Positions 1 through 64,000 of a stretch of DNA of 64,000 nt are shown one piece after another. The translations under genes and the position numbers were made by a program. The notes beneath the pieces were generated by a model. The model was not told the DNA's origin and ran no database searches. It was given only the letters and a program-made list of their open reading frames with translations. The stretch spans positions 1 to 64,000 of the forward strand of contig MEDY01000236.1 in the NCBI GenBank assembly GCA_001724265.1. The letters run 5' to 3'. This DNA comes from Rhizaria sp. SCN 62-66 (taxonomy: Eukaryota). Positions within the stretch are counted from its first letter, which is position 1. The number at the start of each line of letters is the position of its first letter.

Positions 1-2
1 CG

Positions 3-3000
3 GCGAGCGAGGCCGCCGCGGGCGGCTCGGGCTCCGCCACCAGCGCCGCCGCCGCCGCCGCCGAGGCTGCTGCCGAGGCCGCCGCCGCCGCCGCCGAGGC
101 CGCCGCGCTGGCGCCGCCGAACGCGGGCGTGGCGGACCCCGCCAGCAGCACGCTGCCCGTGGTGGCGGCCTCGTCGGCCGTGGCCGTGTTTTTGGCGACG
201 CCGCCGCGCGCGTTGTTCAACCCGTACGCGCGTATCACCACGCTCACTGACCGCGACCCGGAGGCGTTCTTCCCGCCCGCGAACCCGCGCACGGCGATGG
301 CCGCGCTGGCCAAGCAGACCACCGCCGAGGCCGCCGCCGCCGTTGCGGCCGTGGCGCCGTTGCCCGTGGCCACGCCCAAGTCAGCGACGGCGACGACCAC
401 GGCGCTGGCGGCGGCGCGGTCGCTGGGCCGGCTCATCTCGCTCGTGCGCGACGTGCCGCCGTGCGCCGCGGCGGGCTTCCAGGCGATCGAGGACCACATC
501 TACACGTACATCTACGCCGTGGCCGTGACGTTCGCAGGCGATCTTGGCGTCAAGGCGCTGTTCGACATCCCCGTGCGGCCGCCGCGCGTGGGCGCCGCGC
601 TGGCCTCGCAGGACCTGTGGTCCGCCTTCCTCGTCCACGTGTACCCCGTGCTCGCGGGCGTGCTGCAGAGCGTGCGCGCGCGCTTTCCCGCGTCGATGCT
701 TAGCTCCGCGCCGCCCACGCCCAGCGCCAACAGCGGCGGCAGCAGCTCCAACAGCAACATCAGCATCAGCGTCACGGGGGCCGCCGGCGGCAGCGGTGCC
801 GGCGGGAGCGGCCAGGCGCAACAGCCCTCGCCGCGCGGTTCCCCCGCCTTCGGGGCCTCGTCCTCGGCGCGCCCCGGCACCACCACGGCCGCCGACAGCT
901 CGAACCCCTTCTCCTTCGACCTCAACAGTAGCAGCAGCAGCGGACGTGCTTTCCCCTCGACCCCCGCGAGTGCTGGCTCGCAGGCGCGCACCGGCGGCGC
1001 CGCGAGTACCGGCGCGGGCGCCACGGGTTCCGGCCTGTCGAGCAGCTCGAGCGCGGTCGGCGAGACCCCGTCGGGTAAGTCCGCGGCCTCGGCGGCGGCG
1101 TCCCAGGCCGCCAACGCCGTCAAGAACAAGCTCAACTTTTTCAAGAGCAAGCTCACGGGCAAGCCCGACGCGCCCGCGGCCGGCGCCGGCGCTGCTGCGC
1201 CCGGCGGTAGCGGCGGCTTTGGCGGCAAGGACGGCAGCAACCTGCTCTCGCCTACCCCGATGTCTCCTGGCTACGGCAATGCTGACAGTAGCGACCCGGC
1301 GCCGTCCCCGCGCGCGGGCCCCCCCGCGGCGCCCGCGGACGCGCACCCGCACGCGCACGCGCCGCCGGCCGTGGCGCCCTTCGTGGAGCTGGTACTGGTG
1401 AACCTGTCCAGTCCCTCCGCGTTCCACGGCGTGCTGCAGCGCGTGGCCGCCGTGCGCACCGTGCACTTCCTCGCCTTCATCCTGCAGACCGTGCGGCCGC
1501 GGCTCCACGTGCTGCTGCCGCCCGCGCAGCAGGACCGGCTGGCGCTGCTATGCGCCGCCGCCGAGGCCGCGACGCTGGAGCTCACGCAGCTCGTCTTCAC
1601 CGCGCTGCCGCGGCTGCTGCTGGCCACGCACCCGCTGCGCAACCAGGTGCTCGCAGTGCGCTGGGACTCCAAGGCCGCGCCGCAGACACAGAACCACTAC
1701 GTCGACGGGCTCATCGCGGCGTTTTCGATCATCGAGGGCGTGCTTGAAACGCACCCGTCGCTGTTCCCGACGACGTTCAAGCTCGCGCTGCACCGCGGCA
1801 TGCTCGATGAAGCCATCGACATGCTCATCGAGGCCTACAGCGCCATCCCCAAGAGCTCCCACGAGGGCCGCGCGGGCATGTCGCTCGACGCCACTGTCCT
1901 CAAGACCGGCCTCGAGCGCGTGACTAAGATCAAGCCGGTGCCGCGGTGGACCCACGTGGCCGAGTACATCAACGCCTTCTACTTCGACGAGCGCGACTTC
2001 CTGACGTGGATGCGCCGCTCGGCCGACGCCGCCGCCAGCTCGGTCGCGCCCGCGGACCCCTCGGTGCCCCCGCCGAAGCTCTACACACGCGCGCAATACC
2101 TCTCGGTCGCGGAGCTGGGGCCCGGCGCCGTGATGAAGAAGACGCAGAAGGTGCTCTTCGTCAACCACATCCAGGCGCTGCTCGACGACCTGGAGGCCGA
2201 GTCCTCGATGGCCTGCGCCACGGCCTCGTCCACACTCGTCACGGCCGCGCAGGAGCAGCAGCTCAAGCGCCTCGCCATGGGCCTCCCGGTCTCGGTCCGC
2301 GCCGCCGCCGCCGCTGCTGCTGCGGCCGCGGCGGGCGCGGCGGCCGGCGCGGCCACGGCGTCTGAGCTCGCCATCCCCTTCGTGCTCACCGCGGCCGCCG
2401 GCGTCTCCGGCTCCGGCTCCTCCTCGGCCTCCTCTGCTGCCGCCGCCGCCGCCGCCGCCTCTGCAAGCAACAGCCGCCGCGGCTCCGGCTCCGGCGGCGC
2501 TCTTGCCGCAAGCGCTAGCGCCGCGCCCCGCAGCGGGACCGCGACGCCCTCGGCCGCGCGCACTCCCGCGTTTGTGCCACTGACGGGCGCGTCTCCCGCG
2601 CTCGCCGCGCTCGCCGGCAGTGGTAATAATGCGGTGCCGTCCGCGCCGCAGTCGGGCGTGCTGAAGCCGCGCGTCGAGACAGTGCACGACATGGACGCTT
2701 TCTTCGACTCGCACTCGCCCGACCTGGGGCCCAACGTGCCCAAGGCCGCCGGCGCCAACGCCAGCAAGCTCTCTGCCTCCAGTGCGAGCGCCAATGCGAG
2801 TGGTGAGAGTGCGAAGAAGCCCCCCGTGTCGCCCCTGGACGTGGCCATCAGCGCCACTGCCGCCTCCAAGGCCGCCACCGGCGCCAACGGGGCCGAGTGG
2901 GGCCGGCGCAGCGTGGACGAAGGCTTCGACCTGGACGACTTCCTGGGCAGTCCGCTGGCGCAGCAGCAGCTGTCAGCGCAGTCGTCGTCGGTGCAGTCGC

Positions 3001-3173
3001 CGCGATCGCAGCCCGACGCGGCGGCCGCCAAGGGCGGAAACCCCTTCGACGACGACGACGACGACGCCGAGAGTGCAGCCAAGACTGCCGCCGTCGCTGT
3101 CGGCGGCAACCCGTTTGACAGCACGGACCACGTCGACTCGGTTGCCACGGCGCACGAGGACGACATGCCTTAA
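3..3173 (+). CDS. VPS50: Syndetin/VPS50 (EARP complex subunit), 5'-truncated by the window edge, with a long low-complexity C-terminal tail
   Basis: Frame is open from the window start to TAA at 3171-3173. Motifs resemble the Syndetin C-terminal domain: W..K...QNHYVD, LIEAYSAIPKSSHEGRAGMSLD, KPVPRWTHVAEYINAFYFDE. The tail carries NPF motifs. Confidence 0.75.
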   Translation, partial: ASEAAAGGSGSATSAAAAAAEAAAEAAAAAAEAAALAPPNAGVADPASSTLPVVAASSAVAVFLATPPRALFNPYARITTLTDRDPEAFFPPANPRTAMAALAKQTTAEAAAAVAAVAPLPVATPKSATATTTALAAARSLGRLISLVRDVPPCAAAGFQAIEDHIYTYIYAVAVTFAGDLGVKALFDIPVRPPRVGAALASQDLWSAFLVHVYPVLAGVLQSVRARFPASMLSSAPPTPSANSGGSSSNSNISISVTGAAGGSGAGGSGQAQQPSPRGSPAFGASSSARPGTTTAADSSNPFSFDLNSSSSSGRAFPSTPASAGSQARTGGAASTGAGATGSGLSSSSSAVGETPSGKSAASAAASQAANAVKNKLNFFKSKLTGKPDAPAAGAGAAAPGGSGGFGGKDGSNLLSPTPMSPGYGNADSSDPAPSPRAGPPAAPADAHPHAHAPPAVAPFVELVLVNLSSPSAFHGVLQRVAAVRTVHFLAFILQTVRPRLHVLLPPAQQDRLALLCAAAEAATLELTQLVFTALPRLLLATHPLRNQVLAVRWDSKAAPQTQNHYVDGLIAAFSIIEGVLETHPSLFPTTFKLALHRGMLDEAIDMLIEAYSAIPKSSHEGRAGMSLDATVLKTGLERVTKIKPVPRWTHVAEYINAFYFDERDFLTWMRRSADAAASSVAPADPSVPPPKLYTRAQYLSVAELGPGAVMKKTQKVLFVNHIQALLDDLEAESSMACATASSTLVTAAQEQQLKRLAMGLPVSVRAAAAAAAAAAAGAAAGAATASELAIPFVLTAAAGVSGSGSSSASSAAAAAAAASASNSRRGSGSGGALAASASAAPRSGTATPSAARTPAFVPLTGASPALAALAGSGNNAVPSAPQSGVLKPRVETVHDMDAFFDSHSPDLGPNVPKAAGANASKLSASSASANASGESAKKPPVSPLDVAISATAASKAATGANGAEWGRRSVDEGFDLDDFLGSPLAQQQLSAQSSSVQSPRSQPDAAAAKGGNPFDDDDDDAESAAKTAAVAVGGNPFDSTDHVDSVATAHEDDMP

Positions 3174-3546
3174 GCAACCAAGGGACGGACAACCAAGATG
3201 TCTAGGATGACTGACTGGCACGGGCAATGATTCTCTCACTCTCTGGCTTGGCGCAACTGCATGAAGTGAAGTTGAAGTTGAAGTAGACTGCGCTAACATG
3301 AAGATGTCAAGAGCAAAGAGTGCTGACTTTGCTGTCGGATGATTTCTCGTACTGTTTCTTCGGAATATCAACGCAATTATAACACGAATTCATACCAATA
3401 AATCATAATATATTATATTTCTCCTCGACGTTGAAATACATGAATATTGTTTATTGCATCAAATTATGTTGAGAACTGGCCTGGCCAACTTCATCTCAAA
3501 TGATCCCGCATCGCGCGAGACACTTACAGTATGCTCGACCGTGAGC

Positions 3547-5232
3547 TCAGAACTTGGGCATCTGCATGCCGGGGGGCAGCTTCATGCCGGGCGGCAGCTT
3601 GCCCTGGGCCATCTGCGCCATCATGTTCTGCATGCCCTGGGGCCCGCCCATGCGCTGGAGCACGCGCGGGTCGACCATCTTGCTCATGGCCTTCATCATC
3701 TCGGCCTGCTGCGTGGCGCTGGGCTTGCCGCCGGGGCCGCCGCCCATGCCGGGCATGCCGGGCATGCCGGGCATGCCGCCCATGCCGCCCATCATGCCGC
3801 CCATCATGCTCTGCATCATGCTGCCCATGCCGGGCATGCCCATGCCGCCGGGCATGCCGCCAGCGGCGCCGGGCGCGCCACCCATGCCGCCCATGAGCTT
3901 GCTCATGTCCATGCCGCTCTTGGCCATGTTGGACATGCCGCCCGCCATCGCCGAGTAGGGCTTGAACGTCATGAGAACCTCCTCAACATTCTGCAGCGAC
4001 GTGCCCGACCCGCGCGCGACACGCTGGCAGCGCGACGACTGCGTGTTGAAGGGCTTGGTGTCGCCGTCGAGCTCCTTGGGCGTCATCGAGTCCAGGATCG
4101 TCATGAACCGCTTGACGCGCGCCACGGCCTCCTTCTCCTGGCCCTCGCCGAGCTGCATGCCCATCGGCAGCATCGACATGACCTGGTTGAGCGGGCCCAG
4201 CTTGAGGATGTTCTGGAACTGCTCGTGCAGGTCGCGGAAGGTGAACTGCTTGCCCTCAGTCATCTTCTTCATCAGCCCCTGCGACGACTCCATCAGCTTG
4301 TTCTCCTCAAACAGCGTCAGCAGTCCCGTGATGTCGCCCATGCCCAGCAGGCGCGAGACGAAGGACTTGGTGCTGAAGGGCTCGAACTCGGTGATGTGCT
4401 CGCCGGTGCCGATGAAGATGATCGGGCTCTGCGTCGCCGCGACCGCCGAGAGCGCGCCGCCGCCCTTAGCGTGGCCGTCCAGCTTGGTCACGATCACGGA
4501 GCCGACGTCGACGGCGGAGCGGAAGGCCAGCGCCTGGTCCTTGGCCGACTTGCCGATGGAGCCGTCCATGACGAAGACGACGTCGTCGGGGGCACACACC
4601 TTGGCCACCTCCTGCATCTCCTCGAACAGCGCGTCCTCCTGCTTGTGGCGGCCCGACGTGTCGACGACGATGAGGTCGTACTTCTCCGCGCGGAACTTCT
4701 TCACGCCGGCCTCGGCCACCACCACGGGGTCCAGCTCGGTGTAGGAGCCGTAGAACGGGATCTTGGCCTTGGTGGCGTTCTGCTTGAGCTGGTCGAAGGC
4801 GCCCGCGCGGAACGTGTCGGCGCACACGAGCCCGGTCTTCCAGCCGCGCTTCTGGTAGTAGTGCGCGTACTTTGTCACCGTCGTCGTCTTGCCGCAGCCC
4901 TGGAGGCCGACGAACATGACGACGTTGGTCTTGCCCTTCTTGAGCTGGTACGGCGGGCGGCCGCCGGAGTCAAGCAGCGCGTAGAGCTCCTGGATGACCG
5001 TGGAGTGGATCATCTTGCGCAGATTCGCGCCTGCAGCCTCGCGGTCCTTGTTGATCTTGGCCTTGATGTTCTTCTGCAGCTGCACCACGAGCCCCAGCTC
5101 GACGTCGGATGCCAGCAGCGCCTTGGAGATGGCCGAGAGCAGCTGCGTCACGGTGTTGTCGTCGATGTTGACCGCGCGGGTGAGGTTCTGCAGCGCGCCC
5201 GTAAGCTGCGCTCCCAGTTCCGCGAGCACCAT
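3547..5232 (-). CDS. SRP54: Signal recognition particle 54 kDa subunit
   Basis: MVLAELG start; GTPase motifs GLQGCGKTT, DTFRAGAFDQL, DTSGRH, TKLDGHAKGGGALS; M-domain with RVARGSG; Gly/Met-rich tail; TGA stop. Confidence 0.97.
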   Translation of the reverse strand: MVLAELGAQLTGALQNLTRAVNIDDNTVTQLLSAISKALLASDVELGLVVQLQKNIKAKINKDREAAGANLRKMIHSTVIQELYALLDSGGRPPYQLKKGKTNVVMFVGLQGCGKTTTVTKYAHYYQKRGWKTGLVCADTFRAGAFDQLKQNATKAKIPFYGSYTELDPVVVAEAGVKKFRAEKYDLIVVDTSGRHKQEDALFEEMQEVAKVCAPDDVVFVMDGSIGKSAKDQALAFRSAVDVGSVIVTKLDGHAKGGGALSAVAATQSPIIFIGTGEHITEFEPFSTKSFVSRLLGMGDITGLLTLFEENKLMESSQGLMKKMTEGKQFTFRDLHEQFQNILKLGPLNQVMSMLPMGMQLGEGQEKEAVARVKRFMTILDSMTPKELDGDTKPFNTQSSRCQRVARGSGTSLQNVEEVLMTFKPYSAMAGGMSNMAKSGMDMSKLMGGMGGAPGAAGGMPGGMGMPGMGSMMQSMMGGMMGGMGGMPGMPGMPGMGGGPGGKPSATQQAEMMKAMSKMVDPRVLQRMGGPQGMQNMMAQMAQGKLPPGMKLPPGMQMPKF

Positions 5233-5921
5233 CCTGTTGTGGGGTATCAAGAGAGCAAAGGGGTTGTCGTGAGTGCGAGTTCAATTATGGTTGGGGAGTG
5301 TGACGAGGGAAGTTTCGCCCCTCTCTTCAAGCAGGTCACAGTCATAGTATATCATCCCTATATGAAAAACAATTCGCGTATACAAAACCTATCCTTGTCT
5401 AGTTCGTCATACTGCTATAACTACCATATTGACGGCCATCCGAACGCAAGGATATATGTCTTTTGACTCTTCGATGAGTGGTGGTGGTGGTCAGCAGTGG
5501 CGGTCGAGAGGCAGGTCGGTCGGAAAAAATAAATGAATTTGAGGTCCCCTTAGAACTTTCTGGCCAGCCCTTAGCCGAGTCGACCGGGGATGCGCACCTC
5601 ATTTGTATGCGCTCAATTCAGCCTCTTGTAACATTGTGGTTTATCCTTGGGTTGCTTTACTAACCAAAGTATCTATTTTCTTCTTTCAGCGCTCCTGCCG
5701 CGGGGTTCTTTGTCTATTACGAGGGCTCGTTGAGTCCCCGCGGGGTGGTCTCAGCTCTGGGTTGGGCCGCCATCATTCCCACCTTCCCGCAGAGCACTGC
5801 ATGACGTCTGTTTGATGTTTCATATCTTCCCCAGGGTTATCCTAGGTCTAGTCTCACCTCCCTCTCTTGCTCCTCTCTTCCCCGAACTTTCTTTGCTTCG
5901 TCTTCTCGCTTCAAACAGGGA

Positions 5922-6563
5922 ATGCCCATCTCCAAGGTCCGTAAGTTTGTCGCCGACGGTGTCTTCTACGCCGAGCTCAACGAGTTCCTCGTTCGCTCCC
6001 TCGGCAAGGACGGCTACACCGGTGTCGAGGTCCGCCGTACTCCTCTCAAGACCGAGATCGTTATCCGTGCTACCCGCACCCAGAACGTCCTCGGTGAGAA
6101 CGGCCGCCGCATCCGCGAGCTTACCGCCCTCATCCAGTCCCGCTTCAACCTTCCTGAGGGGACTGTCGAGCTCTACGCTGAGCCCATCCGCAACCGCGCT
6201 CTTTCCGCCATTGCCCAGGCTGAGGCCATCCACCTCAAGCTTACCCAGGGCCTTGTCGTCCGTCGTGCTTGCCATGGTGTCATGAAGTACGTGATGGAGA
6301 GCGGCGCCCTCGGCCTCGAGATTGTCATCTCCGGCAAGCTCCGTCAGGCCCGTGCCAAGGCCATGAAGTTCCGTGATGGTTACATGATCAAGGCCGGTGA
6401 CAACTGCCAGTACTACGTCGACAAGGCTATCCGCCACCTCAAGCTCAAGTCCGGTACCCTCGGTATCTACGTCAAGATCATGAAGCCCCACGACCCCACT
6501 GGCCGCAACGGTGTCGCTGTCAAGCGCGCTGACGTTGTCACCATCCTTGAGCCCAAGGCGTAA
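5922..6563 (+). CDS. RPS3: 40S ribosomal protein S3 (uS3)
   Basis: [51 protein letters not shown]. Strong C-ending codon bias; TAA stop. Confidence 0.98.
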
Positions 6564-7117
6564 GTTGCTCGACTTTACTCCTCAGGTTTCTGCAGCATGA
6601 CCTACCAAATTTAAACCTTGGTGTAATAAAGCATTCCATTCAAAACAACCAAACCAAATTTATTCTCTTCTCTCGTTGCACCTCGGTGACGCAGTCCCTC
6701 TTGCTCGCCTGCTTGTTCGTTATCTTGTTGACATGCTTGAGTAACACCATTGTATTGGTTGCGTAATCCTTCGTTGTTGCGTTTGCTGTGTTAGCTCGTT
6801 TGTTGTCGTTGATCTTGATCTCGGTTAGGTGTTGCTCAGGCTGGTGCAGCAAGACTGAGAGCGGGCGAAGAGGTGAGAACATCGACTCTTTAAAATTGGA
6901 GACTGTTGCATCATGTTATCGTCAATAGAAACATAACTCGATGACAATGACTCATACGTAGCTAACATTATTTCACTCTTTTAACGACTCTTCAATCGAT
7001 GTATAACAGGTTTTCTGTGCACTTTCGGTAGCCTTCATTACACCGCAGTCCAGCACTTTCCTTCAGTCACTCTTGTTTGAGGCCCGCGCGCGGCCCTGCT
7101 CACTCATATCTCCTAGG

Positions 7118-8712
7118 ATGCGTTTCCACGCCCAAACGCTCCTTGCATATGCGGTAGTTGCACTCGCCGTGCTAAGCACGTTCCCGGCCCCGGCCTACGC
7201 CGCTTCCCCCGAGCGCTCTGGCCTCGCAGCACTGAACAAGCCAACAGCGGCGGCGGCAGCGAACGCAGCTAAGAACCCCGCTCCAGTCTCTCACAGCACT
7301 GAGGCCGCTGTGCACGGCACTAACGACGATGATGGAGACAATGACGACCCCGGCGCCGCGTCCCGCGCCCACTACGCCGCCGCCGTGGCCGCCTCGCAGC
7401 CCGCTCCGCGCCTCACCGTCGTGCCGCCCCACGTCCTCGCGCTCGCCGACTGCGACCTTCAGCGCTCCGCCCTGGCGCGCCACATCATCGAAACGGAGCT
7501 CCTCCCTGAGGTTACCGCCTCGGGCTACGCTTGGCCCGCGGCGTGTCCGTTCAACCCCGCGCTGGATGCGCTGGCGCCCTTCCGCAGCGAGCGCAAGCGC
7601 CACGCCTCCGGCACACACTACTGCAAGCTGTGCTCGCGCCACTTCCAGTCTGCGTGGCACCTGGAGCGGCACTTCCTCCGCGCGCACGCCGCCTTTGTCC
7701 CCGCGACCGCGCGCGTGTGCCTCGCGGACCACTGCGACCTGCTCGACTGCGCCGGTCTCGCCGCCAGTGACCCCGACCTCGCCGCGGGTCTCACCACGGC
7801 GCCGTCCACGGCGCGCACGCGCGCGAGCGCCGCAGCGACTGAGAAAGCCGCGGCCGCCGCCGCCCGGGCCGCACAGGCGGCGACGGAGACGGGGTACGAG
7901 CCCGACGCGGAGACGGCGGCCGTGCTGGCGCTGGCGGCGCGGCCGTCGGCGGGGCTGGTGCGGCCGCGCGAGACGGCGTTCGCGGCCACGCGCGGACCCT
8001 ACGAGCCGGGACACTGCGGGGACTTCTCGCCCGCGTACTGCTTGCGCGTGGTTGACCTGTGCTTTCCCGCGGCGGCGTCTGCGGATGCGACGCGGCTTAA
8101 CTTGATCTTTTCGCAGCAACTCTGCGCGCAACACCGGTGCGCTGCGGCGGCTGCGGCGGCTGCATCTCCTCACGGTCACTCCTCCACCGCTGCCGGTGCT
8201 GCTGGAGCGACTGCGCCATGGTGGGATATGGGTTTGAGCGCGCTGCTGACCCCGTCGCGCTGGCATGCGGCTGCAGATGACGCTGATCTCGCCTCGGGGC
8301 TCTACCAGGTACGATGCGCAACAACTTGAACATTCACTTGAATGTTTATTATATCTTTTAAAAACATGCCTTGAATCGTATTATGTGTATTATAGTATAT
8401 AATCTTTGAATAATTGTATACTAACTGCGAGCTATCTTCTTTTACGAATGCTGATGTGCTTATCCGTGCTTTTGTGAACAGTCTGATGTCCGTGCGCTGT
8501 CGCGGCCTGTGCGCCGTGCTGCGAAGGCTGGTGCCGGACTCTGGGCCCGCATGGCATCCATTGCAACTGCCTTTGTTGCTGTGGCCGTTGCCCTCGCATA
8601 CTTTGGTTTGGCTTTTATTGGATTTGACGCCTTTGCGGGTCGCAGGGAACAGGAGCTGTACAGGCCTCCTCCTCCAGTACGTACTGCTTCACCTCAATCA
8701 CGTCAATATTGA
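7118..8712 (+). CDS. Signal-peptide, Cys-rich C2H2-like zinc-finger membrane protein; 2 exons (7118-8308, 8482-8712)
   Basis: Hydrophobic N-terminus; CKLCSRHF...LERHFLRAH then CLADHCDLLDC. The GTACGA...CAG intron keeps the frame into a C-terminal TM segment; TGA stop. Confidence 0.7.
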
Positions 8713-9572
8713 TCAAATAATGGACAGACACTGACTCATCATTTTTCAAAACAATGCTCTCATGCGTCTTCATGTGTGATTTTCTTGTTCTCGTGTCTGT
8801 TTTGACCAATTTGTTTTGCTCCCCATTGTTTGCATAGAGTCTTGTCACGCGCGCACCTGGGGCTCACCGCCCGCCACGCCGTGGGGACTGAGATATAACC
8901 AGTGTCTGTTGCGTTGTGTTGGACTAATGCAATACTAAGAGTTACATAGCTTAATATTCCACTCACAAATACAGTTTGTGCTAATTCGATTTGCTCTTTC
9001 AACTCGACAGTCACGTTTGCATGCTGAGTCTCAGAATACTGAGTAGAAAGTGAACAAATGAAGGTATCTTTGCCTCAAATGCACATATTAAAAAACATGT
9101 CGGCGCTGTTTTGTTTCGATAACGTTGGCTGGGAATTAAAAGTTAGATGATACTGTGACTGTGATAGAGATAGAGTCAATTTCATTTCAAGTCACGCAGG
9201 AAAGATCGCAATGAACATGTAAGTCTTCTTTGTATTTGGTTAAGACAGTGAAGTGAGACACTCTTGCTATTAAACCTCAATAGCGGCTAGCAAGAGAACA
9301 AAATATCGGATCATCATCAGCATGATCACCAAAGTTGAAAATAATTAAGAGTCAGTCCTTTGCTTTTTAAGCTCACTGCTTGTAACAGTTGCAGTCAAGC
9401 AAAGTGAGGACGTAGATCAACTTAGATTTAGTTGTGTTTGTTCTAAGTTAAAACGTAGTGCGTGAGAGTGTATCAGTGCTAACTCTCCTTCGCACAACTT
9501 ACATCTGACTGGTGCCGAGTCGAGTTGACGGAACGAAGTCAAACTCGCAGCAAGTCTTGCTGGCCCACGTAC

Positions 9573-10574
9573 TTAGAGGCTCATGAGCTGGCCGTTCTCG
9601 CAGCGGTACTCGCTCTCACGGTAGCATGCCTCGCCGCAAGCCTGCTCCCCCAGAGGGCACATCTTGTTGCCCTCGAGGCAGACGTGGCGGTCGTCCAGGG
9701 GCACGCCGCCGCAGAAGCGGCCGGTGTCGTGCACGAGTTCAGCGCCACCGAGATTCTGGCCCTGCGCCTGGATCGGCGCAGTCTGGGCCTGGCTCTGGAT
9801 AGGCGCGGCCTGTGCTTGGCTCTGGATAGGCGCAGCCTGGGCCTGGGCCTGCACGGGCAGAGCCTGGGCCTGAGCCTGCGACTGCACGGGCAGAGGAGCA
9901 GACTTGATGGGCATGGCGCCCTTGAAAGCCTTGACGGGCGCAGCCTTGACGGGCGCGGCCTGCTGCTGCTGCTGCTGCTGCTGCAGAATCGGCGCAGCCT
10001 TGACAGTTGCAGTCTTAGTGTACGACTTGATGGGGGCCGACTTGATCGGCATGGCGCCCTTGACCGGCGCGGCCTTGACGGCCTGAGCCTGCTCCTGGAA
10101 CTGCTGCACAGGAGCGGACTTGATGGGCATCGCGCCCTTAGCGGCCTTCACAGGCGCAGCCTGAGCCTGAGCCTGGAACTGCTGCTGAACAGGCGCAGCC
10201 TTCAGCGTCGTCTTGACGGCCGCAGCCTTGACGGGCGCGGCCTGCGCCTGAGCCTGGAACTGCTGCTGCACGGGCGCAGCCTTGAGCACAGGCGCAGCCT
10301 TGACGGGGGCAGACTTGAGAATGGGCGCCGACTTAACAGCAGCGGCCTTAATAGGCGCAGCTTGGGCCTGGGCCTGGAACTGTTGCTGGACAGGCGCGGC
10401 CTTGACGGGCATGGGGGCACTCTTGAGCACAGGAGCAGCCTTGGTGGCCTTAAGAATAGGCGCAGTCTGCTGCTGAACAGGCGTCGCCTGCTGAATCGGC
10501 ATCGCCTGCTGCTGCTGCTGATCAGCAGACGACACAGCGACCACGGCGGCGAGGACGGCAAGAGCGAAGCGCAT
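9573..10574 (-). CDS. Secreted Q/A/P/K-rich repetitive protein with a C-terminal Cys-rich CBM52-like module
   Basis: Signal peptide MRFALAVLAAVVAVSSA; KAAPV, KSAP and QAQAQ repeats; CPLGEQACGEACYRESEYRCENGQL; TAA stop. Confidence 0.75.
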   Translation of the reverse strand: MRFALAVLAAVVAVSSADQQQQQAMPIQQATPVQQQTAPILKATKAAPVLKSAPMPVKAAPVQQQFQAQAQAAPIKAAAVKSAPILKSAPVKAAPVLKAAPVQQQFQAQAQAAPVKAAAVKTTLKAAPVQQQFQAQAQAAPVKAAKGAMPIKSAPVQQFQEQAQAVKAAPVKGAMPIKSAPIKSYTKTATVKAAPILQQQQQQQQAAPVKAAPVKAFKGAMPIKSAPLPVQSQAQAQALPVQAQAQAAPIQSQAQAAPIQSQAQTAPIQAQGQNLGGAELVHDTGRFCGGVPLDDRHVCLEGNKMCPLGEQACGEACYRESEYRCENGQLMSL

Positions 10575-12798
10575 CTGGGCTAGAGGCTAAACAGAGAAGT
10601 TGACCACAAAATGAGATAACGTAAGTTATTATGAACTTTAATCTCGTTTATCGGCCTTGTTTGGTATCAAGATCACTTACTGCTTTTATTTCAGTTTGCT
10701 ATATTGAATTTTAATTGCGTTTGGCTCCGACGCTTTCGTGCCCCCAGGGACGGGACAAAGCAGCGGAATGCACTGCTCGATTGCGCACTTCAAGTTGTTC
10801 TTGGATATCTCTTCCTGAAAACATATTGCCGTAAACTTTTAAGTTCACTTCTTATTAATATAAAACAGATTGTATCGTTACTCGTTAAAAACTCTAACGA
10901 AGTGCGTTTCTTCATTGAGCTATGACACATATCAAACTTTTCAAGTTGCTAGCAAGTCCGAGGTCTGAGGGATTTAGAGCAAAAATATGCGGCAATTCTT
11001 GACTCTTTTAAGTGAACCGACAAAATACCTTAAATATACATGCTGTATTGGCTCTCTTGTCGCTGTTGATAAAACAATTTGGATCTGTTAATCAATGCAA
11101 CCTGCGTCAGTTTCAAGTTGCAAGAGGGACGAGCTCTGCTGAAACATCGCACACGCATCTGCAATCATCGCTTTTGTAACATGTTGTGTGAGCAATGTTG
11201 GTGCACGTGATAGCATCAGCGCTCGCAGCGGTAAGCAGGACCTCCCAAACATATGTACACGAGGCTTTTGATCCAAGTTTCTGCAAGGGAAGAGTATAGT
11301 GAGCTCTTCAAGCTGCGTTAACATTGTGTTCCAGCTTCTTGTTCCAGCTCTTCGGTGTCGCCAACAACATTGTCTTGGTGGCTTGTGCGACAAAATGATG
11401 GGTTTAGTGTGCCTCTTGTGTTGGTCCGTCAGCGTTGTGAGTGAGTGTGAATAATGCAGACGTTGTGTATGGTACAAAATGTATATGTGCTTCTGAGTTT
11501 ATGACGAGAGCAGTAAAGCATGAGGCATTATTTCTTGCTGCAACAAGCTATTGCATACCTTGAGAGGGGAATTTTTTTGATAACGTCACTAAAAAGCTTG
11601 CCAGTGGTCAACCACGCTGTTACTATTACTTCTAGGATAATTATTAATACCAGTACCCGAAGACCATCGCTAGTTTGTGACTGCGTGCCGCTGGTGTAAC
11701 TTGGAAAGCGTAGCACAAGAATGGTGTGGCAGTCGATTTTGAAGCTAAAGTGAATGAATACAAATGATATAAGCATTTAAACAGGGAGAAACATATAAAA
11801 ACTTCTTCTTCTCTTTTTTTATTTTACCCCAATAAAAAATTTGAAGGTTGAAAAGATCAAGTGAATTAAAATTTTATTTCTGTTCCCAATATAATTTCTG
11901 CAATAAGTACCCTAAAAATCGCGGTGGCCGCTCATTTTTTTGACATTTCTTTGAAGATATCACAAGGATAACATCATTGGGTGATAGTAAATTTCCGCTA
12001 GGTTATATAAATATTTATTTCTTATTGTTTAAAATGATTTCTTTTTCTCCAAATCTTCATCTCAGTTTTGTCGCCAGTGTACCACAAGAAATGACCCTAA
12101 CAGCATGTGCACTTTTGTCACACATGCGCCGTCAAGACGATATTAAATCAAAATAAGCTACTAAGGCCAGCTATAGCACAAATTCTACTGATTGATTTTA
12201 CTTTCACATAATACACGCTGCTATGAAGTTAATGCAATACAAGTAACCTAACATGGACATGGTTTGGTGTTGGAATGGAGTAAGACGCTTTAAAGTGCAT
12301 TGTATGGAGTATTTACTTTGTAGGTAACAGTAGTACACAATGCGACGACACAGCCAGCCAGAGAAAGTCCCCTGATGTTTGATATGAGAAAGCAAACGCA
12401 GGGGAGCACACGTTTAAATTAGGAAACACTCAAGTCAATAAAGGAGAAAATCCATTCATAAACTTGAGTGCAAAAGTAAGAGCTACGTCTTATAAACACT
12501 TGTTAGCGACAGCGCACGCCCCCAACACAGCTACACAACTCGTCCGTCAGGAACAGAGAGCACAGCTGTGAGGGACGGACACTGCACGCACACACGCGCG
12601 CGCGTACGCGAGACGTTGCCGAGGAGCATTCCGTCACCGCCCAGACTCCACAAACTCGCATGAGTCAGCGAAGGCAAAGGACAGTGGCCTTACAACACCC
12701 ACGTAAGAGATCACATCACCCCGAGCGACACTCGCGAAAAGAGAGATCTGAGCGAGAGTGGCACAGCATGACGTGAATCACAGCGGACGAGTGTCAAC

Positions 12799-13113
12799 TT
12801 ACGCGATGGGGGAGACGTTGACGGCGGCGGTGCCCTTGGGGGTGGAGCCCATGACGAACTCGACCTTCTGGCCGTCGGTGAGGTTGCGGTAGCCGGAGCC
12901 CTGGATGTTGGAGAAGTGGACGAAGACGTCGGAGCCGTCGTCGCGGGTGATGAAGCCGAAGCCCTTGGCGGAGTCGAACCACTTGACGGTGCCAGTCTCG
13001 CGGGGGGCATCGGAGAAGAGGCGGGCGGGGGCGCCGACGACGGAGGCGAGGGGAGCAATGAGGGCGGGCTTGGTGATCATGCAGATCGCACGCTTGGCAA
13101 AGAGGCTGAGCAT
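12799..13113 (-). CDS. Cold-shock domain protein with a probable mitochondrial presequence
   Basis: [15 protein letters not shown] and DVFVHFSNI (RNP1/RNP2). The N-terminal ~35 aa is basic and acid-free, ending ARLFS; TAA stop. Confidence 0.92.
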
Positions 13114-13653
13114 AGTTAAAGTGTCTGTCTCGGCGGGATAGAACAGGGTGAAAAGGCATAAAAAAGGGCATAGGTGAGAGGCTGGAACATGTGTGGCGCA
13201 TGATCTGTGACATCATCTTGACTGAAGAGACATGCGTTGGAGAAGACAGGAAAGATTGCACCCCACACCGATGTTTGCTCATGGGGCTTCGAATACTTTT
13301 CCAAGGGTAATCTCGCAAGAAAGGGCCCCGCAGTAGTGGTTCTCTTAAAAAAGTCGAGATAGATCACACAGTGATAAAACGTAAAATCTCACAAGAGAGG
13401 TTTCAAACGATACCAGCGGCGCAGATAAAGGAATTTGCGGTGAGCTCAAAATGCCGGTCCGACCTCCAGCTGTACAGAGTAAGTAGGGGACTGTTCTCAA
13501 AAAGTCAAAATCAATTTGGGTCCGGCCGGCCCGGCTTGACTTTGGTGCGGCAGCGGCGGGGACTGGGCCTTCCCCGGCACCAGCCAGAGACGAGCCTCGT
13601 CTCGAACTTTGAAACCGGTTTGTGGTGTTGAGATCTCCCAGAACTCGTTCCAA

Positions 13654-14275
13654 ATGGTACGTAATAGCGCTATCCACTTGCATTCTCTCTTTTACACTTT
13701 ACATTTGCTTTCCAGCGCTTCTCAGAGCCATGATCTGTCGTTCCGAAGCTTCCCGTTAATCCCCACTCTGGCTCACTCTCACTCTCTCGCTCTCTCCGCT
13801 ATCTTTGCCCCGGTGCTCTTTCGCTCTCTCCAGGTTAACTTCCCCAAGCAGAAGAAGACTTACTGCAAGCGTTGCAAGAAGCACACTCTCCAGGGCATCA
13901 CCTGGCAGAAGAAGGCCGGCAAGGCCTCCCTCCTCGCTCAGGGTACGTACACTTCCTTCATGGGCTCATCGACTTCCTACTCTTTACAAGCGTTCGCTCT
14001 CCTCTCCATCTCTCTGCGCCGCGACCGCTTTATTATGTCACACGACTTTGTCCACTCTTCTTTCTATTGCACATACTCACACTCTCTACTTGCGCTTTCT
14101 TTGCTCGCTATTCTGCATCTTCGTTTAGGTAAGCGTCGCTACGACCGGAAGCAGGCCGGTTTCGGTGGTCAGACCAAGCCCGTCTTCCGCAAGAACGTGA
14201 AGACCACCAAGAAGGTCGTCCTCAATTAAGCGCTCCCTCCACGTCGAGGTCGGTGGCCAGAAGTCCAAGGCGTAA
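13654..14275 (+). CDS. RPL36A: 60S ribosomal protein L36a/L44 (eL42); 3 exons, with an apparent internal deletion/frameshift at about 14224
   Basis: ATG, intron 13657-13833, [17 protein letters not shown]; intron 13943-14128; [20 protein letters not shown]...KTTKKVVL. The conserved [11 protein letters not shown] end follows in a shifted frame to TAA at 14273-14275. Confidence 0.9.
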
Positions 14276-15039
14276 ATTTCCTTACGCACCTCAACTTCAT
14301 TCAATCGGTTTGGACGCTCACGTCGCAGCCTAATCGTTGCGTGTGGCGCTGGTCGGAAATCACAATACATTACAACACCTAACTCAATCCTTTCTGTCTT
14401 ATTTCACCGTCCACTCTCGTCTCTGCTTTGCTTTACCCTTCAATGTCACTCTACGGCATCACTCTCTCAGCCCTGTCTTCTAGTGAAGTTGAATTACTTG
14501 TCTGCATTGATAAACATCTGTGTATTAAGGTCAAGATACGAAGCGGCGCACATCACCGGCGTATCTGTCATCTATGTAGCGTGTTTTTGTCTCTCAAACC
14601 CTTTGATATGGACTGGCTATATCACCCGGCAGAGTAAGAGTGGTGACGAGACAGGTGACTGCAACGCCGGCAGCTTGCGCTTGACGTTAACAGCGTCCGA
14701 TAGCGCTCCACTAGCTCTGCAGCAGACAATAGACTTAGCGCCATCTGCGAAGAGGCAAGATGCACGCAAAGTCAAAAGTTGTCACAGCGGCGGCGTTGCT
14801 CTAAGCAGGGTTCCTGGGCAAGAGATGGGGGAGGTCGCGTCAGCGCGCAAACAGACGCGGCCGGGCCCGATTTCGATACAAAGGGATATAATGCCCGCTT
14901 AGTAGCAACGCATTAGGAAGTAATTAGTGCCTTATGGCGCGTTTGTTGTTAAACTCACTCGTTCAGCTCGTGCAGCGGCGGCCTCGAAATGAGAGGATAC
15001 TGCGGACTTAAGCTCGTTGATACAGCAGCAGCCGCGCGC

Positions 15040-15557
15040 TCAAGCGAACACGGCCATGGTCTTAGCGCACAAAGCGAGGCTGTCAAGAACATTGCTGGCG
15101 GACACACGCACAGTCTTGACGTCAACGCCGGAGATGTTGCTGCAGCACACGGCATAGGGCAGAGGGCGAAAGATGGTGACTAGTGAGCGAAGGGTATCAA
15201 TCGAGGGGATGTGAGCAGGTAAAGTGAGGAGCGGGGGCGGTGTACGTACATCTTGACAACGTTTTCCTCGGCAACAATAGAGCGCTTGACGCGGTCGGGG
15301 CGGACCTCCTCGTCCACGGCCACAGAGCGCGCGGCGATCGAGGCCAGCTTGGCCGACGGGAAGGCAACGTCGAAGTTCCTGTAGACAGCAGTCAGCAACA
15401 ATAGTGGGTGAAATCAGAACAAAAGGAGTTAGTAAGACAGAAATAAGAGGGTGTTAGCGCAAGGGAAGAAAAACTTGGCTCAGAGAGGGGCGCACATGGC
15501 GTGAGAGCGTGAGGGAGGAGCGAGGACGTACACTTCGACAAGCCCAGAGATGGACAT
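15040..15557 (-). CDS. PCC1: KEOPS complex subunit Pcc1/LAGE3; 3 exons
   Basis: Spliced product MSISGLVEV-NFDVAFPSAKLASIAARSVAVDEEVRPDRVKRSI...NISGVDVKTVRVSASNVLDSLALCAKTMAVFA. Two GTACGT donors; TGA stop. Confidence 0.8.
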
Positions 15558-16053
15558 CTGGTGACGGGGGACTGGGCGGCAAGAGAGAAAGATGGGGTTT
15601 TTAGAAGTAAGAAACAAAGTGTGATATGCACAGCAGTCGTTAAATACCTGCCATACAAATATTTTCGATATTGACGGAACATACACCGAACTATCAGTAT
15701 TTTTATGAAGGGCCGCCTGCCAGTCGCGAGCGAGCTGCTGGGTGACCGTGGTCAGCTGGCTCGGGACTGAAAAAGTCGAAAAAAGCGCGGTACTTACTTT
15801 TGGGGCCCAGGCCCCAGTCGGTCGGCAGACTTGCACGTGAGACGGGGCGAGGGCGCTGAATCGCCGCCTTCGGAAGCGTCTCTCGCGAGCCAGCGGCTGT
15901 GTGTTGGGCTGTGGATGCATTTAATAACCTTGATTTATCTTTGTATGCTGTGCTGTATTATCCGTTATTGTTCATTGTGTGCTGCCGGCGTCTTGTGGCC
16001 TGTTTCTCATTCCCCACGTGCTTTGCTTCCCCTCTTTGCTTTGCCTTATGTAG

Positions 16054-16479
16054 ATGGAGCCTGCTGAGTACGCTGCTAAGCGCATTCGTGAGCACGACTT
16101 CGGCCTGTCGTTCTCCGCTGACCCCCGTTTCGTCAACACTCACGACCAGTCCCGCGTACGTCCCCTTTCCGCCTCAATTCACCCTGTAATGTCCACTCTA
16201 TTTCTCTCCCGCGCCCAACCCCAGTCTCGTCTCTCTCTGACCTTCGCTTTTGTCTCCTCCCTGCTTCCCTATTTCCGTTTCCGCCCCGCGCAGTGGTGCT
16301 ACACCCTCTTCAACGACTACCTCCGTTGCAAGGACAAGCTCGGCGAGGACGCCCCCCGTTGCCAGTACCTCAACCAGAAGACCAACGTCATCTGCCCCAT
16401 CTCGTACCTCGACAAGTACCGTGAGTGGATCGACGAGGGCAAGTGGTACGGCTACAAGGCCAAGAACGAGGACAACTAA
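16054..16479 (+). CDS. COX6B: Cytochrome c oxidase subunit 6B (Cox12); intron 16156-16293
   Basis: DPRFVNTHDQSR|WCYTLFNDYLRC...RC...ICPISYLDKYREWIDEG with a CX9C-CX10C pattern; TAA stop. Confidence 0.9.
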   Translation: MEPAEYAAKRIREHDFGLSFSADPRFVNTHDQSRVRPLSASIHPVMSTLFLSRAQPQSRLSLTFAFVSSLLPYFRFRPAQWCYTLFNDYLRCKDKLGEDAPRCQYLNQKTNVICPISYLDKYREWIDEGKWYGYKAKNEDN

Positions 16480-17729
16480 GTGCAACATGCGCTTTCCCAC
16501 CTCATTTTCCTCTGCTGCTGCTTCCGTTGCGCGATGCGTGCACTCGTAACCCCCCGTCGGTGCCCGCACTGACCCCGTCCGTGCGGACGCTATTCTCACG
16601 CGGCGCCGACCACCCGTGCACGCCAGAGGCCGGGCCCCCTACTTATCTAATCCCGGGCGCCCTCTCTGGCTCTTGCACGCGCCGCCGTTGCCGTTGCTGT
16701 CGCCACAGTGTCCGCCACCTTCAGTCTCGGTCTCAGTTGCTCGCCACATCAGCGCCCCTCCCCGGTCCCCGTCTCCGCCTCCTTCGGCCGGGGCGGTAAA
16801 TTAATCCGTGCCCCCCCCCGCGTCTGCCACCTTTGCCGCCACGTCTGTTGCTGCTGCTGCTTCTGTGCTGCTGCCGTTGCCGCTGCTGTCGCCGCTGTTC
16901 CCCCGTCGTCGGTCCGTCTCTGGCGTGCTCCACTGCTCGCCACTGCACTCTCGCTTCAGGAGCCTCCCGTCAGCACCCACCGCACCCACAGCAGCAGTCT
17001 GCAGTCTGCATGCCCGCTCGCGGGGCGCGCGCACACCCCTATTTCGTTTTAACCATTATCTCCCGTCCTCGGCCGTCTCCAACCCGGCCCTACGCCGTCC
17101 CCTCCCCCCCTTCGCTCTCTCTACGCCTCAACACCTCTCTGTCGCTCCGCCGCGACGCCTCGGCGCTGTCCCTCCCCCCCGCTGTGCGCCCGCCGCCGCC
17201 CGCCCGCATGATTCACCCCGCGGCGGACGGCAGCAACAAAAACAGCAGCTGCGGGGGTCGCAACACGCAGCCTGCGCTGTGTGTCTCAATGAGAGAGAGA
17301 GAGAGAGGGAGAGAGGGGGGCGGTTCGGCTTTGTTTTTCATCATGTCTGCCTCCTCCGCAGCCTCTGAGCGTGCGTGTTTTCGCACCTTGGACTCTGCGC
17401 CCCCCACACCCCTAACCAAAATAAGTATGTTCGGCCGTTTGCCACATTTGCCATACACAGTCAATATTCAACACTACGACTATATTTTAACATGTTTAAA
17501 GATATATATCATATTATACTATGTATTGATTGATTGTACGAAACTTCATTACGCTTTAGATATCCAAAGTCTTCGGCCCTGGCCAGTCTGCATGATTTGC
17601 AGTCTTCGTCAGTCCCTTGGACTCGACGACAAGAGAGATAATACACGCATTTTTGTCGATAACAGTCGTCTCTCAGTGCACCGGAGACAGCGCCCACCTC
17701 GTCGCCTGACTGGTGGTGACGCCCCTCCC

Positions 17730-18395
17730 TCACAGATCTGTGAGGACGGTGAGCACGGCGGCGGCGGGGACCGCGGGCGTGGGCGTGATCAGCTCCTCCC
17801 AGCTGGGCACCAGTCCCATGGCGCGCGCCTTGTACAGCGCCAGCGCCACGCCCGCCACGTTCAGCGCAATCCAGACGAGCTTCGGCACAAGCAGTGACAC
17901 GCTCGCCGCGCGCGCATCGCCGGGCGCCGCGGGGGCGGTGTTGTACTTGGCGAAGGTGTTGTTGACCTCGAAGAGGCGCTGCAGGGGCTGGAACAGCGCC
18001 ATGCCGAGCGTCATGATCGAGAAGATCTGCAGCGCGTTGCCCGACATCCAGAGCATAAAGCCGGTCATGAGGAGCTGCGAGCCGGGCTGCTTGGCCGTCG
18101 CCATCGCGCTCTGGTAGATCTTGTCCGCGCGCTCGGCCGCCAGCGCGGCGGGGGACTGCGCGCCCGCGCCGGCGCCGCTCGAGACGGACGAGGAGGCGTA
18201 GTTGCTGTCGGTGGAGCGCGAGGGGAAGCCGAAAGGAACGGGAAGGGAAGACGCGCCGTTGTGATGGGAGGGCGTGGTGAGGGCGCGCGAGGAAGTGGCG
18301 GCGGAGGCGTCGTCGAGGGCGAAGCAACGGGGAGCGAGTGCCGACCCGGCTGTGGGCGACTTGGGCTTCTGCACGGGGGCCGCTCGAGATGCCAT
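17730..18395 (-). CDS. EMC4: ER membrane protein complex subunit 4
   Basis: MTGFMLWMSGNALQIFSIM...QP and LALYKARAMGLVP signature; TGA stop. Confidence 0.9.
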   Translation of the reverse strand: MASRAAPVQKPKSPTAGSALAPRCFALDDASAATSSRALTTPSHHNGASSLPVPFGFPSRSTDSNYASSSVSSGAGAGAQSPAALAAERADKIYQSAMATAKQPGSQLLMTGFMLWMSGNALQIFSIMTLGMALFQPLQRLFEVNNTFAKYNTAPAAPGDARAASVSLLVPKLVWIALNVAGVALALYKARAMGLVPSWEELITPTPAVPAAAVLTVLTDL

Positions 18396-18717
18396 AAGCT
18401 ATAAAAGGAAAGAAAAGCACAAATAAATGAGATAAGTGCTGGGGTAGTGCAGCAGAGCGAGTAACGGAATGTTGGCGGAGATCAATAATGAACTTTGTCG
18501 GCCGTCGTGACGTCGCTGTGGGACAGCTCCTGTTCCGCGCTCAGCTCCAACTTCAAGAATCACTGATGTCCTGCGGCTTAACGATCGTAAATTGCGAAGA
18601 TTTTGCAATATGTTAATTAAATCTTACATTTATATTTGAACTTCTTTTTCGTCTTTGTACAGGAGTTGTATTTGGCGCACCCTACGTGGAACTAGCGCAA
18701 CTACCTCCACAGCCCCG

Positions 18718-21700
18718 ATGAAGTATCCGCGGGGCCAAGGGCGTCCTGTCGCAGGGATGCCCCCACTTCCTCCCGCACACGCGTTGCGCGCTGTGGCCAC
18801 GACGCAGGACTCCGGCACCGCGACGTCAGCGGCTCAAGAGCCCACCGCGCGCTCACGCCGCCGCTCTTCTGACGCAAGCGCGTACGCAAGTGATGGCGGG
18901 AGCGATGCGAATGCGAACGCTAGTGCCGGCGCAAGCGAAGCAGTGCGTCCCCCGTCACGCCCAGTCGCCGCGACTGCCTCGATGTCCGCCGCCATTGCGT
19001 CCGCGGCGATCCCGGCCTCGCACTTGGCCATGATCGCGGCCAGCAAGAAGGGCCGTGCCTCCGACGCTCCCCACAACAACAACAGCAGCAACAGCAGCAG
19101 CAGCAGCGCCAGCAGTAGCAGTTACAGCCACAGCCACATCAGCACTGCGAGCGCGAGCGCCGCGGTTTCAGCCGCGCGTGGGTCTGCTGCGGCGCCGTTT
19201 GGCGAGCATCAAGCCAACTCTGCGGCTGCATCTGAGGGCGATTATGACTTGAATTCGTTCGCTTCAACTTCGAAGCAGCAACAGAGTCGTGCGAACATCA
19301 ACATCACAAACAAGAGCAACAAGAGCAATAGCAGTGGCAGTAGCCTGGCGGAGGCTGTGGCGGCGTCCGGTGCCCGGCCGCAGCTGCCCCTCTCCCAAGT
19401 AGTCGCCGCCGTCGCCGCCGCACTGTGCCCTGCGGCGCTCCACGCACAGTTGCAGTTGCAGTCGCCGCGCTCGCAGTCGCGGGCGCATTTGGCGCAGCAG
19501 TGGGGCGTGGCGATGAGCTTTGGGCCGCCCGTGGCGCCTGACAGCTCCACTGCGCCGTCATCCGGCAACACCAGCAGCAGTAGCAGTAGCAGCAGCAGCA
19601 GCAGCAGCAGCAGCGGCGGCAGTAGCGTTGCCGATGCGTCGGCCGCGAGTGTGATGGCCGCGAACGGCCCCGTGCCAGCCGTGCCCACCGCCCACATCTC
19701 TCCCGGAGACGGCGCCGACGCTGACGACAGCGAGGACGACGACGACGACGACGACGGCAGCGCAGACGCAGCCGCGGTAATGACCGACAACAGTGACATT
19801 GACAACGACTATGAAAGCAAAGACAGCAGTGCGAGCTCAAGCGCAGCCAGTGCGACTGCGAAGCCTCGCCGCGCCGGCCGCAGCAGGCCGCGGCCGCTGT
19901 CGCGCCGCGAGCAGCTCCGCGCCGGTGCCGCGGTCGCACTTACCATCTCGCGTCTACTCGTTCTGCCGGCGTCCGATGCGACCGACTCGGGTGAAGCCGC
20001 GACTGCTGCAGCGAGCGCTCTCGCTTTGACGCATCAGACGCGCGCGCCTGACTATTACAGTGATGGGGACGACAACGCTGACGCTGAGGCCGCAGCTCTG
20101 GCTGAGGCTGAGGCTTTCGACGAGGCTGAGGCTGCGGCGAGTGGTGCAATTGCGCTGCTGCACGCGCGCGCTCTCTCTTTGCGTGCGCGCGCTTACACCA
20201 TAGCTGCCCACGGTCACCCGGCGCTGTCCTCCGCTGTCACAGTTGCAGTCGCCGTGCCGCAGATGCCCACGGTTGCGCGCGCTCTCTCTCGGCTCCTCAC
20301 TCTGATTGCAGCGGCGCCCGCGCCCGCAGTGCCTGTAGTGGCCGCGTCAGTCTCTGCGGCGGTTGCGACAGCTTCGCTCGCGACCGCGGCGTCTGCGGCA
20401 TTGAAGGGCCGTGATGCTGCATTGAATGGCGACTCCATTGTCTCAAAGACGACGGGGAACTCAAGTCGTGGTGCTGACAGTGCGAAGGCACAGTCGAATC
20501 TGCTGCCGCCGCACCCGCTGAGTCAGTACTTACACTTGCCGCTGCCCGTGGTCCAGCCGCCGGCCGACCCCGTCGCCACCATCACCGGATACAGCACCGC
20601 CTTGACCGACCAGGACGATGCTGCGGCGGCTGCGCCGTGCGCCGCGCTGGCGAGCGACACGCGCGCGCAGCTGGTGGCTGTGGCGCGCGCGCAGGTCGCG
20701 CACGCGCAGGCTGCATTTAGCCAGTTTGGCCAGACTCAAGCTGCTCTTTCTCGCTCAACGGCTGTCGCCGCCGCTGGCACTGGCGCGAGGTTGGGTGTTC
20801 AGAATCCACTCAGCTCAGTTGGACAAGCGACTGTGGGCATCAGTAGCAACACTGCCATTGCGCCCCGCAGCGCGCTGGCGACGCTGGGCTTCTACATGCG
20901 TCTGCACGCTCTGTGCAGCGAGCTCCACTGCGCGCTGCTGCGGTTACGCACCGAGACCGGCGGCATGGGCCGGCCCACGGTCACGACCGCGGTGTCCACG
21001 GTCGCGGCTGAGCGTGACCGTGAGCGTGATCGTGAGCGTGGCGCGAAAGCGACGGCGAGCGCGAAGCCGTCCAAGTCTCAGTCCCAGTCAGAGCTGTGGC
21101 AGGCGTCCTGCGCCGGCCTCGTGCCCCCGTCCGCAACTGTGGCCACGCTGTCGCATGGCGCGTCGCCGCGCTACAGCACGTTCACCGCAGCGCAGCCCGA
21201 TAGTGCGGCTGCTGAACGGTCTGAAACTGTGAAGAGTTGCGGAAACAAGTGCAGTTGTTGCGGCGCCCATGTGACCGTGAACGCCGACGCAGATATCGGC
21301 GCTGGTGCTGGGGCTGCCTTATGCGTGTCGCTCCCAGGCCCGCCAGACCCGTGGGCGGGCCACAGTGCAGCTGCACAGGGCTTTGGCGGCCCGCCCCTGC
21401 TCACGGTCACGTCTGATTCACTCACTCCGAGCAATGGCAGCGCTACAACGGCGGATATGACTGTCAGCGTGCCACCTATGCACACCGCGTCCGACTTGTA
21501 CTCGTCGCACGGCGACAATGGCGGCTCGAGCAACGGCGTCACATACAGTAGCAGTTCTGCACCCATATCTTACGAGGCAGCGTTCTTGCATCGCACTGAC
21601 ACAACTGCTTTTGGTGCAACTATTTCTGTATTCTCTCTTTTACACTTACAAGTGCCATCTTTTATCACAGAGTCCGCTAATGCCGCCTCTATTGCCGCCA

Positions 21701-24700
21701 ACGAGGCCGCTGCGGCCGCTGCCGCCGCCTCGCGTCTCCCGTGGGCCGACCTCTCTCTGTTCCGCGGACTCGCCGGCGACGGCTGCCGCTGCCCCGCATG
21801 CGCGCGCGCGCTGCCCCCGTGGCTGCGTGCGTTGCTTCGGGCTCCGGTTGTATCGGCGACGGCCGCGGTTGCCGCTGCTTCCAAGGCTGCAGCTGCCGCG
21901 AGCACCGCCGTCCGCGCTGCGGCGAGTAAAAATCAAAAGTCATCACAAGCGCAGTCGCGAGCGCAGGCGCAGGCGCAGACCCAGGCTCAAGAGCGCGTGC
22001 GCGCCTTAGCGCTTGCACGTGCGCGGCTGTGGATGCTGTGCGCCTACGTCGCCCGGTGTCTCGGTGTCTGGTCGCCGGCCGCTGCCACTGCTGAGGCGAC
22101 CATGGCGACTGTTTCCAGTTGTCAGTTGCGGAACGCCAAGAGCGGCGACGATGATGACGACAAGAACGATTGGGGCTGGGGCGCGGATACTGTGATCACG
22201 AACACGGAGCAAGGACAGCAACAGCAACAACAGCAGCGCAGGCAGCAGCGCCGCCGCCGTGGCATCGCTGTTGCTACTGTTGCTGATATCACAAGCAAGG
22301 TCACGGCTGCAGTCGCCGCGAGCGCGTCCGCCGCTGCGACTGCCGCTGCAGCTACTGTCAACTTCTCTAGCTCGAGCGCAAGTGCAAGCGCGAGCGCAAG
22401 TGCGGGGCCTCGGTTTCTCACCGGGCTCGGAAGGCTCCACAGCGAGGAGGCGAACGCGGTCGCGGCTGCTGTCGTCGAAGAGGTCGCTGCGGCGGACGCT
22501 GTGGTCGACGCGCGCAGGCCGCTGACTTCTCATACTAAAGAGGGGGAAGAGGAGGACGCGGAGGAGGAAGAAGATCCCCTCGCGATTGCTGCCGCTGCTG
22601 CTGCTGCTGGCGAGGATGATGACGACGACGACAACGAAGAGGACGACGACGATGATGATGTTGCAAGTGACTTTGACAACGATGACCAAGATGATGCAAA
22701 GAATATGACTGATGCCGAGGAGAAGACCTCCTTTGACGCACCACGCAACCATGCCAAGAGTAGCGCTTGGGCGAGCTCCACGTTCACTGTGGATGCTGCC
22801 GTTACATCTTTATTTGCGACTTCAGCCCCTGCCTTGTTCGTCTCATCAGCCACAGCGCTGCCTGTCGTTACTCTCGCCGCGCACCGGCGGTGGAAGCGCA
22901 CGCGCCGCGCGCTGCAACGTCAACGCAACGCCGCCGACACCAACGCGAATACCACTGTGGCAGCGACATCAAGCTCTACCTCGGGCACTCGCTCACATCC
23001 CGCTGTGGCGACTGCTCTTGTTCCTGCCTCTGTCGCGCCTGTGTCCGCGACGACTGCTGCTGCGGCCACGGCTGCAGCGGCCGTGAGCGTGACTGCGATC
23101 GCGCCTTGGTGCTATCGCATTGCGTCGCCGAGCAGTATCGCGAACGACAGTGGAGCGCAGCTGCGTCGGTATGATGCGTACGCGAGTACAATGGCTCAGA
23201 GTACAGTGACTGTGAACGGACGTCTAAACCCCTCTGCGCTGCTCCGTGCCTTTGACGCTCACTCTCTCACTCAGCCTCTGACAACGGTGACTGCGGCGAC
23301 AGACCGCGTTGCAGTCGACGCAGCCGCTGCGCCTGACGGCGAGGCCGCGCATGACTCCGACTCCGACACGGACTCCGAGACCGAGGCCGCCATCGCGCTG
23401 ACCGACGCCCGCGACGCGCGCGCCGCGCTGCTCTCCTCGGCGGCCGCGGGCGACCCGGACGCCGCCGCCGCGGCCCTCTCGCGCGCGGCTTGCGGGGCCG
23501 GGCTGCGGTCCGCCCGCGCCGCGCCGCGCGGCGTGCTGCGCGAGCGCGAGCTGGCGGCGCTGCGGCTGGCGCGCGAGCGCGTTGCGGCGGCTGCGCTGGG
23601 CGCCGCGGGGGCCTTGCTGGGCGCCGCGGACTCGTCGCGCCTGATCACGGTCACGAGTGAGCCGCTCCGCGACGCTGTCGCGAGATCGGGCAGGGCGCGC
23701 GGGGGCAGCTCGCTGCTGCCCGCCGCGCGCGCGTCGCTGCGGCCCGCGGCCGCCGCATGCTTCGCGTTCCTCGCAGCGCTGACCCGCGCGCTGAGGCTGC
23801 AGTACCGCTTCCCGTCGCCGCGACTCTCGCCGATGACGCTTCTGGTGCCGCACGGGACCGGGTTTGCTCAGCAGTTGACACTGGCGTCTGCGGCACCGGC
23901 TGTGCCGGCCGCGCACGTGTCCGCGTCGCGTGCGTCGGTGGTGGTGGCGGCTACGGGGACTCTCGTGCCCGCTTCCGTGGTCGACGCGTGGCTCACAGCG
24001 CCTCTTGGCGTCATTGCGGGCCCTGTCGTTGGCGCAGTCGCTGCTATTGCGGCCGCTAGCAGCGCCGCACGCGTGCGCGTCCATGAACGCGCAGACCGTG
24101 TTGACAATAGCGACGGTAAGCGTGCTGATGCAGATCTCGATGATGACAGGCTGCGCGCGTGCGTTGCCGTGGCCCGCGAGCTCTATGCCGCCATTGCGCC
24201 AGCAAAGGTCCTTGCGCGCAGTGCATTATTTGCGTACAGCTCTGCCAGCAAGGGAACGAACGCGGCCCTTGCGCAGGGAGAGGCGCAGCGGCTCGGGCTG
24301 ACCGGCACCGCGGCCGCGTTGCTGCAGCAGCATGAGCGGCGCGAGGGCGAGGTGCGGGCGGAGACGCGCGCTATCAAGGCGTGGCAGTGTGGTGCTGTGT
24401 CTGGACAGTCTCAGGCGCAGGCGCAGTTACAATCTAAGGATGCGATGTGTCACGAGTGTGCGGGCGGCTGTTCTGTAGCTGTATCTAAGAGCAAGCGCTC
24501 CAACTCACAATCTCGCAATATTGACAGCGACAGCGACGACGATGATGATGAGGAAGAGCTTCACCGTCAGCAGCAGATGCGCAGTGCACAATTATGGGTA
24601 CTTTCCGCGCACGCGCATTGCCAGGACCACTACCGCCGCACAACCGCCGCCGGTGCTTCCGACTCCGCGGCCGCCGGCAACAGCGCCATCGCCGCGGGCA

Positions 24701-27700
24701 CAGCCGCTGCGATCGGCGCGGCTGCCGGCGTGCCTGCGCTCGTGGCTGGCTTGTTGTCGCTGCCGCTGGCGCCGCTGCTGCCGCTGTCGCGCTTCCGTGC
24801 GCAAAGTGAGTCGCCGCTGGTCGCCGCCGCAGCGTTGCGCATCCACCTCTTGTTCGCCCTGCCACCTGCTTTGCTTTACGCGAATGGCGCACCCTCACGC
24901 TCACGGTCTCAGTCGCGCTCTCCGTCGCAGCCGCTGTCCCTGTCCCGCACACTGTGCGACCCGTTTCCGCGCTGGGCGCAGCACGAGCTGCACGGCCTGC
25001 TCGCCCTTCTCGCCCCCGCGCTGCCGCAGCCTCTCTCTCTCGCCGATTTCGTCTCCGTCGCGCTGCTGCCGCGCCTTGCGCACGCGTTCCCGCACACGCT
25101 CGCGCGCGCGTGCCGCAGGCTGGGGCTCGACGACGTGCTCCTCGTGGCCGCGGCGCACGGGCGCTATCGCCGGTTCCGCGCCGCGGCCGCGCGCGAGCAG
25201 CGCATGCGCGACCGGCGCAGGGCCGAGCGCGCGCGTGCGCGTGTGCGGGAGCGCGAGCTGCACGGCGGCGGCAGCGTGCACCGGCGCGGCATGGGCAGCG
25301 CGAGCGGAAGCGTTCGCGACGGACAGGGCAGCAGCGGCGGGAGCGGACGCGGGAACACCCGGTGGGGCTGGGCCGCCTCCGGCGAGTCCAGTGACGGCGA
25401 CCGCGGCCGCGACCGCGGCAGTGACCGCGGGCCGCTGTCGAGCGACACGCCGTACCTTGACTCGCAGGGACACTTCGACTACGCGGGGTATCTCGACGCC
25501 GGCGCGGGCTCGGAGTCAGGTGCTGCGTTAATGCTCAGCAGCGAGCGTGACCGTGAGCGCAGCCGTGACCGTAAGCGCGGCAGTGACCGTGACCGCGACG
25601 GTGGCGCATATCTCACCCCCGCCTCCGCCCCCGGCTCGCCCCGCTCCACCGGCACGCTCTCTAACACCACGACAGCTGCTTCAGCAACAACGACGGCGAT
25701 GACGGGGGCGCTGGCCGCGGTCAACGTCGTCCCGCCCAAGCGCGTCCCGCGTCACGCGCCCGTGCCATCGGTCGAGAGCCTGCGCGCCGCGGTGCGCGCG
25801 GGCGGCGGCGCCGTCAAGGGCCTTGCGGGCTCGGTGCCTGTGATCGTCAAGCCGGTCGGACTCAACCGCTCTGCTGCCGCCGCGGCTGCTGCCGCTGCTT
25901 CTGCTGCTGTTTCCGCCGCGACATCATCATCCTCCCGTAGCAGCAGCAGTAGTAGTAGTAGTAGCTCTTCAGCCACCAATGTTGTCAGCAGTGAAACGAA
26001 TGGCAGTCGCACCACCAGTAGCAGCAGTAGTAGTCGTCGCAGTAGCAGCGGGAGAAGCGGCAGCAGCCGCAGCGGACGCGCGCTGCTGGCCGTGTCTGCC
26101 GCGGCCGGCGCGCCCGGCGCTCGCGTCGGCCCTACGACGGCGCGGCCGATGACTGCGGCCGAGACGCGCGCGGCGGCTGCGGCTGCGTTTAAGGCCCAAC
26201 TTGCTGCGGCGAGGGGGAACAAGGACACGTCATCGGTATCATCGTCATCATCATCGTCTGCAAGTGCGTCTGCGAGTGCGAGCGCTACAATGGCACCGCC
26301 GAGTTCAAACTCGAGCTCGAATACGAGTTCTCGCGCGAGTGCGAGTCAACACGTTTCTGATCATGTTGGCTCTCGCGGTAGTGGCGCTGCTGTCACCATT
26401 ACAGTCACCGGCGCGGACAAGCGTACCGCGAAGACTCACGAGCAAGGTACATTTTCAAGTCCGTCTCGTGGCAGGTCGCACAGTCTGCGTGCGGCAACCC
26501 ATGATGCCCTCGACGACGATGATGCCGACCTCGACTCCGACGCGCTTCTCGGCTTGCTGGCAAGTCCTGGCGCTAACAGCCGCTGCTCTGCTGGGAGTGC
26601 CATTGAGGCGACTCCACTGCCTAATGCGCCTGCCCACGGTTACAGCCATAATCTGGAGGCTATCATGGGCACGCCTGCGCCGGCACCGCGCCAGAATCGC
26701 GCAACAGGCGGTTTATCTTCACCCTCGTCGACGCGCCACGCGAACGTGATCCCCGCGACGCCCGCCGGGGTCGCAGTGGTGCGCAGAGCAAGCAATGGCG
26801 TGACTGGTGATTTGCTGCGCGTACCCATGCTCACAGGCACCCCTGCTGCCCACGGTCACTCTCGCGGTGCTCACGGTCAGCATCACCGTGCACCCGGCTC
26901 GCCGTCGCGGTCGCCCGTTGTTGTTGCGTCCAATAGCGCGCATCATCACACCAGTCGTGCTATTGAGGCCACGCCGGCGCGTGTGCGCCGCAGCATGCCG
27001 CCGCCCGTGCCCCCGGTTCCCACGCTCGACCAGTTGCCCTCGGAGCTGCAGTCGCAGGCGCAGGCTCTTGCTGCAGCGGCAGCAGCGCCGGACGCGCAAC
27101 AGCAGCAGAAGCATCATCAGCATTACGACGCTGTGATCGCGTCGCCGTTTCAGCGCCGCCGTGTTGCCGCGCCAAGCAATGCGGGAGTCACGCCCGCTGC
27201 ATACGCTGCTGCTGCTGCTGCCGCCGCCGCCGCGGCTGCAACCACTGCAGCCGCTTCTGCTGCGAATGCTACCAGCAACGACATGGACATGGACGCCGAG
27301 GTCGACGCGCTGTTCATGGCGCCCTCCACCCCGGCGCGCGCGGCGTCGCCTGCGCGCGCTGCTCCGGCCGCGGCGCCGCGGTTGGCGTCGCCGTCGATGG
27401 CTGCCCGCGCCTCAGCCTCAGCGTCAGCGTTGCCGCCCGCGCCAGCGCTGGCGAAGGCTGCGGTGGGGGAGCTGTCTCCGTTGCGCCCCGCGTTTGTGGC
27501 CACGACGCCTGTCCGCGCGAGCAACGTCATTTCTCACGTCAAGGCTGGCCACGTGCGCAGCACCCCGAACGCTGCTGCTGCGCTGAACGCAGCGAGTGCG
27601 AGTGCCGACGCGCACGGGGTTGGTGTGACTGCGACACCGCGCCGGTCTCAGCCCGGTTTGCGCGAGTGGGCCGCCACTCCCGCGCCTGTGACGTCGCAGT

Positions 27701-28521
27701 CTACAGCACAGCACTACGCTGCCGCGCACCCCGGCAGCGCTGCGGTAGCGAGCAATCACAGGCTCAAGTCAACAGGGAATGGCGGTGGTGACAACGATCA
27801 GATGGTCAACAGTAATACTGCTGCTTCAAGCAGTCGCAGCGTCACTGCGGCGACGAGCGCGAGCGCTGCTGTTTCTTCCGCTCGTGCTCGCGGCGAGTAC
27901 GACTCGTACTTGGCCGCCGCAGTCGAGGACGAGATCGACGCTCTGTTCGACGCGCCCCCCGCGCCGCGTCTCATGGCGTCGCCCGCACGCGTTCGCCACG
28001 CCCACGGTCACGCCCACGGTCACCCGGCCGCTCACGGTCACTCCGGCGGTGTTCACGCGGGCTACGTTGGCCGCAGTCCGGTGCGCAGTCCCGCGCAGAG
28101 AGGCGCGGCACACAACAGCCACAGCTACAACCGGAGCCCGTCGCACCACCGACACACCGCTGCGCAAGCTCAACACAGTGTTAAGAACGCGATCACGACA
28201 ACCAACGTTACCACTGGCCCAGTCGCAGTCTCGACCTTGGCGTTGCAGCCGGTGTCTGTTTCTGCTTCAACCGTGGTGATTCCGACGCACGGCAGCAGCA
28301 ACGGCAGGCCTCGCGCCAGCTACAGCCCCGTATCCCTGTCGCTCGCAGTCTCGGACTCGGGCGCGGGCGCGGGCGTGGCTGACGGCGCCGACACAAGCAT
28401 AGCAGCGACTGGCGCCAACGCGGGCGCGGGCGCCGACGCGGGCGCGGGCGCCAAGCTGCTGTTGTCGCGGTCCGCGGTCGGAATCGGCTCGATGGCGACC
28501 ACACGCCGTCCTGGGCAGTGA
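18718..28521 (+). CDS. Very large (~3270 aa) low-complexity protein; candidate Treslin/Sld3-like replication factor
   Basis: Uninterrupted 9.8 kb ORF ending in TGA. The segment LRIHLLF...LADFVSVALLPRLAHAFPHTLARACRRLG resembles the Sld3/Treslin domain, and many S/T-P motifs follow. The ORF is solid; the identity is tentative. Confidence 0.55.
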   Translation: MKYPRGQGRPVAGMPPLPPAHALRAVATTQDSGTATSAAQEPTARSRRRSSDASAYASDGGSDANANASAGASEAVRPPSRPVAATASMSAAIASAAIPASHLAMIAASKKGRASDAPHNNNSSNSSSSSASSSSYSHSHISTASASAAVSAARGSAAAPFGEHQANSAAASEGDYDLNSFASTSKQQQSRANINITNKSNKSNSSGSSLAEAVAASGARPQLPLSQVVAAVAAALCPAALHAQLQLQSPRSQSRAHLAQQWGVAMSFGPPVAPDSSTAPSSGNTSSSSSSSSSSSSSSGGSSVADASAASVMAANGPVPAVPTAHISPGDGADADDSEDDDDDDDGSADAAAVMTDNSDIDNDYESKDSSASSSAASATAKPRRAGRSRPRPLSRREQLRAGAAVALTISRLLVLPASDATDSGEAATAAASALALTHQTRAPDYYSDGDDNADAEAAALAEAEAFDEAEAAASGAIALLHARALSLRARAYTIAAHGHPALSSAVTVAVAVPQMPTVARALSRLLTLIAAAPAPAVPVVAASVSAAVATASLATAASAALKGRDAALNGDSIVSKTTGNSSRGADSAKAQSNLLPPHPLSQYLHLPLPVVQPPADPVATITGYSTALTDQDDAAAAAPCAALASDTRAQLVAVARAQVAHAQAAFSQFGQTQAALSRSTAVAAAGTGARLGVQNPLSSVGQATVGISSNTAIAPRSALATLGFYMRLHALCSELHCALLRLRTETGGMGRPTVTTAVSTVAAERDRERDRERGAKATASAKPSKSQSQSELWQASCAGLVPPSATVATLSHGASPRYSTFTAAQPDSAAAERSETVKSCGNKCSCCGAHVTVNADADIGAGAGAALCVSLPGPPDPWAGHSAAAQGFGGPPLLTVTSDSLTPSNGSATTADMTVSVPPMHTASDLYSSHGDNGGSSNGVTYSSSSAPISYEAAFLHRTDTTAFGATISVFSLLHLQVPSFITESANAASIAANEAAAAAAAASRLPWADLSLFRGLAGDGCRCPACARALPPWLRALLRAPVVSATAAVAAASKAAAAASTAVRAAASKNQKSSQAQSRAQAQAQTQAQERVRALALARARLWMLCAYVARCLGVWSPAAATAEATMATVSSCQLRNAKSGDDDDDKNDWGWGADTVITNTEQGQQQQQQQRRQQRRRRGIAVATVADITSKVTAAVAASASAAATAAAATVNFSSSSASASASASAGPRFLTGLGRLHSEEANAVAAAVVEEVAAADAVVDARRPLTSHTKEGEEEDAEEEEDPLAIAAAAAAAGEDDDDDDNEEDDDDDDVASDFDNDDQDDAKNMTDAEEKTSFDAPRNHAKSSAWASSTFTVDAAVTSLFATSAPALFVSSATALPVVTLAAHRRWKRTRRALQRQRNAADTNANTTVAATSSSTSGTRSHPAVATALVPASVAPVSATTAAAATAAAAVSVTAIAPWCYRIASPSSIANDSGAQLRRYDAYASTMAQSTVTVNGRLNPSALLRAFDAHSLTQPLTTVTAATDRVAVDAAAAPDGEAAHDSDSDTDSETEAAIALTDARDARAALLSSAAAGDPDAAAAALSRAACGAGLRSARAAPRGVLRERELAALRLARERVAAAALGAAGALLGAADSSRLITVTSEPLRDAVARSGRARGGSSLLPAARASLRPAAAACFAFLAALTRALRLQYRFPSPRLSPMTLLVPHGTGFAQQLTLASAAPAVPAAHVSASRASVVVAATGTLVPASVVDAWLTAPLGVIAGPVVGAVAAIAAASSAARVRVHERADRVDNSDGKRADADLDDDRLRACVAVARELYAAIAPAKVLARSALFAYSSASKGTNAALAQGEAQRLGLTGTAAALLQQHERREGEVRAETRAIKAWQCGAVSGQSQAQAQLQSKDAMCHECAGGCSVAVSKSKRSNSQSRNIDSDSDDDDDEEELHRQQQMRSAQLWVLSAHAHCQDHYRRTTAAGASDSAAAGNSAIAAGTAAAIGAAAGVPALVAGLLSLPLAPLLPLSRFRAQSESPLVAAAALRIHLLFALPPALLYANGAPSRSRSQSRSPSQPLSLSRTLCDPFPRWAQHELHGLLALLAPALPQPLSLADFVSVALLPRLAHAFPHTLARACRRLGLDDVLLVAAAHGRYRRFRAAAAREQRMRDRRRAERARARVRERELHGGGSVHRRGMGSASGSVRDGQGSSGGSGRGNTRWGWAASGESSDGDRGRDRGSDRGPLSSDTPYLDSQGHFDYAGYLDAGAGSESGAALMLSSERDRERSRDRKRGSDRDRDGGAYLTPASAPGSPRSTGTLSNTTTAASATTTAMTGALAAVNVVPPKRVPRHAPVPSVESLRAAVRAGGGAVKGLAGSVPVIVKPVGLNRSAAAAAAAAASAAVSAATSSSSRSSSSSSSSSSSATNVVSSETNGSRTTSSSSSSRRSSSGRSGSSRSGRALLAVSAAAGAPGARVGPTTARPMTAAETRAAAAAAFKAQLAAARGNKDTSSVSSSSSSSASASASASATMAPPSSNSSSNTSSRASASQHVSDHVGSRGSGAAVTITVTGADKRTAKTHEQGTFSSPSRGRSHSLRAATHDALDDDDADLDSDALLGLLASPGANSRCSAGSAIEATPLPNAPAHGYSHNLEAIMGTPAPAPRQNRATGGLSSPSSTRHANVIPATPAGVAVVRRASNGVTGDLLRVPMLTGTPAAHGHSRGAHGQHHRAPGSPSRSPVVVASNSAHHHTSRAIEATPARVRRSMPPPVPPVPTLDQLPSELQSQAQALAAAAAAPDAQQQQKHHQHYDAVIASPFQRRRVAAPSNAGVTPAAYAAAAAAAAAAAATTAAASAANATSNDMDMDAEVDALFMAPSTPARAASPARAAPAAAPRLASPSMAARASASASALPPAPALAKAAVGELSPLRPAFVATTPVRASNVISHVKAGHVRSTPNAAAALNAASASADAHGVGVTATPRRSQPGLREWAATPAPVTSQSTAQHYAAAHPGSAAVASNHRLKSTGNGGGDNDQMVNSNTAASSSRSVTAATSASAAVSSARARGEYDSYLAAAVEDEIDALFDAPPAPRLMASPARVRHAHGHAHGHPAAHGHSGGVHAGYVGRSPVRSPAQRGAAHNSHSYNRSPSHHRHTAAQAQHSVKNAITTTNVTTGPVAVSTLALQPVSVSASTVVIPTHGSSNGRPRASYSPVSLSLAVSDSGAGAGVADGADTSIAATGANAGAGADAGAGAKLLLSRSAVGIGSMATTRRPGQ

Positions 28522-28868
28522 ATGTAAGCCTGTGAGTTGACTCATCGCGTGTATGTCTAATATCATCCGGCATCAATGTCTCTCAAACATGAATTCTATA
28601 GTACATGTACATTTATTCAATACATAGCACATACTGTTATCGAAAACGAGAAGACATTTGTTTATGTATCTTGTGTTTTTGTGTCGCTTTCTACGAGCGA
28701 CGACATGCAGGATGGCCCGCTGAATCTGGCCCAATTGCATCCACAGCACTGTGAGGCCCGCACAGCGCCGCCACACAGACATGGGGCAACAAGAAACGGA
28801 GATTATATTGTCTGCACGTGTTCACGCGTTGTGAGTTTTCCTCTTGGTGATTATGTTTCGCTGTTCAT

Positions 28869-29817
28869 TCAGGGCTTCTCGGTGGTGGCGGTGAGGATGT
28901 GGATGAGGTCGTGGGGACCGACGACGCCGTCGCCGTCTTCGTCCGCTTCGGCAATCATCTCGCGCAGCTCCTCCTCTGTACAGTCGGCGCGCAACAGCGA
29001 TCAAAAAGCAAAGGTAAAAGGGATAAAGGGAAAGGTTAGCGAGCAGATATCGAGTGGATGCGTCTGCGGGATTGAGAGCAAGCAGATGGCAGGTCTCGGG
29101 TCAGCACGTACCGGTCATGGCCTCACCCATTTCGTTGGCAATCACGGCCAGGTTGTGCAGCGTGATGCCCGCCGCGGGGTCCGTAGGGGCAAAGTTCTGC
29201 ACAGAAAACAAACGAATAAACATCAGGAAAGCAAAACAGAGAGATGCAGTGACAGGGATGCAGGTGAGGACAGAGTCGATATATAACGTGCAGACTAACT
29301 ATATAGCATTAAAAAGAGTAGGTTTAGACGCGTTTCGACAGGCAACCGAGGTTATATTCTGTTTTTGTTCGAGTTTGCGTACCTTGTACGCCTTGAAGAT
29401 CTCCTCCTCGGTCGGGGGCTCGCGCATCTTGGCGGCAAAGACCTCGAGGAACGACGCGAAGTCCATCTTACCAGTGCCTACATCCGCAAAAAGTACAGCA
29501 AACACACACAAATGGTTTATAATATGAGGGTTAGGTCCTAACGAGGGGTCACTGTGATGTCCTACAGTGGGCACGAGAGCAATGAGAGAGCTCTTGCGCG
29601 TGTGTTACGTACCGTTCTTGTCACGCTCCTGCATAATACGCTTGAGGTAGTCCTTGTCAGGCTCGTAACCAAGAGCGCGGAAGGCGACCTTGAGCTCCTT
29701 GATCTCAATCTCGTCCGTGCCACCGACAGCGAGGAGGTCGAAGGCCTCCTTGAGGTCGCTCTTTTGGCTGTCAGTCAGCTCGAGCTTGAGGTTGTGGCCT
29801 CGCGTCGCAGACGACAT
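28869..29817 (-). CDS. Centrin-like EF-hand protein; 4 exons
   Basis: ELTDSQKSDLKEAFDL, KELKVAFRALGYEP, DKNG|TGKMDF, EEEIFKAY, EMGEAMT|EEELREMIAEADEDGDG. GTACG donors; TGA stop. Confidence 0.9.
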
Positions 29818-30200
29818 TCCTGTGATGTGAGAAGATCATTAAAAAGGAAAAATGTAAAAAATCTCAGTTAGTTACTAGATATGGTCGCAAATCCTCTCTT
29901 GACGGTCAGACTGACTCATGCATCAACGAGTTGATTCAAATTCTGACCACCCGTTTTTTCTCGAGCGCCGCTGTCTGTTGGAGCCTGAGCCAGCCCAATC
30001 CTGCGACATCGATACTACTCCAAGGAAATCGTACAATAGAGAGATGACAACATATTTTTGTGAATACCGTTCTTTAGTCTAATATGCTAATAGTTGACGT
30101 GTTGAGACATGTATTTTAGCGTCTTGCTAGCTCGAATCCCATCTCATCTCGTGATCCCACCTTGCTTTTTCTCTTTCCACCATTCGCGCTTCCCCACAGC

Positions 30201-30956
30201 ATGTCCGATAAGGTAAGTCAAGACGCCGCTAAGGCCTCTTTAAACAACGCCCCCCAAGCTTCTTCCTCTTCATTGTCATACTCTCTGCCCATGCACCCTT
30301 CCCGCAAACGCACGGCTCCCACCGCAGCAGCTTCGATCGACAACGGCGCTGCTGCCACTGACTCAGCCTCAGCCTCGAGCTTCAGCTCTGACTCGAATCT
30401 CGACTCTTGCATCGACGCTGCAGCGCCCCCCTCTGCCCCCGCCCTAGCCTCCGCCCCCGCCCCCGCCCCTGCCACGGCAACGGCGACGGCGACGGCGACG
30501 GCGACCGACGCAGACGCCCACGATCTCTTGGAGCAGTGGCGCGCCGCGGGCTTCCCCGCGCGCAGCGTGGTGCACTTCGCGAAGCTCTCGCACAAGGCCG
30601 TCGCGCACGCCGCGGTGCTGGAGCAGCACGCCCGCCTGCGCGCGGAGAAGGCTGCGGCCAAGGAGGTCACGCGCCTGGCGCACGAGGCGCGCATGCGCAG
30701 CTAGGAGCAGGCTGCGGCCAAGGAGGCCACGCGCGTGGCGCGCGAGGCGCGCATGCGCAGCCAGGAGCAGGCTGCGGCCAAGGAGGCCACGCGCGTGGCG
30801 CACGAGGCGCGCATGCGCAGCCAGGAGCAGGCCAAGGCGGAGCGCGTCGCCGCGCGCGCGCGCGAGCACGAATTTGTGCTGAGTCAGCATGCCGCGTTCC
30901 GCACGTTGAGGGCCTCGCGCAGGGCGCTGCACGAGGGCTACAACCCGGCGTGGTGA
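30201..30956 (+). CDS. Hypothetical protein with 20-aa tandem repeats and one in-frame TAG (30702-30704)
   Basis: ORFs 30162-30704 and 30735-30956 share a frame. The TAG aligns with CAG in the neighbouring repeat copies. Confidence 0.6.
30650..30835 (+). repeat. About 3 copies of a 60-bp coding tandem repeat (AAAKEATRVAHEARMRSQEQ)
   Basis: Lines 30661, 30721 and 30781 are near-identical at 60-nt spacing. Confidence 0.9.
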
Positions 30957-32169
30957 GCCGTCGAGGGGCCCGTGCCGCTCGTAACCGTCGAGGGGCCCCT
31001 AGCCGTCGGGGGACCGGCGGCGGCTGCGGCGGCTGCGGCGGCGGCGCTTGACCAGTCGGACGCGGCAGCGACGGCTGCGTCCTCTCTCTCTGTTTCTCTC
31101 TCTCTTGTTGACAGTGAGAGCGCCAGTACCAGCGCGAGTGTGTCTGCTGAGGAGCCGGGATATGGACCGGGACAGGACCAGGACCGATAAGAAGAGGACG
31201 GGTGCGTTGCGATGCGAGGCTTGATACCGAGAGCAAGGCAGTGTAAAGCGAGCGCAACGACGTGTCTTGAAATGTATGTGTTGCTGTAATTGTAAAGCTG
31301 TCGCTGTCGTTAGCACGACAATACTGGTCCTCGTGACCGATTATCGTGTTGCCGACACGATGTGCGTGTATCTTGTAATGATATCTTCTGCGCTCGCTGT
31401 ATACTGTATCCTTGCCATTCTTACGCGCTGTACTTTGCCACACGCGCTGCACTCACTCTCTATCGGTGCACATCAGTGTCATAGCACGGATGGACCGAGA
31501 GACGCTTGTCCCGCGCGCGTGTGATCGGAGTACGCTGCGTTATCGCTTAGCGGCGGCTTGATCGGACATGCTAACCCCACATTTCACACACACAGAACCC
31601 ACCCTGCACCACGTGCGGACCGGAGGAATGCGCGTGTCTTCCGCGGCGGTCGCAGTGCAGCCGTGGCCCACCGGGGCCTGCTGCACTGCGCTCGCCGCCG
31701 AGACGCGGCGCGGACCGACGCGACGTCCAGTTATTGCGACATAGACCGTGATAGTCTTGTCGAATCATTGATAAAACTAAGGTTGATATACAAAATATAT
31801 TATTTCCGCAATATCTCAATGATCTTATTGGATAGATCTTCACCTCCAAGATATAGACTCGGAGTTGTGCCCTTACGATAGACTCGTGGCTGGATCTGCG
31901 TGTCGTGATCGGGACAAGTTGCCTTGCATTCGGATTTCTATATGTATACAGGGCAACGATATAATAGTCATTTGTCGCTTGAAGAAGTGATGAAGAAATT
32001 CATCATATATTTTCACAAATTAGGAATTTGACCAAGCTTGATCTTGCTAGTTTATTTCACTCTTTTGACATGCACATCTTTTCTTCAGGTAAGCTGCGCA
32101 ACTCGCTTCGCACAAATCACCCAACCTCACTGAGTCTTTCACCGATTGGAATAATTATCTTTTTATAGC

Positions 32170-33946
32170 ATGGGAAAGTCTTCTAAAAAGAAGAATGCTG
32201 ATGCACAGGCAAAAACCCTGCCAAATACCCCAGATAAGCCACCAAGCAAGTCCCCCAAACCCATCAAGTCTCCCACAACTCCGCACCACCACGCGCACTT
32301 CAAGTTCGATGCCTCATCCCAAACCAACGCGCCAGGCGCGGTTATCGTCATCAACAAGCCTGTACCAAGTCATCTTTCCGCTGCAGCTGCGCGCAGGAAG
32401 CGCCCCGCGCCCCCCTCGCCGCACCCTCTCGACGACACCCCTGGCCAGCGCACTGCGCCCGCCCCCGCCCCCGCCCCCACGCCCGCCCAGGGCTCTGCGA
32501 CTGCTCCTGCATCTGCGCCCGCCTCCGCCTCTGTGTCTGCGCACGCTTATGCTTCTCCGCCCGCGTACTTGCACACGTCGTCGCGTCCCGGGGGCGGCTT
32601 CGTTGCCTCACCACCCGCGTCAGCGGCGCACGGCAACACGGTCGCCGCGCCTCTAACAGCGCCTTTGACCCCGCACGCGACGCACGGTGCGGCGCCTGCA
32701 GCTGGTGTTGCCAGGTCGCCGGGTCCCGCAGTGGCGCTGCCGCTGCCGCTACGTGCGGCGCAGTCATTCTTCCCGCCCGCTGCGCCGGCGCTGCCTGCGA
32801 CCACGCTACCTGCGGCGGCGGGCGTGCACGGCAGCAGTGTTGGGTACTATGGCAGTAGCAGCGGCAACACTATTGGTAACAATGCTAGCTTGGGTTTTTC
32901 TGGAGCTATTGGCCCCATTAGCTATGCTAGCTCAATGTCTGCTTACAGTTACAACAACGCTTACGGTCACACTCCGCTGACCGCGTCTTCCTCATCGTCA
33001 TCGCTGTCGTCGCCATCAGTCCCGCTCGTCTCCGCATCGGCCCTCTCATCGTCGCTGTCATCGCCGCTGATCCTGAGCGCGATTAACCCCGCGACCAGCC
33101 CGGTTCCCGGCGTTAATTGCGGTCTGACTCATGGCGGTATGACTCTGAGCGAGCAGTCGTCGCGCGCGTACCACGCGTACCGCGCCCAGCGTCTCGAGAC
33201 GGAGCGCGCGTACCTGGCCGGCATGCTCGCTGTGCTGGCCCCGCTGCGCGCGCGGCTTGCGGCGCTGCGCGCGGCGCATGACCGGCAGCGGCACGCGCAC
33301 TTTGCGCTTGCCCGCCGCGCGCTCGAGCTGGAGCACCGCCGCGCCGCCTGCGCCGCGGGTTCGCGCGAGTGCGCAGAGGCCGAGGCGGCGCTGCAGCTTG
33401 CGCAGGCCGAGGCTGCGGCGCTGCTACGCGCGCTGGCCGCCGGCGACGACGTGCTGGCTGCGGCCGAGGGTGCGGTGGACGAGGCCGGCGCAGGGTCCCT
33501 CGCCGAGGCCGAGGCCGCGGTACGCAGCAGCGAGGCCGCGCTAGCGGCGGCGGCGGCGGCCGCGAACGGACTGCTGCAGCATCAATTGCCGAAACAGCAA
33601 CAGCAGCAACTGCCGCAGCTGCATCAGCAGCAGCTGCAGCAGCAACAGCAACAGGCGATGCCACTCACACAGCCGCAACTGCAACAACAGCAGCAGCCTA
33701 CGCAGCAGCACCAGCAACAACAAATGCAGTCACAATGGGTATCAAACCCAAACCACTTTCTGTCGTTGCCTCCACAGCTGCCACGACAGAGCCAGGCCCC
33801 GGGCAGTCAGGCCTAGGGCCAGCAGCAGGTCTCGGATGCTGAGATGCGCACCATAGTCGAGAAGCACCGGGTGAAGCAGGCAGAGATCCAGCAATACTAT
33901 CGCCAGTGGGACGAAAATGAAGCCGAGGCGCGCAAGAAGCTTCAGC

Positions 33947-34034
<88 letters not shown>

Positions 34035-36230
34035 CAACAGCAACAACAGCAGCCACAGAGTAAAGCTGCTGCAGTGAAGCCGGAGAATAATCCCATCAAG
34101 AGCAATCCTAACAATACGACTAATAACGGCTCAAAGAGCAACAGCAGTACCAGTAGCAACGCCGCTGTTGCAGCTTCGACGAAACCGACTAATAGCAATA
34201 CTCCTGCTTCCACAGTTGCCGCAGCAGCCATTGCCGCGGCCGGAGCTCCTGTCGCGAACGTGGCTTCATCACAGACACAGAATCCTCTCACTAAGGCTGA
34301 GCACAAGCTCACCAAACAGGAAGCGCACATCCAACGTGTCCTCGAGGCTGCAGCGCAAAAGAAAGAGCAAAACCGGCTGCGCACTCAAGAGCTTCAGAAA
34401 GCAGCAGCATTAAGGAAGGAGCTGCAGCAGCAGCAACTGAAGGAGGAACAAGAGCAAAAAAAGCTACAGGAGCATAAGAAAAAACAGCAACAGCAGCAGT
34501 CAAAAGCTGCGCAGCAGCAACAACAAGGGCCCGCCAAGAAGAGTGCTGCCGTGGTCGCAACGCAGGAGGTGAACAAGTTTGAGCAGCAGAATAAGAGTAA
34601 CCTCAGCGTTGGGATGAGGGCTGAGCAAGAGAAGCTCGCGGACAAGGAGAAGCGGAAGCCTGTCGAGCAAGAGCAAGTTGCGTGGATGCCGACGGGCAAC
34701 GAGAAGGCGGGGCAACAACAACAGCAGCACGAAAAAGAGCAGCGCGAGGCAGAGCTGCAGAAAACAAAGAGTAAGCAGGCTGAGCGTGAGAAGGCCGCTG
34801 TCGCCGCTACAAAGGCTGCGGAAGCTGCTGCCGCTGCCAAAATTTCGGCAGCTGTTAAGGCGAGGCTTGACGCGTAGATGTCATCGAAGCCCGAGATCTA
34901 GGAGATGATGGCCTTGGCAGATGCCAAGAAGGAGTTTGCGAAGAAGCAGGAGCACGAGCGCGGGCTCAGGCATCTCGAATACGATGCAAAAGAGAGGCAC
35001 GAGGCCGAGGCGAAGCAGGCTGAGCAGGTATTAAAGGTCAAGGAGAAGAAGATCCTTGAACAAGAACACAAACTCGCACTTGAAGCAAAAACCAAGCGTG
35101 GTCAAGAACAAAACTCAGTGCTGGCGCAGAAAAGTGACGTCATGAAGAAGTTGGAAGAAGAACAACTTGAACGTGAACAAAAGGTGAACAAAGTTACTGA
35201 GATGTTGACCAAGAAGCGTCAAGCTCTGGCTGCTGAGCGTGAACGCGAGGAGCATAAGCGTCTGCGCAAGGAAGAGCGTAAGCGCGAGAAAGCTGAGCGT
35301 GCTGCTGCACAGGAAAAGGAGACGACAGAGCAGGAGAGGCGACTTGAAGCTGAGAAAAAGAAGAAGCATGAAGAGAAGGAAAAAGAGCAGCGTAAGCGCG
35401 AAAAGGAGCAGCGCAAAGAGCATGAGCGCAAGACGCAGCACGAGCAGCAGGCATGCGACGAGGCAGCGAGGGCGCAGAAGAAGAAGAAGGAACAGGCGGA
35501 GACTGCAGAGGCGACGGCAGCTAAAATCAGGGAGAAGGCGAAGGCCGATGAGGAGGCCAAGAAAAAGGCCGACGCTAAGCTTGAGGCTAAGGCTACTGCT
35601 GCCGCCGCCGCCGCCGCTGCTGCTGCTGCTGCCGCAAAGGCGAAAGCTGACGCTACTGCGGCAAGGCCAGCGACAGAACTGCCGACACGCTCTCTGCGGT
35701 CAAACTCCACTGTTACCAACTCGACTTCAAGCTCTGGTACCAGCTACACCTCGAGCTCGAACTCCAGCTCCAGCTCCTGCGCGAGCGTCACCGCATCGGG
35801 CTCCCACCGCGGCGCCGCGGCCGGCACGAGCGCGGCTGCGCTCGACGCCGCGGCCCGCCAAGCCGCGCTCGTCAGCACAAAGACTTCGGTGAGCGCGTCT
35901 GTTGCGCAGAATAACAGTGCCCCCGACACTTCTAGGACTGTTGTCAAGAGGAACACTTACAACTTCACAACTGACGATAAAGACAGCAAGAAGAAGATTG
36001 TCTGGTCTGCGGCAGCTGTTGCTGAGGCTGCGGCCGCGGCCGCTGCTGCAGCCTCTGGTCCGACTATTTTGCCGAGCGGCGCTGCGTCTGCGTCCCCCGT
36101 GTCAGCGCGAGCGACTGTGAGCGGTGCAGTGGCGACCGAGCCTCCCCGTGAGTCGCGCCGGCCGGGGACTGTGACGTGCCCCGACTATGACTCTGATCTG
36201 GACTCTGGGCCTGAGAATGGTCCGCGCTGA
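32170..36230 (+). CDS. Large Q/E/K-rich coiled-coil protein with three in-frame TAGs and one frameshift in a CAA microsatellite
   Basis: ORFs 32170-33816, 33844-, 34074-34877 and 34905-36230 join via TAG 33814, a one-base-short CAA unit near 34033, TAG 34875 and TAG 34899; final TGA. Confidence 0.65.
33946..34032 (+). repeat. (CAA)29 microsatellite encoding polyglutamine
   Basis: Perfect CAA run read directly from the sequence. Confidence 0.95.
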
Positions 36231-36656
36231 CGCGACGCTTAGAAAGGCCAGCAGCAGGCGCACGCTGCTACGGGCGTGCACACGTATCCTTCAGGCTCCG
36301 TGAATTACTCAAGTTATGTCACAACAGGCGTGACTGCGTTTGTTGTATGACTTATGTTTAATCTAATTTATATAATCGAGATATCATTTCACAATAATGT
36401 TACCGACATCTTAAGAACTACCCACGCAATACACAGTATTTATTCGGATATAATCGAGTAAAAATTTATAGAATGTATTCAAACAGCGGGGCATGGCCTG
36501 ATCTTAACGCGCATATTTGAGATGTGAGATTTGAGGGGTGGATAGCTGCGCAAGAGACTTTACAGTGTTTAAATGAGACTATGCCATAATTGAGTAATGT
36601 GCTCCAAGCATGTAGATGTGGTTCACGTGTACCCACAGGTAGTTATGCGTATGTAC

Positions 36657-38598
36657 TCACGTGTTGCGCGCGTGCTCCTCTGCCTCACGCTGGCTGGAGC
36701 GGTCGTTGACATACCCGGCCATGCTGATAAGCGCAAGGATAGAAATGGCGACAAGTGCAAAAGGGACGACGATCTGCAGGAGAGTGATCATGCCCGTGCC
36801 TGCGCGCGAGTGAGTGATGCAACGGGAATACAAATAGAGTCAAGAGGAGTTCACGAGGTCGTGAGCAAATGATTTGAAAAGGCAATATCACAAAACACGA
36901 ATGATAAGATGCACTGACGTTGAGTTACGAAGAAAGCGACAAGTTCCAGTGACGTACCAGTGAGAACAATGAAGAAGAAAATGATGCCCTTGATTGCCTC
37001 AATTGGGCCACTACTGAAGAAACCGGGTTGCATCGGCTCTAAACGCGCAAATACAAATATAAATAGAAAGTCAGTTGAGAAAAACAAGAAAAATTAGCAA
37101 ATAATTGAAATATTCGAATTCATTTGAGTTATCACACACGACGATTCAGCTCCAAAGCCCTCTTGAGCACAACGTACCTCCGATGAGCACAGCGGGCCCA
37201 GCGTCGGCCAGCGCGACGAGCTGCGCGTCGAACGCGGCCTGGTCAAACGGGGCGGCGACGGCGTCGCTGGTGGCAGAGTCACGGTCGCTGCTGCCCTCAG
37301 TCGCGCCGTCCTTGGCGTTGGCGTTGGCCTTGGCGTCGGTCTTACTCTCGGCAGAGGCAGACTTGTCAGACGGGGCGCGAATCGCGCTATTGCAAAGAAA
37401 AACAAAAAAAGGAAAAAAAAGAAGCACAGTTAGCCAAGAGTGTAAAAATCGTGCATATCCCGGAGTATTGCATCAATCACAGTTGACTGACTGCGTAATG
37501 AGCGACGTACGCGGTCGCGACGTTTTGCGCCTGCGTGATGAGGAGGTCCACGGCGGGCGCGTACACGTGCTCGTTGGCGTCGTAGAGCGCGTACTCGCGG
37601 ATGTACCACGGCACGCGGAAGATGAAGTCGAAGTAGCCAATGATGTTGCCCCACAAAAACTAAACGCACACAAGGGGACAGAATGAGTAGAATGTGAGCG
37701 ATAACACCGCGAGGAGTACCAAGCGACAAACAAAGCGCGACATAGCAATGTAGCAAAACTTCATCGAGTCTGCACAGTGATCGCATCAACACTCGCGACG
37801 TACGTAAGAGACAAAGTAGTCGACGATGACCTTGCCGATGAACGACACGATATCCGTGTCCCTGTCGTTGGCGAGCGCGTAGATGGCGTCGAACATCATG
37901 CCCGTCTTCCACGCGCTCACGCTAGACTCGCGCGCCGCCTCCAGCCGCTCCGCGTGCACGGCGCGCATTTCGGCCAGTGCGGACGGCGAGAAGAGCGAGG
38001 TGAGCGCGCGGCGCTGTGTGTGCGCGCTCTCCAGGTCGCGGGCGGCCACGGCGAGGGCGTTCTCGCGCTCCGAGGCCACGGCGCGCGCCGAGTCGATGCG
38101 CGCCTGCACCTCGGGCGGGTTGCGGCGCACAAGATTGCTGCGGATAAAGCAACGTAAAACAAAACGCAAGATGAAGAAAGTTGGTGACAGTTATGAGCGA
38201 GGTGTTTTTGATGTTTGGCTGATAATGAACGAGAGAGAGCAAGACTTATATGATACGTACCTGTGGCTCTGCGCCTCTTGATACTCGGCCTGCGCCTCGA
38301 CAAACGCGTCCTCGGCGTCGACCTTGCGGCGGCGCACGGCGTCGAGCGCGGTGGGCTGGTTGAGGTCTCCCAGCAGCGCCAGCCGCCTGTCGGCCGAGGT
38401 TACCAACGGGCGCGTGAGCGAGCCGTGGGGGCCCTTGACCAGCGCGCTTGCGGCGTCGAACTCGTCCGAGACAAAGAACTCGGGCCACGAGACGAAGACC
38501 ATGCTCATGATGACAAACGTGAGGATGACCCACGTGCGTGTGGAGCAGCGGAGGATGCTGCTGAAGCGCAGGTTGAACCCCAGCGGCTCATCGTCCAT
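36657..38598 (-). CDS. Multi-exon hypothetical membrane protein (3' exon structure uncertain)
   Basis: Successive coding-like exons separated by GTACGT...AG introns: MDDEPLG...TWVILTFVIMSMVF; NLVRRNPPEV...; FLWGNIIGYFDFIFRVPWYI; ...IVVPFALVAISILAL. Confidence 0.6.
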
Positions 38599-39003
38599 GA
38601 AGGCTAGCTATACTTCACATTGAGAGTAAGAGATACAGAGTTTTAATTAGAATGGCTAAATTAAGTACACGCATTGAATTCGGTATGCGCTTCTTGTTAG
38701 AGTTGACGATCAGAATCTCGAGATATCTCGTTTGAAAAACAAGCCATCACAAGCTTTGCGATCTTGCTGACTACTGGTGACAAGCGACCAATGATCCACG
38801 TGAGCAATGTACAAACGTCAGGATATGAGAAGCAAGAAAAACACGAGTTCAGTTTGCGCAGAGACCAAGGCCAGATATTACTTTATTTTAACACAACATG
38901 ACCCTATTGAGCACTCTATATAACATTACCGTCGCATATCGCACATAACGCAGCAACAGTTTGTGATACGATTCGTGACTACTAAGGCAGCAGCACGCGC
39001 AGC

Positions 39004-40318
39004 TCACCTGTGGCCGCCGCGCTTGTTGCTGTAGTAGAGCAGCGCCATGATCTGCTCCATCTCCTCCTTCTTCTTCTGCGCGGCCTTCTTCTCGGCCCTG
39101 GCGGCGGACAGCGGCGCGGCGGCCGCCAGCACCTCGTCCAGCTTCCCCTCGCGCTCCAGCGCCCGCAGCAGCTCGACCGCGAACGGGACGTAGTTGTGCC
39201 CGCGTCGCGCGTTGCGCTCCCGCGCGCGCTCGCGGTCGCCCCGCAGCGCCGCGGCCTCGCGCTCCGCCGCCGCGGCCGCGGACGCGTTCCCGCGCGCGCG
39301 CGCCGCCGCAGCCGCAGCCTCGGCCGCGGACAGGGCACTCTTGTCGATCGTCAGCAGCGAGTACTCGAGCTCGGAGGCCTGCGAGAAGCGGGCGATGCGT
39401 GCTGTAATGGCCTCGGCCGCCACCGTGCGCCACTCGCTGCTCGGATCCGTGTCGTCCTCGGCGTTGCACTCAGAAGCAGTCGCAGTCGCATTGATGGTCA
39501 TGTTGTTGGTGTTGTTGTTGTTGTTGCCGGCCGCGTCGTCGATCATAGGCGCCCCGGCCTCCTGGCTGCCCGCATCGGCGCTCACAGCGCCGACCCAGCC
39601 GGGCACTTTACCGACGGCGATGGGTCCCTGCTTGAGCCCGTCGAGCTCCCACACGGTGCCGCCCACCGGCACGTAGGCGACGTAGTGGTACGCGCGCCCT
39701 GGCCCGCCGCCGCGGCCGCCGCGCGTGCTCAGCGCGTCCGGCGGCTCAAACGCGTTGTGCGCGGCGCGGAGCAGCGCGCTCTCGCCGATGGCTTCGCCGC
39801 GGATGTCGGCGGGCAGGTCCAGAGCGAAGGCGCGGAACTCGGTCAGCGCGGGGCCCAAATCAGCGGCGCGGGGGCGGTTGAGCAGCACGGAGAGCACGGC
39901 CTGGCTCGCGCAGGCGTTGGTGACGGTCTGATGCGCGAAGAAGAGTCCCGGAACGGCGGCGGGGTCGGTCACGGGGCGCGGGTCGGCCTGGCGGGACCAC
40001 TGGAAGAGAAACACCATACCCAGGCAGGGCTGCTCGGGGGGCAGCGACAGAGAGGACAGGTCGAAGACCTCGTTGACGTCGACGCCGGAGACGCCCATTC
40101 GCTCGATGAGCTCAGTGAACACACCTACAAGTGTGAATATGTGCAATATGTGGCGGTCAGTGTGATCGTGTTGCGTTTCAATGCGGACATGCGAGATACA
40201 GAAAGAAGCATTCAATGAAGCTGTAGTGAAAGCGAACTCACGGAAGAGTACAGAACATGAAGAAGAACGTACTGGGCTCGTTTTCGATCGTAAACCACTC
40301 GTCTGAGGAGTCGGACAT
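39004..40318 (-). CDS. UCHL5: Ubiquitin C-terminal hydrolase UCH37/UCHL5 (peptidase C12); one intron at about 40126-40272
   Basis: WFTIENEP|SVFTELI; catalytic QTVTNACASQA, YHYVAY, ELDGLKQGP; C-terminal ENARRGHNYVPF-type motif. Confidence 0.92.
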
Positions 40319-40834
40319 ACGAATCTGAGTTGTGGGGAGTGGTGTGGACAAGGAACACAGCGAGGGACATGTCGTAGGTGAGGGTGAGGCGACTTTGAGT
40401 GACGAACGGCAACAACGAGTGTAGGTGAAGAATAGCGCCACAGCACGGTAGACACACGGATCACTTAATGCAAATAGAGTATAATAAATATATTGTTGCA
40501 TAATAGTACATAGTACCGCGACAGTTGCTACTACGGTTGTTTCGTGAAGCGCATAACAGTTGATTTCGAGTGTTGTTGAGGCGCCTCCACGACCCACCGC
40601 GCAAAAGCGATCGTGGTGGTATTCCATAGATGCATCATTACGCCACAGACAGATCATTCAACGCATGTTGCAAAGAAATAAGATGTATTTCATTTTATTG
40701 AATAATATATATTTGTCACACAAAGCCAAGCCTACATATTCACGAGATATCCACCTTCTTGTTACTGCCACGCGCTCTTCATACCATCGTATCTCCTTTG
40801 CTTTCACCCGACTCGCCCCCTGGCTCCTCAACAG

Positions 40835-41839
40835 ATGCGTCCTTCGACTGTGACCCGTGTCGCGCTCACCGCGCCTATTGTCCGTCTGTTCAGCAGCAGC
40901 GCGGCCTCTGCGGCCGCGGCCCCGTTCCGCCCGCGCCGCTCGTTCCTCTACATCCCCGGCTCCTCCGCCAAGATGCTCGCCAAGCCCGTAGCGTCGTACG
41001 GCGCCGACACCGTGTGCCTGGACCTCGAGGACGGCGTCGCTGCGAACCAGAAGTCCGAGGCGCGCGCGCTCATCTCGCAGCACCTGCAGTCGCAGTCGGC
41101 GCCGGCGAGCGTGGAGCGCATGGTGCGCATCAACCCGATGTCGACGCGCCAGGGCGTCGAGGACCTCGAGTTCGTGCTGGCTCAGCCCGTGCTGCCGGAC
41201 GGCATCTGCATCCCCAAGCTCGACACGCCCGCCGAGCTCACCGAGGCCGCAGAGATGATTGCCGCCGCCGAGGCGCGCGTGTCGGCCGCCACGGGCAAGT
41301 TCGTCCCCCGCCTGCCTATTATCGGGCTCATCGAGTCCCCGCTGTCGCTGATGAACCTGCGCGACATCACCACCACGCGCGGCTCCGACCGCCTCGCGGG
41401 CGTCATCTTCGGCGGCGACGACTACGGCTCCGCCGTGGGCGCCACGCGCACTGCGAGCAACCACGAGCTGGCCTTCGCGCGCGGCTGGACGCTCACTGTT
41501 GCTAAGGCGGCCGGCATCCAGGCCATCGACATCGTCCACAAGACGTTCAAGGACCAGGACGGGCTCCGCGCCGAGTGCCAGGAGGCGGCCGAGATGGGCT
41601 ACACGGGCAAGCAGCTTATCCACCCGCTGCAGGTCGCCACCACGAACGAGCTCTTCGCGCCCTCGCCTGCGCTGCTGCGCTGGGCCAAGAAGGTCGTCGA
41701 CGCTGCTGCGCACCACCAGTCGCTCGGCACAGGCGCCTTCGCGCTCGACGGCGTCATGATCGACATGCCCACCGTCAAGCTTGCCGCGGGCCTCTACGCG
41801 CGCGGCATCGCCTGCGGCGTCACTCCGGCTGCAGAGTAA
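40835..41839 (+). CDS. CLYBL: Citrate lyase beta-like protein (CitE/citramalyl-CoA lyase family), probably mitochondrial
   Basis: PRRSFLYIPG, CLDLEDGV, MVRIN, IES, FGGDDY, GYTGKQLIHPLQV, GVMIDMP; presequence-like N-terminus; TAA stop. Confidence 0.93.
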   Translation: MRPSTVTRVALTAPIVRLFSSSAASAAAAPFRPRRSFLYIPGSSAKMLAKPVASYGADTVCLDLEDGVAANQKSEARALISQHLQSQSAPASVERMVRINPMSTRQGVEDLEFVLAQPVLPDGICIPKLDTPAELTEAAEMIAAAEARVSAATGKFVPRLPIIGLIESPLSLMNLRDITTTRGSDRLAGVIFGGDDYGSAVGATRTASNHELAFARGWTLTVAKAAGIQAIDIVHKTFKDQDGLRAECQEAAEMGYTGKQLIHPLQVATTNELFAPSPALLRWAKKVVDAAAHHQSLGTGAFALDGVMIDMPTVKLAAGLYARGIACGVTPAAE

Positions 41840-42116
41840 ACAAGGCAAGGAGACGAGTAACAGAGTCGAATTTCGGCGAAGGAACACTGCTTTGTTGAGA
41901 GATAGGCGCACATGATATACAATAGAATAGAACGCAAATACATTAATTATTCATTATTTTAAGTGAAGTTGTTTGATTTATGATATTAGTTGAACATTAA
42001 TGTGTTGTATTCCTTCTTTATATAACAATACAATCAAATCACACTCATTGATTCAGTTCTATGGCCCAAACACACATGTTCTACGTCGCCGTTACGCTAC
42101 CGGCGCGGCGTTAGGC

Positions 42117-45100
42117 TCAGTCCCTGTGGGCCTGCTGCTCAACCAGCGCGGCAACCTGCTCCGACATCTCGGCCACGACATGCTCGTAGTTGCCCAGCGC
42201 CGTCGCCATCTCGCGCTCCAGGTCCGCCTTCGCGCCCGCCAGCTGGTCGCGCTCGCGCGCAGCGCCCGCCGCGGTGTGGGCAGCGGCCACGAGCGCCACG
42301 GCCATGCGCTGCGCCGAGAGCGCCGCCGCGCTGGCGCCAGCTTCCGCGTGCATGACCTGCGCCAGCAGCCCCGCGGACTCGCCGCGCTGGGCGCGCCCCG
42401 CCGCGGCCGTGAGCGCGCGGCGGAACGCGGCGCCGGCGCTGCGGGCCGCGGCCTCGGCGGCGGCCACGGGGTCGCGCTCGACGGCCTCGGCCTCGGCGGC
42501 GCTAGCGTGCGCGAGAGCCTGCGCCGCGTGCGAGTGCGCGTGTGCGTGCGAGTGGGCAGCAATGCGGGGCTTGAGGGTGAAAGAGAGCGAGTACTTGGAC
42601 CGCGTGCGCGGCACAGCAGTCGTCGCGACAGCGGCCGCAGCAGCGGCAGCGGCGCCGGCGAGCTTGGTGCTGCTGCCGGCAGTGCTGTTGCTGTTGTTCA
42701 CAGCGGCGGCGGAGGCAGCGAGTTCGGCTAGCATGTCCTTGACCTCGCTCTCGACATCGCCAACAGCAGCAACGACAGTGCCAGAGCTACTATTCGCGCT
42801 GAGCCTGAGCGCGCGCTCGGCCCGCGCGGCCCGCTCCGCCAGCGCCGCGACCTGGCCCTGCGCCACCATGCGCGCGCGCGCCGCGTCCGCCGCGGCGGCC
42901 TCTGCCCGCTGCGCCCGCGCCTCGGCCGCCGCGGCGTGCGCCTCGGCCGCGTCTGCCCGCGCGCGCTGCGTCCCGGCCTCGGCCTCGACCGCGGCGCGCG
43001 CCGAGTCGCCGCCGGCGGCCGCGGCGCGCGCGTCTGCCCCCGCGACCTCGGCGGCGGCGAGCTGCGCCTGCAGCCGGGTGACTTCACTCGCCAGCGCCTC
43101 GACCGCGGCGGCTAGCGCGGCGTTGGCGTTGGCGCCGCGGACCAGCGCGGCCCCGCGCAGCGCCGCCACCGCGGCGGGGTCCGCGCCCGCGGGCACGCCC
43201 GCCACCGCCACAGTCGAGGCCGCACTCGCAGTCGCGGTCGCGGCCGCTGATCCAGTATGCGCGCTCGTGCTGGCACTGGCACCGGCAGCAGAAGCAGACG
43301 TAGTGGCTGCAGCGGCGGCGGCGGCGGCGGCGGCGGGGAGAGCGCGCAGCGCCCCCAGGAAGCCCGTGGTCTGCGTGTACAGCGCGGCGCGGTCGGCGGC
43401 CGCCGCGGCGCTGGCGGCGACGGGCGCGGGCAGAGCGCGCGCGTTGGGCGCGGACGCGTCGGGAGCAGAGGCGTCGGGCGTGAAGGCCGAGAGGAAGGCG
43501 GCCAGGTCGCTGCGCACGCTCCACCCGCGCGTGGCGGGCGCGGCGGCGCAGTCCACCATCACGGCCCCCGAGGCGGCGCGCGCGGCGCCCGCGTCGGCCT
43601 CGGCGTCGGCAACAGCGTCGTCCGCCGCCGCGGTCGCCGCCGCACACTCGCGCTCGCTGCCCGGGAGCGCGGCAGTCGACGCGTGCGATGCGAGCGACAG
43701 GCCGTCCGCGGCGGCGGCGTCAGCGCGCGCGCCGTCGGCCCTCGCGGCGACGACAGCAGAGCTCGAAGCAGCAGACGTAGCGGCAGTGCCTCTAGTCAGC
43801 GCCGCCACCGCGGCCGCAGTGTCCGCCGCGGTCACCGGGGGCCCCGCGTCGGCGGCGGCGTCCACGGCGGCCACGGCCTCGGTCGCCGTCGCCACCAGCG
43901 CGCCCGCCGCGGTGGCCACGGCGGCGGCGGCGGCGGCGAGGTTGCCCAGCGCCGTACCGACCGCGGCGTTGGCGCGGCGCAGCTCCTGCGGCGCGAGCAA
44001 GACTGAGCGCTCCACGGTCGCCATCGCGGCCCAGCGCGCGGTGACCGTGGCCAGCGCCGCCGCCACAGACTGGCACTGCACCGGCGCGCCCGCGAAGGGC
44101 AGCTGCGCCAGCGCCGCGGCCGCGGCGGTCGAGACGGGCGCGGCGGACCCCGCGGCGGCGGCGGCAGCAGCAGTCGCAGTCGAGTTGGCCCCGGCTGCGC
44201 CGCCGCTGCCAGCGCTGGACGCCGACGTCGCTGCCGCACTGGCGGCAGTGGTGAGCGCGCAGGCGAGCGCGAGGTCAAGGCAGGCGGCGGCGCGGGGTCC
44301 CGGCGTCCAAAGGTGCGGCACATGCACGCCCGCTACGCCCGCCCATAGCGGGCGCGCGCTCGCCGCGCCCGTCTTGCTGCTGCTGCTCCTCGCGGCGTCT
44401 CGCTGGGCGTTGGCGACTGTGAGCGCGCGCGTGGTGTCGACGGCGGCGGCGGCGCGCGAGAAGAGCGCGGCGGCCTCTTCGAGCGCAAGGCACAGGTGCG
44501 TCTTGTGTCCGCGCCACACGGCCTGGCGCTCGGCACCCGTGACCGCGAGCCCGGGGTTGTAGAGCACGGCGTCGGCGGCGCAGACCGTGTGCACACACTC
44601 GGCCGCGGCCGCCAGCGCCGACAGCGCGCCCGACGCCAGGCACAGCAACACCTGCGCGGGGGCTGGCGTGCGCGAGGCAGGCTGACCGCTGCCGCTGCCG
44701 CTGATGCTAGCCGCGGTGCCATCGTTGTGCTCGACATCGCCATCATCGTCGTCGTCGTCGTTCAGGGTGAGGTGAGGGAAGAGATCAGTATCGGACGCGG
44801 GGTCGCCCGTCGCAGCCGTCACGGCGGCGCGCGCGGCACACATCAGCGCCTCGCTCTCGTTCTCAGTCTCCGGAGCGCCCGCGCCCGCGCCCGCGCCACC
44901 AGCTCCGGCCACAGTGATTTGCTTCGAGTTGTTGTTGTTGTTGTTGTTCCCGGCAGAGCGCAGCCACGCGAGCGCGCCGGCAAGCGCGCTAGTGCGGCGC
45001 ACTGCCCGCGCAACGACGCTGTCAAGCAGCGACCCGGCGGCGTCGGGCGACAGCGAGAGCGCGGCGGCCGAGGCGCCGCCCGAGTTGGCAGCCGCGGAAA

Positions 45101-46073
45101 AGGCCGAGGGCCGCGCGCGCCCCGCTGCCGTGGCCGCGGCCGCCGCACTGGCGGCCGTCTGCGCGTTGGTCGCGGCCGCAGTGCCCAGCGCCTTGGCCTT
45201 GAGCCCCGCGGCGAGCGCGGCGAGCGCGGCGGCGGTGTGGGACGCGCCGTCGAGCAGCTCGCCCCAGAAGGCAGTCTTGGCCGCGGCGAGCGCGGGCAGC
45301 GGCAGCGGCAGGTTCAGCCGCGTCCAGCCAGGCACGCGTGCGTCGTCAAAGGGTGCCTTGGTGCGGAGGCGCGCGCGCGTGGCGGCCAGCTCGGCGCTCA
45401 GGGCCGTGCGCACACGCGACAGCGCCGACTGGTGGTGCGTCAGAGTCTCGCGCAGCCGCGTCAGGCGCGCCGCAGCGTCGGCCTCGGAAGCAGTAGACAG
45501 CGCGTTGGTGCGGGCCAGCTCGGCGGAGAGCGCGGCGATCTGCGTCTCGTTGTCGCGGCGCGCAGCGTCGACGGCGGCGAGCTGCGCGGCGAGCGCGTCG
45601 TGCTTGCTCGACACGGCCAGCAGCGCCAGGTGGTTCTCCTCGCGCTCGTCGAACATCTGCAGGTGCACACGCTGGTTCTCCTTAATGTGCATCTCGAGCT
45701 CGGACTTGGCGATGGCCAGCTCTTGGTCCATCTGCTTCTCCTTCTCGCTCGTGCCGCCGCTGAGGAAGGAGCCGACCCAGCCGCCGTTGGCCGCGCCCTC
45801 CTGCGGCTTTGACCGCTGCTGGTCGATGTGCTCGAGCAGGTACCGGCAGCGCTTATCGAGACGGCCGACGTTAAAGGTCAAAGTGTCGATTTCGCTGACC
45901 TTCTTGCGTAGCTCGTCGTTTTTGTTCTGAAGCTCGGACTCGAGGTCGCCGGCGCGCTTCTTCTCCTCAACACACGCCTTCTTCAGCACGTTGTTCTTGG
46001 CCTTGAGCTTTGTGTACTCATCGCCCAGCTTGACGAACTTCTTGCGAAGATCATCCTCGTCAATCGCGCTCAT
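42117..46073 (-). CDS. PPP1R21: PPP1R21/KLRAQ-domain coiled-coil protein (FERRY subunit-like) with Ala-rich expansions
   Basis: N-terminal EYTKLKAKNNVLKKACVEE...EIDTLTF; PFDD...LNLP; C-terminal TALGNYEHVVAEMSEQVA resembling the TTKRSYEDQ domain; TGA stop. Confidence 0.75.
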   Translation of the reverse strand: MSAIDEDDLRKKFVKLGDEYTKLKAKNNVLKKACVEEKKRAGDLESELQNKNDELRKKVSEIDTLTFNVGRLDKRCRYLLEHIDQQRSKPQEGAANGGWVGSFLSGGTSEKEKQMDQELAIAKSELEMHIKENQRVHLQMFDEREENHLALLAVSSKHDALAAQLAAVDAARRDNETQIAALSAELARTNALSTASEADAAARLTRLRETLTHHQSALSRVRTALSAELAATRARLRTKAPFDDARVPGWTRLNLPLPLPALAAAKTAFWGELLDGASHTAAALAALAAGLKAKALGTAAATNAQTAASAAAAATAAGRARPSAFSAAANSGGASAAALSLSPDAAGSLLDSVVARAVRRTSALAGALAWLRSAGNNNNNNNSKQITVAGAGGAGAGAGAPETENESEALMCAARAAVTAATGDPASDTDLFPHLTLNDDDDDDGDVEHNDGTAASISGSGSGQPASRTPAPAQVLLCLASGALSALAAAAECVHTVCAADAVLYNPGLAVTGAERQAVWRGHKTHLCLALEEAAALFSRAAAAVDTTRALTVANAQRDAARSSSSKTGAASARPLWAGVAGVHVPHLWTPGPRAAACLDLALACALTTAASAAATSASSAGSGGAAGANSTATAAAAAAAGSAAPVSTAAAAALAQLPFAGAPVQCQSVAAALATVTARWAAMATVERSVLLAPQELRRANAAVGTALGNLAAAAAAVATAAGALVATATEAVAAVDAAADAGPPVTAADTAAAVAALTRGTAATSAASSSAVVAARADGARADAAAADGLSLASHASTAALPGSERECAAATAAADDAVADAEADAGAARAASGAVMVDCAAAPATRGWSVRSDLAAFLSAFTPDASAPDASAPNARALPAPVAASAAAAADRAALYTQTTGFLGALRALPAAAAAAAAAATTSASAAGASASTSAHTGSAAATATASAASTVAVAGVPAGADPAAVAALRGAALVRGANANAALAAAVEALASEVTRLQAQLAAAEVAGADARAAAAGGDSARAAVEAEAGTQRARADAAEAHAAAAEARAQRAEAAAADAARARMVAQGQVAALAERAARAERALRLSANSSSGTVVAAVGDVESEVKDMLAELAASAAAVNNSNSTAGSSTKLAGAAAAAAAAVATTAVPRTRSKYSLSFTLKPRIAAHSHAHAHSHAAQALAHASAAEAEAVERDPVAAAEAAARSAGAAFRRALTAAAGRAQRGESAGLLAQVMHAEAGASAAALSAQRMAVALVAAAHTAAGAARERDQLAGAKADLEREMATALGNYEHVVAEMSEQVAALVEQQAHRD

Positions 46074-46893
46074 GGTAGTCGCTGCGCACTCCTTTAGTGC
46101 TCTGGAATGCCTTCTTGGGGCGGAAGATACGAGGGGGGCTACACCGTCATCAAGGAGGAAACAGGCGAGGAAAGAAAGACGCGGGTGAGAGGTATATATA
46201 GGAGTTTGAAAAGGGTTCTTAAAAATATTACATTATTTCAACAGCGTTGTTTCTATTTAACCCGGAGAAATGTTCGTTGTCGGTGTATAGCGGGCTGTAG
46301 ACCGTTGCTGTGTCATCCTACTCGGCTGTCCCATTCTGTTCGCCAGCTAGCCAGCCACAAAAAAAACAGTCACGCCTCCGCGCCATCAAACAACACTGTT
46401 CGCAATGATATCGTTTATGATTAACTTAAACCTACAGTTTTATGGATATAAAATAACTTGAACAATTCCTTTATGCGTATTTAGTTTCTCACGGTGATTG
46501 TCGCTTACTGGTATATCATGCTCAAACATTGGAGACTGGAAATGCTTGCTGTACACAAACTTCAAGACATTACAGTGTCGTGAATATAAGGCAGCTGGAG
46601 ATAACACACCAATTCATATTATATGCGCACTGTTAGGACTATATTTATTGTCGCAAAACGTGTTTTTATTCATCAGCGGTGACTGTGAGCTTCAGACAAC
46701 CGCAAAAATCTAGTGCTGATGTCGTCTTGGATCTGTACTTAAACGAGAACGGAACAACATGTGTACACCGTCAACAGGACAAATGCACTCAAAATCTCGT
46801 TAAAGTCTTTGCAACAGTTTATATTTAGCTCTAAAACTTGTCTTAGATCGAATCTTTTCTTTGATCAATCAAACTGTTTTCCTTGACTCAGGC

Positions 46894-49800
46894 ATGGATC
46901 CAAGCACTGAAGGCGACATCCGTCAGCGCCGTCCTGCCCGCAACGTTTCCGTTTCCCGGGAGCCAGACCGCCGCCCCGCCCCAACAATTTCCCCTAAGCG
47001 TGCCGCTGCTACCCCAGCTTCAGGCAGTGGCGGTGGTACCGGCAGCGGACATAAGACGTCTCGCTGCGGCGACATGTTGCGCAGCCTCTTCTGCCTCCGC
47101 CTCGCCAAGACTCCCTCCGGCGGCTCCGTGCTGCGCATCTCCGCCGGCTGGCCGCTCGCGCTGCTATTGCTTGTTGGCACCGCGCTGTACCTAGTTCCCG
47201 TGCTTATCTGCGCGCCGCAGCCGCTGTTCGAGTCCGGCCCGGCGCCGCCCTCGGTGCTGCAGCAGCTACTCACATCCCCCGCGCTGTCCTGGTCGCTGCC
47301 GTTCCTCCCCGCCTCGCTCGCGCCTCCGCAGGCAACCGCGGAAACCAGGGCTCGGCACGCCGCGTGCACCCGCCTGTCCGGCCGCGGGCTCCCGCTGCCC
47401 GCGTGCTCGCCCGTCTGCGCCACGCTGTACGGCGGCCGCCGCGCCGTGGCCGCGGTTGGAGACGCCGTGTACCGTCTCGCCGCGACCGTGGGGCGCAAAA
47501 CGGGGCTCGACGCGGTCCCCGACGCAATGCGCGCGGCGATTGCGCGCACGCCACCGTGGCCGCTGTTCCGCATCGGGGAGCCCATTGTCGACCTGCTTTA
47601 CACTACGGTAAGCGCAACCACGCAGCTTTCAAGTCAAGCAAACTGACTGTTTAAGTTGTTGGCTTTGAGAGATCTCAACTGTTTCATTTATTCTTTGCTC
47701 AACCAGTCAGTATTATCTTGATTTTGTTATGATATCTTTTTTTAGCTCCACACGCTGATCCCGCCCGACAAACGCCTGCTGATGCACACGATGACATTCA
47801 TGCAGACTGCTGTGATCCGCGCAGTCACGAAGCTCAATGTGGCGGACTATATCCACTCCGAGTACCTCAGCCGCCAGCATGCTGCTATTGCTGCGGCAGA
47901 CGCCAAAACGCAAGCGCGCTACCGGTACGTCTGTAGCAACTGTTTATGACATCCACACTTGTCACCAGTTTTCATAACGCTCACTATTTCATAATTGTCA
48001 CATGTGATATCACCTTCGTTCTTACTCAGTGATCGCGAGTCCGAGTACCACCTGCCTTCGTCCGCGCTTGGCGTTTCCATCTCAAGCATTGCCAAGGCCA
48101 CGTGCTCGTCAGAGTCGCACCTGCGCAGGCTGCTGCGCGCTGCGCAAGTCATTGGTATCTTCGAGGAGATCGAAAATGACGTCTGGAAGGTACGCAAACG
48201 AGTAAACGCGATAAATCAATTGATATGTTTGAGTTAAAATGCTTTTAAATCGTTTATAAAAAAAATCAAGCGTATTTACGACGTTTTTATTGACTATCAT
48301 TATGTTATGTATGATTACAGCAAACCCCAATGTCGGCGCTGCTGCGCGCCGACCACCCGCAGTCGTTCCGCGGCGCGGCGCTGATGGCTGGCGGCGAGCA
48401 GTACGTCGCTATGTCGGCGCTGCACCTCACCGTGCGCTCCGGCTCGCCCGCGTTCTCGGAGATCTACGGCGACTTCTGGCGTTACCACGACCTCGCGCAG
48501 TCCGAGTGGGCGCTGTACGAGGCCCAGCCTGAGGTCAACGGCGCGCCGGGCCGCTGCACGCCCTTCGTGCCGCGCGGGCTCGAGCAGGCAAAGCAGCTGT
48601 CGGACGCCGCGTACGCGCATGCGGGCGCGACTGACGCCAGCAACAAGGCCCCGATGACGATCTTTCCCTACCAGCTCACCTCGCACGCGCCCTCCGCGCC
48701 CGCGACGGCGGCCGCGGCGACCGCGGCCGTGCCCGGCGCGTCCCCGGTCCCGGTCGGTGTCCCGCGGCTAAATAACGTGCGCGAACCGATGATGTTCGCG
48801 TCGCCCGACTTCAACAACGGCATGACGTCAATCGCGGCCACCGAGGCGCCCCTCGTGGCGGCCGACGCGCCCTTCGCCGGCGCGGACGCCGTCGTCGACG
48901 TCGCCGGCGGCCGCGGGCATCTGCTGTTCGAAGTGCTCGCGCGCCACCCGGGCGTGGCAACGGGCGTCGTCTTCGACCTCAAGCGCGTCTACGGCGACGA
49001 GCGCACGCGCGGCGACATGGACGCGCGCGCGCGTAAGCTGTTGACGCAGCGCCTCACCGCGGCGCCCGTGCCGGCGGCGCCCTCGGCCGCGGCCGCCGCA
49101 ACCGCCGCCGCCGTGGCCGTCGCAACCGCGCGCGCCGCGCACTGCCACTGGGACGCATCGCCGGCGCGCGCGGCGGCCGTGGCGGCAAACCTCGCGCCCA
49201 AGGGCAGCGTGGTGACCGCGTACACGCCCGCGTCGCTGGCCCCCGGGTTCACTGCGGCCCGCACCGGCGCGGCCGTGAGCGCGGCGCCGTGCCCCGAGGT
49301 GGTGTTCCGCGAGGGATCCTTCTTCGAGGTGGATACGGTTCCGCGCGCGCACGCCGCCGCGGCGCCCGCGCTGCGCCGCAAGGTCGAGTCTGTGCTGCGC
49401 GCACTCCATGCCCGCGGGGTCGACGTCACCCGGCCGCTGACGCACGCCGCGGCAAGCGCGGGCGCTGAGGGCGACGGGTGGGGGACAGTGGGTGCGGACG
49501 GCGCGGTCGCGGTGACGCATGAGGCGGTGTATGTGCTGATGCAGATCCTGCACGACTGGAACGACTCCGAGAGCGCGATAATCCTCGCCAACCTGCGCGC
49601 GGCAATGACAGCCGCGCCTGCCGCCGGCGTCGCCGAGGCCGAGGTGTGCTGCGGGGTCGGCGCCACGTCCGTCGCGCAGTGTGGCGGGAGCATGGAGCTC
49701 GACCTCGGCGGCGGGGGCGGTGATGAGAGTTCAAGCGACAAGGGCAGCAAGGGCAGCAAGATCGTGCGCGTGCCGTGCCCACGTGTCAAGGCGCAGTACA

Positions 49801-50045
49801 ACTCGCGGCTGCTGGTAATCGACCGGCTGCTGCAGCGCGGCGCTCACCGCAACCTGATCAACACGCAGGGCGCGAACCTGGCCGACTGCCTGATGATGAA
49901 CAACTTCAACGACGCCAAGGAGCGCGACGAGCCCACGATGGCGGCAGTCATGGCCAGGGCCGGGTTCACTATGACGCGCGTGGTGCCGACGCGCTCCATG
50001 TACGTCGCGTTCGAGGGCGAGCCCATCGTGCACAAGACTGCGTAA
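46894..50045 (+). CDS. COMT-type SAM-dependent O-methyltransferase with an N-terminal TM extension; 4 exons (~46894-47607, 47746-47923, 48030-48189, 48321-50045)
   Basis: Dimerisation-domain-like AVTKLNVADYI and LRRLLRA..VIGIFEE; VVDVAGGRG; GVVFDL; EGSFF; MQILHDWND; AKERDE; TAA stop. Confidence 0.8.
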
Positions 50046-50491
50046 TCGCCGCTGTTATCCGTCAGCTTTACTACTACTCCAGCTTCACACCATCAACGGC
50101 TCGTTCTGCACCAAAATCTGGTCTTGTGCGGAGGATATAGAGCTCAGAACACCATCATGATTTGAATAAATACATATCTTGCAAAGTTACCATTCGAACA
50201 CATGCGATGCGCTATTGGAAGACACATTGACTTGGAGTTAAACGAAGATTTGCTTACGAACTGGAGGCGACATTGGTTGTTGAGTGTCTGCGATACTTGA
50301 TTTTCTGAAAAGTAATACGGCACTTCCAGTCGTGCACGTGGTATGCAAGTCTGTGTCCGACTTTTCAATAGAAGCCCAATCCTTTTTTTTTTAATTTTGA
50401 CGTTGGAATGTATTGGTGTGAAGCTACATGCGCTCTTTTGTACAACTCACCACACTTTCGTCAACACTCTCTCTTATCAGCTCCCCCCAGC

Positions 50492-51782
50492 ATGGGCAAC
50501 AAACAGTCTTACAGCACTGACGCGGCCACCGAGTTTTGCAAGGCGCAACTCGTCCTCAAGAATCCCTCTGGTGACGCTGACACCCACTACAACAATGGTA
50601 CGTCTCTTCTTCCTCAGTCACGCCATCAGTCCTCACTACAATTTCCGTTTCACACTTGTTGTTTCTTGCTCAACCGCGCATGATATATGCTTTTCATCCA
50701 TGTCCTTTCCTTTCCCAGCCATCCGCTCGAAGCGCATCGAGGAGCGTATCAAGGGCTTCGACCGCGCGGCGAACGAGTACCGCATGGCAAAACAGTACGC
50801 CCGCGCCGCCGTGTGCTTCCGCCTCGCGGCATACAACTACGACCTGGCCGAGGCCGCGCAAGACTTCGCGGAGAAGCTATGTGAGAGCGTCCGCATGTAC
50901 GTGCGCGACGGCAGCGATGAGAGCGTCACGCAGGCGCTGGCGATGCTCGACGCTGAGGTCGTGCCCGCGCTCGAGGCCTCGAACCTGGGCAAGCTCACCG
51001 ACGCGACCGTGAGCGCCGCCGTCGAAGGCACGCTCGAGGCCTTCTCCGACGGCCGCATTGACGCCGCCGCGTTTGCCAAGCACGTGCCTGTGCTGCAGGA
51101 GCTCGCACCGCCGCGCCAGAAGGCCGCCTTGGCGGCGCGAGTCGTCGAGGTGTATCTCGACCGCAAGGACTACAAGCGCGCGGCGCGCCAGTACAAGGAG
51201 ATGGTGTCGGCGCAGACGCTTGACCTCGACTCGCAGGAGGACGTGCTCATGCAGAGCTATCTGCGCGGCTTCCTCTGTCTCGCCGCTCACCACGCGCACA
51301 AGGACGAGTTCGCCGTACGTTTTTGTTGATAGTGTCTTGACCAATCGAAGACATCGATATCTCACTTAAATATTCACATTGAGATCTATTTTTCAATTCT
51401 AGATTTGAATCAACGATATTTGCTACACTACACTTTTTACCTGGTTATTATGTTTTCCTATTCTTATGAGTCTTTTTATACTTTTCTTTGTCCCATCCTT
51501 TTTCAGGCTCCCGAGTTCGCCGCCGAGGCGATGGGCTCCTCCAAGGCGTGGAAGGCCTCCGGTCTCCGCACCTCTGCCATCGCGCTGTACGACGCGGCGA
51601 CGCGGCTCGACTACAAGGCGTTCGAGGCGGCCGCGGAGACGCTGTCGTTCTCTTGCAACGCGGCCACGGCCGTGGTGCGGCTCATCAACGCCGTGCGCGA
51701 AGGTATGAACGAGGCGCGCGACAAGGGCAAGCAGCCCGTGCTCAAGAGCGAGATGGAGCTCGCCACCGACACGCTTGCGTGA
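50492..51782 (+). CDS. Helical-repeat protein resembling NSF attachment proteins (SNAP-like), with an N-myristoylation-like start; 3 exons
   Basis: MGNKQS start; FDRAANEYRMAKQYARAAVCFRLAA; DYKRAARQYKEM; YLRGFLCLAA. GTACGT donors at about 50598 and 51315; TGA stop. Confidence 0.6.
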
Positions 51783-52079
51783 GCGTGTTTAGATTCACTC
51801 TTCGTTGTGACTGTCACTGCTGCGGCGCACGCGAGTACCGCGTCCACTGCTTAACAAGGGTGGCCATAGCGACTAGTTATGCATGTTGTATTGCTAATCG
51901 TAAAATGAGGGCTAGGAGTATAAGAAAAAAGTTTAATATAGCGGAATAATATTAAGGTACGATTAACTCGTTCACATAAATACAAATTAAAACAAAGCAT
52001 AAGCAAAGAACAAAGCAATCACGGCGATGTAAAACACTGGTCATGCACAATGCAATTAGCGCACCGCTCGCTCCCTCGC

Positions 52080-54120
52080 TCAGTGCGCAGTCGCGTCTTG
52101 CTTTGCGAACCGCGTGCCGACGCCCGCAAAGGCCTGCTTCAGCGAGTCAAAGAGCGCGATGGAGATGGCCGACGCGGGGGCGGCGAAAAGCACGCGCGCG
52201 CCGGCGCCCTTGAAGAGCCCGCGCACGCCCTCGGTGCGCACCAGCTTGCCCAGCCCCTGCAGCGTGGACCGGTAGCCGAAGTCGAAGCCGGGCGGGATCG
52301 AGCCCGCGCCGACGGCGGCGGGCAGCGCCGCGCCCTCCGCCACCACTGCAGCCACAGCAGCAGCAGAGCTCGCAGTCGCAGTGGCAAGGCGGCGCTGCTG
52401 CGCGGCGGCGTTGCGCTGGATCTGAATGCGCAGCTTGACCAGGTCGAGCGGGTTCGTGACCAGGGACGCGAGGCCGCCCGCGAGCGCGCCGGAGCATAGA
52501 AAGAGCCACGCCGGCAGCGGCGCCTCGGCCGCGTCGTCGCCGGCGCGTGTGGACGCGCCATTGGCGCTCGTAGCGGCCGCGTTGGCGCGGTACATCTCAG
52601 CCGCCGTGGCCTTGAACCACTCGTAGGAGGAGAGGTAGAGAGCGCTGAAAGGCCCGAAAGAGGCGAGCGTGGCGCCATAGCCGCGGTAGAGCCCGCGCAG
52701 CCCGTCCTCGCGCGCGATGCGCCGCAGCGCGTCCCACGTGCCGCGGTACTGCAGCGGCTGCGGCGCCGCACTCCCAGTCGCACTGCCCGTCACAACGGCA
52801 GTGCCGCTCGCAGAAGCAGTGGCCGGCGCTGCTGCCGCGGCTGCTGCGGTGACCGCCGGGGGCGCGAGCGACTGGACCTGGAGGCGTTCCTTGACGACGT
52901 CGATGGGGAGCCAGACGACGCACGACACGGCCTCGGCGAGCAGCCCGGCGGTGAAGTTGAGCGCGAAGGGAGCCGCCAGAACAGTGTGCGCCGCGCGCGT
53001 CACCAGCCCGCGGCCCTGCGCGGATGCCGGCTGCTGCTGTTGTTGTACTGCACCGGCAACGCTGTCGTTGTCGTCGCTGTGGCCGTGTGTGAGAGCGCGC
53101 GGGTCGGGGCCGGTGGCGTCACGGACGCGGCCGAGGACGGACTTGGCCAGCTCGTACGAGGTGAAGTATGCAAACCCGCCGGGCGCGGAGCCCAGGAAAA
53201 CGACCCAGAAGCCCGCGTACAGCCCCCGGGGCCCCTCGGTGCGGAGCGTGTGCGTGAACAGCGATGTGATCGTCGGCCGGTGCACCGCCGGCGCAGGCGC
53301 AGGCGCAGTGGTGGCCGCGCTTGTCGTCGCGGTATTGTAGGGGTTAAACGCGGGGATCGAACCGGGGTGGCCGGGGGCGTGGAACGCGGCCGGGTGGCCG
53401 GGGGTGCTGGCGGCGGCGGCGACGGGGGCAGAGGAGATGGCCTGGGTGCAACGAGCAGAGGAGAGCAGTTATATGATTGAGCAGATATAACAGAGAGGTG
53501 AGATGATGATAGGAAGATAGTGAGAGAGAAAAAATAAAAGCTAAAGGTGACATAACATATGGCCCGACATATCAATATAGTTGGCTTCAACAGATACTGA
53601 AGTCAGAGATTGTGGGTGGTTGAGTGTGTAAGCTTACCTGTAGCTTGGCCTTGATGGTGTCCAGCGGGTGGCAGGGGATGCGGGAGATCATGCCGGAGAC
53701 GGAGGACGCCAGCATGACAGGCACCATCTCGGACAGAGGCGGCAACAGCGACGTACTATCGACGCCGTTGCTCTTCGGGTTACTACTCTTGCCGCTGCCG
53801 CTGCTGCCGCCGCTGTCCTGATGGTCATTGCTGCTCGAGCTGGGTTCAGCAGGCGAGGCGCCTGGCACGGGAGCAGCTGCGGAGGCAGAGAGAAACGCGG
53901 GCAGACGAAGGCCGAACGGAGACCACAACAAAGACGAAGATGATGATGTCGACTGTGATGGCGTCGTCTGAGAGTGCGAGCGAGAGTGCGCTTGTGAGGC
54001 CGAGGCCGGGGCCGGCTGGGACGCGGTAGGCATGAGAGTGGAGAGTGGGAGCACGCCAGGCATAAAGCTAAAAATTCCACGGGCCGGGCCAAAGGGCTGC
54101 GCGGCGGTGTCGAACGACAT
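52080..54120 (-). CDS. Mitochondrial carrier family (SLC25) protein; intron at about 53442-53637
   Basis: Three PxDxxKxx motifs (HPLDTIKAKLQ, PIDVVKERLQ, PLDLVKLRIQ) plus EGPRGLYAG, DGLRGLYRG, EGVRGLFKG; TGA stop. Confidence 0.93.
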
Positions 54121-54913
54121 GACGGGTTAGGGAGTCGGCGGAGTGTTCCAGGAAGCCGGATGTTGTTAGGTGGAAGCGGCGTGCCGCAGAGGGCTTTTGG
54201 GGGAGAAGCTATAACAAGATACATGAACATTTTGGTGAGATTATGAAATAAAGAAATATAAAATGCTGCATTATGTAGTCCATACTGCTGCCACAATGGT
54301 ATTGACGGTCGATTTGATATGCAGCAAGATGCCGAAAGATAGCCGCGGGCTTCGAGGCATCGGCTGCAATCGTTTACTTCGGACATTGGTATCGTGACAT
54401 AGTCTTTTGATTAAAGGCTAAATAAGATGTGGTTTACAGTATAATCCCGTAAACCGTGTTTGATCTAGTTATAATGCTTTCGCAGGTTACTTCTTTGTGC
54501 GTCATCTCAGGTTCAGGTCCTCAATAGCACGAGTTACTTCGTCGCTTTCGACTGCCATGTCGCATCCATACAAGCTCTCACTTGCATTACACGAACCAGA
54601 GGACACGTGTCTCAATGTTGAATTGTAGTTTATGTATTCCGACGAACGCCATTGCTAAAATTTAAAGCAACAGCGCAATTCTGAAGCGCGTTTGAGTGCA
54701 GTACAGGAAGGAGGAAGAGAAATGTCACCACATACATTGCACTAATACTATCGTGCAGGTTCGTGTTAAACATGTTGTTTGCTGTAATAAAATAAAAAAC
54801 TGGGGATCATGAAACTAATATACTCTCGATTTAATCAAATAAGTGATAAACTTGACAAACCTGACGGTAGTCACAGCGACATAGCCTTTGTTACGTCCTA
54901 CTACGTCAGTCTC

Positions 54914-56554
54914 TTAATACTCCTCGTCCGCGTCCGCGTCCACGTCCGCGCGGGCAGAGAGAGCGCGCGCGCGAGCCACAGTCCTGGGCGCGGCGGCTTC
55001 CGTGGTCACGGCGCCGACAGCGGAGAGCGCGGCGGCGCGGAGCACTGCGAGCACCTCGGCAGTGGGCTGGTAGTCGATGTCGGTGGTGAGCACCGCGGTG
55101 CCGGCGGCGAGCGTGAGCTGCGTGCCGACCAGCCGCAGCCCGCGCACCGTAGGCAGCGGGAGCCCCGACGCGAAGACCTGGTTGATAAAGGGCACGACGA
55201 CGCCGCTGACGACGGTAGCGATCTCCTTGTCGAGCTTGTCGACCGAGAACTGCCCGATCGCCGTCTCGGCCAGCGAGAGCGATGACGTGAACTTGGCGAT
55301 GTTGAGCTTCAGAAGCGGGTCCGCCGGGTCCGTGGCGTCGAACCACATGTTGGCGGCGCCCGCGAGCGCGACGTGGACCACGAAGGCCGCCTTCCAGCTG
55401 GTGCCGACCTTAGCCTCGGTCTTGAACGACATGAGTCCGCCCATGTCGAGCCCCTTGCTGGAGATTGAGACGTTGAACTCGCGCGCAAAGCTCAGCACGA
55501 TGCGCAGGTCCGCGTCGGGGAACGTCGCTTGCAGCTGCGGCACCATGGTCCAGGCCTTGGAGTTGAAGGCCACAGGCCACAGCGGCGGCGGGTTGGTCCC
55601 GTCGAAGGTGAAGGCAAATGCGCCCGACTTGTGGAGCACGTGCAGCAGCGTCTGCGGGACAAAGCTCGACAGCGAGAGCGCAAGCATGGGCCCCGCGGCC
55701 GGCAGCGACTGCGGCACGCGCGGGACGGCGCCGTCGGACTTGCCCGTCGTGGCCGGGTACATCTCGCCGTTGAAGAGCATGCTCACGGCCGTCTTGGACA
55801 GGATCGGGGCCTCGGTTAGTGACAGATCCAGCACAGCAAGCGGCCCCACGGGCACGCGCAGTAGCATCGACTGCACGATCGTGTCGGCGAAGGCGTTGAC
55901 GGTGCTCACCATGGTCGTCTTGATGGCGTTCTCGAGCGTGGTCTTGATCTTGCCCTTAAAGAGGCGCACGATGAGGTTGTAGAGCCAGGAGAACATCGAC
56001 TCGGCGGTCTTGACGTCGATCGAGTCAATGTCGATAGCGACGTCCTTGACGCGGAACTGCGGCGCGAGCCCCTTGGCGGTCTGCACGGCGCCGACCTCGA
56101 GCGTGGCCGCGAAGTGCGAGCAGGCCAGTGACGCCGTCGCGGAGCCGGAGCCGGAGGGCAGGTGAGGGAAAATGGCCAGGCGGTAGCTCCAGTCCATCTC
56201 AGCCGAAAAGGCCGCGTTGTCGACACCGACGGTGAGCCCCGAGGTGAGGGACACGGACACGCCCGAGGTCTTGGCCGAGGTGACATGGATGTTTGTCACG
56301 CTGTACTCGAACCCGGTTTCGGTGCCCGAGATGCCGTCGAAGGTAAGCTTCGTCAGCGCCTCAAGCGCGGAGGGCACCACGCGGCGCGCGAACTTGTCGA
56401 GGCCGCCGACGTTGAGCGACGCGATCACACCCGGGGCGACGGGGGTGCCCATGTCGGCGGCGTCGCTGCTGCCGGCGTTGATACTGCTGCCGGTGGCGCC
56501 GGCTAAGGCACTCAGGGCAAGCAACAGCAAGCAGAGAGTCTTCTTGATGAGCAT
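54914..56554 (-). CDS. Secreted BPI/LBP/CETP-family lipid-binding protein
   Basis: Signal peptide MLIKKTLCLLLLALSALAG; SLNVGGLDKF; SWLYNLIVRLFKGKIKTTLE; VPFINQVFASGLPLP; TAA stop. Confidence 0.85.
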   Translation of the reverse strand: MLIKKTLCLLLLALSALAGATGSSINAGSSDAADMGTPVAPGVIASLNVGGLDKFARRVVPSALEALTKLTFDGISGTETGFEYSVTNIHVTSAKTSGVSVSLTSGLTVGVDNAAFSAEMDWSYRLAIFPHLPSGSGSATASLACSHFAATLEVGAVQTAKGLAPQFRVKDVAIDIDSIDVKTAESMFSWLYNLIVRLFKGKIKTTLENAIKTTMVSTVNAFADTIVQSMLLRVPVGPLAVLDLSLTEAPILSKTAVSMLFNGEMYPATTGKSDGAVPRVPQSLPAAGPMLALSLSSFVPQTLLHVLHKSGAFAFTFDGTNPPPLWPVAFNSKAWTMVPQLQATFPDADLRIVLSFAREFNVSISSKGLDMGGLMSFKTEAKVGTSWKAAFVVHVALAGAANMWFDATDPADPLLKLNIAKFTSSLSLAETAIGQFSVDKLDKEIATVVSGVVVPFINQVFASGLPLPTVRGLRLVGTQLTLAAGTAVLTTDIDYQPTAEVLAVLRAAALSAVGAVTTEAAAPRTVARARALSARADVDADADEEY

Positions 56555-57478
56555 GCCTAGATGGTGTAGGAGTGGAGAGGGCAAGGGTGAACGGGACGAT
56601 TGAGTCGGACGCGGTTTCGGGAGTGGAAGCAATGGAGTGGGGGGGCGTATAAGAGCGACGAGAAGGGGGAGCAACATGTGGAGGATATGTCGCTCTGAGA
56701 AAATGCAAAAACAAAAACACGTTTAAAACATATTTGAAATGAAGAATTAAAGAAAATATCACTATTAAAACGACAGGATATGCGCGAAATAGCGTTTTTG
56801 ACTCTGGACCTCATGCTGCTGCTAGCCTTGCCTACGTAGTCCCACGAGAGTCCTTCCTCAACTCACCACAGAGTCGATTTGGTCCAACGCACTTAAGTGA
56901 AGATATCTCAGGATGACAAACACTAAAAGAGCTCTACCTAATTTCATATGGCTTTAACAGCGGGATCACACAGTATCAACATGATTTTTATTCTAGCCAA
57001 AGTGTGCATATCCATGGAATCTTACGTTTCAGGACAAATTCAATACGCACGCTTTGTATCTACTGATTCAGGCAACAAACAGCTGTTTATGTTAGGTATT
57101 AAATGATAATACATGTTCAATACAGTTTCAATCTTGAATATAAAGAGTATGTGTCAGGAGAGTGCATATACCGATTCTGAGCATTTTTCGGTCCTGCGGC
57201 ACGAGGAGGCGGCTTGTTTTCTCCCGGCCAGTTCGAACCAGCGGGCTCTCTTTGCAAGCGTAATACGAGCTCACACAGCCTTCGTACAGAGTTTATGCTT
57301 GCCACTTTGATAACTTCTTGCGACGTTCTATATTATATTCCAACTGTAATCGCAGCCATTGTTGTTTTCATGCGTGAGAGCTTTGCTCCGTCATCGCCCT
57401 CGAAGGACTTTCGTTTCCAGCTCTGACTGACTTCTCGGACCCTTATTTCTCTCGCCCACCTTTACCTTTTGCTTCAGA

Positions 57479-58533
57479 ATGGCTTCTCTCGTTCACAAGA
57501 CTCGTAGTTGGGTTTCCCTCGTCCTCTCGGACCCCGGTGTACGTCCTCTTTCCACCCTCATTTTGCTCCGTTTCCTCGTCGCAGCGACTGGCCGTCGGTC
57601 GCGTCACCGCTTTGCCGCCGCGCGCGGACCCTCCGCCGCCGCCGTTCTCTGTCTCCAGCCACTCAGACGCGCACGTCCCCGCGTGCACGCGTCTCTCACT
57701 TGTCCCCAACACCCAGTGATACTGTGCAATTTGGCATCGCTGCGGTTTGAGGCCCTGGAGCAGCCCAGCCCCTCCCGCGGTCGCGTCGGCTTCTCGGAGA
57801 ATCGGTGTCATCCGACTCGTCATCGCGCGCGCTCTGCTCTGTCGCGCACATTCCCGCATCGGTATTATTGCGATATGCAAGTATATATGCGTAAAGTGAT
57901 TACAATGACACTGTATTCATGCTGCATTTCATCATTTTCAATCTATTTGACTCACATTTTACGCTTCTTTGCGACTTTGCCGTTGCTCGTTGCCCCGGTC
58001 ACTTGACAGAACTACCCCCTCCTTGCCGCCAACCTCGCTGGCTGCGGTGTCCTTGCCTTCTTCGGCGGCCGCAAGGTACGTACACTCTCTAAATCGCAAC
58101 AGCTACCGTCATTTGCGCTTTTTGCGGCGTTGCTCAGCATCTTCAGAGATCCAACTCAAACTCATCCAACAATGTCCGCCTCATCCTCTTTTGCTTTCCC
58201 TCTTAGCTCCTGCACCACCCCGACGTCCGCCCCTCCATCTCCGAGCGCTCTATCGCCGACACGACCCCCGCGACGCTCGAGAACGGCCACACGTTCCGCG
58301 CCGGCACCGCGCTCTTCTCCGCGCCCCTGAGCTGGATGGCCGACAAGTACCACGCCATTACCTTCCTCGGCGGCCGCCCCCGCGACAACAACTTCTGGAC
58401 CGTCGCCGGCTACTCCGAGCGCGTTCCTGCCCCTCTGGAGCACACCAACTACTTCGAGGACGGCCTCTTCAAGGCCACCCCCCCGTCGCCCGCCCCTACC
58501 GGCGTCTTCCACGCTGCCGATGACAAGGAGTAA
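57479..58533 (+). CDS. NDUFA4/B12D (COXFA4)-like mitochondrial membrane protein with a C-terminal extension; at least 3 exons, first donor uncertain
   Basis: Exon 58010-58075 NYPLLAANLAGCGVLAFFGGRK splices to exon 58207-58533 LLHHPDVR..., giving a YPL-TM-PDVR signature. Strong codon bias; TAA stop. Confidence 0.6.
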
Positions 58534-59221
58534 GTAAGTCAGCCCAGCCCAGCCCAGCTCAGCTAAGCTAAACGAAGCCCTGCTTCTTTTACTCGACTTC
58601 TGACCATGTCTCTGTTTGTTCGTCCGTTTGTTTGGACGGGCTGACGGAGCACCATGGTGTTGACTCAGTTAAGTAACAAACAACCCCGTGATCCGTGATC
58701 CGGCAAAGTTAGCACTTGTGCTTCTCTGCTGATGCGGTGTGACGTCTCGCGATGAAAGGCGGCGTATTGTTTTGTGATCTAGAGAGCTGTGCATTGTTGA
58801 CTCGCGCTCTCTCTCGAACTCGCTTCGACTGTTTTATTGATTTTATTTTCCGTCCCCCCTATCATCGCTTGGTCTCCTCGCTCGCAGTGTGTGTACCAAG
58901 ACACGCCTGCCCGTTTGAGTCTCGAGACTCAAGCCATTCATAATACAAACCCTAAGTTATAAAATAGTATCCTATAAGAACACAGATAACATAGATCTAA
59001 GTACTTTGTTTTATTAATCCGCATATAATAAGCTTAAGCAGAAGCATATGGCCATCTGACCCTCAATAAGACTGGAAGCACGAACAGACTCCAGTCAATT
59101 GCACTCTCTTACACACTAGCAACTTCAAGGATCACTACATACAGCTGACTCGCAGCCTGTCTCACCGGACGTCACCGTACGGGGCTCAGACGGGCGCTCA
59201 GACTGGGCGCAGACGGGGTGC

Positions 59222-60584
59222 TCAGGCGGGCGTGGTGGCAACGTCGGCGGCACGGATGGACTTGACGAAGATCTTGTGCGGCTGCTGGCGGCCGGGCCCG
59301 TTGGCGCCCAGCGACCAGTCGTAAGAGCACGCGTAGGCGTACATGCTCCCGTCGGGGCTGAAGACGCCCGTCGAGATCGGGCCCTGCTTCGGCTGCGGAG
59401 AGGATAAGGGGAAACAACGACAAAGAGACAAAGAAAGGAGTGAGCGTGAGCGTAAGTGTGTGTGATGCAGAGTCGAGGTGAGGATAACCGATGTTTTGGC
59501 ATTGCAGAGTGAGATAAATATGATCGCCATATCTTAAACAGATGCATTGCATTGAACAGAGACAAACCAAGCCAGCAGAGTAAATGCGGAAACTCTTGCC
59601 AAGCGTGTGCGGGGAGGGGGCGACGTACGTTGTGCGTGTTGATCGAGACTTTGCCGATGTGGTTCCACATCGTGATCTCCTCGTTGCCCGTCGTAGCGAG
59701 CGCGCCCGTCGAGGGGTGGAACGACAGCGACGTGACGGGAAAGATGTTGCTGATGTTGCCCGTCGCAGACCGGTGGCAGCGGAAGGGGAACGACTTGTCG
59801 GCCAGCGCGCCGAAGTACTTGATGTGCGCGCGGCCCTCAATGGAGCCCGTGGCGTAGCCCATGTCGTTCGGCATCGCGCCCACCACGCGGGTCTGCACAG
59901 AACAACAGTAGAGAGAGATGAGAGAGATAAGAGAGGTGAGTTAGATCGGAGCGAAAGCAAAGCAGAAGCATATGGACCAAGATATAGCGGTAACAAGTCG
60001 ATAATAAAAACGTGGTGACAAACCTGGAACTCGTGGGGCGTCTCGGCCGTCTCGAAGAACGCGGTCGGGTTGCGCACGTCGACGCAGCCGACGAGGCGGT
60101 TCTCCATACCGATGACGAGCAGGTTGCCCGCGGCGTCCATCGAGTAAACCTTGCCGGGCAGCGCGAGCTCGGCCACGGGGGCCTTGGTCTGCGAGCGCGG
60201 GTCCCAATACCGCACCGCCTTGTCCCAGCCGCCAGTGACGACGGCGCCGAGAGAGGGCAGCAGTCGGCAGTCCTTGATGGCGGCCGCGTGCTGGCCCACA
60301 ACTATCGACTGGTTGGCGTTCGGGTCGAAGGCGCGCAGCACGTTGTCGCAGCCGGCGGAGAAGATGAGTCCGTTGGCCGAGTCGCACTGGACCGAGAGGA
60401 CGGGCGCCTCGTGTTCGTACGCAGTCGCGGGGGCGATGCCCTGCGCAGTCAGCGTCCAGACGGAGACCTTCTTGCTCCAGGAGCCGGAGGCGAGGACGGG
60501 CGTGTTGGCGTACGTGCCGAACGACAGGGAGGAGACGGTGTCCTGCGGAACCTGGGGCACGGGGCGGTCAGCGACTGTAGCCAT
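59222..60584 (-). CDS. RAE1: mRNA export factor Rae1/Gle2 (WD40); 3 exons
   Basis: PQDTVSSLSF, TGGWDKAVRYWDPR, FQ|TRVV, GSIEGR, FRCHR, YACSYDWSLG (the SYDW motif favours Rae1 over Bub3); TGA stop. Confidence 0.88.
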
Positions 60585-61012
60585 GTTGGATCTGAAACTG
60601 GGTCTGTTTGGGAGCGACAAGAGACGGGGCGAGGAGGGTGGTGAGCGAGATGCGAGACGTTTGGATCGCGTCGCCGGGGATGCGAAGCAGAGGAGCACAG
60701 ACATTCGCATATGAAAAGATTTTAACGTACCAAATAAATTACCTCCTCTGGAAACTCTAAAGTTGAACGAGATTAAAAAAAGACGAGTGTGCTTTCCGCT
60801 TTTTCTCTTCGAAAAAATGCCGTCCACCCGCGCACCAGCTGAGGCTAGAAGCGCCACCACAGCTCTCATCTGGTGACAATCAGTGTCCATAGCCGTTGGG
60901 TGACGCAGTGCAATATAGGATGTACCGAAGTGAACAAGAGACTAGTGTATTAATGAAGTTGTTCTTCAAGTTATATAGATCCTATTTAACATTTTGCCGT
61001 CGATTCAAGCTC

Positions 61013-64000
61013 TTAGGTGAACGCCGAGTCGTTCAACCAGTCTGACGAAGTGCCCGTCCTAATCGCACCAGGACCAGCACCAGCGCCCGCACCCGCACCG
61101 CCGGCGAGCCCACCCAACCCCAGGGCTTCAAGGCTGCGCATAAACGGGTCGTCCGAGGCCCGTCCAGCAATGCCGAGGCCGCTCGCCTGCGGCCGCCCGT
61201 ATCCTCCTGGCTGCTGCAGCGGCTGCTGCTGAGGGTATTGCTGTTGGTAGCCGGCAGCCGCACCCGTGTTGCTGTTGAAGCCTCTGCCGGTGCCGGCGCC
61301 GACGCCACTACCACTAAAGCTCAGCCCAAGCGCGGCGGCCAGCTCGTCGGCCACGTCTCCGCCCGCCGCGATGCCCGTCCGAGTACTGGGGTTAGGGTAA
61401 GCGCTTGAGCTGCCGGCGCGGTACGGCGACGCTGAGGGCACGGGCGCCGTCGCGATCGCACTCGGCGCAGCGTATCCCGTCACTGGCGTGGGGTTGAAGT
61501 TGTTGTAGTTCCCCGCGCCCGCGGTCGATAGCTGCGAGTCGTTGAGCGCGTCCAGGCTGCCGAACCCGCCGTAGCCCGCCGCGGCTGCAGCAGCGGGCGC
61601 GGGCGCGGGCACAGCGCTGGCGGCCGGCGGCAGGGTCGCAGCGGGCGCCGTGGACGCGAAGGCCGAGTCCGAGTCCAGAAACGCCGGCTGGCGCTGCGGC
61701 CTCTCGGCAGCCACTGCGGCGGCCTCGTCCTCGGCCCACCGCGCGGGCCCGTAGCTGCCGCTCGTGGCCGCGAAGCCGAACGCGGGGTGGCCCGCCGCGG
61801 CGCCGGGGCCGAAGCTCGCGGCAAACGTGCTGTGCTGCTGCTGCTGCTGCTGCTACTGCGGTTGGCCGTAGGCAGTGGCGGCGGCGGGGCGCGCGGGGGA
61901 GGCGGCGTGGGGTGTGCCGAGAGCGCGGGCGAGCTCGGCGCCGATGTCATCGTCGTCATCGTTCTTGTTGTTGCGCTTGCCGAAGCCGTGGCCGTGACTA
62001 GCGTGGACGTTGTTGAAGTCGCCGCTGTGGCTCGGCGTCGGCGGCTGGTACTGGAACTGCGTTTGTGACTGCTGCTGAGAGAGCTGGCCAGAGAGATGAG
62101 CGTTGGCCTCGGCCGCAGCGTAGGCAGCGGCACGCCGCTCCATGGCGCCCGCCAGCCCGCCCGCCTTGGCGCTTGCACCGGCGGCGGGAGCGGGCTGGGC
62201 GGCGGCAGGGGTGAACTGGCCGTAACCAATCTGGTGCTGCTGCTGCTGCGGCTGCTGCTGTTGAGGCCTCTGCTGCTGTTGCTGCTTGTTGGCAACGGGA
62301 GCGGCGTCAAAGCTGTTAAATATGTCAGACGCGTCATTGTCCTCATCGCCAGCAACAAGAGGTGCAAGCATATGCTGCTGCTGCTGCAGCTGCGGTTGCT
62401 TGTGCGTGTTGGCAGCTGCAGGGCGCTCGTCCCAGTCGTCGAAGGGATCTGCCGTCTCCTCAGTCAAGTGACCGTGGGCAGGGTGATCGTGAGGCAGGCC
62501 GAACTGGTTGTTGTTGCTGTTGTTGCGCGCGTAGCCCGAGACCGTGGCTGTCGACGGCACGGGGCCCGGCGGCAGCAGTGGGGCGCCCACCAGGCCCAGA
62601 CTGTCGTCATCACCATCAACGCCCTCGAACTCAGCCTTACCCTCGCGCTCGCGCTCGCGTCCGGGGTAGTTGTAATGATCGCTGTCGAAGTCATCGTCGT
62701 CGCGACCGTGCGCACCGGTCACAGCCGGAGCCGCAGCAGCAGCAGTGGCAATGTTGGCGTTGGCGTTGGCCTTGGGGTCGTCGACGAGCACGGGCCCGTC
62801 CTGCACCTCAGCGTCGTTGTCGCCGTAGTCGACGTCGCTCTCGCCCGCGCCGCGCGCGCCCCCCTCCTCCTCGTCGTCGTCAAGCCCGAAGGCGAAGTCG
62901 CCCGCGGCCGCGCCCGGCGGCGGCGGCACGTGCTACGCGACGTCGACGCCGGCGCCCGTCGCGCCCAGCGCAGCCGCCGGGGCCGGCGTCGGGGCCAGGG
63001 CCGTGGGCGGGAGCTCGGACGCAGGCGCAGACACAGGTTCGGGCTGTGCAGCAACAGGCGCAGGCCCAGGCTCAGGCACGGCAGTCGGCGCGGGCTCTTG
63101 CTGCTTCTCAGCACCGGCTGTGGCCGCATCCGCGTTGGGATACGCCGCGGGCACCCTTTCCTTGTTCACGTCACACAGATACTCCTGCTCCTCATCGTAG
63201 TCGTCGTCGTTCTCGACGCCTTCGGCCACGGTCGCGGAGACCTGCGCGCTAGGCGGCAGCGGCGGCGGCGGCAGCATCGCGCCCGCCGCGCGGTCGAAGA
63301 TGGACATCGTGCGCGTCTTTTGCTTTGGCACAAACGCCATCGCAGGCGCCGCAGCCGCACCAGCGCCAGCGCTGTAGCCATGGCCGTGTCCGTGTCCGTG
63401 AGCGTGGCCGGCGACAGTGACGGCCGGAGCGGGCGCGGGGGGAACGGAGAGGCCGCCGCCCGAGGCCGGAAGCGTGAGCGCAGACTTGGGCGGCAGCGGC
63501 GGCGGCACGCGTGGCGGCGACACTGCACTGGCAGGCTCGCCAGCACCAGCGCCAGCAGCTGTCACAGCAGCGGGCAGGCCCGTCGCCGCCGGGGAGCTGA
63601 CCGACAGGCGCGCGTGCAGCGGCGGCGGCGGCAGCGCGGCGTGCCGCGTGGGCAGCGGCACGTCCGCGCTGGGGCTTGGGGGCGCGGCTCCCAGTGAGCG
63701 GGCGCATTGCCCCAACCCCAGCTCCAGCCCCTGTCCCTGTCCCTGTGCGAGCAGCGACGGCACGCCCTCGTCGTCTTCGCCCTCGGCGCCCGCGGGGCCG
63801 AACACGAGCTGGCCCGGCGCGGGCTGGGCGGGCGCGGCCGGCGCGGCGCCGCGGGCGGGCTTGACGGGCGCGGCGCGGGAGGAGGCCGCCGACGGGTGCA
63901 GCGGGGAAGAGCGCGAAAAGGCACGCTTGCCGGCGCGGTTGGGCGAGGTGCGGGCGCGCGCGTAGTAAATGCGACCGGTGCCGGCGATGAAGAACTTGCC
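61013..64000 (-). CDS. Low-complexity Pro/Gln/Ala-rich protein, 5'-truncated by the window edge, with two in-frame TAGs (62933-62935, 61853-61855)
   Basis: ORFs 62933-63805, 61853-62929 and 61013-61714 are in one frame, which is open from 64000 except at the two TAGs; final TAA. Confidence 0.7.

Follow-up and report, generated by a model that had tools for sequence, protein, structure and literature searches.

Known UAG codes and the present contig

The fornicate Iotanema spirale reads UAG as Gln and retains UAA and UGA as stops, a code of the NCBI table 15 type. It is described as an anaerobe whose UAGs were judged over hundreds of aligned transcripts, and a change in the GTS motif of eRF1 is reported (PMC5304391). 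In the same paper, the uncultured rhizarian exLh is described as reading UAG as Leu, with 384 in-frame UAGs spread over 71 genes, some of them conserved, and with terminators that are exclusively UAA or UGA (56 and 15 respectively); Condylostoma, Parduczia and Blastocrithidia are described as having context-dependent stop/sense codes, in which the same codon also ends genes (PMC5304391). Independent UAG reassignments are given for phyllopharyngean ciliates and for Protocruzia tuzeti (PMC11687900).

The window analysed, meaning the whole 64-kb stretch of DNA, belongs to a contig of at least 64 kb that carries about 28 genes; GC3 reaches 0.96, and the spliceosomal introns measure about 80 nt or more. 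The host is an aerobic eukaryote with GC-rich exons, from wastewater and bioreactor samples, whose lineage is unplaced. The best named matches have 50–57% identity for SRP54 and about 70% for uS3; no close named relative is found, and none of these matches is a ciliate.

The code proposed below has the same codon table as that described for Iotanema: only UAG occurs in frame, and UAA and UGA are the sole terminators. Unlike what is described for Iotanema, COX6B, from which the earlier note had concluded an aerobic mitochondrion, and mitochondrial carriers are confirmed here, and TAG is found in three orphan genes only. With the ciliates as described, the window would share the reassignment of UAG alone (to Gln in several of their lineages) and the retention of UAA as a stop. 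Ciliate genomes look otherwise than this contig, and its length, gene number, GC3 and introns set it apart from those ciliates, as the earlier note had argued from the GC-rich exons and the introns. As described for exLh, in-frame stops are all UAG and terminators only UAA or UGA (10 and 11 here); unlike in exLh, there are six TAGs in three genes, and at two of the sites the aligned or neighbouring codon is CAG. A stop codon within coding sequence is also what is described for Condylostoma, Parduczia and Blastocrithidia, whereas here TAG ends none of the 21 genes whose ends were placed.

Six in-frame TAGs in three orphan genes

The letters of the window confirm six in-frame TAGs, exactly at the positions and in the three genes given in the earlier note. 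Four are on the plus strand (30702, 33814, 34875 and 34899); the other two read CTA on that strand, at 61853-61855 and 62933-62935, and are TAGs of the minus strand. They are listed here with the genes that contain them, together with the agreement of the plus-strand sites with pieces of X3, an assembly from another study.

30201..30956, plus strand: gene 1, an orphan; one ORF, 251 codons long, with ATG at 30201, TGA at 30954 and one in-frame TAG
30651..30830, plus strand: tandem repeat in gene 1, three 60-nt copies of 20 codons each (family D16, 93–94% identity)
30702..30704, plus strand: TAG 1, gene 1; context gCTAGGa; X3 piece 30519-30732 has 0 differing letters
32170..36230, plus strand: gene 2, about 1,352 codons; ATG at 32170 right after a 5'UTR intron, TGA at 36228, three in-frame TAGs
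33814..33816, plus strand: TAG 2, gene 2; context cCTAGGg; X3 piece 32462-33933 has 0 differing letters
33943..34034, plus strand: (CAA)n tract in gene 2, roughly 90 nt, ending CA-CAA-CAG; a one-base frame change occurs here
34875..34877, plus strand: TAG 3, gene 2; context gcgTAGatg; X3 piece 34632-35575 has 0 differing letters
34899..34901, plus strand: TAG 4, gene 2; context tCTAGGa; same X3 piece 34632-35575, 0 differing letters
61013..64000, minus strand: gene 3, 995 codons or more, the 5' end lying past the window edge; TAA at 61013, two in-frame TAGs
62933..62935, minus strand: TAG 5, gene 3; context gcgTAGcac
61853..61855, minus strand: TAG 6, gene 3; in CCG CAG TAG (CAG)x6 CAC

The product of gene 2 is a Q/K/E/A-rich orphan, and that of gene 3 is a disordered orphan with DPF/DxF-like motifs on either side of its TAGs. 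None of the three genes contains a Pfam family. A homologue search for gene 3 over 1.84 billion representatives gave a single match, a 233-aa fragment identical to query residues 764–995, which is probably the same organism's own sequence. The TAGs therefore cannot be aligned to a conserved residue.

The four plus-strand TAGs are real. X3 has TAG at 4 of 4 of these sites, and X4, an assembly from a third study, has TAG at 3 of the 3 that it covers: its piece 33567-33909 retains TAG 2, and its piece 34772-35573, over TAG 3 and TAG 4, differs from the window only at 35037. X4 is a distinct strain (7 SNPs relative to the window) sampled about 10 years later; the same TAGs recur over three studies, 2015–2025. 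A sequencing or assembly artefact, in which CAG is miscalled as TAG, could be suspected from the CTAGG context, which is indeed present at three of the six sites as had been pointed out (30702, 33814 and 34899) and matches the long-read CCAGG-to-CTAGG error, and from an indel-like defect suspected in the (CAA)n tract of gene 2, with the eL42 gene perhaps another. The earlier note had held that CAG in accurate reads would undo its proposal; the contigs of X3 and X4 have TAG, so that this miscall is ruled out at all three CTAGG sites, and a miscall is rejected for 34875 as well as for 30702, 33814 and 34899. With X3 identical at four TAGs and X4 retaining the three it covers, an artefact is extremely unlikely to explain the pattern.

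On either side of every TAG, its frame is free of TAA and TGA. At 30702, 61853 and 62933 the TAG frame has the top score of all six on either flank, and GC3 there is 0.74–0.94; in gene 1, GC3 is 0.94 upstream and 0.93 downstream of the TAG. After the first TAG, codon bias and a GC3 of 0.85–0.93 continue for up to 640 codons, and downstream of TAG 2 comes a coding stretch without repeats, GQQQVSDAEMRTIVEKHRVKQAEIQQYYRQWDENEAEARKKL. In a scan of the whole window with a codon model trained on the other genes, requiring at least 40 open codons on each side, three TAG, no TAA and no TGA were flanked by coding-like sequence on both sides. The earlier claim that coding-like sequence follows in the same frame holds for each of the six TAGs, but the frame of 33814 differs from that of 34875 and 34899. 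Gene 2 apparently changes from frame 1, used until about 34034, to frame 0 onward. No aligned contig of any run bridges 33934-34059, and the length of the (CAA)n repeat is therefore not independently confirmed.

Could the TAGs simply never be translated, lying in unrecognised introns or between several adjacent genes, or being restored to CAG by U-to-C editing? Donor-like hexamers are present 89–294 nt upstream of 33814, 34875, 34899 and 62933, and the single polyA-RNA contig (run X9), which spans only 30100-30251 of gene 1, covers none of the TAGs, leaving some room for introns or editing. However, the candidate introns around those four sites have a GC of 0.54–0.75, compared with 0.42 in a clear intron, and show in-frame codon bias and a coding-like translation, in contrast to the AT-rich introns elsewhere in the window. 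The 400 nt before 30702 and before 61853 contain no donor-like motif, no AT-rich spacer or promoter-like gap was seen between the ORF pieces of the three genes, and nuclear U-to-C editing is without support here. We regard these explanations as very improbable.

The main rival is that the code is standard and the six TAGs are premature stops fixed in three dispensable, fast-evolving orphans, which would then produce truncated proteins or be young pseudogenes, the lack of TAG at gene ends being due to chance or to a preference for TAA and TGA. As in ordinary young pseudogenes, the stops are in non-conserved genes, and gene 3 is without a homologue. The four coding SNPs of X4 in gene 2 are all non-synonymous, so that this gene evolves nearly neutrally; its apparent frame change, and a possible 1-nt deletion in X4 (at 33797, depth 3), also favour this rival. 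The eL42 gene on the same contig looks broken, and decay or assembly indels therefore do occur in it. Furthermore, CAG is the commonest codon one step from a stop here, which makes TAG the nonsense codon most likely to arise, at a share of 0.62.

Against this, all six truncating events would have to be TAG. The three genes have 6 TAGs in frame and 15 in the two off-frames, i.e. no depletion, whereas TAA and TGA are fully excluded, at 0 and 0 in frame compared with 35 and 82 in the two off-frames; at the off-frame density about 58 TAA plus TGA would be expected per frame. A single stop type at background triplet density is unlike ordinary premature stops. In a model of nonsense paths, the probability that 6 of 6 are TAG comes to about 0.06 and is by itself not decisive. 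Frameshifts are likewise essentially absent: over the 2,598 codons of the three genes there is none, except the candidate at the (CAA)n tract. Between the window and X4 there are 2–3 indel events and 7 SNPs, so that neutral decay should give more frameshifts than nonsense changes. A pseudogene would be expected to carry mixed lesions, with all three stop types and frameshifts, and not six TAGs, no TAA, no TGA and one candidate frameshift. The persistence of codon bias far beyond the first TAG, and of the same genes and TAGs over strains and years, also argues against decay. Premature stops in dispensable genes are therefore an unlikely explanation, though the one that most deserves weight.

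Terminators and the other genes of the window

Twenty-one gene ends were placed in the window, fewer than the approximately 25 of the earlier note, whose observation that all are TAA or TGA nevertheless stands: 10 are TAA, 11 TGA and none TAG. The sample is small, the ends of five further genes being left out. In addition to those of the three genes above, the ends are as follows.

3171..3173, plus strand: TAA, syndetin-like gene
3547..3549, minus strand: TGA, SRP54; the C-terminus agrees with relative L001
6561..6563, plus strand: TAA, ribosomal protein uS3
9573..9575, minus strand: TAA, secreted Q/A-rich protein that ends with a Carb_bind domain
12799..12801, minus strand: TAA, cold-shock-domain protein
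14227..14229, plus strand: TAA of eL42 exon 3; a TAA, at 14273, also closes the displaced C-terminal frame
16477..16479, plus strand: TAA, COX6B
17730..17732, minus strand: TGA, membrane-protein-like ORF 17733-18395
28519..28521, plus strand: TGA, 3,293-codon orphan ORF
28869..28871, minus strand: TGA, centrin-like EF-hand gene, last exon
39004..39006, minus strand: TGA, UCH-family deubiquitinase
41837..41839, plus strand: TAA, HpcH/citrate-lyase-like gene
42117..42119, minus strand: TGA, KLRAQ-domain gene
50043..50045, plus strand: TAA, O-methyltransferase-like gene
51780..51782, plus strand: TGA, SNAP-like gene, last exon
52080..52082, minus strand: TGA, mitochondrial carrier
54914..54916, minus strand: TAA, BPI/LBP/CETP-family gene
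59222..59224, minus strand: TGA, WD40 gene, last exon

UAA and UGA are thus still stops, no TAA or TGA of the window being flanked by coding sequence on both sides. Among sense-codon pairs ending in A or G, 78–97% are G-ending, yet the TAR terminators are all TAA. The probability of finding no TAG among 21 ends is 0.009 if the TAG share is 0.20 and 0.11 if it is 0.10 (full range 0.002–0.11), which also weighs against premature stops under a standard code. Fourteen other TAGs follow a coding-like open frame; one is an intron acceptor and 13 are in alternative or antisense frames of better-scoring genes, and no TAG-ended coding segment was found in the window outside such genes.

In the 12 other ORFs of the window there is no TAG in 9,565 codons, 362 of them Gln codons; these ORFs include the 3,293-codon orphan, with 112 Gln codons and no TAG. 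This bears out the earlier description of TAG as rare and absent from the conserved genes of the window, and it is also what premature stops in dispensable genes would produce. The chance of all six TAGs falling in the three genes is 0.0033, which counts against a plain reassignment. The 64-kb window contains no tRNA genes or Rfam matches, the eRF1 gene is not in the window, and the contig does not occur in the metagenome, genome and viral collections.

Intact downstream frames, and the limitation of TAG to three genes that are not conserved, could also be accounted for if UAG were ambiguous or leaky, through weak suppression (by a near-cognate tRNA-Gln or a scarce suppressor) or context-dependent reading, and tolerated where partial truncation is harmless. 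A C directly after the stop codon is a leaky context. The bases at this position are G, G, A, G, C and C at the six sites, which is not uniformly leaky, and nothing points to a dual role, since TAG stands at none of the 21 ends. Leaky reading is for these reasons improbable.

UAG as a probable sense codon

The in-frame TAGs in three fast-evolving genes, together with the lack of any TAG gene end, suggest that UAG is read as Gln. We therefore favour, with a probability of about 0.65, a table-15-like code in which UAG is no longer a stop and is read as sense, most probably as Gln, and only UAA and UGA terminate. The pattern expected from the code proposed in the earlier note is present, qualified by the restriction of TAG to three orphans and by the apparent frame change in gene 2. 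Gln is the best guess for the meaning of UAG, judging from its neighbours: copy 1 of the gene 1 repeat has TAG at 30702 where the aligned codon of copies 2 and 3 is CAG, and the TAG at 61853 heads a run of CAG codons.

In such a code, UAG would be read by a tRNA whose anticodon is CUA and whose ancestor is probably tRNA-Gln, and eRF1 would have lost its recognition of UAG. The reassignment may be young, or TAG may be poorly decoded, and either would restrict TAG to the three fast-evolving orphans. TAG would so far have arisen by CAG-to-TAG transitions in these Q-rich genes and not in conserved ones.

The window may, with odds that we put a little below even, record stop-codon capture at a very early stage in an unsampled, free-living aerobic lineage, in which UAG has gone as a terminator and is only starting to return as a Gln codon in the least constrained, Q-rich genes, conserved genes being still closed to it. 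The rare split in meaning between UAG and UAA would then have arisen independently here.

A eukaryotic contig from an unplaced lineage

The window is a eukaryotic contig, with GC-rich exons (GC3 0.62-0.96) and AT-richer spacers and introns between them. Pfam matches were found for a syndetin-like gene, SRP54, uS3, a cold-shock-domain protein, eL42, COX6B, a centrin-like EF-hand protein, a UCH deubiquitinase, an HpcH/citrate-lyase-like enzyme, a KLRAQ-domain protein, an O-methyltransferase-like protein, a SNAP-like protein, mitochondrial carriers, a BPI/LBP-family protein and a WD40 protein. COX6B and the carriers mark the organism as aerobic, as the earlier note had claimed from COX6B. Near-identical DNA is present in bioreactor and wastewater metagenome runs from several studies, dating from 2015 to 2025.

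A 5' UTR intron is present in many genes, its acceptor (often TAG or CAG) lying just a few bases upstream of the start codon. Such 5' UTR or start-proximal intron sites lie at 10580-10590, 16040-16056, 18390-18402, 30190-30203 and 32090-32172, and eL42 has an intron immediately 3' of its ATG. GTACGT and GTAAGT make up most of the donor sites. The window contains no dispersed repeats, only low-complexity families.

The best named matches have 50-57% identity for SRP54 and ~70% for uS3, and metagenomic relatives reach 80-82%. No close named relative emerged from protein searches with SRP54 and uS3 or from one cluster look-up, and the lineage is therefore unplaced. A metagenome search with SRP54 returned 18 loci, the top one at 80% identity on a 2.3-kb contig; the contig of the window itself is not among them. 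The SRP54 genes of these relatives stop at TAA or TGA, on contigs too short or too distant to inform on TAG. The same search of genome contigs gave bacterial Ffh only, and of viral contigs no match. SRP54 (3550-5232, minus strand) has a long Met/Gly-rich C-terminal extension with GGMGGM-type repeats, which is common to the metagenomic relatives (loci L001-L006) at GC contents from 0.34 to 0.62. The window SRP54 and its metagenomic relatives are a clade without named members. BLASTP of the window SRP54 against P0003 gave no alignment, yet the two are plainly similar by eye; this is probably a quirk of the tool.

In-frame TAG codons in three genes

The six in-frame TAGs listed in the earlier note were all found, at 30702, 33814, 34875 and 34899 on the plus strand and at 61853 and 62933 on the minus strand. 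They lie in three genes:

30201-30956, plus strand: gene 1, 251 codons, one in-frame TAG
32170-36230, plus strand: gene 2, ~1,352 codons, three in-frame TAGs
61013 to beyond 64000, minus strand: gene 3, at least 995 codons, two in-frame TAGs

A codon model, trained on genes other than those under test, was run on the whole window. Three TAGs, but no TAA or TGA, were found to have 40 or more open codons and coding-like sequence on either side. At 30702, 61853 and 62933 the TAG frame scores best of the six on both flanks. Past the first TAG, codon bias and a GC3 of 0.85-0.93 persist for hundreds of codons. The remaining in-frame TAGs in ORFs delimited by TAA or TGA either serve as intron acceptors or fall outside the translated sequence.

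Occurrences of the three triplets in genes 1-3 (off frame: two frames summed)
TAG: 6 in frame, 15 off frame
TAA: 0 in frame, 35 off frame
TGA: 0 in frame, 82 off frame

Genes 1-3 thus treat TAG as an ordinary triplet, and exclude TAA and TGA completely.

The earlier note needs one amendment on gene 2. The TAGs of the gene are present, but 33814 is not in the same frame as 34875 and 34899, because a one-base shift occurs where a (CAA)n tract ends (33943-34034, plus strand; pure, ~90 nt, ~30 units). The interval 33934-34059 is not spanned by any contig of the four sequencing runs compared, and the shift may therefore have arisen from misassembly of the repeat.

No Pfam family was found for genes 1, 2 or 3. 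The search for homologues beyond Pfam covered gene 3, for which a word-indexed protein search at near lengths gave no match, and the sole match of an exhaustive HMMER search was a 233-aa database fragment identical to the C-terminal part of the query. No TAG can therefore be aligned to a conserved residue. The fragment begins after the second TAG; gene callers that use the standard code cut short any gene with TAG as a sense codon. The disordered tail of gene 3 (61016-64000, minus strand) has DPF/DxF/W-type motifs (ADPFDDWDE, DIFNSFD, DDPFMRSLEAL, DFAFGLDDD), which occur on either side of both TAGs and presumably resemble those of endocytic-adaptor tails.

As far as sequence context can indicate, glutamine fits as the amino acid read at TAG, which is one transition from CAG. 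The TAG at 30702 is aligned with CAG in the next two copies of a 60-nt repeat, 61853 has the context CCG CAG TAG followed by six CAGs, and 33814 is within a Q-rich stretch. Such contexts are evidence of the ancestry of the codon, not of its present decoding.

Gene ends and independent contigs

Terminators were placed from homology, ORF ends and the drop in GC beyond them, the ends of five genes being left out. The 21 placed comprise 10 TAA and 11 TGA, in agreement with the earlier claim that no gene ends in TAG. If TAG normally had a share of 0.20, 0/21 would have a probability of 0.009; with a share of 0.10 it would be 0.11. Upstream of 18 TAGs the frame is open and coding-like for 40 codons or more. 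Of these TAGs, four are in-frame sites of genes 1-3, one is an intron acceptor, and 13 are antisense or out of frame in better-scoring genes.

It had been suggested that some of the TAGs might be miscalls of CAG, three of them being in a CTAGG context. Logan contigs of four runs were aligned on 30100-36300, which covers the four plus-strand TAGs of genes 1 and 2. In X3, a run of another study, the pieces spanning 30702, 33814, 34875 and 34899 match the window at every letter. The run X4 belongs to a third study (2025) and represents a distinct strain, which has 7 SNPs and keeps TAG at 33814, 34875 and 34899. All three CTAGG sites read TAG in these independent contigs, so that a miscall is ruled out for the four plus-strand TAGs, by X3 at four sites and by X4 at three. 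Artefact, introns or editing, taken jointly, are left with the small remainder of the probability.

The contigs of the polyA-RNA run X9 cover 30100-30251 only. The run X6, of another study, is probably DNA. At 30762 (plus strand) a 90-nt X6 contig has T for C, which would place another TAG in gene 1, at the equivalent position of repeat copy 2. If the contig were a segment of copy 1 shifted by one repeat, four mismatches would be expected, and two are observed; the T may reflect strain variation or a difference in the repeat array. Many joints and loose ends of the aligned contigs fall in GCG/CAG low-complexity tracts, have their source in other organisms or repeats, and were left out of the comparison.

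Reassignment or premature stops

On these observations we consider it probable, at roughly 0.65, that UAG has been reassigned to sense, in a code similar to NCBI table 15 (UAG as glutamine, UAA and UGA as stops). By a rough likelihood estimate, reassignment would be favoured even from a low prior. The main alternative, that the six TAGs are premature stops under the standard code, appears unlikely. It needs six truncating events, every one of them a TAG, and has to explain the lack of TAA and TGA in genes 1-3 and of TAG among the terminators. Furthermore, there is at most one frameshift, though indels are common between the strains (2-3 events per 7 SNPs), and the TAGs persist across three studies and ten years.

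Several observations nevertheless tell against plain reassignment. There is no TAG in 9,565 codons (362 of them Gln) of 12 other ORFs, and the chance of all six landing in genes 1-3 is 0.0033. The conserved genes of the window are free of TAG, as already noted from the sequence. One of the 12 ORFs, uninterrupted over 3,293 codons (18640-28521, plus strand), low-complexity, Ser/Ala/Asp-rich and with no Pfam family, has 112 Gln codons and no TAG. In a model of nonsense paths the TAG share is 0.62, which gives a probability of ~0.06 that six of six are TAG. All four coding SNPs of X4 in gene 2 are non-synonymous, and X4 has a 1-nt deletion at 33797, which at depth 3 may be an error. The window contains no tRNA genes or Rfam matches.

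The gene for eL42 (RPL44/L36a; 13666-14277, plus strand) looks broken. Exon 3 ends at 14227, the segment that normally has the second Cys pair (second zinc-knuckle) is missing, and a diverged but recognisable C-terminal motif, followed by a stop, is in the +1 frame after exon 3. It is either a pseudogene, a divergent paralogue or an assembly deletion, and thus decay or assembly indels do occur in the window.

What reassignment must explain is the restriction of TAG to genes 1-3, which would follow if the codon were young or inefficiently decoded. Leaky or ambiguous decoding of UAG is a further reading, which we regard as very improbable.

Only a handful of lineages are known to have a nuclear code that gives UAG a meaning different from that of UAA (PMC5304391, PMC11687900). 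The code proposed here is described in these papers for Iotanema spirale, Protocruzia tuzeti and some phyllopharyngean ciliates. The rhizarian exLh, as presented there, has 384 UAGs in 71 genes, and 56 UAA and 15 UGA terminators (PMC5304391). On that account it resembles the present case in having UAG alone in frame and gene ends of UAA or UGA only, but the TAG density here is far lower and the conserved genes are TAG-free. Among the literature matches listed for a UAG = glutamine nuclear code, titles and abstract openings show no organism of this kind.

If true, this would be a further independent split of UAG and UAA and would extend the range over which such codes are known. It would be carried by an aerobic, free-living protist, rich in GC, that is found repeatedly in wastewater reactors. 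The case, if real, is possibly an early stage of reassignment. With TAG still so rare, the organism would be a natural intermediate in which to test codon-capture against ambiguous-intermediate models of code change.

Follow-up and report, generated by a model that had tools for sequence, protein, structure and literature searches.

The DNA analysed here, a window of 64,000 nucleotides (61% GC), carries the 3' part of a gene for a low-complexity protein, for which no Pfam match was found (Table 1). An earlier, sequence-only reading of this DNA had reported, on the minus strand at 61830..61870, a TAG embedded in a poly-Q CAG run about 280 open codons ahead of a TAA at 61013, as well as a second TAG at 62933 followed by about 360 open codons, and had placed neither of them in a CCWGG context. 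The letters bear out these observations, the CCWGG statement included: the first TAG lies exactly at 61853-61855 and is separated by 279 open codons from the TAA at 61013-61015, while 359 open codons follow the TAG at 62933-62935 and a further 355 extend upstream of it as far as the window edge. The GC3 value is 0.79-0.81 in all three segments of the 995-codon frame, and the probability that a frame of this composition runs for 995 codons without TAA or TGA is 5e-5. In addition, a codon model placed the flanks of each TAG in one frame and scored both as coding (13.0/12.7 and 7.2/7.2 for the two TAG sites).

Table 1. Positions of the gene, the TAG triplets and the tRNA gene described in the text.
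Feature	Position	Strand	Remark
3' part of a gene for a low-complexity Ala/Pro/Gly/Gln-rich protein	61013..64000	-	995 codons, open at window edge, two in-frame TAG
In-frame TAG within a CAG run	61853..61855	-	GGC CAA CCG CAG TAG CAG CAG ... CAC
Second in-frame TAG of the 61013..64000 gene	62933..62935	-	GTC GCG TAG CAC GTG
TAA, true stop of the 61013..64000 gene	61013..61015	-	followed by AT-rich intergenic DNA
In-frame TAG in unit 1 of a three-unit tandem repeat	30702..30704	+	units 2 and 3 have CAG at the same place
In-frame TAG in a Gln-rich ORF (32155-34077)	33814..33816	+	
In-frame TAG in a Glu/Lys/Gln-rich, coiled-coil-like ORF (33921-36227)	34875..34877	+	
Second in-frame TAG of ORF 33921-36227	34899..34901	+	
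tRNA gene with CUA anticodon	G000:C84:76008-76080	-	gene-rich nuclear contig, then a T-run

Elsewhere in the window, four more in-frame TAGs are present in three other ORFs.

Contigs of run X3, which belongs to a study other than the possible source, cover 61777-62102 and 62462-64000 with 0 differences, both TAGs included, so that the base-calling error named in the sequence-only reading as a threat to the TAGs is not upheld. A contig of run X4 over 61714-62038 shows 1 difference, its place unlisted, and one further X3 contig, obtained at the 85% likeness setting, has indels at 62931-62937; we take the latter to be a foreign GC-rich piece. As for RNA, poly(A) RNA contigs of run X5 map over 62752-62930 and 62960-63363. 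Since X5 also covers intergenic DNA, and no RNA piece among the X5 and X6 contigs listed runs across the TAG at 61853-61855 or that at 62933-62935, these RNA data do not decide whether the gene is expressed.

The eukaryotic assembly to which the window belongs measures 34.9 Mb and has AT-rich introns. Its words were detected in bioreactor and wastewater metagenomes, with 4 runs from 3 studies, one of them a possible source, holding half or more of them. The presence of 11 dynein heavy-chain loci points to a flagellate. Among named organisms, the closest match to a NEK kinase comes from Plasmodiophora brassicae, and that to Ubp14 from Lapot gusevi, both of them rhizarian; judged by its genes, the host, an uncultured single-celled eukaryote, is probably a GC-rich rhizarian flagellate. 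No polyubiquitin gene, a lineage marker, was found in the DNA examined.

To describe stop-codon usage, a codon model trained on the genome was used to score the 40-codon flanks of every stop triplet within 752 kb of DNA, equal to 2% of the genome; this set takes in the window and the eRF1 locus, both picked for their TAGs, and 3-kb loci picked by tRNA patterns. Following coding sequence, TAA was called terminal 60 times and internal only once, as against the Glu meaning that a UAR=Glu code would give it; the corresponding terminal and internal calls were 61 and 2 for TGA, and 14 and 16 for TAG. Most of the 14 terminal TAG calls can be put down to noise with low scores or are flanked by long open frames to either side. 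With a strict cut, gene ends comprised 44 TAA, 30 TGA and one TAG, which lies in an antisense-like frame; TAG thus stands at no more than 1 of 75 strict gene ends, with sites few for gauging a depletion near 3' ends of the kind seen in a Condylostoma-type context-dependent code. In total, 19 TAG sites were counted in about 186,000 codons, approximately 1 per 10,000 codons, or about 0.3% of the frequency of Glu codons. Scattered nonsense mutations are an unlikely source of these sites, because such mutations would use TAA and TGA too, whereas frames are broken by TAG alone. In conclusion, the use of TAG as a sense codon throughout this nuclear genome is well supported.

Among 142 kinase-domain matches, 9 contained TAG only (5 exonic and 4 at splice sites) and 5 contained TAA or TGA. 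A GC3-pattern search for in-frame TAG returned 400 matches, with a sense-frame TAG in 4 of the 28 loci examined and antisense or off-frame ones in the others; with a second GC3 pattern, 1 of 4 TAG rows was real. No confirmed exonic TAG was found in the ABC, SNF2, DEAD, kinesin, myosin and three dynein families, the flagged ones that were fetched being splice-site or intron TAGs, and most of the 14 regions flagged in a further domain search likewise turned out to be 3' splice-site TAGs. Candidate TAG rows were also recorded within Helicase_C matches (3 rows) and Mito_carr matches (5 rows).

In-frame TAGs also occur in essential genes. Specifically, the eRF1 gene, the only one found (of 3 PF03463 matches, 2 are Pelota exons), consists of four exons, ends with TAA and bears a TAG in the N domain, upstream of GGQ, where the alignment is gap-free. 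This TAG is read identically in a separately deposited metagenome contig, which may stem from the same series of samples; of the 32 eRF1 loci of relatives found, 1 is identical and no other is close. A mitochondrial-type MetRS gene has its TAG between the HIGH and KMSKS halves, and further TAGs are found in a Dicer-like helicase (3), a Vps13-like gene (2), Ubp14 (1) and 6 kinases. The Vps13-like and Dicer-like sites gave no alignment at the TAG. Public gene calls split Ubp14 at its TAG, P0242 ending exactly there and P0243 restarting after it.

Which residue UAG encodes was addressed through the aligned columns of seven alignable TAG sites, the site L259, with 3 aligned residues, having been dropped before this count. 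Three columns have a Glu majority and one is Asp/Glu, none has a Gln majority, and the other three are uninformative. In eRF1 (n=117), the TAG column holds E in 107 homologues, D in 9, V in 1 and Q in none; the Val is that of the nearest relative, and constraint on this column is thus loosened within the lineage. The Ubp14 column holds E in 74 and Q in 4 of 144 sequences, with E in all 3 closest relatives, and the column of kinase L261 has E in 45 of 112 (40%), D in 27% and Q in 2%. At the hinge site of kinase L283, E occurs in 64 of the 73 kinases bearing the motif, within a NEK-biased reference set of 120 kinases; at this place, Ser (KSR) or Gln (TNNI3K) stands in the top PDB matches and Gln in CaMK1, and no homologue was retrieved in a search with the hinge kinase. 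Mixed columns are seen for kinases L255 (K18/A16/N14/Q13/E6 of 119) and L256 (E11/Q9 of 112), and L260 is uninformative as well.

Among the organism's own residues in these alignments, Glu-majority columns hold 76 of the 225 Glu and only 6 of the 134 Gln; TAG falls in such columns at 3 of 7 sites. A column-class test calibrated on these own residues gave, for the seven sites, lnL values of -12.6 for E, -17.4 for D and -18.3 for Q. A fixed-tree likelihood test modelled on PMC5304391, carried out on six sites with L283 left out, also ranked E best, over Q by 4.6 (LG) or 3.9 (C20), with Leu, Tyr and Trp far behind. When trees were re-estimated on the appended columns, E exceeded Q by only 2.9 and A, E and S were tied, a result distorted by the added columns. 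All together, Glu leads Gln by 3.9-5.8 lnL across six to seven sites, and Gln is the weaker reading of UAG.

The surroundings of the TAGs were less discriminating. Among 1,429 codons with at least three Gln in their four neighbours, 383 are not Gln (GAG 16, TAG 3), and TAG stands at 3 of these 1,429 Gln-context centres versus 0 of 190 Glu-context centres. Because poly-Q runs are so often interrupted, a TAG within one marks an origin from CAG, not the residue encoded. A flanking-context model of the 19 sites placed Q first, with a Q-E score of +6.5, which lies between the nulls of 17.7 +/- 7.9 for Gln and -13.3 +/- 4.8 for Glu; the score falls to +2.8 without the two TAGs of the 61013..64000 gene. 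With assumed rates, a Q-E of -1.5 to 6.1 is expected if UAG encodes Glu with frequent origin from CAG, and of 9 to 13 (sd about 7) if it encodes Gln. Context therefore does not separate Gln from Glu.

For UAG-only codes, PMC5304391 predicts a tRNA whose CUA anticodon can pair with UAG and cannot pair with UAA. In this genome, a CUA-anticodon pattern search gave 22 matches, of which 1 folds as a tRNA (Table 1), and the D-arm pattern of this tRNA(CUA) matches once in the genome. The gene came from this wider pattern, no CUA anticodon being present among the tRNAs fetched from the Rfam search; likewise, no UUA anticodon was seen among the tRNAs inspected (63 of 506 candidates scored). The tRNA(CUA) shares 47 of 73 bases (64%) with the genome's own tRNA-Glu(CUC) in a gap-poor alignment, including the U1-A72 acceptor start and the T-stem, 48 of 73 with its tRNA-Thr, and 40 of 73, with gaps, with its tRNA-Gln, which begin G1-C72 and have U73. 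A DNA search with tRNA-Gln(CUG), present in 5 copies versus one of tRNA(CUA), did not retrieve the latter, in disagreement with a descent from tRNA-Gln(CUG); the tRNAs inspected did not include tRNA-Glu(UUC), the likely parent. Two phage tRNA-Gln(UUG) agree with the tRNA(CUA) at 53 of 73 bases and share its whole acceptor stem, while the 40 rows listed of a BLAST search against a phage collection, weak (E 4e-3 to 0.6) and redundant matches, comprise 23 annotated as tRNA-Glu and 0 as tRNA-Gln. Judging by its bases, the body of the tRNA(CUA) appears to be Glu-type, resembling tRNA-Glu rather than the genome's tRNA-Gln.

Two other origins were considered for this gene. Two CUA tRNAs from Clostridia bins share 57 of 73 bases with it, about 21 of which are forced by the pattern, and its acceptor stem also occurs in a eukaryote-type tRNA-Glu(UUC), so that a horizontal origin is unsupported. 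The Pyl label assigned by ARAGORN follows the anticodon: a pyrrolysine tRNA has a 6-bp anticodon stem and short D and variable loops, while the tRNA(CUA) is an ordinary cloverleaf with a 5-6-bp anticodon stem, a 9-base D loop and intact GG and TTC motifs. As regards charging, amber tRNAs of E. coli that combine U35 and G73 with a weak 1-72 pair are described as often Gln-charged (PMC9976931).

The release factor itself is altered. The GTS motif of eRF1 reads GSS (Thr32 to Ser), a form found in 0 of 117 homologues, all of which have T, including relative P0005 with 84% identity. T58K is common to P0005 only, and E55, L69, S70, NIKS and YxCxxxF are kept. Thr32 is tied to the reading of the G of UAG according to PMC5304391, and eRF1 of Iotanema carries T32G, its standard-code relatives keeping GTS, as described in PMC9161772. 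The change from Thr to Ser retains the hydroxyl, hence the effect of T32S may be small.

From these data, we consider it probable that in this nuclear code UAG is a sense codon, most likely for glutamate, and that UAA and UGA remain stops. The claim of the sequence-only reading that TAG is a synonymous Gln codon thus stands in one part: its use as a sense codon agrees with stop usage across the genome and with the CUA tRNA, but its assignment to Gln does not agree with the conserved columns, which favour Glu, nor with the Glu-like tRNA. The TAG at 61853-61855 would then insert a Glu that interrupts a poly-Q run.

A genome with the standard code, whose TAGs would be due to nonsense mutation, sequencing error or intron ends, or would be rescued through splicing or A-to-I editing to Trp, appears to us very improbable. 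Many TAGs in domain matches do lie at 3' splice sites (4 of the 9 TAG-only kinase matches) and no mRNA was seen across a TAG, both as such an account would have it; however, independent contigs show the same letters, frames are broken by TAG and not by TAA or TGA, neither the sole eRF1 nor the MetRS with a TAG would function, the eRF1 sequence aligns across its TAG without a gap, Trp is the worst-fitting residue, and a CUA tRNA is present. By comparison, the insertion of Gln at some or all UAG sites, mixed reading included, is a possibility of some substance, albeit doubtful. In its full form UAG would be a third Gln codon, with UAA and UGA as stops and the Glu-looking tRNA(CUA) charged by GlnRS through U35, G73 and U1-A72. 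The first rank of Q in the context model, the replacement of CAG by TAG in the tandem repeat (30702), a TAG/CAG ratio in Gln contexts (3/754) close to the genome-wide one, the acceptor stem shared with two phage tRNA-Gln and the hinge Gln of TNNI3K and CaMK1 all argue for it. We nevertheless judge it unlikely, since 0 of 7 sites have a Gln majority and 3 have a Glu majority, where only 6 of 134 own Gln fall, Q lies behind E by 3.9-4.6 lnL, the context score without the two sites of the window-edge gene is +2.8 where 9-13 is expected (assumed rates), and the host tRNA-Gln begin G1-C72 and have U73.

The possibility of a mixed output during a transition, with Glu from tRNA(CUA), Gln from the near-cognate tRNA-Gln(CUG) in Gln-rich settings and termination by eRF1 at some UAGs, would reconcile the Glu-like conserved sites with the Gln-like disordered ones; it also agrees with one tRNA(CUA) standing against 5 copies of tRNA-Gln(CUG) and with the great rarity of the codon. 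A cognate tRNA would, however, be expected to prevail over a near-cognate competitor; moreover, mutation from CAG accounts for the Gln-like settings without any mixture, and the purging of TAG from gene ends fits a finished loss of stop function, so we regard this possibility as quite unlikely. A QXQ setting promotes Gln readthrough in yeast, as reported in PMC13192750, and for this reason some insertion of Gln at 61853-61855 is plausible.

Returning to glutamate, the fuller picture that we propose, and to which we give only slightly less credence than to the glutamate code itself, is that of a GC-rich rhizarian flagellate with UAG=Glu and UAA and UGA as stops, at an early stage, with a rare codon, one Glu-type tRNA(CUA), and a UAG in the eRF1 gene that would exert feedback if any termination remains. 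In this model, UAG would have fallen out of use as a stop, a copy of tRNA-Glu would have gained a CUA anticodon able to pair with UAG and not with UAA, and the altered eRF1 would compete less at UAG. New TAGs could then arise from GAG, silently, and from CAG through C-to-T, the more common change, replacing Gln by Glu; the latter would be tolerated in disordered Gln-rich stretches, such as those of the 61013..64000 gene. With a single tRNA copy, decoding may be poor, which would keep the codon rare and mostly in weakly constrained sequence. As a speculation, the TAG in the eRF1 gene itself could set a feedback limit on the eRF1 level if eRF1 still ends some UAGs.

If true, this reading would add UAG=Glu alongside a UAA stop to the known code variants, and Rhizaria would have changed their code a second time, independently. 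Because a single genome holds the codon, the tRNA gene and the altered eRF1, codon-capture and ambiguous-intermediate models become testable. A code change in a GC-rich genome would also speak against the AT-pressure account used for Blastocrithidia-type cases, and for a rare codon the poly-Q context can mislead code inference. In practical terms, public gene calls are split at TAG, and extrapolation puts the sites concerned at several hundred to about 900.

According to PMC11687900, UAA and UAG nearly always change together, the exceptions being UAG=Leu, Gln or Ser with UAA as a stop, or UAG=Glu with UAA=Lys. In the literature covered, subscription journals and supplements lying outside its scope, no report was found of UAG=Glu with UAA as a stop, nor of a rhizarian code besides that of exLh. 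If UAG is Glu, the code would be new; if Gln, a known code would have arisen independently once more.

The closest comparisons are with codes in which UAG alone has changed. Iotanema spirale (UAG=Gln; UAA and UGA stop), as described in PMC5304391, resembles the present case in that UAG is uncoupled from UAA and Thr32 of eRF1 is changed (T32G there, T32S here). The two differ in lineage, in the residue, which here is probably Glu, and in the tRNA(CUA), of which a gene is found here while it is only predicted in the account of PMC5304391. The rhizarian exLh (UAG=Leu; UAA and UGA stop), described in the same source, probably belongs to the same supergroup and likewise has UAG as a sense codon and genes ending only in UAA or UGA; however, 384 UAGs are counted in 71 of its genes and its eRF1 carries L69A, compared with about 1 UAG per 10,000 codons and a kept L69 here, and its residue, Leu, is among the worst-fitting in our data. 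In phyllopharyngean ciliates (UAG=Leu or Gln; UAA stop), UAG is again reassigned alone, with a tRNA-Sup(CUA) in two genomes, but the residues and the lineage are others (PMC11687900); Hartmannula and Trochilia are further cases of a Gln-reading UAG with UAA as a stop.

With regard to the residue, the nearest cases are those in which UAG is read as Glu. Oligohymenophorea sp. PL0344 (UAG=Glu, UAA=Lys) shares UAG=Glu through a Glu-derived tRNA(CUA); it differs in that UAA is sense and in having 10 tRNA(CUA) genes, 69-93% identical to tRNA-Glu, whereas here UAA is a main stop and the one copy found is 64% identical, the former data being those reported in PMC10553269. Peritrichs and Blastocrithidia (UAR=Glu) also read UAG by a tRNA-Glu(CUA), and their reassigned codons are described as rarer in highly expressed genes (PMC11687900, PMC12153298). 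According to the same two sources, UAA and UAG are both reassigned in these organisms, under AT pressure in Blastocrithidia, in contrast to the present case, where TAA does not occur in frame and the window has 61% GC.

In the eRF1 gene, the encoded motifs are altered at T58K and N(K/Q)F. As the T58K change is common to the eRF1 of a relative (P0005), it is either older than the code change or a marker of the lineage. One dynein DHC_N2 match contains a single TGA, and beyond the match comes a gap that keeps the frame; this is probably an in-frame intron.

Positions of the features described (G000, the organism's own assembly; C, its contigs; L, loci)
Feature	Location	Strand	Remark
eRF1 gene	L031 / L094 (G000:C63)
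Dynein DHC_N2 match	G000:C164:48099-49313
SSU rRNA gene	L034 (G000:C706) 1501-5945		highly divergent, AT-rich
Overlap of two long ORFs across CAA repeat	window 33921-34077		one-base slip
LBP/BPI/CETP-family lipid-binding protein gene	window 54914-56722	-
WD40 gene with intron	window 59172-60584	-	WD40 match
tRNA-Gln(UUG)	L019 1500-1574
CUA-anticodon tRNAs, Clostridia bins	L318, L325 94-169
CUA tRNAs, large phage contigs	L304, L306-L308, L311-L313, L327

Within the window, the two overlapping ORFs probably represent a single gene carrying a repeat-length assembly error, and the WD40 gene resembles Rae1/Bub3. The SSU rRNA gene, which sits alone on a separate contig and may derive from a different organism, includes four group I intron matches; its first insertion bears what we take, from the motif, to be a His-Cys box homing endonuclease.

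Concerning the tRNAs, the tRNA-Gln(UUG) is dissimilar to the five tRNA-Gln(CUG) copies. The CUA tRNAs of large phage contigs frequently occur as tandem pairs, and one has a long variable arm. Those of the Clostridia bins, probably originating in amber-recoding phages, match the organism's tRNA(CUA) at 57 of 73 positions, about 21 of which were forced by the search pattern itself.
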